The notes: generated by a model not told the origin, from the sequence alone. DNA of 49,530 bases from Coleofasciculus chthonoplastes F2-STO-03 (GCA_040222015.1 JAVJWO010000142.1:1-49530), one strand, 5' to 3'; shown: positions 1 to 49,530, numbered from the stretch's first letter. Made by a program: numbers and translations.

Positions 1-115
1 CCCCCCTGCTACCCCCCCTCCCCCTCCGACCCCTGCTCCCCCTGCCCCCCCCGCACCCCCCGCTCCCCCTGCTCCCCCTGCTGCCCCTGCTCCCCCGGCT
101 TCCCCACCTCCCCCA
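1..115. repeat. C-rich ~9-mer tandem array (CCCCCTGCT-type)
   Basis: Degenerate ccccctgct/ccccctccc units directly downstream of the hydrolase stop codon. Confidence 0.9.
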
Positions 116-122
116 CTATCGG

Positions 123-1286
123 TTACGAATAAGTCGGAATCGGCGGTAAATCTGGTGCTTCCTCAAGGTTGCTCATGTTATCCTCATCAATCTCACCTGT
201 CGTTAGGAAGCGGAAGGTTTCCTGATACAAACTCTTCCAGAAACGATTCGTCATTCCCTGACTCACTTCTGTCGGGTCTACCATAGGATGAGGCACAAGG
301 TCACTCGCTGGATAGAGATAGTAGTGGTGTCCTTTGTCTTTACCACCTAATTGATTAAAGAATCTCTGGTTGGTTTTCAGATCAGCCGCGTCTTCGTTCT
401 CGGTTAATACCAAAAATGTCGGAATAGTCTTTAACGTTTCTTTGTTTTTATCACTCCGAACAAAAGCACCAAAACGGTTAGCAGCGGTCAAACAGCCTAC
501 CGGAAAACTAACATTTTGTTCCCAAGAAAATTCTCTCAAGTCTAAGGGACCCGTGAGGTTAATGTAACGCTCATTAATTTCATTAGACACTTCCAAAAGT
601 GGAGCATACGCTACCACCTTTTTAATTCGGTCTGGTCGAGACGCCGCTAGTCCGAGGGCAACGGCACCACCGACAGAGAGTCCTACCGTATAAACCGGTC
701 CTGGCATTGCCTCTAATTCTGCCAGACGTTCCTGTGCATCTGTCAAATACTTCATATGAGACGACGTGAAATAGCGATCAAAATCTGGGTCATTGGGTCG
801 CTCAATTGCCAATGCCATATCTAATAGCTGGGGTGCCATTTTGATAATCCGACCAATCAGCGCCATCTTCTGAAACGTGGTCAATCGTTGAAATTGCCCT
901 TGCGATTTATTATCACGATTGGACAAGAAAAGGTCTAAAACGGCATCTTTTCGGACTTCATCACGGAGGGGATCACGAAATTCTGGCTTGAGGTCAACTT
1001 GGGGCCAATAACTATCGGGTGGAATAAACCCATGACCCGCCAAAGGAATTTGATAAATATTGAACCCGTTGCGGAAGAGGTAGTCACCCACCAGAAACAT
1101 TTGCATCGGTTTAGCTGAAAAGCCGTGAAAGATCATCACTGTTCCACGAATTGATTCTCCCGGTTCATGCATCTGATAAAAGGGAGCAACTCCTTCGCGT
1201 TTGTATGGATAAGATATCCAAGAAATGTAGTAGTTTTCAATCGATTTTTTGGTTTGAGCAATTTGATCAGCCGTTGGAGTAATCAT
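123..1286 (-). CDS. Alpha/beta-fold hydrolase (esterase/lysophospholipase-like)
   Basis: FHGF oxyanion motif, GLSVGG nucleophile elbow, candidate Asp (ENED) and His (VPHP). Confidence 0.85.
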   Translation of the reverse strand: MITPTADQIAQTKKSIENYYISWISYPYKREGVAPFYQMHEPGESIRGTVMIFHGFSAKPMQMFLVGDYLFRNGFNIYQIPLAGHGFIPPDSYWPQVDLKPEFRDPLRDEVRKDAVLDLFLSNRDNKSQGQFQRLTTFQKMALIGRIIKMAPQLLDMALAIERPNDPDFDRYFTSSHMKYLTDAQERLAELEAMPGPVYTVGLSVGGAVALGLAASRPDRIKKVVAYAPLLEVSNEINERYINLTGPLDLREFSWEQNVSFPVGCLTAANRFGAFVRSDKNKETLKTIPTFLVLTENEDAADLKTNQRFFNQLGGKDKGHHYYLYPASDLVPHPMVDPTEVSQGMTNRFWKSLYQETFRFLTTGEIDEDNMSNLEEAPDLPPIPTYS

Positions 1287-1327
1287 GGTGTTTGCGTGTT
1301 GAGTGTTGATTGTTGAGTGTTGATGGT

Positions 1328-1391
1328 GTCGGGGTGGGTTTGACGATTACCGATTCTGGACTCACCCAAATGTAACAAAACCCGCCCCGAC
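1328..1391. repeat. ~64 bp REPIN/MITE-like element (GT[AC]GGGGCGGGTTT...AAACCCGCCCC[GT]AC family)
   Basis: Terminal inverted repeats gtcggggtgggttt / aaacccgccccgac; related copies elsewhere in the window. Confidence 0.8.
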
Positions 1392-1518
1392 TGTTGCTGC
1401 GCTGCGCTCAAGGACATGGTTTTGAATGAACTCGATAATTCTTTGAGCGCGTATTGCCGTTCTCAATTTTTAGGGACTACATGAATTAATGTCACCCAGA
1501 GGCAAGTTAGGAAAGCGT

Positions 1519-2622
1519 CTACATCTCTCCGTATTTATCTAACAGGGATTTAAATTTTTCCAGATTTGCAGGTCGGTAATCGAAAACTTTTTGCCAACGT
1601 TGTTTAACACTCTCATGCAGATCATCAAAGTCATCACTAACGTCGCGAATCTTGCGTCCAGTTTTTAATGTTAATCGACCGATAAAACTCTGCGGCTCAT
1701 TGCTAAACATGATAGTTGAGTCAGGGTAAACGCCATATTTGTTGGCATCAGCATCATATTCGATGACGCTTGGATCAAGTTCCAATCCCAGACGTTGTTG
1801 CTGACGCAGTTGTTCAATGGAGTCAATCATCCACTGCAACGCTCCATCGGAGAAACCAACTTGTTCTTGAGATCCACCGCCCACTGATCCATGAACACCG
1901 GGAAACCAGACTTGACGCAGGAATTGATCCACGGGCTGACCCTTATATTCGCTCCTGCGGCTTTTCTGCATGGGTGTGACATAGAAAACCTCACGCTGCT
2001 CATCAATAGCAACAGCGTGTAGCGCATTCTTAATAATCGGACTTAATGAGGTATCGTGAAAGGCGTATTGTTGGTTAATCTTTCGGTCTAAGGAGAGAGA
2101 AGCCGATAAATCTGGGATTCCCAGGGCACCAACGGTATCCCAGCAGGCAAGAAGCGTAATCGGAACTTGCTCAGCCTTATTTTCTTGGCGAAACTTTTCC
2201 ATCTTGTAGGCATCGGGTTTATCCTCACCCTTACGGGAGCGATAGTTCTCGTAAGCTTCAGGAGCTTTGCGAATCTTTTCTCGCGGTAATAGTCCTGAAT
2301 TAAAGATCATTCCGGCTAAACTGCGAACGGTATAAGCACCGCGACTGAACCCAAACAAATAAATTTCATCACCGGGTTCATAGTTTAAGCAAAGAAAGCG
2401 ATAGCCATCTTGTATATTGCGATCAATTCCTTTGCCAAACGCGCCACCCAAAATCTTGGCAAATGGGTTTTCTGTCCCAATTCCCTCATCATAAAAGACG
2501 AGCTGGGGAATAGTTTGACTACAGGTTGCTTTAACCGCTTGGGCAATCTTAACCACATTAGTTGGATAAGGACTTGTTAGCTTCTGCCAGGTGCCGTCAC
2601 AACAAACAACTAAACGCTTCAT
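1519..2622 (-). CDS. DUF2235 family alpha/beta hydrolase (Tle1-like phospholipase catalytic domain)
   Basis: CCDGTW, TNV, GFSRGA, WDTVG and WFPGVHGSVGGG motifs. Confidence 0.9.
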   Translation of the reverse strand: MKRLVVCCDGTWQKLTSPYPTNVVKIAQAVKATCSQTIPQLVFYDEGIGTENPFAKILGGAFGKGIDRNIQDGYRFLCLNYEPGDEIYLFGFSRGAYTVRSLAGMIFNSGLLPREKIRKAPEAYENYRSRKGEDKPDAYKMEKFRQENKAEQVPITLLACWDTVGALGIPDLSASLSLDRKINQQYAFHDTSLSPIIKNALHAVAIDEQREVFYVTPMQKSRRSEYKGQPVDQFLRQVWFPGVHGSVGGGSQEQVGFSDGALQWMIDSIEQLRQQQRLGLELDPSVIEYDADANKYGVYPDSTIMFSNEPQSFIGRLTLKTGRKIRDVSDDFDDLHESVKQRWQKVFDYRPANLEKFKSLLDKYGEM

Positions 2623-2691
2623 TGATTATTTATCCTCAAAAAAAATGAATGGGTATAAACGGTAGATTTTCCCTTGGCTATAATGACTGAT

Positions 2692-3225
2692 TTAAGGATC
2701 TAGGATGAACCATGTTAGTAGGATTGAATCAATCAGTAATGCCCATAACACTATATTTCCCCAAAATGATGGGGGTTGACGAAATTGTTCTCGTTTAACC
2801 AGCAAAGACACGCCTCCTTGATTATCCGCGAGGAGATCATCATTAATAAAAAAGCTGACTTCGCTGCCAAACTTTAGTGTAAAGGAAGTGTTTTGGGCTT
2901 TAGAGCGGGCAATTTCTGGTGTTGCATATACACCTGTTGTCGGTACGCTCACGATAAATTCACTGGAGGTTATGGTATAGTCATTTGTCCATCCAGTTGT
3001 ACAATTTTCGCCGTTTTCATCACATTCATAGACGAACCCCCAGCGACTCCATGCGTCATACATTCCGCCTTGAGATTGATCAATAAACTGAACTTCATAG
3101 GTGCCAGGTTTTAAATATTTAATGACGGGGTTGTCATTATTGTTAACTCGTGCATCAATATTAATAATCGTGACATCACGAGAACGAGTCAAAACTGATT
3201 GCCCGGATTGAGATTGGCTGGTCAT
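2692..3225 (-). CDS. Hypothetical beta-rich protein with C-terminal membrane anchor, possibly lectin-like
   Basis: 177 aa ORF; ND..DNxG motif (FFINDDLLADNQGG); hydrophobic C-terminal segment. Confidence 0.65.
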   Translation of the reverse strand: MTSQSQSGQSVLTRSRDVTIINIDARVNNNDNPVIKYLKPGTYEVQFIDQSQGGMYDAWSRWGFVYECDENGENCTTGWTNDYTITSSEFIVSVPTTGVYATPEIARSKAQNTSFTLKFGSEVSFFINDDLLADNQGGVSLLVKREQFRQPPSFWGNIVLWALLIDSILLTWFILDP

Positions 3226-3475
3226 AGTTCACCCTCTATAAATTCTGCTGGCTACTTGCTCAAAAAGACAGTTCAGCTTAATGAATCACTAACACTCAAG
3301 TTTCTATAATGTCTGATGAGTTCCCCCTAAGCCAACATTCGTTTGTGTTTCTTAATGAAACCTGTTCAGGACTTACGCAACTACACCATTTATAGTAACA
3401 ATGGTGCGTTACGCTGGGCTAACACACGATGGCGGCGTGACCCTCCTAAAATAGGGCTTTGTTTGTAGTGGCAAT

Positions 3476-3505
3476 GGTGCGTTACGCTACGCTAACGCAC
3501 CCTAC
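3476..3505. repeat. REP-like palindrome ggtgcgttacgctacgctaacgcaccctac
   Basis: Hairpin ending in CTAC (GTAG on the minus strand); partial copy near 3403 and split copy at 21331-21400. Confidence 0.75.
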
Positions 3506-3636
3506 ATATACAGCCTTTGCGATTAAGGTCTAAATGCTGAACGGCTGATTTTTCCTTAGTGAAAGAAGGCAGAAATAACTGAACAGCTAACATCTCCCTA
3601 GCTCCCCTGAGTCAGGGGAGATGAGGGATAGAGTTA

Positions 3637-5739
3637 TCACGCTTCGTTGGCAAATGCGATGTAAGCACTACCTGCATAAGGGCGTCTTTGAGCATCTGCA
3701 TTATGTGCCCCGGTGATGACGACTCCATCACTGAGGGCAACGGTATACCCAAACTTGTCTTTGGGTTGCACCTCCGGGGAGTATAGGGTTTGTTTGTGCT
3801 GCCATGTGCCGTTTTCTAACTGGAAAATGTAGGCGCTTCCGGCATCAGAAGTCCCCACGACAGCAACTTGTCCCTGAATCGCAACTGAACAGCCGAAGCC
3901 ATAGCGACACTGTAAATCAGCAGGTTGCAGCTTCTGCTTTTGCTGCCATAGTCCGTTTTCCAGGTGGAAAATGTAGGCAGCGCCAGTATCGGGATAGCTT
4001 TGGGCATCGACACCATAGGCACCGACAATCGCCACCTCGCCACTGAGCGCGATCGCATTCCCAAAATTATCCCCATAGTGTAAGTCAGTAGGTTGCAGTT
4101 TTTGTTTTTCTACCCACACCCCATTCTCTAACTGGAAACTATAGGCACTCCCAGCAAATTGACCGCCATCTGCCTTGGTAAGACGCGCCCCGACGATCGC
4201 GGTTTCCCCACTAATCGCCACCGCACCCCCAAAACTATCCCCGCGCTGTAAGTCAGCAGGTTGCAGCTTCTGTTTTTGTTGCCACACTCCGTTTTCTAAC
4301 TGGAAAATATAGGCACTCCCAGCTTCGGGACGACTTTCGGCGTCTACCGTATAGGCACCAACGATCGCGAAATTGTCACTAATCGCCACCGCACTCCCGA
4401 AACAGTCATTCCCCTGTAAATCAGCGGGTTGGAGTTTCTGTTTTTCTATCCACACCCCATTTTCCTGTTGGAAAATATAAGCGCACCCAGCATTGGGGCG
4501 ATCGGGCGCATCGGTAAAATAGGCACCCACAATTGCCAGATTTCCCTGAATCGCCACGGCATTGCCAAAGACATCTTGACGCCCAAACCCAGGCGGTTGC
4601 AGTTTCTGTTTTTCTGTCCACACACCGTTTGTGTGTTGGAAAATATAGGCACTGCCCACAGCCGGAGAGCCATTCACTTGAGCCAGACGCGCCCCAATAA
4701 TCGCCGTCTCGCCACTCATGGCAATGGCGCTGCCAAAGATCCCTTTTTCGGGTAAATCCGGGGGTTGTAGCTTTTGTTGAGGCTGCCAGGTTGGGCAGGG
4801 TATGACTAAAGGCATCCAGGCTTTGACGGAGGTGAACCCAGAATTATTCAGATTTTCAATAACTGAATCCGGAGACGCGCCTTTATATCCGACAATTGAC
4901 CAAGCTCCCCGAAATTCCAAGTGATCAATCAGACGGCTACCGATCGCACGACAGGCATCTTTGGCAGCTTCGGAGAGATTGACACTGGCATCATCTTTAA
5001 GTGCGATCGCGACAATTTTCCCATCGGGTATCGCTTCAATCTGTTGGGCAAAGACATCAGCAACAGACGCATCCGCAAAGAAGTCAAACGAACCACTCGA
5101 CAGGGGCTTGCCAGTAGCCGGTTCAAACACCACCACATTTAACCCCCGCTGATATCCGCCCGGAATCGGGATCACAGATCCATTGCGGCTAATATGAGCC
5201 AAAACGCCGTACTCTCCAGCCGCCGATGTCGCCGAAATCGTCGCCGTGTTCGCGAAAATGGAGGGGAGTGTAAAGGAACGAAAACAAGTGACGCCATGCT
5301 CATCCGATAACGCTTCAGTCGCCGTTCCCGGTGTCGCTCCCTTTTGACCAATCATCGCCCAAGAACTGCGAAATTGTAGATAATAAACCCAATAAGCACC
5401 TAAAGCAGCACAGGCATTTTTCGCCCGCTCATCCAGATAGACAGTCCCCTCATCCTTCAGCGCGATCGCTACAATTCGACCAACAGGTAGACTCTCCATC
5501 CATTCCGCAAACGCGATCGCACAACTCGGATCACCAAAGGTATCAAAGGTAGCGCTCCCCAGCTTTTGACCCGTCACTTCATGGATAACCGCCACATTCA
5601 GTCCGCGATTGTACGGATCAAACCCGAATTCTTCGTCATTGACAGTAATCAGAGCCGAATTTCCCTGGTTACCAGCGGCAGACTGCACTGTGATATGGAG
5701 ATGGGCTTCGTTATGGTTCATTCCTTTGTCATTTGTCAT
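3637..5739 (-). CDS. Tandem ILEI/PANDER (GG) domains fused to a 7-repeat FG-GAP beta-propeller
   Basis: Two RGLNV..FD..IALKD..FRxxW..IGxKG units, then seven WxxKQKLQP..FGxAVAIxG...GA repeats; true start may be the Met at 5721. Confidence 0.85.
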   Translation of the reverse strand: MTNDKGMNHNEAHLHITVQSAAGNQGNSALITVNDEEFGFDPYNRGLNVAVIHEVTGQKLGSATFDTFGDPSCAIAFAEWMESLPVGRIVAIALKDEGTVYLDERAKNACAALGAYWVYYLQFRSSWAMIGQKGATPGTATEALSDEHGVTCFRSFTLPSIFANTATISATSAAGEYGVLAHISRNGSVIPIPGGYQRGLNVVVFEPATGKPLSSGSFDFFADASVADVFAQQIEAIPDGKIVAIALKDDASVNLSEAAKDACRAIGSRLIDHLEFRGAWSIVGYKGASPDSVIENLNNSGFTSVKAWMPLVIPCPTWQPQQKLQPPDLPEKGIFGSAIAMSGETAIIGARLAQVNGSPAVGSAYIFQHTNGVWTEKQKLQPPGFGRQDVFGNAVAIQGNLAIVGAYFTDAPDRPNAGCAYIFQQENGVWIEKQKLQPADLQGNDCFGSAVAISDNFAIVGAYTVDAESRPEAGSAYIFQLENGVWQQKQKLQPADLQRGDSFGGAVAISGETAIVGARLTKADGGQFAGSAYSFQLENGVWVEKQKLQPTDLHYGDNFGNAIALSGEVAIVGAYGVDAQSYPDTGAAYIFHLENGLWQQKQKLQPADLQCRYGFGCSVAIQGQVAVVGTSDAGSAYIFQLENGTWQHKQTLYSPEVQPKDKFGYTVALSDGVVITGAHNADAQRRPYAGSAYIAFANEA

Positions 5740-5829
5740 TGGTCATTCGTCATTCGTCATTGGTCATTCGTCATTGGTCATTGGTCATTTGTCATTCGTC
5801 ATTCGTCATTTGTCATTCGTCATTTGTCA
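5728..5829. repeat. STRR heptamer array (GTCATT[TGC])n
   Basis: About 14 tandem heptamers. Confidence 0.95.
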
Positions 5830-5912
5830 AGTCGGGGCGCGTTTATTTACATCTGGGTGTAACCGAAAAGATAGTAGTGATACTAAGTTGCATTCAAAGA
5901 TATAACTTTCCC

Positions 5913-5976
5913 TTCCCCTGCTTCCCCTGCTTCCCCTGCTTCCCCTGCTTCCAGACGCGCCATGGCGCGTCTCTAC
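5913..5976. repeat. TTCCCCTGC 9-mer array plus REP-like palindrome agacgcgccatggcgcgtctctac
   Basis: About 4 nonamers followed by a perfect 20 bp palindrome. Confidence 0.9.
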
Positions 5977-5978
5977 AA

Positions 5979-8582
5979 CTACGCCTTATGCTTCAGCGCC
6001 TCCAGCACGGTGGGGGGAACTTCCAAATAGGTGTACGAATTGTTACGATCCCTTGACACCAAGAACAGCGTATCGCTGTCGGTGGGAATATTAGTCGTCA
6101 CTCGTACCGTTTCCGAGTCGGCTAGAGGTAGCCAGTCCCCACTTGCGGTGACATATCCCAACTCAGCCAGGTAATCCTGATCCGCTGACGGAAACGTGAG
6201 CAGCACATAATTCTCTGAACCATGACAATCATAGTCCTGGACACAGTGGGAACGATAGCGATCTGGATCTAAGCTGTCGGAAACATCATATAGACGCAAC
6301 CGCAACGTTTCTCCCCCTTGGCGCTTTAAGGCTTGAATCTGATTCGGAGCCAATTCCCAGTAAGCATAGGCATTTTTGCCACTGTAAGGGACTAAGAATA
6401 GACGACTGTGAGAGGGACTAGGGGAATGGGAAAGCCAGGTTCCTTCACCATGATGACCCATCCCTCTGTCTCCTGGAAGAACATTGCCCGTCCCGAAAAT
6501 CGGCGTCACCCGCACAGTTTCCGATCGCGTCAACGGTAACCAGTAGCCTTCACGGGTTAAGTAACCCAGTTCCACTAAATAATCCCGGTTCTCAGCGGGT
6601 AAGGACAATAGTAAATAGTTTTGCTCCCCCTGACATCCAAACTGTTGTAGCATCGGGGGCTGATCCCGCTCTGGGTTGGGACTATCGGTGACATCATACA
6701 GACGCAACATCAGCTTTTCTCCCCCTAAACGCTGGAGGGATTGGGCTTGAGCGGGGGCAATGTCCCAATAGGTGTAGGCATTTTTCCCATCATAAGGAAC
6801 TAAAAATAGGCGACTGTGAGCGGAGGCTGGCGGGTAATATCCTCCGCCATACCCAGATGGGGAAGGTGGTGCGATCATCGTCGATGGTGTCGCTGCTGGG
6901 TAGGGCGATGGCGTGAGCCAAGCTTGTGGGTTGGGAGATGCTGTAACGGCGGTACTGGTGGGAATTGTCGGAGCAACCCGCACCTTGTTCGAGGTAGCCA
7001 AGAGCAGCCATTCTCCGCTTGGGGTGAGATACCCTAACTCCGCCATATAGTCCCGATTTTCTGCGGGTAGCGTCAACAGGATATAGGGAGGTTGAGGCTC
7101 ACAGCTAAACTGTTGGAGCAGATAGGGGGGCTGATGGGGCGAAATCAGGCTGTCGGTGACATCATAAAGCCGTACCACCAGATCTTTGCGCGGACGCTGG
7201 AGATTCTGGATATGGGCTGGGGCTATGTCCCAATAGGTGTATGCGTTTTTGCCATCGTAGGGGACTAGGTGTAAACTGCTGTGGACTGGGGCTGGTGCTG
7301 GGGCTGGTGCTGGGGCTGGCACTGGGGCTGGCACTGGGGCAGCAACTGGGGTGGGAGGTGGAATAGCTACGCCCCCTCCCCCTGTGTTTATTGGTGTGCT
7401 ATTCGTCGCCATTCCCCCACCGAAAGGACTGCGTTTTGGACGATCATCGTCATCATTGTCCCGATCTTTCAGCAGCCAGACGAGGAAACCGCCAGCTAGA
7501 AACGAAAGGGCGATGAGTAACGGTATCCACCAGGGAATCAGTCCGGGTGGCGTGGCTTGGGCATTTCCATCGACCTCATCAACTTCTCCGGGTGCGGCGG
7601 CTTCGGGAGAATTGGGTGCATTCGGTGCCTGGGCTAGCTGGGGTGCGGCGGTGGGTTCTTCGATCGCGTCTTCTGGTTCTGTGGTGGTTTCGGCAACGGC
7701 TTCGTCAACCACCTCCTCATTGGTGGGATCTAAAGCATAGCCGATAAAGGCTTCTACCGCAGGCGTTGCCGGTTCTTTATAGGCATAAGACAGGGATTGG
7801 GAAAAAGGATAGCGTTCATCGTCGGGAAAGACTTTATGCATGGGGATGATTTTCACATCCTGGCGATCAAAAACTTGATCCGCGATCGCATATCCAATCC
7901 CGCCAGCGTTTTTCCCCAGTTCCTCAATCACGGCATCGGTACTATCTCGATCCACCCGGGTGGTATTGGCTCCGGTTCTAAACGATGCCGCTTTAAACAC
8001 ATCGTAGCGTTGAAACGCCCGCCGGGTATCACTATACTCCGGGCGATCAATCAGTTGAATCGGTCCGGGTTCACCCCCTAGTTCTGACCAATCGGTAATT
8101 TCACCTCGGAACACCCGGGAAAAGTCCTCAAAGGTAATATCTATTTCACCATAAGGACTATTGGGTCCGACGAGAATGGCAATCTTTTGCCGACTTAAGG
8201 GAATTTGCACTAATCCTTGTGCCTTTTCTACCTCTGTTAACGGGCGTCCGATCGCCGCCAGGTCAATCTCTTCATTCACCAAGGCTTCTAATGCGGCGGT
8301 ACTCCCAGCGGCATTGAGTTGCACCTCACTCCCCGGATACTGTCGCTCAAAGCGCTCTTTTAAGGCTTGATTCACCTTTGCCATACTGCTAGAACCATCC
8401 AGCCGCACTGTTGTACCACGGGGAACAGACTCCGGTACCTCGAATTCCTCCGGTGAAACCTGAGCCAATACCGGATTTAGCCGCAGGGCGGTGAGTCGGA
8501 ACTGAGGCGTAACCGTTCCTACGGTGAGAAATAGGATAACGGAAGCGATGAACGCCTCTTTTTTACTGAACCTCTGCATCAT
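5979..8582 (-). CDS. PstS-like substrate-binding domain, TM helix, Pro-rich linker and three DUF4912-like repeats
   Basis: N-terminal hydrophobic leader; LDGSSSM/GSTAAL/IDRPEYSDTR PBP motifs; WWIPLLIALSFLAGGFLVWLL TM; three SRLFLVPY.GKNAY.YW repeats. Confidence 0.85.
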   Translation of the reverse strand: MMQRFSKKEAFIASVILFLTVGTVTPQFRLTALRLNPVLAQVSPEEFEVPESVPRGTTVRLDGSSSMAKVNQALKERFERQYPGSEVQLNAAGSTAALEALVNEEIDLAAIGRPLTEVEKAQGLVQIPLSRQKIAILVGPNSPYGEIDITFEDFSRVFRGEITDWSELGGEPGPIQLIDRPEYSDTRRAFQRYDVFKAASFRTGANTTRVDRDSTDAVIEELGKNAGGIGYAIADQVFDRQDVKIIPMHKVFPDDERYPFSQSLSYAYKEPATPAVEAFIGYALDPTNEEVVDEAVAETTTEPEDAIEEPTAAPQLAQAPNAPNSPEAAAPGEVDEVDGNAQATPPGLIPWWIPLLIALSFLAGGFLVWLLKDRDNDDDDRPKRSPFGGGMATNSTPINTGGGGVAIPPPTPVAAPVPAPVPAPAPAPAPAPVHSSLHLVPYDGKNAYTYWDIAPAHIQNLQRPRKDLVVRLYDVTDSLISPHQPPYLLQQFSCEPQPPYILLTLPAENRDYMAELGYLTPSGEWLLLATSNKVRVAPTIPTSTAVTASPNPQAWLTPSPYPAATPSTMIAPPSPSGYGGGYYPPASAHSRLFLVPYDGKNAYTYWDIAPAQAQSLQRLGGEKLMLRLYDVTDSPNPERDQPPMLQQFGCQGEQNYLLLSLPAENRDYLVELGYLTREGYWLPLTRSETVRVTPIFGTGNVLPGDRGMGHHGEGTWLSHSPSPSHSRLFLVPYSGKNAYAYWELAPNQIQALKRQGGETLRLRLYDVSDSLDPDRYRSHCVQDYDCHGSENYVLLTFPSADQDYLAELGYVTASGDWLPLADSETVRVTTNIPTDSDTLFLVSRDRNNSYTYLEVPPTVLEALKHKA

Positions 8583-8733
8583 AAGTACCCTTGAGTCTAA
8601 TTAAAATTGATAGTTTATTGAGTTAATTTGTTTTAGCGATTAAAGCATAAACACTGAATTAAGTCGGTGGGGACAATTAAGTTTAATGGCATTGAAATAA
8701 TCATGAGGGAATCGCCCAAACTTTTGATATACC

Positions 8734-8754
8734 GTAGGGTGGGCATTGCCCACC
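8734..8754. repeat. REP-like palindrome gtagggtgggcattgcccacc
   Basis: Same ~35 bp context at 22990-23010 (inverted) and 43953-43973. Confidence 0.85.
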
Positions 8755-8873
8755 AGCTTTAAGTCAGTGACAATCATAAAACTAAATATTTATAAAAAAT
8801 CATAGGCTGTCAATCATTGATTATTTAGGCTTATCCTCTTGAGTTAACGAGTTGAGTTGAACCCCAGAACGTT

Positions 8874-9776
8874 CTAGATCCAGAGTCTCAAACTGACTAC
8901 CTGATCATGACTCAATTGTTCAATCCCTAAATTTTCACTCCTATCTTTATATCCCACAATCGCCCAAGAACTGCGTAATTGCAGATGGCGAATCAGGCGA
9001 CTACCAATGGATTCACAGGCTTGCTTTGCCCGTTCGGAAAGATTGACAGAGGCATCATCTTTAACCGCAATGGCAATACCGTGCTCCGGGGAACACTCTT
9101 CAATCAGTTGGGCAAATGCGTCGGCATTCTCCGGATTAGCAAATAAATCAAAAGAACGACTGAAGGCTTGGGTTTTATCACGGCGATCAAAAACAACAAC
9201 ATTCAATCCCCGTTGATATCCTCCTTCTATGCCTATCTCTTCCTTATTCCAGGTGATTTGGGCAAAATTTCCCTGATTTACTCCTGCTGATATCACGCCT
9301 AAGCTAGGACGCTGGACAGTATCCGCAGAGACAGAAAGTAAACGAGAACAGATCACATCTGAATAGTCCGATAATTCTTCTTGGGCGATTCCGGGTTTAG
9401 CATCTTTTTGACCAATTAGCGCCCAAGAGGTGCGAAATCTCAAACAGTGAACTTGCCGACTACCCAGGGATTGACAGGCGCGTTTAGCCCCCTGACTCAG
9501 GTTGGCACTTGCCTCATCTTTAACCGCGATCGCCACAATTTGACCACTGGGCAACTGTTCAATCAGATCAGCAAATCGGTCGGCATTTCCGGGGAAAAAG
9601 GTATCAAATGTGGTGCAAACTAAGGGTTGTCCTGTTGCTTCATCGATAACAGCAACATTCAGTCCGCGACTATAGTGAACAAATCCAATTTCTTGGTCGT
9701 TTAGGGTGATCCGGGCTGAGTCACCCATGAATCCACCTGCCGATTGAACCTTTATTGTTACTGGTGAAGAAGTCAT
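8874..9776 (-). CDS. Tandem ILEI/PANDER domain protein
   Basis: Two complete ILEI-like units (RGLNV, FDT/FDL, VKDE/VKDD, [FL]R[TS]SWA); paralogue of the N-terminus of 3637-5739. Confidence 0.85.
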   Translation of the reverse strand: MTSSPVTIKVQSAGGFMGDSARITLNDQEIGFVHYSRGLNVAVIDEATGQPLVCTTFDTFFPGNADRFADLIEQLPSGQIVAIAVKDEASANLSQGAKRACQSLGSRQVHCLRFRTSWALIGQKDAKPGIAQEELSDYSDVICSRLLSVSADTVQRPSLGVISAGVNQGNFAQITWNKEEIGIEGGYQRGLNVVVFDRRDKTQAFSRSFDLFANPENADAFAQLIEECSPEHGIAIAVKDDASVNLSERAKQACESIGSRLIRHLQLRSSWAIVGYKDRSENLGIEQLSHDQVVSLRLWI

Positions 9777-9872
9777 TTAAATTAATTAGAGTTGATGCAA
9801 CCGTCAAAGGATGTTCGTAGTCGGCACGAAGCGTGCCAGAAACGCCAGAAGCGCTAAAGCGCTTACTACAAA

Positions 9873-10943
9873 CTAATGAACATATTCGCCATAGGCAAAC
9901 CCCCTAGCTTGTATTATTTCACTTTGAAGCACCAGAGTCATGTCAACCGAACCTGTCACTTCCTCAATAAAGGTATATTGGCGACTCTGATTATCGGGTA
10001 CAATTAACTCACTGGTGGCATCAAACGCCATGGTTAATGACAATTGATCCTGATCATCAGCCGCTTGAACCTGTAACCGTTGGGGCATACTCACCGTGCG
10101 ATCGCCAAACAGTGACGCCATAATTCCGGGTAGACGTAACGGTAAACTGGCAGTGGCAGACCAATCCCAATCAATTTGTAACGTAGCCCCCAAAAACACC
10201 TTCCGCAAGCGAGTGCCGGAATAGATAAAAATATAGGGTAAGCCACTAATGGAATGGTCTTTATTCGTGCGTTTATCCAATACGAGAGTGAACGATCTGC
10301 CCTTTTTGTCTGTAACATAAGCGACAAACCATTCCCAACCAATATCCTCGCCCCAGCGAAACCGACCAAAATTGCGATCGTGATAGCAGAACCAGTCGTG
10401 ATCAATGGCAAAGGATCGTCCACAAACCGATAAGTCTCCCGAAACTTTTAATCCGGGGATCAATCCCCAACCAATAAACCCGCTACCGAATGGCGCATCT
10501 TCGGTTACTAATAGAGGCATGGCTTCAGCTTGTCCTTGAAGGTTGAGGGAAAGCTGCGCCCTCTCGTCATGCACTTGCACCGATGAGTTTATGCCGTTAA
10601 TTTCTAGATTGATCCCCTTCCCTTGCAGACGTAAGGGATGACGACATACCATGTCCGGTTCCCAGTCTAGGCTAAAGGTTGTGCCAAAGGTTGCCACTGA
10701 GGGAGAGGATTCCAGTTCTGGATTAATTTGGGTGGAGGGCAAGTTGACAATAAAGCTAACTTGCATCTGCCCCTGTTCCGGTTTGCCGATGAGAGTCGCG
10801 TTGACAAGTAGGCGGATTCCCGTTTTCAGATCCAGCACAATAAAGTGATACCAATCCTTCCAATCCAGAGGTAAGGCGGGATCTTCTAGGGGAATGCGTA
10901 AAGCTTCGACACGGTTAAGGAGAACTTGTTCGTTGACATTCAT
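9873..10943 (-). CDS. CrtC/AttH/tocopherol-cyclase-like (double lipocalin barrel) protein
   Basis: KDWYHF, YHDRNFG and GWEWF motifs resemble the EWWY, DHxWG and WDW signatures of this superfamily. Confidence 0.6.
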   Translation of the reverse strand: MNVNEQVLLNRVEALRIPLEDPALPLDWKDWYHFIVLDLKTGIRLLVNATLIGKPEQGQMQVSFIVNLPSTQINPELESSPSVATFGTTFSLDWEPDMVCRHPLRLQGKGINLEINGINSSVQVHDERAQLSLNLQGQAEAMPLLVTEDAPFGSGFIGWGLIPGLKVSGDLSVCGRSFAIDHDWFCYHDRNFGRFRWGEDIGWEWFVAYVTDKKGRSFTLVLDKRTNKDHSISGLPYIFIYSGTRLRKVFLGATLQIDWDWSATASLPLRLPGIMASLFGDRTVSMPQRLQVQAADDQDQLSLTMAFDATSELIVPDNQSRQYTFIEEVTGSVDMTLVLQSEIIQARGFAYGEYVH

Positions 10944-12613
10944 CGCCCCAAAGAACCTCCTTCATTAAGAACATCATCGAATTTGACAGGGGAAGTTGGG
11001 GTAGGAGTGAGAGGTGGTGGGGCTTGATCCGCGATCGCCTGTACATATCTCGCCAGTTTCGGTGATACCTGAATCAGTCCGAACAGAATCCCCACAAACC
11101 AGCGCTGGGCATCCATTCCCAGTTCACAGACAAAGGTTTTTGTCGCCGCATTGGATACAGAAACTGGGTTGTCTATCCCTTTAACGTTTAAGGCATTGGC
11201 AACTAATGTCCATAACCATTGTTCGCCGACATGAAGTAATCCCCCTTGTCCCATCTGCACCCCTAGAGAGGAATGATACGCCGCCGCCGCCGATTGACTG
11301 ATCACCAGCCACCGGGGGGCTTGCGCCGAAGCAAAGGCGAGGACGCCATTCTTGAAGAAACGAGTACGGCTGAGTCGATTGAGTAATTGACTACCCGCTT
11401 CTGTGCGGCTATAGATATCTCCTTGTTGTGCCAACAGGATGAGGAGTTCTACCACCAACCAACGTCCTGGAAGCGCATCCAGTCCGGGTAATCCCGTGGT
11501 TAAACTGTAGCTGGCTTGGGCGGCAATGGTTTGATCAACAATCGGTAGAGTTGAGTCTTGAGTTGCGATCGCCCGGAAACAATCCGCCATTCTGGGTGAC
11601 ACTTGGGCAAGTCCTAAAATCAGTCCCGCAAACCATTTTTCAGGGTTTTGAGTGTTGAGTATTGACGCTTCGCTACGCTGATATGGAACCGGGTTTGTAG
11701 GGGCGGGTTTAGGGATTTTCTTGTCGCTAGTGATAGTAACGTTTGAACAAAACCCGCCCTTATTCAATTCTGAGTGAACTTCCCCATCTCCCCTATCTTC
11801 CCTATCTCCCCCATCTCCCCAACCTCCCCCATTTTCCATTTCAATATCAGTTTGGGCTAAATCAAATAACCATTCCTCCCAAATCGAAAGCAGATGCTGT
11901 TGTCCAATTTGCGCGGCGAGGAGAGTATTCGCCATCGAGATACTACTCGATATCCAAGCCGGAACTTGGGCTAAGGAAAAGGCATAAACGCCATTTTTAA
12001 AGAACTGGGTGCGACTCAGTTGGGTAAGGAGTTCATTCCCTTGGGGCGTTTGGGCATAATTGGTTCCATGTTGACACAACCGAGTTAACAGTTCCGCCAC
12101 CAACCAACGGGCAGGAATTTTATCCAAATCGATTAATCCCGACATGAGACCAAAGATTCCAGCGGTACTGGGTTCAGACGTTCCCAAGTAGTTTGCCTTA
12201 CTGTCTCTCGGTGGCGGAAATGTCACCATTAAGGGATGGATGACGGGAGTGCGATCGCTGGCTTTTATTGTTTCTAAAAGTTCTAATTGGATGGGAATAG
12301 CGTCTTCTAGCCAACCGGGAAATCTTAACCAGGTTTTCAGGCTTGTCCCACTGGGTAAATATTCGGGAAGGGAAACCGTTAACTGACAGGTCAACTCATA
12401 CTCTGGAAACAAATAAACATAGGTGGGTTCTAAACGACTCACCATTGGTAAAAGCTCGCTGTCATTGAGCTGCCAATCATCGAGAGTTGGACGTAACAGT
12501 ACGGCTTCATGAAGCTGATTCCGGATCAAGAGCTGGAAAACTAAGTCTGTGCCGGAAGGGATTTGTAATCTTACTTGGGGCAGGGTATGGGGGTTTTCTA
12601 AGCGTTGACTCAT
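10940..12613 (-). CDS. Hypothetical protein with two internally duplicated helical domains
   Basis: 557 aa; LD.[IL]P.RWLV.ELL...LSRT.FFKNGV.AF..AQ.P.W occurs twice; ATGA overlap with the next gene. Confidence 0.8.
   Translation of the reverse strand: MSQRLENPHTLPQVRLQIPSGTDLVFQLLIRNQLHEAVLLRPTLDDWQLNDSELLPMVSRLEPTYVYLFPEYELTCQLTVSLPEYLPSGTSLKTWLRFPGWLEDAIPIQLELLETIKASDRTPVIHPLMVTFPPPRDSKANYLGTSEPSTAGIFGLMSGLIDLDKIPARWLVAELLTRLCQHGTNYAQTPQGNELLTQLSRTQFFKNGVYAFSLAQVPAWISSSISMANTLLAAQIGQQHLLSIWEEWLFDLAQTDIEMENGGGWGDGGDREDRGDGEVHSELNKGGFCSNVTITSDKKIPKPAPTNPVPYQRSEASILNTQNPEKWFAGLILGLAQVSPRMADCFRAIATQDSTLPIVDQTIAAQASYSLTTGLPGLDALPGRWLVVELLILLAQQGDIYSRTEAGSQLLNRLSRTRFFKNGVLAFASAQAPRWLVISQSAAAAYHSSLGVQMGQGGLLHVGEQWLWTLVANALNVKGIDNPVSVSNAATKTFVCELGMDAQRWFVGILFGLIQVSPKLARYVQAIADQAPPPLTPTPTSPVKFDDVLNEGGSLGR
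11697..11830. mobile_element. REPIN-like element plus C-rich 9-mer array inserted in frame in a CDS
   Basis: gtaggggcgggttt...aaaacccgccct (11697-11760) and ccccatctc units (11781-11830), same type as the intergenic repeats. Confidence 0.8.
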
Positions 12614-12774
12614 TGAACACCTGTCATCCGGCGTTTTACTCCATCTATTTTAATCATTATTTTATCTTTAATCCGCTTTTTTTACTGCAAAACTTCGTTA
12701 AGTTAAATGACGTTTACATGACTAATAGACGTGCCTTAGCACGTCTCTACATTAATCAGAAGTCAATGGATGAT

Positions 12775-13764
12775 TTAATCCAGAACCATCCAATCAACGG
12801 TGATACACCCTTTATTATCCCAATACCATCCCGGCTCATCATTCATTTTAAAGATGACAATTTGACCTGCTTTTAAGCTAAGAGTTTTTGCACTGCTGAT
12901 TTCTTCAATAACTTCACCACTAGCTTGATCTACAGCAACAAGTGAATAGGGCGTATTGTTTGGATACGTCACATGACTCAGTAGCTCAGCCCCTGGTTCT
13001 CCGGCTGCGGTAATTTCTACTCCGTCTTTCACCGACCAAGTACCAGAAGGAGTGACTTTGATTTTAGCAGCCGTGTCCATAGGATTTTGAAACTCCATCC
13101 CTTGTTCAAAACTCGCATGGACTTGCAATTGACCTGAGGGGAGGACTTTTTTCTCAAAGGCTTTATAGATTACATTATTTTGGGAAAAGTTATAAAACGC
13201 AATTCGCCCTTCACTAAAATCGCCGTCAATATCAATTTCTAAACTGCCATTTACTGAAACTTGTAAATTCGTTTTGGTATAAACAAAGTCAAACGTATTT
13301 TCAACATTTTTCTCCCATCCCTTGTTGCCTAGAGTTTTTCCCCGCGCTAGTTCAGTCACGTTCCCGGTATGGCTCCAGAAAGCAGATTCATCTTTAGGAA
13401 TTCCATTGATTAAGGATACCGCTAATCCGGTTTTGGCTAGTCCCCACTTATGTTTCTGCTGACCTTTCCTCCAATCGACGAGTAGATATTTAGCGGAATT
13501 ATTTGTGGTGTCTCCGGGTTGGAAACCTAGGGCAAACCCAATAAAATCATCATCCCCAGTATTGCCGACGCTTATTTTCCCGGAGACTTTAGTATTAAAA
13601 ACATTAAATGGACTGTAAAATAATGTGGGTTTACCATTCTTTTTCTGGATCACTTCTTGACCATTCCGGGATACATCCCATTTGCCTGCACCCTTTGCAT
13701 AGGATTCTTCTTTCCAGTCGTTGAGATCGACGGTTTCGACTTTGACTTGAGCCATTTCATTCAC
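12775..13764 (-). CDS. Thrombospondin C-terminal (TSP_C)-like domain plus LecA/PA-IL-like lectin domain
   Basis: GDDDFIGFALGFQ..LVDWRK and GRIAFYNFSQ resemble TSP_C; C-terminal FKMNDEPGWYWDNKGCITV resembles the LecA Ca/sugar loop. Confidence 0.7.
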   Translation of the reverse strand: MNEMAQVKVETVDLNDWKEESYAKGAGKWDVSRNGQEVIQKKNGKPTLFYSPFNVFNTKVSGKISVGNTGDDDFIGFALGFQPGDTTNNSAKYLLVDWRKGQQKHKWGLAKTGLAVSLINGIPKDESAFWSHTGNVTELARGKTLGNKGWEKNVENTFDFVYTKTNLQVSVNGSLEIDIDGDFSEGRIAFYNFSQNNVIYKAFEKKVLPSGQLQVHASFEQGMEFQNPMDTAAKIKVTPSGTWSVKDGVEITAAGEPGAELLSHVTYPNNTPYSLVAVDQASGEVIEEISSAKTLSLKAGQIVIFKMNDEPGWYWDNKGCITVDWMVLD

Positions 13765-13976
13765 TCTTTGTAATTTATCATTTGTGAAGTCAAGTTGTCC
13801 CTGTAAATTTATAAACTTGACAACGACCCTAAAAATTAGGATTCTCTTATTCTAGTCGAGCATTCATTTAAATCTACTCAAAACCATTTATTTTTTCAAA
13901 ACTTAACATTTTGTAATCATTTTTTGATCATCCAGACAGCAAAAAGCCATAACGAATGACAAATGACGATCCCAAC

Positions 13977-15341
13977 CTACTTACTTCGATAAATGACATA
14001 ATTAATCAACTCCTTCATAAATCGACGGTCATGCACTGGAGAGCCCCATTGTTCGCCTGGTCGCAGTGGCGTTTCCGGGAACAAAAACTCTAAGGAATTA
14101 AAGATATCTGCCGCTTTTTGGGCAAGCGATCGCGCCACGTTCCACCCGTGTTCAATACTACCACACCGCTGCATTTGCTCCATAATGAAGGCAACATGAT
14201 CCGGATGTTTCTGGGTACGAGGTAGAGCCAGAATTGCCCGCATTTTCTCTGCTTCCTGTTTACTGTTGGCTAAAACATGGTTCAACATCAACGTGCGTTT
14301 CCCTTCATAGATATCACCACCAATTTCTTTGCCATAAGCTTCCATTTCCCCCTGGAGATTTAACAAATCATCTTGGATTTGAAACGCGATCCCCAAAATC
14401 ATGCCAAATCGGGTTAATCCTGCCAAGGGTTCGACCAAATCCTGCACACTTGCGGCAGGATATCCGACAATTAGACCAATCCGACAAGGAGTAATAAAGG
14501 AATACCAGCAGGTCTTTTTCACGCACATGGTAAAGTAATCTTGGTCACTCAGATGGAAGGGATTTGTCGCCACCCAATCCAATTCCATTGCTTGACCTTC
14601 CACAGATTGCCGCGCCATGAATTCAATTTCATGTAAAATATTCAGCGCCTTCGATACCCCCAGCACGGATAAATTTTCCAGCAGCAATCCCACCGCTAAA
14701 ACATTCGTCGCATCTCCCACATTAATCGCACGGGGAATGCCAATCATTTGATGTAAGGTTCCCTTTCCCCGTCGAGACTCAGATTCATCTTCGATATCAT
14801 CGTGAATCAAAAACGCATTATGATACAGTTCCAAGGCGGCAGCCGCCGTTAAAGCCGAATGTCCCATTCCTCCCACCGCCCGGGCAACACTAATACACAT
14901 TGTCGGACGCAGCATTTTCCCAACGCGAAAAGGATAATCACTTAACAGTTCATAGAGGGGAGTATAAGCGCCGGAGACTTGGCGCTGAGTTTGGATAAAT
15001 TCCTCAATCTTGACAAAAATGGCATCGCGTGATCCCTGTAGTGCCTCGTTGATAATGGTTTGATTAAACTTAGAGGAATCGGCGGCAAGACGTTGCTCCT
15101 GAGCATCCTGTGCCGCCTCTAATTGGGCAAGATCCGATAAGGTTGTGGCAATCGCCTTACGACTTCCTGAATCAATATCGGATACCGTTGACGATGAAGG
15201 CTTAGAGATCGGGGGGTGAGGCAGTAAAACTTGGCGGGGTGTGCCTTTCAACTTGAGGGTTGGGAATTTTTTTGGGTCATACAATAACAGACTGAAGAAG
15301 ATAAAAAATACGAGAAATAAGAATAGTCCTAACATTAACAA
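13977..15341 (-). CDS. Polyprenyl diphosphate synthase (GGPP synthase-like) with N-terminal membrane anchor
   Basis: GKMLRP, LIHDDIEDES..RRG (FARM), GQAMEL, KKT, FQIQDD (SARM), DIYEGKRT; SD AGAGGA upstream. Confidence 0.93.
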   Translation of the reverse strand: MLMLGLFLFLVFFIFFSLLLYDPKKFPTLKLKGTPRQVLLPHPPISKPSSSTVSDIDSGSRKAIATTLSDLAQLEAAQDAQEQRLAADSSKFNQTIINEALQGSRDAIFVKIEEFIQTQRQVSGAYTPLYELLSDYPFRVGKMLRPTMCISVARAVGGMGHSALTAAAALELYHNAFLIHDDIEDESESRRGKGTLHQMIGIPRAINVGDATNVLAVGLLLENLSVLGVSKALNILHEIEFMARQSVEGQAMELDWVATNPFHLSDQDYFTMCVKKTCWYSFITPCRIGLIVGYPAASVQDLVEPLAGLTRFGMILGIAFQIQDDLLNLQGEMEAYGKEIGGDIYEGKRTLMLNHVLANSKQEAEKMRAILALPRTQKHPDHVAFIMEQMQRCGSIEHGWNVARSLAQKAADIFNSLEFLFPETPLRPGEQWGSPVHDRRFMKELINYVIYRSK

Positions 15342-15376
15342 TTTTCCTCTAAAGTTTCGGTTCAGGGCTATTCGTC

Positions 15377-16072
15377 TTAGTCCTTATTAATCAAAATAGC
15401 CCCGATGACAATGTGACGCCCATTGGACGGATCGAAAACGACAACATTCAAGCCGCGCTGATATCCTCCCGTAAAGAAAACAAGTTCCCCATTACAGGTA
15501 ACTTGAGCCATGTTACCCCAATTATTCCCTGCTGATGTCGCGGCGATGGTAAAACTGGGAACACTCACCTTTGTCGCTGTAATCTCCCGCGAACAAGTAA
15601 CCGCCGCCTGATTAGACAACTTTTCTGTTGCCGTTCCCGGTGCAGCACCCGTTTGACCAATTATCGCCCAAGAACTGCGAAATTGCAGGTCATCAATCAG
15701 GCGACTTCCCAAGGATTTACAGGCTCTTTTGCCCCGTTCAGATAAATTAAAGTTAGCATCATCTTTAATGGCAATGGCGACAATTCGACCTAGAGGTAAG
15801 GTGGAGACAAATTGGGTAAAGGATTCGGAGTTACCTGAGTTAAAGGTATCAAATGTCGTACCAAAAATGGGTTGTCCGGTAAATTCATCGAAGACGGCGA
15901 CATTGAGTCCGCGATTGTAGAAATTCTCACCCAAGTCTTGGGTATTGAACCTAATCGACGCCGAGTTCCCATGATTATAACCGGCTGAAGACACCTGTAC
16001 TGTTGTCGTGACGCCGTTTCTGGCAGGGTTAACGTTTGTTGTGTTCATAGGATTTACTAACCTGATGACCAA
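15377..16072 (-). CDS. ILEI/PANDER domain protein, second domain truncated
   Basis: One full ILEI unit; the second stops just after RGLNVVVFDPSNG; start probably the Met at 16048. Confidence 0.8.
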   Translation of the reverse strand: MVIRLVNPMNTTNVNPARNGVTTTVQVSSAGYNHGNSASIRFNTQDLGENFYNRGLNVAVFDEFTGQPIFGTTFDTFNSGNSESFTQFVSTLPLGRIVAIAIKDDANFNLSERGKRACKSLGSRLIDDLQFRSSWAIIGQTGAAPGTATEKLSNQAAVTCSREITATKVSVPSFTIAATSAGNNWGNMAQVTCNGELVFFTGGYQRGLNVVVFDPSNGRHIVIGAILINKD

Positions 16073-16414
16073 TGAGAGGTGACAGCGTTTTAGCTTGAGG
16101 GACTCTTGCTGGGGGCGCTTTCTTCGGCTGCTCGTCTGGTGAACTCAAGAATTAGACTTTCCTTATGGCTTCCTATCCTTGAATAAGGGAAGGGATAAGA
16201 AATGAGAGTGTACAAATCAGATGTGAACATTCATTCACGTTAAACCCTTACGGGGAGTCAAATTCAGCAAAATTTTCGTTCACGAATCATTTAATATTAC
16301 TCTATAGCTATATATTTTTTGAGATTAGAGAAGAAAATTAACAGACTTTATTTACATCAAGCTAATGATAGGCTAAAAAATAATCCTACCACTAATATTG
16401 TGCAGGGATGTTAG

Positions 16415-16648
16415 GAGATGGGGAGCTGGGGAAGCTGGGGAAGCCAATGTAGAGACGTGCCATGGCACGTCTGGGAGCTGGGGGAAAAGAGGCGTTCCGA
16501 TAAAACATCTTTTGTAGGGGCGGGTTTTACTGCTAACGTTTCGTTTTCACCCTAATGTAACTAAACCCGCCCCGACCTAACCGTTCAATTATCGCAAATG
16601 ACAAATGACAAATGACCAATGACAAATGACCAATGACCAATGACCAAT
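16415..16648. repeat. Composite intergenic mosaic: G-rich 9-mers, REP palindrome, REPIN-like element (16514-16576), STRR array (16595-16648)
   Basis: Direct reading of the repeat units. Confidence 0.9.
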
Positions 16649-17920
16649 AAACATATTGTTTTAACAGCCTACGGCTCATTTGGCGATATTCATCCCTATA
16701 TGGCGATCGCACTAGAGTTACAAGCACGGGGACATCGTACTGTTATTGCCACAAGTGAACTGTATCGCTACAAGATTGAAGCCGAGGGAATTGGATTTTA
16801 TCCGGTTCGTTACGATAGTGCGATCGATATGCAGCAGGATGGCGAGTTTATCGGAGTGCTGTCAGAATCCCGTCGGGAAAGTGAATATACTATCTGTTAT
16901 CTATTAATGCCCCATCTGAGGGCGACGTACAAGGCGTTACTGGAGGCGGTACAGGGTGCGGATCTCCTGGTGACGCACCACTTAAGCTTTGCTGGATCAT
17001 TAATTGCGGCAAAAACAGGGATTCCGTGGGTGTCAACGGTTCTCTCTCCGATCCTATTTATGTCAGCTTATGATTCCCAAACCCTTTCCACTACAACCAT
17101 CTCCCCTTATGAACAAGCCTTAGCTGTTGTCGCCAATGACGCCCGTCTACGCCAATTTCGTTGGCAAGCCCGATTGTGGAGTGCGCCGATACGTCAACTG
17201 CGGGGGGAATTGGGGTTACCAGCCAGTTGTGATCCGGTGTTTGAAGGTCAACATTCGCCAGATTTGGTACTGGCGTTATTTTCTTCAAAGCTCGCCAAGC
17301 CGCAAGCGGATTGGTGTCCCCAAGTTCAAGTGACGGGGTTTCCTTTTTATGATCGCGCTAAACAGGAGAATTTGTCTCCAGAATTGGCAAGGTTTCTGGA
17401 CTCTGGAGCTCCTCCTATTATATTTACCTTGGGTTCGCTGATGGTATGGACACCCGGAAACTTCTATTTAGAAGGTGCGATCGCGGCTCAACAGTTAGGA
17501 TACCGTGCCGTGTTACTGGTGGGCAAGGGAGTCCATAACCTACCGTTAGAACAGTTACCCGAAGGGGTGATTATGGTTGACTATGCACCCCACTCCGAAA
17601 TTTTCCCCCGTGGGGCGGTGATTGTCCATCATGGCGGAGTTGGCACCACTGGACAAGCTTTGCGATCGGGGCGTCCCATGTTGGTGGTACCTTATGCTCA
17701 TGATCAGCCTGATAATGCCATGCGTTTGGTGCGTTTAGGGGTAGCGCGTACTCTCGCCCGACATGAGTACAGTGCGAATACATTAACAGCGGAACTCAAG
17801 CAACTCTTGTTTGAGCCGAGTTATGGAAGCAAAGCCGCCGAGGTGGGAAAGCGGGTGCAGCAAGAAGATGGAGTCAAGGCGGCGAGTGACGCGATCGAAA
17901 CCTATCTCAGATCGAAGTAG
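16640..17920 (+). CDS. GT1-family (GT-B) glycosyltransferase, RhlB/EryCIII/sterol glucosyltransferase-like
   Basis: GSFGDIHP N-terminal motif; HHGGVGTT and PYAHDQPDNA nucleotide-sugar motifs. Confidence 0.93.
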   Translation: MTNKHIVLTAYGSFGDIHPYMAIALELQARGHRTVIATSELYRYKIEAEGIGFYPVRYDSAIDMQQDGEFIGVLSESRRESEYTICYLLMPHLRATYKALLEAVQGADLLVTHHLSFAGSLIAAKTGIPWVSTVLSPILFMSAYDSQTLSTTTISPYEQALAVVANDARLRQFRWQARLWSAPIRQLRGELGLPASCDPVFEGQHSPDLVLALFSSKLAKPQADWCPQVQVTGFPFYDRAKQENLSPELARFLDSGAPPIIFTLGSLMVWTPGNFYLEGAIAAQQLGYRAVLLVGKGVHNLPLEQLPEGVIMVDYAPHSEIFPRGAVIVHHGGVGTTGQALRSGRPMLVVPYAHDQPDNAMRLVRLGVARTLARHEYSANTLTAELKQLLFEPSYGSKAAEVGKRVQQEDGVKAASDAIETYLRSK

Positions 17921-17980
17921 AGATGTTGCATGCAACGTCTGGAACAACAGTTCGTTTGTCCTAATCGATGTGTCTACTGC

Positions 17981-18080
17981 TATAGCATTACGCATTGAGG
18001 TTAGGACAATAAAATTGGATGAAAAAGCAACAGGCAACAGGCAACAGGGGAATGTCCTAACCTATCCCGGTAGTGCTATA
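17981..18080. mobile_element. MITE-like element with TATAGCA-N~14-TAGGACA terminal inverted repeats
   Basis: Left end tatagcattacgcattgaggttaggaca; right end tgtcctaacctatcccggtagtgctata. Confidence 0.7.
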
Positions 18081-18117
18081 TATAACAAAATAGCGAGCGA
18101 GACGCTCGCACTACTGT

Positions 18118-18223
18118 TATAGCAATAGACACATCGATTAGGACGTTCGGCACCATTGTAGAGACGCGCCATGGCGCGTCTCTACATAAATGATGTGTCC
18201 TAACAGCCATGGCGGTTGCTATA
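18118..18223. mobile_element. Second MITE-like element of the same family, carrying a 30 bp perfect palindrome
   Basis: tatagcaatagacacatcgattaggac ... tgtcctaacagccatggcggttgctata; internal tgtagagacgcgccatggcgcgtctctaca at 18157-18186. Confidence 0.7.
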
Positions 18224-18373
18224 CCTCCTGCCTTTTGCCTTCCGCCTTCTGCCTTAACTCCGATTCAGAAATGGCGAGGAGGGGCATAAAGGACCCAAGT
18301 TCCTGATGTCCACCGAGAACAGCGGCTCTTCGTGGTAACAGCAGGGGAGAATCTGGGGTCTGTTCAAGTTGCA

Positions 18374-18709
18374 TTAACCCACAGCAAACCCTGTATAGGG
18401 GCGGACTAAAGGTTCATGGAACGCCAAAACAATATCCTCCTTTGGGACTCCTAACTTAACTAATTCATTGGCTATACCAATTTCCGTTCCATCATGCTGT
18501 ATCCAAATCTTTCCATTTTTAATATCGAGATGTAACACGCACCCATACATCGGTTGGCGATTTTTCCAACCTGTATAAACAACCTGATAATGATCCCGTT
18601 CTCGGTCAAAAATTAGTTCTGTTTCTACTTCATCATCCGATGGACTTCCCTTCGCATATTCACTTAATAAGTATTGGATGTATGTGCGATATTTTTCTAT
18701 GTTTTCCAT
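18374..18709 (-). CDS. xisI: XisI family protein
   Basis: FDRERDHYQ..GW..HLDIKNGKIWIQHDGTE..IVLAFH. Confidence 0.95.
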   Translation of the reverse strand: MENIEKYRTYIQYLLSEYAKGSPSDDEVETELIFDRERDHYQVVYTGWKNRQPMYGCVLHLDIKNGKIWIQHDGTEIGIANELVKLGVPKEDIVLAFHEPLVRPYTGFAVG

Positions 18710-19113
18710 TCTAATATCACCTCGTCTTTGGGGTCATAAACAAGCAAGCTGAGTTGAAAACGCTGAATGATGGTTTCCACAAAGGGCAAATTAAAAAATG
18801 TTTTATAAGCCCCTAGAGGAACGGCTAAATATAAAACACGCTCAGGCTGCTGCTCTTCCAAAGCAACACGATAGTTAAGGAATTGACCCAAGGCTGTATG
18901 AAATTCAGAAATATTTGACGGAGTAATAAAGCTTTTAATCTCAACCGCTATCTTTTCTTCTCCTTTCTCAGCCGCTAGGATTCGTTCTGCGCCTAAGTCG
19001 ATTCGCATATCAACCCTACCTGATCTAATTCTCAGGGGATCGTCTGTAATTACCCAATCCTCTTTTTCCAATCCGTTTCTTACTGCATCATGAAAAATAT
19101 CTTTAGCCACCAT
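18697..19113 (-). CDS. xisH: XisH family protein (PD-(D/E)xK-like)
   Basis: AKDIFHDAV..W.IT.DP..IDLGAE..VEIKSF..ALGQF; overlaps xisI. Confidence 0.95.
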   Translation of the reverse strand: MVAKDIFHDAVRNGLEKEDWVITDDPLRIRSGRVDMRIDLGAERILAAEKGEEKIAVEIKSFITPSNISEFHTALGQFLNYRVALEEQQPERVLYLAVPLGAYKTFFNLPFVETIIQRFQLSLLVYDPKDEVILEWKT

Positions 19114-19271
19114 TCAGCCAATTTAGGGATTTAGTCTTTTTGACTTTTTATTTTAACACTCGAACACCAGTGTATTCGCAATCGATGGCAGCCTTCCTGA
19201 AGGGTGGACAATAAGAGGGTCTGCTGAATAAGTGGTGAGGTGAGGGGGAGATGGGGAAGATGGGGGATTAA

Positions 19272-19350
19272 ATCCCCCTTCCGTCCCCCTTTTGATCCCC
19301 CTTCCGTCCCCCTATTAGATCCCCCTCCCGTCCCCCTTCAAAAGGGGGAA
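19272..19350. repeat. Tandem ~23 bp GATCCCCCTTCCGTCCCCCT repeats ending in a CCCCCTT..AAGGGGG hairpin
   Basis: Three units; matching copy at 25217-25250. Confidence 0.8.
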
Positions 19351-19545
19351 GCCAAAGGATGCTTCGCTTTTTTTGCACGGAATGTAGGATTCAAAGCCTT
19401 CTCAAGAGCAGGAGAGAGGTTTGGAGAGAGGTTTTCCAGATCCCGTGAAAAGTAAGATCAATGCTAGGATTTAAACATAGAATAAAAAGCGCGATCGCGA
19501 GTCGTTCTATACAAAGCCGTGCTAAATTGAAAATCATTATATCCC

Positions 19546-20124
19546 ATGAACAATTTATCACCCGTCATTTTAAACTTAAAACACGTTGGCTTAAGCGATG
19601 AGCAATTTTACCAACTCTGCCAAGCTAATGAAACGTGGAAACTGGAACAAACCGCTAAAGGAGAATTATTCATTATGCCTCCCGTTGGTGGAGTGAGTGG
19701 CAATCGAGAATCCGATTTTAATGGTCAACTTTGGCTGTGGAATCGTCAAACTCAACTAGGAAAAGTCTTTAGTTCATCAACCATATTTCGCTTACCCAAC
19801 GGTGGAAAGCGTTCTCCCGATGTGGCTTGGATAGCAAACCAACGCTGGGAATCCCTCACTCCCGAAGAACAAGAAAAATTTCCGCCAATTTGTCCAGATT
19901 TTGTCATCGAACTCCGTTCTCGCACCGATTCTCTATCGGACTTACAAGAAAAAATGCAGGAGTATCTCAATAGTGGTTTACAATTAGGCTGGTTAATTAA
20001 TCCCCAAGCCCAACAAGTCGAAATTTATCGTCAGAATCAGACAGTTGAGATAGTCCAATTACCCGCGAGTTTATCCGGAGAGGATATCTTACCTGGATTT
20101 ATATTAGAGTTACCCGTTTTCTAA
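19546..20124 (+). CDS. Uma2 family (DUF820) endonuclease
   Basis: RSPDVAW, CPDFVIELRS, KMQEY, LGWLINP. Confidence 0.95.
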   Translation: MNNLSPVILNLKHVGLSDEQFYQLCQANETWKLEQTAKGELFIMPPVGGVSGNRESDFNGQLWLWNRQTQLGKVFSSSTIFRLPNGGKRSPDVAWIANQRWESLTPEEQEKFPPICPDFVIELRSRTDSLSDLQEKMQEYLNSGLQLGWLINPQAQQVEIYRQNQTVEIVQLPASLSGEDILPGFILELPVF

Positions 20125-20401
20125 GCCAAAATCCTGTAGATTTTCTCTCCCCACCACAAGACTTATTTAGCAGACCCTAGATTAGGTTTAGTTCGTAGTG
20201 GGGAACCTTAGCCTAGATTTGGCAACCTACAATCTATACTTTCTGATTATTTACACTGGGCAATTGTCCCCCGTTCTGGAGATAAGAAAACCTATAATTA
20301 CGGCTTTAGTTAGGGCACGGCAGTGCCGTACCCCTACCCTAACCCAGAAATCATTGATTGCGTAGGGGCACGATACCATCGTACCTTTCTCAATACTGCT
20401 T

Positions 20402-20764
20402 TTATAGTAGCGGCATAAAACTAATGCGATCTTGGTATTCATCTTCCCAAGCTGCCTCAGCTACAATCATCAACTCTTCCATAATTTGCCCCATGGTCAT
20501 ATCATCATTGATAATAAATATTCCTGGTACATGATGATTATCTGCCAGATGTTCGGCTAGATAAACTGGCATTGTTTTGCGGTTATTCGTAACCAAAATA
20601 AATCTATTGTCTTCACACCAACCCAGAATATCTGCATCGGGAGTGCCTTTAGGGGGTGCATTGGGGTCACCAATTACCCAAACTTGCAATTGAGGATATC
20701 GTTGCAACATTTGTGTGCGAAGCACCAGTGGAATATGTTCATCCAGGAGATATTTAATTGTCAT
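20402..20764 (-). CDS. DUF5615 family PIN-like toxin
   Basis: YLLDEH, GTPDADIL, ILVTNNR; TAATG-coupled to DUF433. Confidence 0.85.
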   Translation of the reverse strand: MTIKYLLDEHIPLVLRTQMLQRYPQLQVWVIGDPNAPPKGTPDADILGWCEDNRFILVTNNRKTMPVYLAEHLADNHHVPGIFIINDDMTMGQIMEELMIVAEAAWEDEYQDRISFMPLL

Positions 20765-21117
20765 TAACTCACGGCTTGACTTGAAGTATCTTGTTGAGAA
20801 TCTACTTGTTTTTTTGCCTTCAATTGTCGTAGCTTTTCAATAAATGGTGGCGGATTTTCCTGTTGTTGTTTTCGCATCTGATGACTCCAGGCTAACCAAT
20901 CAGCTAAATAGGCACTCACAGATTCTTGGTTGTGTAAATAGTATAAAATAGTAGCATGAACCTGTTCTAGTGTTACAGTTCGATAACGTTCAGTTATGGC
21001 TGAGGGAGTTTGAGCGCGATGGATATATTGGTAGAGAATATGTTCTATGCCAATGCGTGTTCCTTTAAGGCGAATATCATCAGGAGCTAAGAAATCAAAG
21101 TAGTCTTCTAATTGCAT
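20764..21117 (-). CDS. DUF433 family antitoxin
   Basis: IRLKGTRIGIE..LEQVHATILYY. Confidence 0.9.
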   Translation of the reverse strand: MQLEDYFDFLAPDDIRLKGTRIGIEHILYQYIHRAQTPSAITERYRTVTLEQVHATILYYLHNQESVSAYLADWLAWSHQMRKQQQENPPPFIEKLRQLKAKKQVDSQQDTSSQAVS

Positions 21118-21492
21118 AAGTATTTATTCTAATGCTGCATAAAGTGTTTATTATAACACCCAGATAGCCCTTCTCAATTTTGCTTGCGTTCGTAGTGGGG
21201 AACCTTAGCCCTAGATTCTGTTGGGTTGAGCGAAGTTAGGACACAGCAGCTACTTCAACTGACATCGAACTGAAGCGATGCGCCTACAAAACTCAACACT
21301 TTTTTCACAAATCTCAATTTTGCTGAGAACGGTGCGTTACGGCGCAAAAATTTTAAGCTATTTTTCACATTAATCCAAGCAAGCGCCTAACGCACCCTAC
21401 AGGATAGGTTTAAATTCCTGACAGCTTAAAGAAGCCAGCAACTTAGGTTATAATAACTCATCGTTAAATTAAAACCCTTAATCAATACCTTA

Positions 21493-22980
21493 ATGAAACT
21501 CACCGATATTATCCATCACGATATTGTCATTCACTTAGATACCCTGAAAACTGACTCAGAGTTAGTCAAGCAAATCCAAACCCAACTGAATCGCTTAGGA
21601 TTTTATCCCGGTGGTTCCTGGCTGGATGGTGCTTATGGCAACCAGACAGAACAGGCAATGACTGATTTCAGTAAATCGGTTTACCTGAATAACATGGATA
21701 GTCAGAAGTTTGGCAAAGGCTGGGCGCAAAAACTACTGCCTCAGGAGATCAAACCTCTTCCCTCGCTTAAAGACAAAAATAAAGACACGATTTATCAAAC
21801 CTTCTTAAAAGAATCTGTCAAGGGAACCGTTGACGAACCCTCCCTATTTTATAAACGAATTGACACCTCTCCCTACAAAACTCAACTCAAAGACTATGCC
21901 GCCCGTCTGATGCAGAAGCCGGATGACAAAACTTTGGTTTCGGTTACCAAAGATACCGCCCACTTCCAACCTTTCCCCCCCGTTGGACAACTCCCCGATA
22001 TTGATGACCAAGGCTTAAGCTTTTTGCATCCAGAGATTACCGAAGCCTGTCTCTGTGTCGGCAGTTTTGTTAACGGAGACTTCAAGACCAAATGGCTCGG
22101 CAGAAATGCGTTGAGTAAAACCGAGTTTTGGAGTAGTAGTAAAATTATCCCCATTCTCAATGTTGTCTCTCGCAGCAATACCAACGCCTTTCAAGTAGAT
22201 ATTGATAACTGCCTGATTCGAGGCAGAGATTTAAGCGGACAATACCGAGAATTCTCGTTCCATGATGTGCTTAAAGACATTCTCTCCTACGACAATCGCA
22301 TTGCTTCATCCAACTCCCTAGCGGCAATGTTAAAGCAATTTTCGACTCCCGCCGAGTTAGAGAATTGGTTGAAAAGTATGACCGGAAATCAAGACTTGAT
22401 TTTTACGGGACGCTATGGCGAAGAACCGTTTATCCCAGAACCCGAATTATCGACGCAACCGCCTCAAGCATGGTGGCGTCCCCGAAATGTTATTCTCAAA
22501 GGTGTATCAGAACGACATCGCGGCGAAAATACGATTACCGCTTATGATTTAACCCGCATGATTTCGATGTTAGGTTGGCATTATCACATCCCCCAATCCT
22601 CACGATTACCGGGTGCTCAATGGCATAGTTTAGAATCGGTGATTCGGGCGATGGGTGCAGATGCGGCGCGTTTAACGGATGGGGCATTAGAGGCACTAGA
22701 TTTGCAGGATAAAATTAGTTCGCCGGTGATTATTTCTAAACTAGGAAATGGGGTGACTCAGATTCGGAATCGGGCGGAAGCGGTTTATGTGGCACTGGTT
22801 CAGTTTATTCAACCCAGTACAATGGGTGTGCCAGAGTTGGTGACGTTTAGCATGGCATTAAAGGGGGCAAAGCGTTTAGAACCCAGGGATGCGAAGCGTG
22901 AGGTGGTGGAATTGGATGCTAGGATGGCAACGGAAGTAACGGAAGTTCTTCGTCGAGGGGCGTTAGCGGAATTAGGTTGA
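21493..22980 (+). CDS. Peptidoglycan-binding domain plus serine beta-lactamase/PBP-like domain protein
   Basis: VKQIQTQLNRLGFY..DGAYGNQTEQAM (PG_binding_1-like); SxxK (SSSK), SxN (SSN) and KxG (SKLG) in canonical order. Confidence 0.7.
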   Translation: MKLTDIIHHDIVIHLDTLKTDSELVKQIQTQLNRLGFYPGGSWLDGAYGNQTEQAMTDFSKSVYLNNMDSQKFGKGWAQKLLPQEIKPLPSLKDKNKDTIYQTFLKESVKGTVDEPSLFYKRIDTSPYKTQLKDYAARLMQKPDDKTLVSVTKDTAHFQPFPPVGQLPDIDDQGLSFLHPEITEACLCVGSFVNGDFKTKWLGRNALSKTEFWSSSKIIPILNVVSRSNTNAFQVDIDNCLIRGRDLSGQYREFSFHDVLKDILSYDNRIASSNSLAAMLKQFSTPAELENWLKSMTGNQDLIFTGRYGEEPFIPEPELSTQPPQAWWRPRNVILKGVSERHRGENTITAYDLTRMISMLGWHYHIPQSSRLPGAQWHSLESVIRAMGADAARLTDGALEALDLQDKISSPVIISKLGNGVTQIRNRAEAVYVALVQFIQPSTMGVPELVTFSMALKGAKRLEPRDAKREVVELDARMATEVTEVLRRGALAELG

Positions 22981-23089
22981 ATTAAGGTTGGTGGGCAATG
23001 CCCACCCTACGCTATATCAAGGGTTGAATTTCCTCTGAGTCCGATAAGGGATTAGAATTGGGGCATGATACTCATTAGCGATCGCGGAT

Positions 23090-24541
23090 ATGAACGCAAG
23101 TGCAGACATCGTAGAATTAGCCGATGCCTTAGTCTATACCAAGACTGGGCAGCATCTGAATGATCTGCAACGGTTCATTCTGCGGGAATCCTGGCAAGAG
23201 ACGAAGAAAAATTATGACCAAATGGCTCAAGAGTTGGGGTATTCGGACAGTTATATTAAGCAATCGGTTGCGCCTCAATTATGGAAAATGCTGTCCCAAG
23301 GACTGGGCGAAAAAGTAACAAAAAATACTGTTCGCTCTGTGCTAGAACGACAACTGCTGGCTCAAAATGAACCTAAATTTAAAACTGTTCTTAATAACAC
23401 TCTATCATCGATAGAAACAGCTCGTTCTGATTATTTAGATGACCTGAATTACTCTCCTAACCCGCTTATTTCCGAATCGGATCAGACCATCTTGCCATCC
23501 GTTGACCTGGAATTACCCGATGGCAGTGTTCCCTTAAATTCTCTCTTTTATATCGAGCGAGTTCCCGACGAAGCCCACTGTTATCAGGAACTGCTTAAAC
23601 CTGGCACGTTGATCCGAATTAAAGGACCGAGGCAAATTGGCAAAACCTCGTTAGTTAATCGCTTACTCAGTCGGGGTATCGCCAATGGTTATAAAACAGT
23701 CGTTTTAGATTTTCAGCAAGTTGACGAAACGGTGATTAGCGATTTGAATAAGATGTTACGCTGGTTATGTGCCGGCTTGACTCGCCAATTAAAATTAAAG
23801 TCGAGGCTGAATGACTATTGGGATGAGGATTTGGGCAGTAAGATGAGTTGCGCTCTCTATATTCGAGAATATATTTTAGCCGAAGTTGATGCTCCGATTG
23901 TCTTGGTTTTAGAAGAATTGAGCCTGATTTTTCAACAGGTGAACATTGTCCAAGAATTTCTTACCCTATTGAGATCTTGGCATGAGCAAGCTAAAGTTGA
24001 CCCAATTTGGCAACGGTTACGCTTGGTGCTAATCCAATCAACCGAAGTCTATGTTCCTTTAGATATCAATCAGTCTCCGTTTAATGTCGGGCTGGGCGTT
24101 GATTTAGAACCCCTGAGTCGGGAACAGGTGCAAGACTTGACTTGGCGTCATGGATTGAGGTTAGAGGTGGAACAACTAACTCAGCTTATGCAGCTTGTGG
24201 GGGGTCATCCTTATCTGATACGGTTGACATTATACCACTTAGCTAGACAGGATTTGACGTTTGAGGAGATCCTGAAAACAGCTGCAACGGAGACGGGAAT
24301 TTATGCCAACCATCTGCATCGACATTTGTGGACTCTGCAACATAATCTTGAACTAGCGGCGGCGTTTAACCAGGTTCTCAGCACCACTAAACCGATTGAA
24401 GTGGAACAGGTGCAAGGGTTTAAGTTGCACAGTATGGGACTGGTGAATCTTCAGGGAAACCTGGTCAGACTAAGTTGTGATTTGTATCGGTACTATTTTC
24501 GCGATCGCATCATCAAGTGTCAAGACGCAGGAAGTGAGTAA
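23090..24541 (+). CDS. N-terminal HTH plus AAA-like (AAA_35) P-loop NTPase
   Basis: HLNDLQ..YDQMAQELGYS..LWKMLS HTH-like region; GPRQIGKTS Walker A; SPFNVG; GGHPYL. Confidence 0.88.
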   Translation: MNASADIVELADALVYTKTGQHLNDLQRFILRESWQETKKNYDQMAQELGYSDSYIKQSVAPQLWKMLSQGLGEKVTKNTVRSVLERQLLAQNEPKFKTVLNNTLSSIETARSDYLDDLNYSPNPLISESDQTILPSVDLELPDGSVPLNSLFYIERVPDEAHCYQELLKPGTLIRIKGPRQIGKTSLVNRLLSRGIANGYKTVVLDFQQVDETVISDLNKMLRWLCAGLTRQLKLKSRLNDYWDEDLGSKMSCALYIREYILAEVDAPIVLVLEELSLIFQQVNIVQEFLTLLRSWHEQAKVDPIWQRLRLVLIQSTEVYVPLDINQSPFNVGLGVDLEPLSREQVQDLTWRHGLRLEVEQLTQLMQLVGGHPYLIRLTLYHLARQDLTFEEILKTAATETGIYANHLHRHLWTLQHNLELAAAFNQVLSTTKPIEVEQVQGFKLHSMGLVNLQGNLVRLSCDLYRYYFRDRIIKCQDAGSE

Positions 24542-24789
24542 CAGTAGAGGAACCTGTTCCAGAGCTGTTCTGACATGGTGCATCTGGAGAAGAGGATGAG
24601 AAATGACGAAGTTTTTGCAAAAATTACCATTTTTTATCTATTGACAGCATTGACGAATTGTGCAATGCAGGCTAAAGCGGATCAGAAAGTAGTGGATTTT
24701 TATGAATTTTTCTGTATGTTTCGATTCAAAATTAACTGTTATTCTTGATTTAGTCAATTTAAAGCTGTAGTGATTGAATCAAATCATAT

Positions 24790-25215
24790 ATGAAAAATAA
24801 ACATATAGACAAACAAATTCAAGACTTAGACCAATGGATTAAAAATAATTCAGATTCAAGAGAGTTAAAAAGAGCTATGGGGGTTAAATTAACTCTTCAA
24901 GGATGGAATTATAAATCGATTGCTGATTTTCTGAATGTATCGAATGGGTTTATCAGTAAATGGAATAAGCGGTTTAAAGAATCTGGACTAGAAGGGCTTA
25001 AGTTATCTTACAAAGGCTCTAGTGGTTATTTGACCGAACACCAAAAGAAAGATGTGATAAATTGGTTAAACCAAGGCGAAAACCAGGGTTTAGAGAAGAT
25101 AAAACGTTATTTAAGTGAGAAATATGGGATCAACTTTAAATCCAAATCAAGCTACTATAATTTAATCAAAGAATCACAAAACGGTTTCTTTCAGTTCTCT
25201 GGGGAGTATTTCTAA
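24790..25215 (+). mobile_element. IS630-family transposase N-terminal HTH domains only (no DDE domain)
   Basis: DSRELKRA..VK..IA..LNVS..FISKW..GLEGLKLSYKGS.GYL..YGI.FKS..SYY; AT-rich. Confidence 0.75.
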
Positions 25216-25286
25216 CGATCCCCCTTCCGTCCCCCTTTTTGATCCCCCTGCCCCTGCGAGGGGGTGAGTGCGATCGCCTTTTACCT

Positions 25287-25934
25287 CTAATCCGGCTGCT
25301 GTTCTCTCACCCAAGTCCGAAACGCCCGTAATGTTGCGGTTTCTCCATCCGCTAAACTTTGCCGAATAAACCGAGGAATTGCGGCTAAAGATAGCCATGG
25401 AAACGTCGGACTTTTATCCACAGATTGATAACTCGTTGATTCTGGAGATAAAACAAATACATCGAGTTTACGTCCATCATAACGCCACAGTTCTGGTACA
25501 CCAATCGCGGCATAAATTGGTAGTTTATCCATAGAACCACTGGTAATATCAATCTCTAAGACTAGATCGGGTGGCGGGTCATTCGCCAAATCAATCTCTT
25601 GTTTATGTCTAACCTTGGGTTCATTTTGGATGTAGTAACAGGAGTCAGGTTCTCCCCCTTTTTGTCGTTTTTCTCGCTTCAGAGTGAGAGAACCAAACCG
25701 TTTGAGGTTGAGATTTAATTCATCCGCGATCGCGCCAATTAAGCTTTCAATAAAGCGGTTATTATTTTCATGAGCTCCTAAGGGCGTCATAATTTCTAAT
25801 ACTCCGTCATTGTAAGCCAAACGAGCGCAGCGGTTTTTCCCTAAGTCTGCAAGTAACCGCTCAAACGTTTGCCAACTGATATTTGACAGAATGACCCGAT
25901 GTTCGGCTAGTTCAAAGGTAGCTGTTGTCATCAC
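25287..25934 (-). CDS. Uma2 family (DUF820) endonuclease
   Basis: ISWQTFE, GEPDSCYYI, PPPDLVLEIDITS, GVPELWRYD. Confidence 0.95.
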   Translation of the reverse strand: MMTTATFELAEHRVILSNISWQTFERLLADLGKNRCARLAYNDGVLEIMTPLGAHENNNRFIESLIGAIADELNLNLKRFGSLTLKREKRQKGGEPDSCYYIQNEPKVRHKQEIDLANDPPPDLVLEIDITSGSMDKLPIYAAIGVPELWRYDGRKLDVFVLSPESTSYQSVDKSPTFPWLSLAAIPRFIRQSLADGETATLRAFRTWVREQQPD

Positions 25935-26153
25935 CTATTCCTGACAAAATTATCCCTTTTGTCGGGGTGTAAAAATGAAAGTAATAATTGGGTAAAAAAT
26001 GGCTTTCCCCCTTGTATAGTATAGCTTCCCGCTTAATTCAGCAAGTCCCTAAGATGAGTCCCCCATCCCTCTACCTTCTCCGTTGCCCTTGTTCTTTTCC
26101 ATTCTCTGAGTATCATTAGAGTTAGGGTTTGCCAGAAGCAGGGGGGGCTAGGA

Positions 26154-29100
26154 TTGATGGGCATCATCACGTTTCTCAAACAGGGGCGATCGCTGACCTT
26201 CCCGTTAGTCTGGCTAACCCTTTTCAATCCGACGGTTCAGGCTCAGTTAATACCAGACAGCACGTTAGGCACAGAAACCTCTATCGTTACTCCTCAAGGT
26301 GTACGAGACTTAATTGAAGGTGGCGCAAGGGGAGGGAGTAACTTGTTCCATAGTTTTAGTGAGTTTAACGTTAATTTAGACCAACAAGTTTACTTTGCAA
26401 ATCCGGATGGAATTACCGATATCCTGACTCGCGTTACGGGGAATAATGTCTCTAATATCTGGGGAACTTTAGGTGTTGATGGCAATGCCAACCTCTTTTT
26501 ACTCAATCCTAATGGGATTATTTTTGGTGCCGATGCCCAATTAGATGTTGCGGGTTCTTTTGTGGCGAGTACGGCTGATGGGATTCAGTTGGGAAACGAT
26601 GGAATGTTTCGGGCGACTAATCCCCAAGACAGTCAATTGTTGGCGATTCAACCGGGTGTCTTATTTTTAGACGCCTTACGCCAACAGCAAGCGGAAATTC
26701 GGAATCAGGGGAATTTACGTGTCGGTGCAGGAAAAACCTTGACGCTAGCGGGAGATAGGGTGATTAGTACAGGTTCATTGATGGCTCCTGGCGGTACAAT
26801 TCAGGTATTGGGCGAGGACGTTCAGCTATTAGAAACTGCCAAAGTTGATGTGTCTTCTCTTACAGGTGGTGGTCATATCACTATTGGTCAAGGGGAACAA
26901 GTGACTATTGCCTCAGGGGTGCAAATTCAAGCCGATTCTCTGCATCAGGGGGATGGCGGGAATGTGATTATTAGGGGTAATAAAACTACGCAATTTCAGG
27001 GAACAATTACCGCCCGTGGTGCGAGTGATAATCCTCAATCTAATGGTGGATTTGTGGATGTCTCCGGTGGATATTTAGAGTTTACCGGAATCGTGGATAC
27101 CACAGCACCTTTGGGAGACGTGGGAGCCCTGTTACTCGACCCAAAAAATATTTGGATTCAAGATGATGGAATTGACTCAGCCGATGGACAAACCTTTGAT
27201 ACGAATCCCACAGAAGTATCGATTATTAACGGTGATACCCTTGTTTCTACTCTTGCCACTAACTCGGTGACATTACAGGCAAATAATGATATTATCCTTA
27301 ACCAGAGTCTGTTTAGCGGATCAAGCAATAGTCTGACTTTACAGGCAGGACGTTCAATTACTATTGCTGATAATCTGCTAATCTTTCTGAATGGTGGAAA
27401 CTTTACTGCCAAAATTAATGACGAAAATGCTATAGCAGCTCAACGGGATGCTGGAGTTGCCCAGTTTTTAATGAATCCCGGTTCTATTTTGGTCACGAAT
27501 GGCGGGAACATCGAGATTACCTCTGGGACTTTTGCTGATACCAGTCAAATTAACACTGCGGGAAATATTATTGCCAATTCCCAGAATCAAGCTGGAGATA
27601 TCTCACTCAATGCGATCGGGGATGTGAGTATTAACCAGAATATCAGCTCAACGGGAGAAATAGGCGGGAATATTACCCTGAACAGCCAACAGGGTGCGAT
27701 CGCAACTACGGCGGCTCTAGTCAGCAATAGTAGCAATCAAGCCGGAGATATCTCTGTTGAGGCTCACGGGAACATTAGTGTTAATGGGAATATCAGCTCA
27801 CAGGGAGAAATCGGTGGGGGGAATATTACCCTGAACAGCCAACAGGGTGCGATCGCAACTACAGCGCCTCTGGTTAGCAATGGTAGCAATCAAGCAGGTG
27901 ATATCTTACTCAATGCGAGCGAGAATCTGAGTGTCAACCGGAATATCAGATCCGAGGGAGAAATCGGCGGGAACATTACCCTCAACAGTGAAAATGGCGC
28001 GATCGCAACTACAGCGCCTCTGGTTAGCAATGGTATCAATCAAGCGGGTGATATCTCTGTTGAGGCGAGCGAGAATCTTGATATTGAGGGGAATATCGAT
28101 TCAAGTGGAGAAATAGCTGGGGGGAACATTATCCTCAAAAGTGAAAATGGCGCGATCGCAACTACGGCGTCTTTGCTGAGTGAGGGTAGCAATCAAGCCG
28201 GAACTATTTCTGTTGATGCCGCCGGAACCCTAACGACGATGGGAAATATTATTGCCAATTCCCAGAATCAAGCTGGAGATATCTTACTCAATGCGATCGG
28301 GGATGTGAGTGTTAACCGGAATATTAGCGCAATGGGAGAAATCGGTGGGAACATTACCCTCAAAAGCGAGAATGGAGGGATCACCACTACAGCGGCTCTG
28401 GTTACTAATAGTCTAAATCAAGGGGGAGATATCTCTGTTGAGGCTCACGAGAATCTGAGTATTAACCAAAATATTGCCTCAAGAGGAGAAATCGGCGGGA
28501 ACATTACCCTCAAAAGTGAAAAAGGTACGATCGCGACTACGGCGGCTCTGGTTAGCGATGGTAGCAATCAAGCGGGTGATATCTCTGTTGATGCAGCCGG
28601 AAACCTAAATATAATGGCAAGTATTATTGCCAATTCCCAGAATCAAGCTGGAGATATTTTACTCAATGCCACAGGGGATCTTACTATTGACCTTGACCCT
28701 AGCCTTGGTGAAAACATTGCATCTATTGGCGATTTCGCCGGACAAATCACGCTTAACAGTGGTGGACTGTTTTGGCTCAGAGGAAACAGTATCAACAACA
28801 GTAGCACAGTTCCTGGCATTGCCAAGGGAATTACGATTACTGCTCAATCCATCCGAGTTGAAGATGGATCTATTTTTTCCTTTGCCTTCAATGAAGCTCA
28901 AGGGGGAATAGTACAGATTAATGCTGCCGATGACATAGTGATTCGGAACAGTATTCTCGCGACGATTGCTGCTCCGGGTAGTGCTGACGCGGGGGATATC
29001 AACCTAAATACCCGTCGGTTAACCATTATCCAAGACCCTGCATTTACATCTGGCGTTGGGATTGCTTCTAATACCAATCCGGGCAATACTGGCAATGCGG

Positions 29101-31247
29101 GAGATGTGACGATTAACGCCACGGAGTCCATTGAAATTATTGGCAATCAACCTGGTGCGTTTACTATTAAGCCGAGTGAATTGGCTCAAGTTGCCTTGCA
29201 AGGTGATACAGGAATCTCCACATTAGCGTTCGGTAGTGGGAACTCTGGCAATTTAACAATTAATACTGGGCGATTATCCATTCGCGACGGTGGCGGAATT
29301 ACTACCTTTGTGAGTCAGGGTGAAGGGGGAGATTTAACCGTCAATGCAACGGATATCTTTTTACAAGGAGAGGGCGGTATCGGTACGGGAACTTTGGGTG
29401 AAGATGCTGGGGATTTAACCCTAAATTCTGAGAATGTCTCTCTTACAGATGGAGCTGTGATTAGCACATCTACGGGGAGTGATGGCGATGCTGGGGACTT
29501 AACCTTAGATGTGCGTAACTTGAGCATTCGCAATGGTGCTGGCGTTCTCGGAAATACCGGAGGAGACGGCAATGGGGGACAATTAACAATTAAGAATGCT
29601 GAGTTGATTGAAGTGATTGGTCGGTCTGCGGATGGCAGTTTTCCTAGTTCTATCGCCACAGATTTATTTTCGCCGAATGAATCGGGCAATGCTGGCGATA
29701 TAGACATTACTAGCCAAGATTTGATTGTCCAACAAGGTGGAGAGATCACCTCAGCAACCCGTAGTTTCGGAGATGGGGGAAATATTCGACTGAATCTAGA
29801 GCGTCTGCAACTGAATAACAGTCGAATTAATGCCTCGACATCGGGTTCTGGAAATGGTGGGGATATTCGGATTCGCGCTTCCGAATCCCTTGAAGTCACG
29901 GGGGCAGGATTTGAGGCGTTGCAAGAGCAAATAGTACTTCCGGCGTTTGCCGATACACTCACCCTGGATAATTTTACTCAGGGAATTGTCACGGTTACGG
30001 ATGGAGAAGGAAGGGCGGGTAATGTCTTCATTGAAACTCCAAATTTTATCGCCCGTGATGGTGGATTGATTGCTACCACCACTCTCAATCAAGGTAGGGG
30101 GGGAAATATTCAGATTGACGCCACAAATCGGATCGAGTTAGATAATTCTCTGTTGGGTTCGGGAACCTTTGATCAAGCGGCATCAGGCAATGTTACCCTA
30201 ACCTCTCCTCGGCTTATAGCACGCGGGGGAGCGCAGGTATTAACCACTACATTTAATTCTGGACAAGCGGGTGATGTGGTTGTGAATGTGTCGGAATTAA
30301 TTGAACTGTCTGACCCCAATAATCAAGGAACTCTCATCGGCACAGGTTTATTTGCTTCCTCGACTGAAGCCGCATCTGGCGATGGAGGAGATATCAATAT
30401 TAATAGTCCCACGAGTGAATTAAACATTCGCGATCGCGCGGCGGTATCGGTAAGTGCTACAGGCACAGGCAATGCTGGGGATATCAATATTGACATCCGC
30501 TCTATTTTCTTAGATCAAGGGTCAATTTCAGCTACGAGTCTATCCGGAGAAGGGGGAAATATTAACCTGAAAGTAGCCGAGACTCTACTCTTACGCAATA
30601 ATAGTCAAATTTCCACCCGGGCTGGTACGGAATCCAGTGGCGGTGGCAATGGGGGAGATATGACCATTGATGCTAATTTTGTGGTAGCCGTGTTGTCAGA
30701 AAATAGTGATATCACGGCGAATGCATTTGAGGGGAATGGCGGCAATATTACCATTACCACCCAAACGATTTTGGGGTTACAAGTGAGCGAGATATTAACT
30801 CCAAACAGTGATATTATTGCCAGTTCGGAATTAGGAATTGATGGTCGAATTTTAATTAATACGCCCAATATTGACCCCTCAAGAGGGTTAATTGAACTGC
30901 CCTCAACTTTCTCTGATCCTTCCCAGCAAATCATTTCCGGCTGTCCGGCGGATACAGGCGATCGCTTTATCGCAACAGGACGCGGTGGAATTCCCCATTC
31001 TCCCAGTCAATACCTCTCTGGGCGGGCGATTTGGGAAGATACGCGACGGTTATCCAGCCAGATTTCTCCATCCTCAACTGCTGCGAATTCTCAGCGTCCT
31101 AAAATTGATACTCAACCTTTAATTGAAGCCCAAGGTTGGGTTGTTGATAAGGATGGTACAGTGATACTTACCGCTGAACCCTATCAAGGCAAACGAGTGA
31201 ATATTGGCATGGATTTTCGCACTTGTGGAAGTCAGCTAAACTTGTGA
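26154..31247 (+). CDS. Filamentous haemagglutinin-like TpsA exoprotein
   Basis: Signal peptide ending VQA; NLFHSFSEFN, NPNGI TPS motifs; many GxxGxIxI beta-helix repeats; cyanobacterial C-terminus TGRGG..EAQGW. Confidence 0.92.
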   Translation: MMGIITFLKQGRSLTFPLVWLTLFNPTVQAQLIPDSTLGTETSIVTPQGVRDLIEGGARGGSNLFHSFSEFNVNLDQQVYFANPDGITDILTRVTGNNVSNIWGTLGVDGNANLFLLNPNGIIFGADAQLDVAGSFVASTADGIQLGNDGMFRATNPQDSQLLAIQPGVLFLDALRQQQAEIRNQGNLRVGAGKTLTLAGDRVISTGSLMAPGGTIQVLGEDVQLLETAKVDVSSLTGGGHITIGQGEQVTIASGVQIQADSLHQGDGGNVIIRGNKTTQFQGTITARGASDNPQSNGGFVDVSGGYLEFTGIVDTTAPLGDVGALLLDPKNIWIQDDGIDSADGQTFDTNPTEVSIINGDTLVSTLATNSVTLQANNDIILNQSLFSGSSNSLTLQAGRSITIADNLLIFLNGGNFTAKINDENAIAAQRDAGVAQFLMNPGSILVTNGGNIEITSGTFADTSQINTAGNIIANSQNQAGDISLNAIGDVSINQNISSTGEIGGNITLNSQQGAIATTAALVSNSSNQAGDISVEAHGNISVNGNISSQGEIGGGNITLNSQQGAIATTAPLVSNGSNQAGDILLNASENLSVNRNIRSEGEIGGNITLNSENGAIATTAPLVSNGINQAGDISVEASENLDIEGNIDSSGEIAGGNIILKSENGAIATTASLLSEGSNQAGTISVDAAGTLTTMGNIIANSQNQAGDILLNAIGDVSVNRNISAMGEIGGNITLKSENGGITTTAALVTNSLNQGGDISVEAHENLSINQNIASRGEIGGNITLKSEKGTIATTAALVSDGSNQAGDISVDAAGNLNIMASIIANSQNQAGDILLNATGDLTIDLDPSLGENIASIGDFAGQITLNSGGLFWLRGNSINNSSTVPGIAKGITITAQSIRVEDGSIFSFAFNEAQGGIVQINAADDIVIRNSILATIAAPGSADAGDINLNTRRLTIIQDPAFTSGVGIASNTNPGNTGNAGDVTINATESIEIIGNQPGAFTIKPSELAQVALQGDTGISTLAFGSGNSGNLTINTGRLSIRDGGGITTFVSQGEGGDLTVNATDIFLQGEGGIGTGTLGEDAGDLTLNSENVSLTDGAVISTSTGSDGDAGDLTLDVRNLSIRNGAGVLGNTGGDGNGGQLTIKNAELIEVIGRSADGSFPSSIATDLFSPNESGNAGDIDITSQDLIVQQGGEITSATRSFGDGGNIRLNLERLQLNNSRINASTSGSGNGGDIRIRASESLEVTGAGFEALQEQIVLPAFADTLTLDNFTQGIVTVTDGEGRAGNVFIETPNFIARDGGLIATTTLNQGRGGNIQIDATNRIELDNSLLGSGTFDQAASGNVTLTSPRLIARGGAQVLTTTFNSGQAGDVVVNVSELIELSDPNNQGTLIGTGLFASSTEAASGDGGDININSPTSELNIRDRAAVSVSATGTGNAGDINIDIRSIFLDQGSISATSLSGEGGNINLKVAETLLLRNNSQISTRAGTESSGGGNGGDMTIDANFVVAVLSENSDITANAFEGNGGNITITTQTILGLQVSEILTPNSDIIASSELGIDGRILINTPNIDPSRGLIELPSTFSDPSQQIISGCPADTGDRFIATGRGGIPHSPSQYLSGRAIWEDTRRLSSQISPSSTAANSQRPKIDTQPLIEAQGWVVDKDGTVILTAEPYQGKRVNIGMDFRTCGSQLNL
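27561..28680 (+). repeat. Intragenic ~150 bp tandem repeats in the FHA gene
   Basis: Six ~50 aa NQAGDI..GEIGGNITL..GAIATTA units plus half units; near-identical DNA blocks at 27561, 28242 and 28622. Confidence 0.9.
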
Positions 31248-31376
31248 TGGGTGAAGTGTCACTGACAACAATCATCACCAATCCATTTCCTGCAAAGTTT
31301 TGAAATCTTCTTGAAATTCAGCGACATCGTAGTGAACACAAATAACTTAAGGTAAAGATCTCTTAGAGCGGGGGGT

Positions 31377-31437
31377 GTAGGGGCGGGTTTTACAGATAAC
31401 ATTTTGCACCAAACTGATAACTTGACTAAACCCGCCC
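31377..31437. repeat. REPIN-like element
   Basis: gtaggggcgggttttacag...ctaaacccgccc; close to the reverse complement of 37141-37204. Confidence 0.85.
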
Positions 31438-31562
31438 TTCTCCCATAGTCGGGGGAGCAGAAAACCCATAGCTTAAAATTAGAATGGGTAATGGTTATGG
31501 CTTAAGTTGACACGGATGACCGACGTGCGCCCAGATGACGTGCGCCCAGAAAACCCGTAAAA

Positions 31563-31754
31563 TTAGGGGCTAAAGCCCCTACTACAAACCCAATCTTTCA
31601 GTAGCAACAGATGTATAAAACTAGAAATCAAACTGATAGTAATGATTGTCACCGCCATTGTTTGCGGATCAGTGGCATTGACTCGTTGCATCACCAGCGG
31701 ATGTTCTCTCTGAAAAAGAGACAGATGATCCGTATCTAAAATATACCGAATCAA
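31563..31754 (-). pseudogene. vapC: VapC/PIN toxin, N-terminal fragment
   Basis: YILDTDHLSLFQR..HP..AVTIIT, then homology is lost and the ORF runs into a REP palindrome. Confidence 0.8.
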
Positions 31755-32131
31755 TGAACCTCCTCCTCAGCATCAAGTTGACGGTAATAGTCCTCCTGTT
31801 GGCGATCAAGTTCATGTCGATAGGCGGCGATATCGGCTAACACCGTCTCAAAGTCAGGATCATCTTTGAACATTCCCGCAAACTTCATCCAAGGATGCTC
31901 CAGTTTAGGTAAGTCTATCTCTAAAGCAACAATTTCTGTATTTTGCAAACGTGCTGTTAATAACTTACGCAGTTGCTCCAGTGCTTCTGCCTTAGTAGAA
32001 CCTCGTGCTTGGCAGTTTTGCCAACCTAACACAGTTGCGCTTACTTCACCTTCTACTTGATTTTCAATCAGCACCTCATAACGGTGTCTAGTTGAGGGAT
32101 TTTTGTCAATCCTTAAAGAATCGATATTCAT
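31751..32131 (-). CDS. HicB-like fold antitoxin
   Basis: YEVLIE..ATVLGW..ARGSTKAEAL; HPWMKFAGMFKDDPDF tail; ATGA-coupled to the PIN fragment. Confidence 0.8.
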   Translation of the reverse strand: MNIDSLRIDKNPSTRHRYEVLIENQVEGEVSATVLGWQNCQARGSTKAEALEQLRKLLTARLQNTEIVALEIDLPKLEHPWMKFAGMFKDDPDFETVLADIAAYRHELDRQQEDYYRQLDAEEEVH

Positions 32132-32313
32132 CGTACCTTTCCAGCCTAACCTATTGTATTCATACTCTTAACCCTATTTTACTCATATCCCTGCCAGCGG
32201 AAATTCTCATCTTAGCAAGTCTGTCAGTTTTTACAACAAAATCGCTTCACCTTCAGGATACAAGCTATAACCCAAGCCTGATTAAGACTCTAGCCATCAC
32301 GTCCACGCGATCG

Positions 32314-32427
32314 CTACCTCTCCAATTCCTCAACCGTCCAATCTGCCAATTCTAAACCTGGCACTCTACCAAAATCCCTTTGATGGCGCGTAACAACGAT
32401 CCCTTTCACCGAAAGAGCGATCACAGC
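32314..32427 (-). pseudogene. vapC: VapC/PIN toxin, C-terminal fragment (not in the ORF track)
   Basis: Manual translation gives AVIALSVKGIVVTRHQRDFGRVPGLELADWTVEELER*, preceded by an in-frame TGA. Confidence 0.8.
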
Positions 32428-32475
32428 TCAGGATAGATAAGGTACAATAAAAGCAGATTATAAAAAACTATAACT

Positions 32476-32865
32476 ATGGCTTCGGTATCCAATCAACCAA
32501 CAAATCAACCAACAAAAATTACCCGTACAGAACGAGGACTTGTCATCGCCGGAACTCGCATTACACTGTATCAATTCATGGACTATATTCATGGGGGGTA
32601 TCCGCGATCACTGATCCGACAGCATTTCCCCCAGATTACGGATGAAAAATTTGATGCAGCCATGTCTTACATTGAAGCCAATCGTGCTGAAGTCGAAGGC
32701 GAATATCAAACTGTTGTGAAAGATGACGAAGAGATTCGGCAGTACTGGGACGATCAAAATCGTGAATACTTCGCTCAAATTGCCAAACTGCCACCGCCAC
32801 CTGGTCGAGAAACAGCCTGGGCAAAACTTCAAGCCGCGAAAGCCAGACTTGAATCTAAGTCATGA
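32476..32865 (+). CDS. DUF433 family antitoxin
   Basis: RTERGLVIAGTRITLY..AAMSYIE. Confidence 0.9.
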   Translation: MASVSNQPTNQPTKITRTERGLVIAGTRITLYQFMDYIHGGYPRSLIRQHFPQITDEKFDAAMSYIEANRAEVEGEYQTVVKDDEEIRQYWDDQNREYFAQIAKLPPPPGRETAWAKLQAAKARLESKS

Positions 32866-33254
32866 ACTTTCTGATTGACCACAATATTAGAGGGCAGGCA
32901 CAGCTTTTATTGAATGTTATAGAAAATGAAGGTTGGCTTGATTTGGTGGCGATTCGTTTTGTCATGTTTGAAGAGATAGCTCTAGAAATTGATAGCAGCG
33001 ATAGAACGGTTTGGCGACTAGCACAAGCCAATCAGATGATTTTATTAACAGCGAATCGAAGCATGAAAGGCAAGGATTCATTAGAACAAGTGATGCGGGA
33101 AGAAAATACACCGGATTCCTTGCCTGTGGTTACGATTGGCAACGTGGATCGCGTGAGTGAATCTGAATATCGAGAGCGTTGCGTCAATCGACTGGTCGAG
33201 ATTGCCCTTTATGCAGAGAACTATAGGGGGACAAGACGAATTTTCATACCCTAA
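32862..33254 (+). CDS. DUF5615 family PIN-like toxin
   Basis: FLIDHN, SSDRTVW, ILLTANR; ATGA overlap with DUF433. Confidence 0.85.
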   Translation: MNFLIDHNIRGQAQLLLNVIENEGWLDLVAIRFVMFEEIALEIDSSDRTVWRLAQANQMILLTANRSMKGKDSLEQVMREENTPDSLPVVTIGNVDRVSESEYRERCVNRLVEIALYAENYRGTRRIFIP

Positions 33255-33514
33255 AGCTCTAGTTTGCGATCGCATCATCTCTGGAACCCCCATAGTAATG
33301 TGCGATCAGCTATTGCTAGAGGCAGGAATGATATCATGTCCAGTCAAACACCCCTGAATAAAAACGCCTGAAACCCTTATTTTTAAGGCATTGCAATTAT
33401 GGGCAATCGTCAGGACATGATATGATTGAGCGATCGCTAGATCCATGTTAAGACTTTAGCCATAAAGGTTTAAGGGTAACGAAACTTGCTCTGATTGAGG
33501 CACTTAAATTCAGG

Positions 33515-36124
33515 ATGGGATCTATGGGATGGTTGGGAAGACGTGCGAGGAAACGACTACTATTTTTAGGATTAGCCTGGTTAACCGTTGTGGCGATAAT
33601 CGCATCTCCTGTCGCCCTGGGAAATGCCTCAACTCTTCCTCAGTCGGATATCATACAACAGGAATCTCATCTGGCTCAATCTCTTGATCCAGTCAGCCGA
33701 TTCAGTCAAGGTAAAATTGACTATGATCGGGGACGCTTTGCTGATGCGGTACTGGCTTGGCAAGCATCGGAACAGATTTACCAACAAGCAGGCGATCGCA
33801 CTAACCAGGCACTCAGTTTAAATTATTTGTCCCTTGCCTATCAACATCTGGGACAGTGGGAACAGGCAAAGGCGGCGATTGAGGAAAGTCTAAACCTCCT
33901 AACCACTCCCACCGATCCTGCACTCTTGGCACAACTCTTAAATACTAAAGGCAGTCTGCAATTGGCAAGCGGACAATCGGAAGCTGCGTTGCCAACCTGG
34001 AAAGCCGCCGAGACAGCCTACTCCCAAGCTGATGATGTTATCGGTGTCTTAGGGTGTCAAATCAATCAGGCGCAAGCCTTGCAAAGCTTAGGAATGTTTC
34101 GGCGATCGCAACAAGTCTTAGAACGGGTGCAGCAAGCCCTCACGCTACAGCCAGATTCGCTAATTAAAGCCACCGGATTACGCAGTCTGGGGATGGTTTG
34201 GCAAGCGATTGGGGAATTAGACGAAGCACAAAACATCCTTAACCAGAGTTTAGCGATCGCACAAACCCTTAATTCCCCTGCCAATATCAGCGCGGCTTTC
34301 TTGAATCTGGGTAACACGGCACAAGCCTTGGCAGATATAGATGCTGCTATTACTTATTACCACAAAGCGGCAAAAACGGCAACCAATCCCTTAAACCAAC
34401 TCGAAGCCCAACTGAACCAATTTAAGTTACTGATTCGTCAACAGCAGTTTAATCAAGCACAAGACTTATTTGCCCCAATTCAGCATAATCTCTCGCAATT
34501 GTCTCCCAGTCGATATGCTATCTATGTTCAGGTGAATTGGGCAGAAAGTTTAATTGAACTCCTAGAAAACTCAGACGGGTATTCTCCAGAACTTATCAGA
34601 TCACAAAATATCGCCCAACTTCTCGCTAAAACCATTGCCCAAGCCAAAGCCTTAAACGATATCCGCGCTGAATCCTTAGCCCTAGGAACTCTGGGAAAAC
34701 TCTACAAAACCAACCAGCAATGGTTGGAATCTCAACACTTAATCCAAGAAGCATTGCTCTTTTCCCAAACGATTAATGCCAGAGATATTTCCTATCAATG
34801 GCAATGGCAACTCACTCAACTTTATCAGCAAACTGGAGACTTGAACGCCGCGATTACTGCCAATCAAGACGCCTTTGAACTGCTGCAATCCATCCGAGGG
34901 GATTTGGTGGCGATGAATCCCGATGTGCAGTTTTCATTTCAATCACAAATTGAACCGATTTACCGGAATTTAGTCCGTCTCTTATTACAACGTCCCTCAA
35001 CCGATAACCTCAAGCAAGCGCGTCAGGTGATTGAATCCCTCCAGTTAGCCGAACTAGAGAACTACTTTCGCGCCTCCTGCTTAAAGGCGAAAGCTGAGCA
35101 AATTGATACGGTGATTGAAGACAATGATACCCAAGCAGCGGTGATTTATCCAATTATTTTATCTGACCGGATTGCTGTGATTCTCTCCTTACCTGGACAA
35201 CCCTTAGAAACCTACAACACCAAGTTACCTCAAGCTGACATTGAAGAGACGGTGAATCAACTGCGACAGTCGATGAATATCGCCTACTCCAACCGCAAAC
35301 GGCTCACAGTGTCTCAAACTATTTATGACTGGTTAATTCGACCAATAGAAACTCAGTTAGCTCAACAGGATATTAAAACCTTAGTCTTTGTTCTCGATGG
35401 TGTGTTGCGGAATGTGCCAATGGCGGCGCTCCATGATGGTGAACAGTATTTAATTGAGAAATACAGTATCGCCTTAACGCCAGGGTTACAATTACTAGAA
35501 CCGCGATCGCTAACGCAACTCCATCTACGCTCTCTTACCGCCGGATTAAGTCAAGCGCGTCAGGGGTTTTCGGCATTACCGGCTGTGAAAGATGAAATTG
35601 AGCAAGTGAGTATCAATATTCCATCCACTGTTCTTTTAAATCAAGCCTTTACTAGCACTGCATTAGAGAACAAAATTAACACACTTCCGGTGAGTGTGGT
35701 TCACCTGGCTACTCATGGTCAATTTAGTTCTAACCCTGAAGATACCTTTATCCTCACCTGGGATAAACGGTTGAATGCCAATACCCTAGCTCAACTCCTC
35801 AAAGGTAAAAACCAAGACAATACTCCCCCGATTGAACTCCTGGTTCTCAGTGCTTGTCAAACCGCAAATGGCGATCAACGAGCGGCGTTAGGATTAGCAG
35901 GATTAGCCGTGCGATCGGGAACCCGTAGTACTATTGGTACGTTATGGTCAGTCAAAGATCAATCAACGGCTCAGGCGATGATCCAACTGTATAACAATTT
36001 AACTCAACCTGATATTAATCGCGCTGAAGCCTTGCGACAAGCTCAGTTATTTCTACTCCAACAAGATAAATACAAACATCCCTACTACTGGGCACCTTTT
36101 ATTTTAGTGGGGAATTGGCTTTAA
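33515..36124 (+). CDS. Exported TPR-repeat CHAT (caspase-like) domain protein
   Basis: Signal peptide; TPR helices; HLATHG and VLSACQTA catalytic His/Cys; HPYYWAPFILVGNWL C-terminus. Confidence 0.95.
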   Translation: MGSMGWLGRRARKRLLFLGLAWLTVVAIIASPVALGNASTLPQSDIIQQESHLAQSLDPVSRFSQGKIDYDRGRFADAVLAWQASEQIYQQAGDRTNQALSLNYLSLAYQHLGQWEQAKAAIEESLNLLTTPTDPALLAQLLNTKGSLQLASGQSEAALPTWKAAETAYSQADDVIGVLGCQINQAQALQSLGMFRRSQQVLERVQQALTLQPDSLIKATGLRSLGMVWQAIGELDEAQNILNQSLAIAQTLNSPANISAAFLNLGNTAQALADIDAAITYYHKAAKTATNPLNQLEAQLNQFKLLIRQQQFNQAQDLFAPIQHNLSQLSPSRYAIYVQVNWAESLIELLENSDGYSPELIRSQNIAQLLAKTIAQAKALNDIRAESLALGTLGKLYKTNQQWLESQHLIQEALLFSQTINARDISYQWQWQLTQLYQQTGDLNAAITANQDAFELLQSIRGDLVAMNPDVQFSFQSQIEPIYRNLVRLLLQRPSTDNLKQARQVIESLQLAELENYFRASCLKAKAEQIDTVIEDNDTQAAVIYPIILSDRIAVILSLPGQPLETYNTKLPQADIEETVNQLRQSMNIAYSNRKRLTVSQTIYDWLIRPIETQLAQQDIKTLVFVLDGVLRNVPMAALHDGEQYLIEKYSIALTPGLQLLEPRSLTQLHLRSLTAGLSQARQGFSALPAVKDEIEQVSINIPSTVLLNQAFTSTALENKINTLPVSVVHLATHGQFSSNPEDTFILTWDKRLNANTLAQLLKGKNQDNTPPIELLVLSACQTANGDQRAALGLAGLAVRSGTRSTIGTLWSVKDQSTAQAMIQLYNNLTQPDINRAEALRQAQLFLLQQDKYKHPYYWAPFILVGNWL

Positions 36125-36316
36125 GTCATTTGTCATTTGTCATTTGTCATTTGGTCGGGGCGGGTTTTGCAGCCAAGCTAGGGATAACAATCAATATTAG
36201 TCCCTAAACCCGCCCCTACAGACGATCCATGGCTCGTCTGGAACATGGCTTCCCCTGCTTCCCCTGCTCCCCCTGCTCCCCCTGCTCCCCCCGCTCCCCC
36301 ATCTCCCCCAGCCCCT
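36125..36316. repeat. Composite mosaic: STRR, REPIN-like element (36154-36219), degenerate palindrome, C-rich 9-mers
   Basis: Direct reading of the repeat units. Confidence 0.9.
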
Positions 36317-36514
36317 CTGTATTCTGCCTTTTAGTAGATGCTATTGTCGCTAAATGTTATAATACGACTTTCAGACAACTCCATAAATAGGGTGATAGCA
36401 ATTTGGGAATGTCTTGCTGAAAAAACAGTTAAATCTTCAGGCGGATAGAACTTCACTGAAACGACTCTATCTCTAAACTGTATCAATTTTAGACCCCTGT
36501 ACAAGGTTATACCC

Positions 36515-37102
36515 ATGAAACCCTGGCGATTTTTTAGTATTAAGTGGCTGAGTTGGCATTTCCCCTTATTTCTATTGTCGATCACGCTATCTTTAGAATT
36601 GGCGATTGTTCCTCGTCTGGTTGCCCAAACTCAAGCTGTGAAAAAGCCGAGTAATACTCAAGCACCTGTGCCACCTGGAGATGGCAGTCCCGATGATACA
36701 ACAGGAGCAGGAACTCGTGATGGCGGTCATTGTACAAACGATAATGCCACGGCAGATGAACCCGGATTTTCGGTTCTAGTGCCAGTTGAAAATAAAACGA
36801 TCGCGCAACGTCCTACCTTCTCACTGTACATCCCGAAAACGATAGCACAAAAGGTGTTTTTTAGTTTAAAGAATGCTGAGAACGAAGAACAGTATGATTA
36901 CCAGACTATCATGACATTACCAACAACAGCCACAGGGAGTGAGTTTAGCTTCCCTTTACCAGAGGATGCGCCTGATTTAAAAACAAATACGCCATATCAA
37001 TGGTCGATCAGCTTAATTTGTCAACAGTCTCTTGATCCCAATGACCCGACTTTACATGGCATAATTGAGCGCGTTGAATCTCAACAAATTACTGTAAATT
37101 AA
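36515..37102 (+). CDS. DUF928 domain protein (exported)
   Basis: Signal peptide; GAGTR..C, T.AQRPTF..YIP, YQW..S.IC, G.IERV; typical context next to CHAT. Confidence 0.9.
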   Translation: MKPWRFFSIKWLSWHFPLFLLSITLSLELAIVPRLVAQTQAVKKPSNTQAPVPPGDGSPDDTTGAGTRDGGHCTNDNATADEPGFSVLVPVENKTIAQRPTFSLYIPKTIAQKVFFSLKNAENEEQYDYQTIMTLPTTATGSEFSFPLPEDAPDLKTNTPYQWSISLICQQSLDPNDPTLHGIIERVESQQITVN

Positions 37103-37107
37103 GAGTA

Positions 37108-37204
37108 TTTGTCATTGGTCATTGGTCATTTGTTGTTGAGACGGGGCGGGTTTAGTTAAGTTATCGGTTTGTAGTAAAATGTTAGCTGTAAAACCCGCCC
37201 CTAC
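37108..37204. repeat. STRR heptamers plus REPIN-like element (37141-37204)
   Basis: Lies between convergent genes; the hairpin could also act as a terminator. Confidence 0.85.
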
Positions 37205-37217
37205 ACGCCTATTACCC

Positions 37218-39923
37218 CTATTCCCTGTTAGTGAGCCATTCTTCAATCAAGGCGTGATTGCTCTCGCGTTCTGACTTTTTCAGATATTCTAGGGCAATCC
37301 GTACCGCCGCCGGAGAGGTTGGGTAGTCTTGGGCGAGTAACTCTAGAATGCGACGGAGTTGGAGTTTCTCGATGTGCTTGCTGGTAAACCAAGAGAGTGC
37401 GATCGCGGATAGAATTAATCCTAGGATTGGCGGAATCACAGGTATCCACCACCCCTGCAAGAAAGCGAGATAGGCAACTGAGACTAAGACTAAACCCGCG
37501 ATCGCAATCCCCAAAGCCACTTTCTGCAGAGACTGCAACCGCCAACTTAATAATGTACCAATTAAAGACCACAGCAAAACCCACAGCCCCTCTTGCGATT
37601 CACTCCATGTCCGGATTAGTGGACGATTATCCAAGGCGGCGCTCAAAATCTGGCTGGTTAAATTTGCATGAATCACCACACCCGCCATTCCTTGGGGTGT
37701 GCGAGACAAATGTCCACTGTAGGGTGTATAGAAAAAGTCATTCAGGCTGATTGCGATCGCGCCAATTAATATAACTCGTCCAGTAAACCCATTCTCCTCC
37801 TTTAATTCGGCGGGAATTCGATTTTCTAGTAAATCGGTTAGAGAAATCCGGTAAAAATTATCCAATCCGCCACGATAGTTTAATAGTATCTGATAGCCGC
37901 CCGTATTCACCCGGACATAGCCACCATCATTTTTATCTAACGGTGAAAAAATAGCTTGACCTAATTGCCAATCATGTTGCTCTTTAGTTTGGAACTTAAT
38001 TCCTTGGGCTTCTAGATACTGCAATGCTAGTTTTAAACTGAAACTGAGATGAAGTTTATCCGCCAATTGAACAGATATTAACCCTCGGCGGACTTTGCCA
38101 TCTACATCCAATACCATATCCACAAAACCGACTTGTCCCAACTGATTTAAACTTGGAGGAGGATTCACGGAATTGCCCACAACTTTCTCAGCGCCAATTA
38201 GATTCGGAGTGGACTGAAATAGATCCACTAATTCTTGATGCCCGGGTTCGACAGGTAAATCTCGATACACATCTAAACCAATCACACGCGGATTGTCTGC
38301 ATTTAATCGAGTAATTGCCTCTGCTAACACCGCATCGGGGAGGGGCCACTGTCCAACTTGAGTGATATCGTTTTCATCAATGGTGACAATTACAATCCGT
38401 GGATCAGGGGGTTCTAAGGGGCGAACTTGGAAAAACTGATCCAAAACATCCCATTCTAAACCTTGCAACAATCCAGTTAAACGTAACAGAATCACCAGAA
38501 TAGTTATACTTAAACTTATCGCCCCAATCCAGCCACGCCACAGTCTATATCGGATGGGTTCGGTCTTGGCTTGTTTCGTAGCAGATGACAGAATAGAATT
38601 AGCTTTTTCTATTGCTTGGAGAGCATTCTGAATGTCGCGTCGATTTAATTCTTGACTCGCGGCTAAAAAGTGATAATCTAGATCACTCAAACTTTTATCC
38701 TGCGACCAGGTTAATGCCTCTCTTAACGCCTCTCCTTGCAGCAGGTAGGATTGATCCTGTTTTCTGGAGGCAATCCAGGCGTTGAAATCCTCAGCATAAG
38801 GACGCAGGGAAACTAATTTTTTCGTCACCCAGGCTTGATTAAATACTTCTTGATAAATTATATTTTTTACCTGTAATGTTCCCTGATTTTTAACCAATAA
38901 ACCCGACAACAAAAGTTCAGTTACTTCTCGCGAGTCATCTACCTCAATCTCCACACCTTGTAACACCTGCTGATAAATACCCAGCATTCTACCCGTCCGT
39001 TGCCCATTCCCTTGAATGCGATTCTGGATAGTTCTCAAATGTTCCGGATCATCCTGAGACGCCCAGTTAGTAATGATGCGCGATCGCACTAAGTTTTCTA
39101 CCCACTTGTATTCCTGACCTGGCGGGATAACTAGCCTCTCCGGTTCTGTATTTTCTGCCGCTTTCCAGATTAAATTACACAACTTTTGGGTGAGAAATGG
39201 CTGACCAGATGTCCACGCCAAGATTGCCTTAACAATCCTCTCCGGAGTATTAATTTTTTCCTCTAAGCCTTGGATCAGGGGTTGTACTTCCGCGAGTTTA
39301 AACCCTTGCATTTCTATGGCTTGACCAATATTAAAAGAAGTCCGGCTGCGATCGCGAATTAAGTCTGAGGGTGCAGCGACACCAAAGAAGGCAAAGACAA
39401 TCCGATTATAGTCGGGATTAATAGCGCGTTGATTATAGCAAAATCGAATTAAAGCCCAAAAATCATCAATAGGAAAATTAATATTCAGGATTCGATCAAT
39501 TTCATCCATAAAAATGACCAATCGTTCACTGGAGAATTGACCGAGCAAAGCTTCTTCAATAAACTGACGACATCGTTGCAAAAAAGAGATATCTTCTCGC
39601 TCTTTCCACCACGTTTTTAAATGAATTTTTTCCCGCAGATTGAACGCCAACCATAACTGTGTGACAACACCCTTATACCACTGCACAGGCGTCGTATATT
39701 CACCACCAATCGTGGTCATATCCAGAACCCCACAGCGGAATCCTTCGGCTTCCAGACGATACTTAGTTCTGACAAGGAGAGAGGATTTACCCATTTGTCG
39801 AGGGCTAAGGATATGACAAAATTCACCTGCTTTCACCGCCTGATAAAGTTGGGCGTCTGCTTGTCGCACCACATAGGTAGGATCATCATGTCTGAGACTA
39901 CCGCCAACTTGGTAATTTGTCAT
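37218..39923 (-). CDS. AAA-like (AAA_35) NTPase fused to a CHASE2 sensor with TM helices
   Basis: YQVGGSL..YVVRQAD, SPRQMGKSS, IFMDEID; TM; DPRIVIVTIDE..WPLPD..IGLDVYRD..DGKVRR..GVVIHAN; three C-terminal TMs. Confidence 0.93.
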   Translation of the reverse strand: MTNYQVGGSLRHDDPTYVVRQADAQLYQAVKAGEFCHILSPRQMGKSSLLVRTKYRLEAEGFRCGVLDMTTIGGEYTTPVQWYKGVVTQLWLAFNLREKIHLKTWWKEREDISFLQRCRQFIEEALLGQFSSERLVIFMDEIDRILNINFPIDDFWALIRFCYNQRAINPDYNRIVFAFFGVAAPSDLIRDRSRTSFNIGQAIEMQGFKLAEVQPLIQGLEEKINTPERIVKAILAWTSGQPFLTQKLCNLIWKAAENTEPERLVIPPGQEYKWVENLVRSRIITNWASQDDPEHLRTIQNRIQGNGQRTGRMLGIYQQVLQGVEIEVDDSREVTELLLSGLLVKNQGTLQVKNIIYQEVFNQAWVTKKLVSLRPYAEDFNAWIASRKQDQSYLLQGEALREALTWSQDKSLSDLDYHFLAASQELNRRDIQNALQAIEKANSILSSATKQAKTEPIRYRLWRGWIGAISLSITILVILLRLTGLLQGLEWDVLDQFFQVRPLEPPDPRIVIVTIDENDITQVGQWPLPDAVLAEAITRLNADNPRVIGLDVYRDLPVEPGHQELVDLFQSTPNLIGAEKVVGNSVNPPPSLNQLGQVGFVDMVLDVDGKVRRGLISVQLADKLHLSFSLKLALQYLEAQGIKFQTKEQHDWQLGQAIFSPLDKNDGGYVRVNTGGYQILLNYRGGLDNFYRISLTDLLENRIPAELKEENGFTGRVILIGAIAISLNDFFYTPYSGHLSRTPQGMAGVVIHANLTSQILSAALDNRPLIRTWSESQEGLWVLLWSLIGTLLSWRLQSLQKVALGIAIAGLVLVSVAYLAFLQGWWIPVIPPILGLILSAIALSWFTSKHIEKLQLRRILELLAQDYPTSPAAVRIALEYLKKSERESNHALIEEWLTNRE

Positions 39924-40103
39924 TTGTTATTCGTCATTTGTCTTATGTCATTTGTCATTTGTCATTTGTCATTTGTCATTTGTCAATAAATAGTTATAGT
40001 TATATTGTAGGGGCGGGTTTAGGGACTAAATTCAGCTATTCACCGATAACGGAAAAACAAAACCCGCCCTCCCCACCGATAACGGAAAAACAAAACCCGC
40101 CCT
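39916..40103. repeat. STRR array plus REPIN-like element with duplicated right arm
   Basis: (gtcattt)n at 39916-39985; gtaggggcgggttt at 40007; 30 bp caccgataacggaaaaacaaaacccgccct at 40041 and 40074. Confidence 0.9.
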
Positions 40104-40520
40104 TATTAATAGGTCAGTATAACTTCTTGAATATAAAAATTAAAATATATAAAAAATCATAAAAATTGAGCAGTTTTGTAAATTTGAGTTGAAAAGCATC
40201 AATGAGACATTTTGTCAATTCCTAAAAATTGGTTAGTTGACCAGAACCTGGAGTAAGGAGGTTAATGGAAATTAATCCAACGATATTAATTTTTGTAAAT
40301 ATACTTCAAACCCTTACATAAGACATAAGATAATCCCCAGGGTTAACTGTAATTTTTCCCACCTACCTATCTGTCTATTGTGGCATAAAGACCATTATCT
40401 TGTCGGGTGAGCCAACCAACTCCGCAAGAGTAGATTCACAGATGTATGGATGCTGCCAAAGTCTGTCAGCTTGCCTCACAATAGAAATAGGATAGCAGCA
40501 ATCACGACAGGGACTCTACT

Positions 40521-43500
40521 ATGACTAGGGGTGAACACATAAAGCAACGGTGGGAGCAATGGCGCTCACATCGGCTACCTCAAAAACCTCGAATTTCCTA
40601 TCTAGGCGCATTTATTTTAACACTAGTCAGTTGCCTACTCGTCTACACGGTATCTGGTTCAGCTCAATCCCCAGTCGCGCCAGCTTCATCGTCACTGGTA
40701 GAAATCACTCAGGGATGGCAATATCATTGGGGTGATTTTTCTCAACAACAACCCAGGGTTTTAGAAGGGACGCCGAATCCGATATTTTCTGAACAATGGC
40801 AGTCATTTCAGTTTCCCGGAAAAATCCAAAAACCAAGCCATAAAAATGCCCAGATTCTGTGGTTGCGTGTTCCCTTACCCGCTGGAGAATGGCACTCCCC
40901 GACTCTCTATTTTGGCGCTGTACCTTATATATTAGATGTATATTTAGGAGAGCAACATCTCTATAATCAATGGTCACTCAATGCTGCCAATCAAGCCACA
41001 ATAACAGACTATCAATTGCCACTCGTTCAACTTGAGCCAGGATTTCAGCATCAAACTCTCTTGTTTCGGGTGTATGTCGGAGAAAATGCTTCAATTTATA
41101 TCGGATTATTTGATCGCGTTGTCTTGGGTAATAATAATGCTGTAATTAAACGTTTTTTTCAACAACAAAGCCATACATTACTCGGCATTCTATTTTTTGC
41201 GTTAGGATTAATTATTCTGGGATTGTCTTTAAGCCGCCCCGAAAAAAAATCATACTTTTACTTTGGTATTTTAACAACAATGATCGGGATATATACCCTA
41301 TCGCGGTCTTTTTTTATCCCTATCTTTATTAATCATCTAGAAGCACTACGGTTCTGGGAATATACATCATTTTATTTGATACCTGTAAGTGGTTGCTTGT
41401 TCTTTCAAGAAATGTTTAAGATGAGATGCCAGTCTATTATTCGCCATCTCTGGAAAATTCATCTGGCTTATGCGGTAGCCGCGTTAACCTTAGTCACCAC
41501 TCACACCTTTTCTTGGAGTCAAACCGTCACTTTGGCTCAATTCTTGTTTTTAGCCAGTGCGATAATGATTTTAACCAAGGCGGTGCAAATTTCTCTGACG
41601 GGTAACGTTGAAGCCAAACTCTTTACATTAGGGTTTGGTCTGCTTACTCTATCTGCCATGAATGATATTTTGATTTATCGCCTAGAGTGGGTAAATTGGT
41701 ATCAAAAACTTTATCCTTGGGGAACATTAATTTTTATTCTTACGTTAGGCGTTATGTTAGAGCGTCAATTTATTCAAGCGCGTAACCTGCTGCAAAACTA
41801 TGCCATAGAATTAGAAACTAAAAATACTGCATTAAAACGACTCGATCAGCTTAAGGATGAATTTTTAGCGAACACGTCTCATGAACTCAAAACTCCCTTG
41901 AATGGAATTATTGGCATTGCCGAATCATTGATTGATGGAGTAACGGGAAACCTATCAGATCCGACTCTGTTTAACTTGTCGCTGATTGTTTCCAGTGGCA
42001 GACGATTGCACCAGTTGGTTAATGATTTACTCGATTTCTCGCAACTCAAACACCATAACCTGCAACTGAATATTAAACCCGTCGGAATTCGAGAAGTTAC
42101 CCATGTGGTTTTAACCATTTCTCAACCGCTGGTGGGTAAGAAACCGATCGAGTTAATCAATGGCATTAATCCGGATATTCCCCCGGTTGATGCTGATGAA
42201 AATCGTGTCCAGCAGATTTTGTACAATTTGGTGAGTAATGCAATTAAGTTTACGGAACAGGGAACAATTGAAGTTTCCGCGACGCCAGTCAATGATAGGC
42301 TGGAAATCCATGTAATTGACACCGGAATTGGTATTACAGCGGACAAAATCGACCGCATTTTTGAATCCTTTGAACAAGCCGATGGTTCCATTGCTCGCCA
42401 CTATGGAGGAACAGGTTTAGGTTTAGCCATTACCAAACAACTGGTTGAACTACATGGTGGGATAATTAAGGTTGAGTCTACGCCAGGAGTGGGGTCACGC
42501 TTTACCTTTACCCTACCTTTATCTCAGGGTAAGGTTGATTATCAATCCTCCATCGAAGTCTCTAAGGTGCAAGATTATACACCGCGAACCGTTAGCCCCG
42601 ATCGCATTATCATCGCTCAAGAGATGGCGGTTACTCCAGAGGGAACATTCCACATTTTAATTGTAGATGATGAACCCACAAATCTTCAGGTAATTGTCAA
42701 TCATCTATCATTGCAAAATTATGCGATTACCCAAGCGTCTAGTGCCTTGGAAGCGTTAGAGTTGATTCGCTTAGGGTTCAAACCGGATCTGATTTTGCTC
42801 GATATAATGATGCCGCAGATGACAGGGTATGAACTGTGTAAAAAACTGCGGGAACAATTTCTCCCCAATGAACTACCGATTGTCTTGTTAACGGCGAAAA
42901 ACCAGATTTCTGATTTGGTGGAGGGATTTGCAGTTGGAGCGAATGATTATTTAACCAAGCCTGTGTTAAAAAATGAACTATTAGCCCGAATTAAAACCCA
43001 TCTCCGCTTAGCTAAAATCAATGCCGCTTACGGAAGGTTTGTCCCTTATGAGTTTCTGCAATTTTTGGAACGAGAAAGTATTGTGGATGTGCAATTAGGG
43101 GATCAGGTGCAAAAAGAAATGTCTATTTTATTTGCCGATATTCGTTCGTTTACCAGTTTGTCGGAACAATTATCACCGAAAGCAAATTTTGACTTTCTGA
43201 ATTCATATTTAGGTCGCGTGAGTCCTGTAATTCGCCATTATCGCGGGTTTATTGATAAATATATTGGTGATGCGGTGATGGCATTATTTCCCCATATACC
43301 TGATGATGCACTACAGGCAGCAATTGAGATGCAACAGCAAGTCAGTTTGTATAACGCTCATCGTCAAACCTGTGGGTATGAACCGATTGCGATTGGAATT
43401 GGTTTGCATACGGGGAGTTTGATGTTGGGAACGGTGGGAGAGTCTCAGCGAATGGATACCACGGTGATTTCAGATGCGGTGAATTTGGCATCGCGTTTGG

Positions 43501-43871
43501 AGGGGTTAACTAAGATTTTTGGGGTGGAGATTTTAATTAGCGAAGCAACGTTAAATGGGTTGACAAATGCTCACCATTATAGTTATCGTTTCTTGGGTCT
43601 AGTAACCGTGAAAGGAAAACGCCAACCGATCGCGATCTTTGAGGTGTTTGATGGTAACCCGCCGCCACTGATTGAATTGAAGCGACAAACTCGGACGGAG
43701 TTTGAACGGGGGGTGCATCTGTATGTGGAGAAAGAGTATACCCAAGCGCAGCAGATTTTCACTCAACTGTGGCAATGGGACGATCGCGATCGCGTGGTTC
43801 AATTTTACCAGCAGCGTTGTCAGCAAGCCGAGCGATCTGGAGTCTCGGAGGTGGATATTATTATTCGGTAG
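40521..43871 (+). CDS. 7TM-DISM-like membrane hybrid histidine kinase, receiver and class III adenylate cyclase
   Basis: Extracellular beta domain, ~7 TMs, SHELKTPL H-box, N/G1/F/G2 boxes, ILIVDD..LLDIMMP receiver, FADIRSFT/DKYIGDAVM/VNLASRLE cyclase. Confidence 0.93.
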   Translation: MTRGEHIKQRWEQWRSHRLPQKPRISYLGAFILTLVSCLLVYTVSGSAQSPVAPASSSLVEITQGWQYHWGDFSQQQPRVLEGTPNPIFSEQWQSFQFPGKIQKPSHKNAQILWLRVPLPAGEWHSPTLYFGAVPYILDVYLGEQHLYNQWSLNAANQATITDYQLPLVQLEPGFQHQTLLFRVYVGENASIYIGLFDRVVLGNNNAVIKRFFQQQSHTLLGILFFALGLIILGLSLSRPEKKSYFYFGILTTMIGIYTLSRSFFIPIFINHLEALRFWEYTSFYLIPVSGCLFFQEMFKMRCQSIIRHLWKIHLAYAVAALTLVTTHTFSWSQTVTLAQFLFLASAIMILTKAVQISLTGNVEAKLFTLGFGLLTLSAMNDILIYRLEWVNWYQKLYPWGTLIFILTLGVMLERQFIQARNLLQNYAIELETKNTALKRLDQLKDEFLANTSHELKTPLNGIIGIAESLIDGVTGNLSDPTLFNLSLIVSSGRRLHQLVNDLLDFSQLKHHNLQLNIKPVGIREVTHVVLTISQPLVGKKPIELINGINPDIPPVDADENRVQQILYNLVSNAIKFTEQGTIEVSATPVNDRLEIHVIDTGIGITADKIDRIFESFEQADGSIARHYGGTGLGLAITKQLVELHGGIIKVESTPGVGSRFTFTLPLSQGKVDYQSSIEVSKVQDYTPRTVSPDRIIIAQEMAVTPEGTFHILIVDDEPTNLQVIVNHLSLQNYAITQASSALEALELIRLGFKPDLILLDIMMPQMTGYELCKKLREQFLPNELPIVLLTAKNQISDLVEGFAVGANDYLTKPVLKNELLARIKTHLRLAKINAAYGRFVPYEFLQFLERESIVDVQLGDQVQKEMSILFADIRSFTSLSEQLSPKANFDFLNSYLGRVSPVIRHYRGFIDKYIGDAVMALFPHIPDDALQAAIEMQQQVSLYNAHRQTCGYEPIAIGIGLHTGSLMLGTVGESQRMDTTVISDAVNLASRLEGLTKIFGVEILISEATLNGLTNAHHYSYRFLGLVTVKGKRQPIAIFEVFDGNPPPLIELKRQTRTEFERGVHLYVEKEYTQAQQIFTQLWQWDDRDRVVQFYQQRCQQAERSGVSEVDIIIR

Positions 43872-44132
43872 TGATTGTTAGGATTGCTGGGATTATCGGG
43901 GTTGTAGTGTTGAGGTGATTGTGTCTCATCCAGTTCCATTTCCGGATATACCGTAGGGTGGGCATTGCCCACCAGCCTTAAACAGCGTGCCATTCGGATT
44001 AAGTGCGATCGCATCTTCCATTTCTGGCTGTTTTACTGATGGTAAGCGATCGCGTTAGGGTAAGGTGAGCGATCGCTCATTCGGTATAATCACGCTATAA
44101 TTCAGATTAACCCTGATTTCTACCTTTCCTTA

Positions 44133-44549
44133 ATGCCTGCTAAAGATGTTTACCATAATGTTGTCAAAACAGCTTTAGTCAAGGAGGGTTGGACAATTAC
44201 AGCAGACCCTTACACGATTAAGTATGAAGAACTCCAGTTATTTGCCGATTTAGGGGCTGGCAGAACGGTTATAGCCCAGAGACACCAACAAGAAATTATT
44301 GTTGAAATCAAGAGTTTTATTGGTCGATCTTTGATTAGGGATTTAGAGAATGCTTTGGGACAGTACATTATATATAGAACGTTGCTGTCTGTTACTAATC
44401 CGAGTTATAAAGTCTATTTGGCAATTAGCCAGGATGTTTATGAAAACTTTTTTGGGCAAGTCGCTATTCAGTTGATTGTTCAACAAAATCAGGTTGCTCT
44501 GATTGTGGTCAACATAGAAGCTGAGGAGGTTACCCAATGGATAAGCTGA
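44133..44549 (+). CDS. xisH: XisH family protein
   Basis: MPAKDVYH..GWTITADP..ADLGA..VEIKSF..ALGQY. Confidence 0.95.
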   Translation: MPAKDVYHNVVKTALVKEGWTITADPYTIKYEELQLFADLGAGRTVIAQRHQQEIIVEIKSFIGRSLIRDLENALGQYIIYRTLLSVTNPSYKVYLAISQDVYENFFGQVAIQLIVQQNQVALIVVNIEAEEVTQWIS

Positions 44550-44878
44550 ACCACTATCGAGATTTAATTAAAAGAATTTTGACTCAATATCATCAATTTG
44601 CGGCTCAAACTCCTAGCGCTGGCTTGGAAAGCTTGCTGGCTTTCGACGAAACGCGAGATCAATACCTTTGGTTTCAAACGGGTTGGAGGCAAAAAAAAAG
44701 AGTTCGGGGGATTACTGTTCATATTCAGATTAAAAATGATAAAATTTGGATCGAAGAAGATTGGACAGAAGTAGGTATAGCCAATGAATTATTAAATTTA
44801 GGAGTTCCTTCTGGTGATATTGTTTTAGGTTTTCATCCGCCAGACGTGCGTCAATTTACCGAATTTGCGTTAGCTTAG
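44537..44878 (+). CDS. xisI: XisI family protein
   Basis: MDKLNHYR..FDETRDQY..GW..KIWIEEDWTE..IVLGFHPP. Confidence 0.95.
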   Translation: MDKLNHYRDLIKRILTQYHQFAAQTPSAGLESLLAFDETRDQYLWFQTGWRQKKRVRGITVHIQIKNDKIWIEEDWTEVGIANELLNLGVPSGDIVLGFHPPDVRQFTEFALA

Positions 44879-45532
44879 CTTACCCAAGGTATCACTTAAG
44901 TTTGAGGGGTTCTGTGCAAAGACAATTAAGATAATCGGCTTATTTGTGGAAACCCTGATTTCCTGAATGAATGTAATCCTAATTAGTTATTTAAGCTTGA
45001 AGCAAGGATAAGGATTTATTGTTGATAAATTCACTAATGATCAGCTCTGAAAATAAGTTCGACCTAAAAAAGACATTATTTTGTTGGAAACACAAAAAAA
45101 GACAAGAAACCTGCTTTATTTTGGGTGGACAGATTCATGACTAGAAAGGTAATCAACTTTTCGGTACATCTACCTGGTCACGGTGCAAGGGTTTTGTTAA
45201 ATTTTACCAGATTTCCTGGGAGCTGAGCAACTCTTAATGCCGCTCAAAGCCTTGATGAATAAGGGTTTTGGCTTTTTGCAGCAAGCCCTAATTATTCTCA
45301 ATAAGCTCTCATCTTAATTCAAGACTATTCAATGGTGGTTGGAAAACCTTTTCCCCTGCACCCCTGCGCCTCTGCACCTGGGATCTCCAACCTGTTTTCG
45401 GACAGATCAGGATAACTTCCAGAGATTTGCGGTGTTCAATTGCCTAGGGCAGAAAATATTATTGAAGTATACAGCATCACATCTCAAGAGCTGGAGAGTT
45501 TTACTTTAGTCAAAACACACAGGGGTTAATCT

Positions 45533-45952
45533 ATGAAACGCTCTATCGGTCAAAAAGCCACAATTAATGTTTGTTCCACCATACACTGTCCCTTTTTCGA
45601 TAGTCAATGTTCTGTATCTGAAAGTTGTCCCAAGTATTATGAATCCTATCACTGTCATCTAGCCAGTGTCTTTGCCTTTCATTCGGATGGACATTGGTTG
45701 TTTACCGCCAATGAACATGAACTGCGCCATATCCAACAAGTTAACGATAGCTGGATTACTCACTATCGTTCTATTCTAGGGCAACACGGAGATAGGCAAG
45801 ACAATACACCGACAGGAACCCAGCGACTTTCTCCCCAGTGCGACTATCCGCATATCGAGAATGATGCTTTCCAAAATTCGCCGGAAATGACTCAGAAAAT
45901 CTCCCCAATCAGTATTAGCCTGCTCGATGCTATTGAATTTGAGGACTATTAA
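45533..45952 (+). CDS. Hypothetical protein with Cys/His-rich N-terminus
   Basis: 139 aa ATG ORF with AGGGG upstream; C-x4-CPF-x4-C-x5-C-x7-HC. Confidence 0.6.
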   Translation: MKRSIGQKATINVCSTIHCPFFDSQCSVSESCPKYYESYHCHLASVFAFHSDGHWLFTANEHELRHIQQVNDSWITHYRSILGQHGDRQDNTPTGTQRLSPQCDYPHIENDAFQNSPEMTQKISPISISLLDAIEFEDY

Positions 45953-46154
45953 CATTGAAGCCCTGACTAGAAGCTAGTTATAGACATTCAGCAACATCGC
46001 GCGATCGCAAGCTTGTCATAGCGTTGTGACAAGGCTGTCACAGATAGGGATTATGCTGATATAGAGGAGTTGAGATTCCTTTCGATAATGAACGACACCG
46101 CCTTCCAAGTCACCTTGGGAGGCATTCCTATAGCGATAAGATTACTTGATTATT

Positions 46155-46188
46155 CAAAAAAGCCCCCCACAAGTGCAAGGGACTTTTG
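46155..46188 (-). terminator. Possible intrinsic terminator downstream of ilvB
   Basis: Minus strand aaaagtcccttgcacttgtggggggctttttt: G-U-containing stem followed by a U run. Confidence 0.5.
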
Positions 46189-46212
46189 ACTATCCAATTT
46201 TCCACTAACTGA

Positions 46213-48072
46213 TTACAGTTTCGTCCCACAAACCGGACAGAACTGATTCGTGGTTGGATTCTGAGTCCCACAGTTACTGCAATTGACCACCTCAGCCACC
46301 TGTTCTTGCTGACGGCGTTCTGGCAATCCGATCATTTGGGCATTACTCTTACCCGGTGCAACCATCGGATAACAATTCTCATTCTTGGTGACACGGACAT
46401 CCAACAACACTGGACCATCATACGCCAACATTTGTGCGATCGCGTCCTTGAGTTCATCGCGATCTTTCACCACCATGCCCTTAACTCCATAAGCTTGGCA
46501 CAGAATCACAAAATCCGGCATTCCTATTTCCATATTCGAGGACGAATACCGCTGTCCAAAAAACGCCTCTTGCCACTGGCGCACCATGCCTTGCCAGCCG
46601 TTGTTAATAATCACAGTCTTGACACTAATGCCATACTGTGCTAATGTCCCTAGCTCCTGAATATTCATTTGTACCGAAGCATCACCCGCCACACAAACCA
46701 CTTGCTGATCCGGGAGAGCAACCTTAACACCCATAGCCGCAGGAACCCCGTAACCCATTGTGCCTAAACCAGCACTGGAAATCCAACGGCGCGGTCCCGT
46801 CTTCAGAAATTGCGCTGCCCACATCTGATGTTGACCTACATCTGTCGTGTAGTAAGCATCTGGAGCTTGCCGATCCAACTCCACAATCACCTCTTGCGGC
46901 GAAATCGTATCGGGATACTGCGGCGCTTCCAAGGGATACTCTTGACGCCAACGCTGAATCCGCTTCAGCCATACCTGAGTTTGGTTCGGATCAGCCGGAA
47001 TTTCCTGTTCCTCATAGCGCCGTAATAACTTAGCCAGCACCTGCTGCACATCACCAACAATTGGCACTTGGGGGGCGCGGTTTTTGCCCACTTCCGCCGG
47101 GTCAATATCGATATGAATCACCTTAGCATGGCAAGCAAACTGATCCAGCTTCCCGGTAACGCGATCGTCAAACCGCGCACCGACGGCAATCAGTAAATCA
47201 CATTCACTCACGGCAAAATTAGCATAAGCCGTGCCATGCATCCCCAACATCCCGACAGACAGGGGATGGGATTCATCAAACGCCCCTTTCCCCATCAGCG
47301 TTGTCGTCACCGGAATTTGGAACGTTTCTGCCAATTGCTTAACTTGTTCATGGGCATTAGCTGTAATCGCACCGCCGCCGACATAAAGTAACGGTTGCTG
47401 CGACTCTCGGATCAGATGCAATGCCTGATTAATTTGTCGGGGATTTCCCTTAACCGTAGGACGATACCCTGTGAGTTTAACTGTACCCGGATCAACAGGA
47501 GTATAGTCAAATTCTTCTAAGCCTACATCCTTAGGCACATCAATTAACACTGGACCTGGACGCCCCGTACTAGCAATATGGAACGCTTCAGCCACAATCC
47601 ACGCCATATCACGGGGGTCACGCACCACATAAGAATGTTTGACAATCGGCAGCGTAATGCCAAAGATATCCGTTTCTTGGAACGCATCCGAACCAATCGC
47701 CGCCCTTGTCACCTGTCCGGTAATCACCACTAAAGGAATCGAATCCATGTGGGCGGTAGCAATCCCTGTCACTAAGTTTGTCGCCCCAGGACCCGATGTG
47801 GCAAAACAGACACCCACTTTCCCTGTTGCTCGGGCATATCCATCCGCCGCATGAGCCGCACCCTGTTCATGGCGAACCAAGAAATGCTGCATTTCCCCGC
47901 GTTCTTCCCACCGATACAGTTCATCATAGATCGGCAGGATTGCACCACCGGGATAGCCAAAAATATGGTCAACCCCATGACGCTTCAGACTATCCATCAA
48001 GGCGTAAGCACCCGTGCGACGGGTAACGGTTTTTTGTTGGACTTCTTTTCTAGAGATACTTTGGTAACGCAC
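46213..48072 (-). CDS. ilvB: Acetolactate synthase large (catalytic) subunit, biosynthetic type
   Basis: [48 protein letters not shown] motif; C-terminal zinc ribbon. Confidence 0.97.
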
Positions 48073-48212
48073 CAGATACCCTCACTAAACGATTAACAGT
48101 TTTTCTAAGAGTTTTGTATATTCTGACAGTAGGTTCACCAGACCTCTGGTAGATTTTTAAATTGAGCAAGTAGCCTTTTAGTTTAAAACAAATATAGGAT
48201 CACTGTCTAGTT

Positions 48213-48368
48213 GTCATTGGTCATTGGTCATTGGTCATTGGTCATTGGTCATTGGTCATTGGTCATTGGTCATTGGTCATTGGTCATTGGTCATTGGTCA
48301 TTGGTCATTTGTTTCCCCATCTCCCCCTGCTCCCCCTGCTTCCCCTGCTTCCCCTGCTTCCCCTGCTA
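48213..48368. repeat. (GTCATTG)~14 STRR array followed by CCCCTGCT[TC] 9-mer array
   Basis: Nearly perfect heptamer run at 48213-48311; nonamers at 48314-48368. Confidence 0.97.
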
Positions 48369-49346
48369 ATGATTCGATTCAATCCCCCTCTGCCGTAACT
48401 GCTGCATGAAAAATTCCTCCAGAGAGGAACGTGCTAGGGTAATCTCGATTAATTGCGCTCCCATCAGGCGCAGACTGGCAATAAATTCTTGGGGTTCACC
48501 TTTGAGTTCACCGTACCAGCTATCTTCCTCGAATGCCAGTTCCTTAACCCAGCGTTGAAGAATGTCGATGTTACCGCCTTTCCCACGAACTTGGTAATGA
48601 GTCGCTACACCCAAAAGTTCATCCAGTGTGCCAACACAAATTAACTCTCCCTCTGCCAGAATCGCAATGCGATCGCATATCTTCTCCACATCCGATAAAA
48701 CATGGCTATTGAAGAAAATGGTTTTCCCTTGCTCCTTGAGTGAGAGAATAATTTCTCGGATCTGATAGCGTCCCATGGGATCGAGTCCCGACATCGGCTC
48801 ATCCAGAAACACGACATCCGGGTCATTGATCAGCGCTTGTGCCATACCGATGCGCTGAAGCATTCCCTTAGAATACTGTCGCAACTGCTTCTTTTTTGCC
48901 GCCGACTTCGATAATCCCACTAATTCCAGCAATTGGGGAATGCGTTGACGTTGACGACTTTTGGGAATTTGAAACAATCCAGCGGTCAGTTGCAAAAATT
49001 CCCAACCTGTCAGATAGTCATAGAAATAGGGATTTTCTGGCAAATACCCAATTCGCTGCTTTACTCCGCGATCGCCAATCGGTTTGCCCATCAGCCAAGC
49101 TCGTCCGGAGGTAGGACGAACAATCCCCAGTAAAATTTTTAATAGCGTCGTTTTCCCTGCTCCATTGGGACCAAGCAAGCCAAATGTCTCTCCCGGTTCA
49201 ACAGAGAGAGAGCAATTTTTCAGTGATTCAATTTTTTGATTCAGCCAAAAGCCAGTGCGATAAACTTTGCTTAGCTCAGAAGTCGCGACAACTGGACTCT
49301 GGTCAAGGGTCGTCAATGCCCCTGGCAAATCAGCAGTCGAATCCAT
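48366..49346 (-). CDS. ABC-2 type transporter ATP-binding protein
   Basis: GPNGAGKT Walker A, YSKGM signature, FLDEP Walker B, SH switch. Confidence 0.96.
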   Translation of the reverse strand: MDSTADLPGALTTLDQSPVVATSELSKVYRTGFWLNQKIESLKNCSLSVEPGETFGLLGPNGAGKTTLLKILLGIVRPTSGRAWLMGKPIGDRGVKQRIGYLPENPYFYDYLTGWEFLQLTAGLFQIPKSRQRQRIPQLLELVGLSKSAAKKKQLRQYSKGMLQRIGMAQALINDPDVVFLDEPMSGLDPMGRYQIREIILSLKEQGKTIFFNSHVLSDVEKICDRIAILAEGELICVGTLDELLGVATHYQVRGKGGNIDILQRWVKELAFEEDSWYGELKGEPQEFIASLRLMGAQLIEITLARSSLEEFFMQQLRQRGIESNH

Positions 49347-49446
49347 TCGCTGTTAATTGAATTACATAATTGACAGTTCTATCGTTATAACTGTATCAGT
49401 ATATTGCTGTTTCTGGTACACAGCGTAAGCATGAATTGAATGTTTT

Positions 49447-49530
49447 CTTCCCAGCTTCCCTCTGCTCCCCCTGCTCCCCCTGCTCCCCCTGCTCCCCCTG
49501 CTCCCTCTGCTCCCTCTGCTCCCCCTGCTC
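49447..49530. repeat. CCCCCTGCT 9-mer array
   Basis: About 8 tandem units running off the window end. Confidence 0.95.

Follow-up and report, generated by a model that had tools for sequence, protein, structure and literature searches.

A probable five-gene isoprenoid module and its lectin-fold neighbours in Coleofasciculus chthonoplastes and other bacteria

The locus and its conserved core

What would a bacterium make with a prenyl diphosphate synthase and a glycosyltransferase packed among proteins with lectin-like domains? The question was raised by a stretch of 49,530 nucleotides (the window) from Coleofasciculus chthonoplastes F2-STO-03. An ORF call recovered 11 consecutive minus-strand ORFs at 123-16072 (in order 387, 367, 177, 700, 867, 300, 356, 557, 329, 454 and 231 aa) and, divergent from this run, a 426-aa ORF at 16640-17920, as a preliminary description had claimed. 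All twelve genes are real. The polyprenyl synthase, the GT1 glycosyltransferase, the two serine hydrolases, the three ILEI genes and the TSP_C domain named there were all matched by Pfam. The same description had omitted the 867-aa PBP+DUF4912 gene and the FG-GAP propeller of the 700-aa ILEI protein.

The eleven genes do not form a single conserved pathway. Conservation is limited to five genes, of which one lies beyond the window; both hydrolase genes, the PBP gene and any given lectin gene can be missing. The core genes are:

16640..17920, plus strand: GT1 glycosyltransferase, 426 aa (UDPGT and EryCIII-like Pfams), core in cyanobacteria
13977..15341, minus strand: trans-prenyl diphosphate synthase (GGPPS-like), 454 aa (PF00348)
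10940..12613, minus strand: 557-aa protein without a family label (model, repeat, linkage)
9873..10943, minus strand: enzyme of the AttH/CrtC fold, predicted to hydrate a prenyl double bond (or to be a lyase/cyclase acting on it), 356 aa (model, fold match)
G000:C79:253-777: SCP2-like gene, putative lipid carrier (PF02036)

The gene cluster continues past the contig end to the SCP2-like gene on contig C79, outside the window, and the two contig ends share a G-rich repeat. In relatives, a hydrolase with the motif GLSVGG is followed by the SCP2-like gene, and the order ABH then SCP2 was seen in L003, L006, L007 and L008. The C79 gene scored 23.8 bits with PF02036 (cut-off 21.3); the one proteobacterial SCP2-like homologue examined had no match to this model.

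The AttH gene was found in 25 of 301 genomes of the order, and the SCP2 gene in the same 25. The 24 best GT1 matches in these 301 genomes were all in genomes with the AttH gene, at a cut of 500 bits chosen once the ranking was known; a genome without the module gave the next match, at 491 bits. Twenty of the 24 were on the same contig at a distance of about 12 kb or less, and in one genome GT1 was 5 Mb away. One module genome (G516) had no GT1 match in a search that left out 5,237 of its bases. A phylum-wide sample of 401 genomes gave four with the module, one of these through a broken match. At 35 well-flanked cyanobacterial loci, the 557-aa gene was present at 33, the synthase at 32, GT1 at 31 and the SCP2 gene at 24. 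Identity, GC and tree, rather than labels, decided which metagenome loci counted as cyanobacterial, and L049 (a 52-residue match) was left out of locus counts. Unlinked homologues had been named in advance as grounds for dropping the proposal; instead, homologues were linked across many genera and co-occurred genome-wide. We regard a functional isoprenoid module as highly probable.

Two genes in the window are peripheral to this unit:

1519..2622, minus strand: Tle1-like alpha/beta hydrolase (GFSRG), 367 aa (PF09994)
123..1286, minus strand: alpha/beta hydrolase (GLSVGG), perhaps a lipase or an acyltransferase, 387 aa (Pfam, Hydrolase_4)

The former was present at 4 of the 35 well-flanked loci. 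Of the 25 module genomes, 14 have the latter, as do 15 genomes without the module.

In three metatranscriptome runs, contigs covered 30 of 30 bins at flat depth, opposite-strand GT1 included, a pattern for which DNA carry-over is a possible source. Scans for promoters (32 sites versus 25.9 in shuffles) and terminators (17 versus 19.8) were uninformative.

The prenyl diphosphate synthase

The synthase carries the IDS motifs HDDIED (residue 180) and DDLLN (324) and the RRG loop (RRGK), and its best PDB match is the GGPP synthase 1wmw (E = 6.9e-52). Against the named NCBIfam GGPP synthase groups its best score was 165.7 bits, with a curated cut-off of 468. A hydrophobic helix at residues 2-20 and a disordered linker form its N-terminus, a predicted membrane anchor. 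The gene is an extra copy: two other prenyl synthases, on C71 and C125, are 25-27% identical to it.

The second-best model for the synthase was NF041169, the family 2B polyprenyl transferase cargo of encapsulin-associated terpene operons, but the score of 161 bits is below the cut-off (450). A homologue 42% identical to the synthase lies two genes from a family 1 encapsulin on a Ruegeria plasmid. No family 1 shell gene was found in the five module genomes searched; for this reason encapsulin targeting by a conserved C-terminal peptide of the 557-aa protein was rejected.

The AttH/CrtC-fold enzyme

The 356-aa protein had been described as similar to CrtC and tocopherol cyclase. It had no Pfam match, but its model (pLDDT 94) is a double barrel of the AttH/CrtC type. 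The tandem beta-barrel matched AttH NE1406 (2ich), CghA, Fsa2, kievitone hydratase (7a0q) and 25-phosphosteroid lyase (9fzn) with Z of 22.5-25.8 (rmsd 3.3-3.8 over 278-297 residues; next entry 8.6); there was no CrtC structure among the entries. The top Foldseek match was kievitone hydratase. AttH-like hydratases and lyases take isoprenoid double bonds, or the corresponding tertiary esters, as substrates. The hydroxy-GDGT synthase Hgs (bioRxiv 2025.10.20.683597) is also AttH-like, a likeness by description, outside the Z comparison. The module differs from these enzymes in its low identity (9-13%), its own prenyl synthase and the lack of a radical-SAM desaturase.

Four residues, Y187, D189, W203 and W205, were invariant in 85 sequences of the enzyme. 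By spacing, with W-x-W about 15 residues after Y-x-D, they match the CrtC catalytic residues Y266/D268 (PMC4717167, available part) and W283/W285 (PMC12402844, available part). The latter source, in the same part, also gives hydration of geranylgeraniol by CrtC at 4% conversion. The W-x-W of the 356-aa protein aligns to GWDW of the AttH family (probability 8%, E = 0.004). CrtC H239-x-W241 falls by spacing on I157-x-W159, where W159 is invariant and the histidine has no apparent counterpart. There was no match to PF07143, the CrtC family, for this protein or elsewhere in the genome, and PF07143 searches for a true CrtC found only AttH/NE1406-type genes in the loci inspected. No AttH homologue was found on plasmids. 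A quick tree of the enzyme, which gave long-branch warnings, served only for grouping loci by hand.

The AttH fold also houses Diels-Alderases and a phosphate lyase, which counts against a sole hydratase reading. The enzyme could instead cyclise the prenyl chain or eliminate its (di)phosphate, so that GT1 would glycosylate a cyclic or rearranged terpenoid alcohol, for example of the geranyllinalool type. The phosphosteroid lyase and the pericyclases CghA, Fsa2 and Phm7 at Z 22.5-25.4, the CrtC histidine unmatched by spacing, and several basic residues (K29, H33 and K248 invariant; R44, R194 and R270 nearly so) are consistent with this chemistry. It would also provide a diphosphate-removing step: no phosphatase or class I terpene synthase for going from diphosphate to alcohol was found in the core, and this counts against our preferred explanation, hydration. 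Yet the Y-x-D and W-x-W spacing is that of CrtC as far as the available parts of those sources describe it, and the known AttH-like enzymes on isoprenoid double bonds among those reviewed (CrtC, kievitone hydratase and Hgs) are hydratases. We consider cyclisation or elimination unlikely.

Two proposed caps: glycosyltransferase and methyltransferase

GT1 scored above cut-off with PF00201, PF03033 and PF04101, and its motifs GSFGDIHP and HHGGVGT suggest a GT-B enzyme using a UDP-sugar. Its PDB matches are oleandomycin and sterol glycosyltransferases. GT1 was at 43 of 68 cyanobacterial and none of 28 other loci; for a methyltransferase the counts were 0 of 68 and 16 of 28. In the non-cyanobacterial copies, the methyltransferase and four small proteins replace GT1 and the lectins; these four proteins were not found in the C. 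chthonoplastes F2-STO-03 genome. The swap coincides with lineage and thus comes close to a single event.

The 557-aa protein

The stop codon of the 557-aa gene overlaps the start of the AttH gene. The protein has an Ig/PapD-like domain, a helical domain that is present twice, and a C-terminal peptide that is conserved. The duplication noticed earlier was borne out by an internal repeat of 35% identity; members outside cyanobacteria have one copy. Relatives are few (76 among 1.84 billion representatives). Across the family, R, K, N and E residues and the C-terminus are conserved, and the motifs R-T-R-x-x-K-N-G and R-W-x-V-x-E are invariant. The model had a pLDDT of 76 and Ig-like structural matches of Z 7-9. 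For the helical domain, the PDB sequence search, Foldseek (PDB and viral models), VIA-align and Atlas gave Ig-domain matches or none, the fold searches having used the whole model. A weak search for longer fused forms found none.

A predicted complex of the 557-aa and 356-aa proteins scored 0.51 (runs 0.51, 0.62 and 0.00; best control 0.00), with contact agreement of at least 0% and partner pLDDT of at least 65. The mark used was reached by 116 of 157 solved pairs and 2 of 215 mismatched pairs, and scores that reached it without exceeding 0.60 came from 18 solved pairs and both mismatched pairs. This prediction gives the proposed pairing weak support.

The 557-aa protein might be a prenyltransferase that attaches the chain to a small-molecule or protein acceptor; the AttH enzyme would next cyclise or hydrate the chain, as tocopherol cyclase and kievitone hydratase do, and GT1 or the methyltransferase would cap the acceptor. 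Its two invariant motifs could bind diphosphate without Mg, kievitone hydratase acts on a prenylated aromatic, and the methyltransferase has weak scores with UbiE/BioC-type models. Against this, no conserved aromatic-acceptor gene was seen among the neighbours scanned, and neither the sequence of the protein nor the fold of its whole model matched a prenyltransferase. We judge this quite improbable.

Carotenoid and hopanoid pathways

CrtF gives carotenoid methyl ethers, and Chlorobium uses a GT2 glycosyltransferase for its carotenoid glycoside. Like the module, the CrtE-CrtC route to carotenoid tertiary alcohols has a GGPPS-type synthase and a double-barrel enzyme bearing Y-x-D and W-x-W; both also include a glycosyl- or methyltransferase for capping and, optionally, a hydrolase or acyltransferase. 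Unlike this route, the module has no nearby phytoene synthase or desaturase and no PF07143 match, and it uses GT1, not GT2; it adds the 557-aa protein, the SCP2 carrier and the lectin repertoire. It had been stated before that the window has no crtB/crtI, squalene-hopene cyclase or class I terpene cyclase; Pfam found phytoene/squalene synthase, squalene-hopene cyclase and terpene synthase families in none of the 26 ORFs scanned there. Squalene-hopene cyclase (PF13243), expected in a hopanoid cluster, had no match in the whole genome, which is 99.99% complete.

The module could still be an add-on that tailors carotenoids of the housekeeping pathway with extra GGPP, a CrtC-like hydratase and a glycosyltransferase. 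Hydration followed by glycosylation is well established for carotenoids, with OH-chlorobactene glucoside laurate as a listed example (PMC5884252, available part), and there is one phytoene-synthase-type gene elsewhere in the genome. However, no crt genes were recognised among the neighbours scanned, and a CruF-type gene is already present in all five cyanobacterial genomes examined. In proteobacterial hosts, three of the four PF00494 matches examined (10 were found) were HpnC/HpnD above cut-off and the fourth scored best as squalene synthase. Carotenoid tailoring is very improbable in our view. The combination had not been recognised from any described pathway, and no published description of the module was found in the searched literature, most subscription papers being outside its reach.

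Lectin-fold genes around the core

The remaining genes of the window are accessory:

15377..16072, minus strand: ILEI-domain gene, 231 aa, with a 426-nt in-frame deletion (blastn against L001)
12775..13764, minus strand: TSP_C + LecA/PA-IL-like domain, 329 aa, no signal peptide (PF05735)
8874..9776, minus strand: tandem ILEI (FAM3/POMGnT1-stem) domains, 300 aa (PF15711 twice)
5979..8582, minus strand: protein with a solute-binding domain (PBP), a membrane helix and DUF4912 in three copies, 867 aa (Pfam)
3637..5739, minus strand: two ILEI domains + FG-GAP propeller, 700 aa (Pfam; triad in both ILEI domains)
2692..3225, minus strand: 177-aa tail-anchored protein, motif D-D-x-x-x-D-N-x-G-G (motif, C-terminal hydrophobic helix)

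The 300-aa protein aligns to the POMGnT1 stem without gaps, with a putative Arg/Asp/Arg sugar-binding triad in both domains. All five complete ILEI domains of the window keep this triad (R129/D179/R207 of POMGnT1, numbering transferred from the alignment); across loci, a crude pattern found the full triad in 37 of 70 motif matches. The deletion in the 231-aa gene takes out most of a second ILEI domain and part of a C-terminal membrane anchor. A very close strain retains these 426 nt, and a contig of metatranscriptome run X1 has 426 additional letters at 15413/15414.

The TSP_C part of the 329-aa protein was confirmed by PF05735; its LecA-like part is weak but consistent. A profile of 23 homologues ranked four LecA-family PDB chains first (E = 0.024-0.1), and the PA-IL Pfam matched 6 of the 23 (best 9.1e-5) but not the domain in the window, which has a candidate loop of the LecA type, N-D-x-P-G-x-Y-x-D-N-x-G. 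The 177-aa gene stands, while its lectin label, with no Pfam or PDB match, comes from the motif alone. It was found at 11 of the 35 well-flanked loci, and the 867-aa gene at 8.

The crowding of lectin-like domains proposed earlier proved far above background. A lectin-fold gene was in 32 of 35 core-centred 13-kb windows (cyanobacterial, well-flanked) and in none of 12 random 13-kb windows, lectins at loci being labelled from seeds picked among those neighbours and random windows by Pfam. In C. chthonoplastes, all 5 ILEI matches and the sole TSP_C match of the genome are inside the cluster, as are all 4 ricin-type matches in a Nostoc genome. Unlike the POMGnT1 stem, FAM3 and LecA domains, these bacterial domains, mostly without signal peptides, can be exchanged at the same locus for folds of the ricin-type, jacalin, LamG, DUF642 or galectin kind. 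No hydrophobic N-terminus was seen in 129 of 143 lectin-fold proteins.

The core might make an isoprenoid glycoside to which the lectin genes are unrelated: these would be cargo of a variable island for adhesion or defence, and their products would bind outside or foreign glycans. The folds are unrelated, differ by lineage and replace one another between lineages; 14 of 15 DUF642 proteins look secreted; the module in L069 adjoins contractile-injection-system genes and giant LamG proteins; lipase-like genes (Tle1-like and patatin) vary between loci; and 4 of 25 lineage groups have no lectin-fold gene. However, the association outlasts repeated gene replacement in the other 21 groups, genome-wide copies are concentrated in the cluster, and lectin genes often lie between GT1 and the synthase. 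In addition, the domain of the 177-aa type is fused to GT1: L053 encodes GT1 joined to a PBP domain and two such domains, the domain occurs twice in GT1 fusion proteins, and in G173 it shares a reading frame with GT1. We think cargo improbable.

Different lectin folds would be expected to prefer different sugars (galactose, GlcNAc, mannose). As GT1 orthologues are conserved (53-95% identity), one shared ligand fits poorly. That the lectins bind the product of the module is, in our judgement, somewhat doubtful.

Proposed pathway

We propose that the membrane-anchored synthase, whose family is clear, produces a short trans-prenyl diphosphate, C20 being the likeliest length. The 557-aa protein, linked to the AttH gene, would work with the AttH enzyme, probably by binding or removing the diphosphate. 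Asp189 of that enzyme, as its fold and residues suggest, would protonate a prenyl double bond, and addition of water would give a tertiary alcohol. GT1 may then put a sugar on this hydroxyl, which the methyltransferase that replaces it outside cyanobacteria would cap instead. The SCP2-like protein may carry the lipid, and the enriched, mostly signal-less and partly tail-anchored lectin-fold proteins, varying by lineage, would bind the glycoside. A glycoside of a hydroxylated prenyl chain is the moderately probable product. For the whole proposal, that the five co-inherited genes make a non-carotenoid glycosylated isoprenoid lipid whose sugar is bound intracellularly by the surrounding lectin-fold proteins, we put the chances at about even.

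A bolder version seems to us a long shot. In it, the helical domain of the 557-aa protein would be a new metal-independent enzyme that processes prenyl diphosphate and hands the product to the AttH enzyme. The module would build an isoprenoid lipid body or membrane patch in two interchangeable versions. In Proteobacteria and Bacteroidota the cap would be a methyl group and the coat four small proteins, amphipathic and Ig-like; in cyanobacteria the cap would be a sugar, recognised by rapidly swapped intracellular lectins.

Significance

Because neither the AttH-fold enzyme nor the 557-aa protein carries a family label, this gene set is easily overlooked. The 557-aa protein could represent a new class of enzyme, and the five-gene set is small enough for expression as a whole. 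It is unusual for one lipid locus to have recruited at least eight different lectin-type folds, and this would allow a direct test of the ligands of signal-less bacterial lectins. The module suggests that mat-, bloom- and reef-forming cyanobacteria, among them Coleofasciculus, Okeania, Microseira, Oscillatoria and Nostoc, make an isoprenoid product that has gone unrecognised.

Gene content and linkage of the core genes

The ORF listing of the window bore out the eleven minus-strand genes and the divergent GT1 gene (426 aa) of the preliminary description. Pfam assigned Hydrolase_4, Tle1-like, ILEI+FG-GAP, PBP+DUF4912, ILEI, TSP_C, polyprenyl synthase, ILEI and GT1, and the 177-, 356- and 557-aa proteins had no Pfam match. 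The stated absence of terpene cyclase and phytoene synthase genes from the window also held, as none of the 26 scanned ORFs matched such families in Pfam. The 7.7-Mb genome has one phytoene-synthase-type gene, on a different contig, and the genome search gave no match to a squalene-hopene cyclase.

A XisI/XisH pair and a Uma2 nuclease gene at 18374-20124 adjoin GT1 and mark the right edge of the cluster. At 26154-39923, a gene for a TPS-domain exoprotein is followed by CHAT-TPR, DUF928 and AAA_35-CHASE2 genes (Pfam), a common signalling set in cyanobacteria. Short tandem repeats of heptamer type, common between genes of filamentous cyanobacteria, lie in intergenic gaps at 5740-5900 and 16580-16640.

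Around relatives of the 356-aa protein (the AttH enzyme), 50 genome loci and 47 metagenome loci were fetched. Linkage was counted in the 35 cyanobacterial loci that had no less than 7.9 kb of upstream and 6 kb of downstream sequence. In these, the neighbourhood check proposed earlier found the AttH gene linked to the synthase gene in 32, the 557-aa protein gene in 33 and GT1 in 31. An SCP2-like gene was present in 24 of these loci, an alpha/beta hydrolase in 6, a Tle1-like gene in 4 and a PBP gene in 8. The SCP2-like gene of the host genome is on another contig (C79:253-777). The cluster very probably continues from the window contig (C142) into C79, because both contig ends have a G-rich repeat in common, with no exact overlap, and the order hydrolase then SCP2 was seen in four relatives.

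In one sample of the order, 25 of 301 genomes carried the AttH gene, and the identical 25 carried the SCP2 gene. The 24 best GT1 matches (at least 504 bits) were all within these genomes, 20 of them no more than about 12 kb from the AttH gene; weaker GT1 relatives were found in 41 other genomes. The alpha/beta hydrolase was found in 14 of the 25 genomes and in 15 others. The AttH gene was carried by all eight genomes of the host's genus. Cultured strains that have the module include Nostoc NIES-4103, Cylindrospermum NIES-4074 and Oscillatoria PCC 10802. These counts are not independent events, because the genomes are related to one another.

The AttH/CrtC-fold enzyme

The structure model of the 356-aa protein (pLDDT 94) matched AttH NE1406, CghA, Fsa2, kievitone hydratase and 25-phosphosteroid lyase with Z of 22.5-25.8; the next match had 8.6. 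Y187, D189, W203 and W205 were invariant across 85 sequences. Their spacing follows that of CrtC (carotenoid 1,2-hydratase) residues Y266/D268 and W283/W285, as given in PMC4717167 and PMC12402844, respectively. Judged by spacing, the histidine of CrtC is not matched in the 356-aa protein.

Hgs, which is also AttH-like, hydrates the tails of isoprenoid lipids (bioRxiv 2025.10.20.683597), and a phosphate-eliminating step on steroid side chains is described in PMC8449060. Hydration is the reaction we favor; cyclisation or elimination in its place is unlikely.

The module would work like a CrtE-CrtC-glycosyltransferase route, but it fails the CrtC family test and the carotenoid-context test. Carotenoid glucoside esters are listed in PMC5884252, and the role of CruF is treated in PMC6013536. 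Tailoring of carotenoids by the module is highly improbable: a CruF-type gene was already present in 5 of 5 cyanobacterial hosts tested, and 4 of 4 tested proteobacterial PF00494 matches were of squalene type.

The prenyl synthase and the 557-aa protein

The synthase has both Asp-rich motifs, scores under every NCBIfam cut-off, and has a GGPP synthase as its nearest solved structure. Two further prenyl synthases are encoded elsewhere in the genome, and the cluster synthase is therefore an extra copy. In many cyanobacterial copies the N-terminus is a hydrophobic helix, followed by a disordered linker that varies greatly in length; other copies lack both. Use of the chain to prenylate an acceptor seems quite improbable to us. 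On a plasmid of Ruegeria sp. AD91A (L102:8028-12942), a 42% identical prenyl synthase is the last gene of an operon whose other products are a family 1 encapsulin, an FAD oxidoreductase and a protein with DUF3237.

The 557-aa protein has an Ig/PapD-like domain, a duplicated helical domain in which certain Arg, Lys, Asn and Glu residues are invariant and, beyond a proline-rich linker, a C-terminal peptide that is conserved. It belongs to a small family (76 matches among 1.84 billion representatives). In the window and in many relatives, the 557-aa and AttH genes overlap, the stop codon of the first with the start of the second. Complex prediction for the 557-aa and 356-aa proteins backed the pairing weakly, with a score of 0.51 (runs 0.51/0.62/0.00; best control 0.00), contact agreement of at least 0% and partner pLDDT of at least 65. 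Scores of that kind were seen for 18 of 157 solved complexes, and for both of the mismatches that passed (2 of 215). A low-confidence insertion (about residues 259-313; 11690-11830) resembles sequence on at least ten other contigs; thus an in-frame repeat element appears to sit inside the gene.

Lectin-fold genes around the core

The preliminary description of the cluster as lectin-rich was confirmed. By lectin-fold seeds cut from module neighbours, a lectin-fold gene was present in 32 of 35 core-centred 13-kb windows, in 54 of 68 cyanobacterial loci and in 21 of 25 hand-made lineage groups. Random 13-kb windows of the host genome (107 ORFs of at least 120 aa) had one in 0 of 12, among the matches listed. 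In the host genome, the seeds matched just three places outside the cluster. The domains differ by genus: ricin-type, jacalin, LamG, DUF642, galectin, ILEI and TSP_C, with weak H-type and B-lectin matches (Pfam). A LecA-like domain is weakly assigned.

All ILEI (5/5) and TSP_C (1/1) matches of the host genome fall in the cluster, and its 5 LamG, 1 ricin-type and 1 DUF642 matches all lie outside. The fraction inside was 6/8 (Cylindrospermum) and 4/4 (Nostoc) for ricin-type matches, 5/10 for DUF642 in Okeania and 4/15 for LamG in Oscillatoria. That the lectin genes merely hitch-hike with the core is fairly improbable.

An Arg/Asp/Arg triad binds GlcNAc in POMGnT1, according to PMC9802357. Alignment to POMGnT1 showed that the triad is kept in each of the window's five complete ILEI domains; by a crude pattern, it was in 37 of 70 ILEI matches across loci. 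Among 143 lectin-fold proteins, a set that takes in 13 of the 177-aa type, 14 had a hydrophobic N-terminus, every one DUF642, and 21 had a later membrane helix. Compared with locus L001 and with a contig from a very closely related strain, the gene for the 231-aa ILEI protein is missing 426 nt, either by strain-specific deletion or by assembly collapse.

In one locus without the synthase and 557-aa genes, a 1547-aa ORF (L053:11993-16636) fuses a PBP domain, a membrane helix, two domains of the 177-aa type and GT1. In genome G173, a 1615-aa open frame has two such domains in frame with GT1. The two fusions may be one event, because both are in the Spirulina group.

Another locus (L069:2-4359, 11642-17062) has an SCP2-synthase-557-aa-AttH module and no GT1; the module is flanked by contractile-injection-system genes (PF19268 tape-measure; baseplate-like ORF with LamG) on one side and an 1800-aa LamG protein on the other. 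In the Okeania/Dapis group (L033, L036-L038, L048, L068, L072), a double FkbM-type methyltransferase (about 710 aa, with an additional C-terminal domain) is near the module. In L067, the genes close to the module include an FkbM gene and a P450.

The non-cyanobacterial version

Named hosts outside cyanobacteria were Ideonella, Piscinibacter and Rhodanobacteraceae, with homologues in Flavobacteriaceae as well. In the 28 non-cyanobacterial loci, many on short contigs, we found the synthase in 18, a 557-aa-type protein with one helical copy in 22, and SCP2 in 18. GT1 was found in none of the 28, and a SAM methyltransferase took its place in 16. This swap, which coincides with lineage, fits one hydroxyl capped by sugar or methyl.

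Three small conserved proteins were each present in 9-11 of the 28 loci, and a fourth was also seen; none of the four was found in the host genome. They are a repeat, a double-Ig, a Cys-rich Ig and an amphipathic-helix Ig protein (L045:4985-7487; L087:316-3251; L089:2032-5025). Ig-like domains in three of them are weakly similar to that of the 557-aa protein (best E 1.5e-5 to 5e-3). Low-GC copies of the double-Ig protein have an N-terminus that we take to resemble a helix-hairpin-helix.

Proposed pathway

The protein families and folds, the conserved residues, the linkage and co-occurrence of the genes, the enrichment of lectin-fold genes and the fusion were observed; the pathway read from them is a proposal. 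The synthase would make a C20 chain, its diphosphate would be lost through the 557-aa protein or a host phosphatase, and Asp189 of the AttH enzyme would drive hydration. The product would then be glycosylated, carried by SCP2 and bound by the lectin-fold proteins. We give these steps, taken jointly, an even chance.

The preliminary description did not recognise the combination from any described pathway, and we likewise found no description of the module in the literature searched. The module is real and undescribed in that literature, and it pairs a lectin repertoire with a predicted variant of known chemistry.
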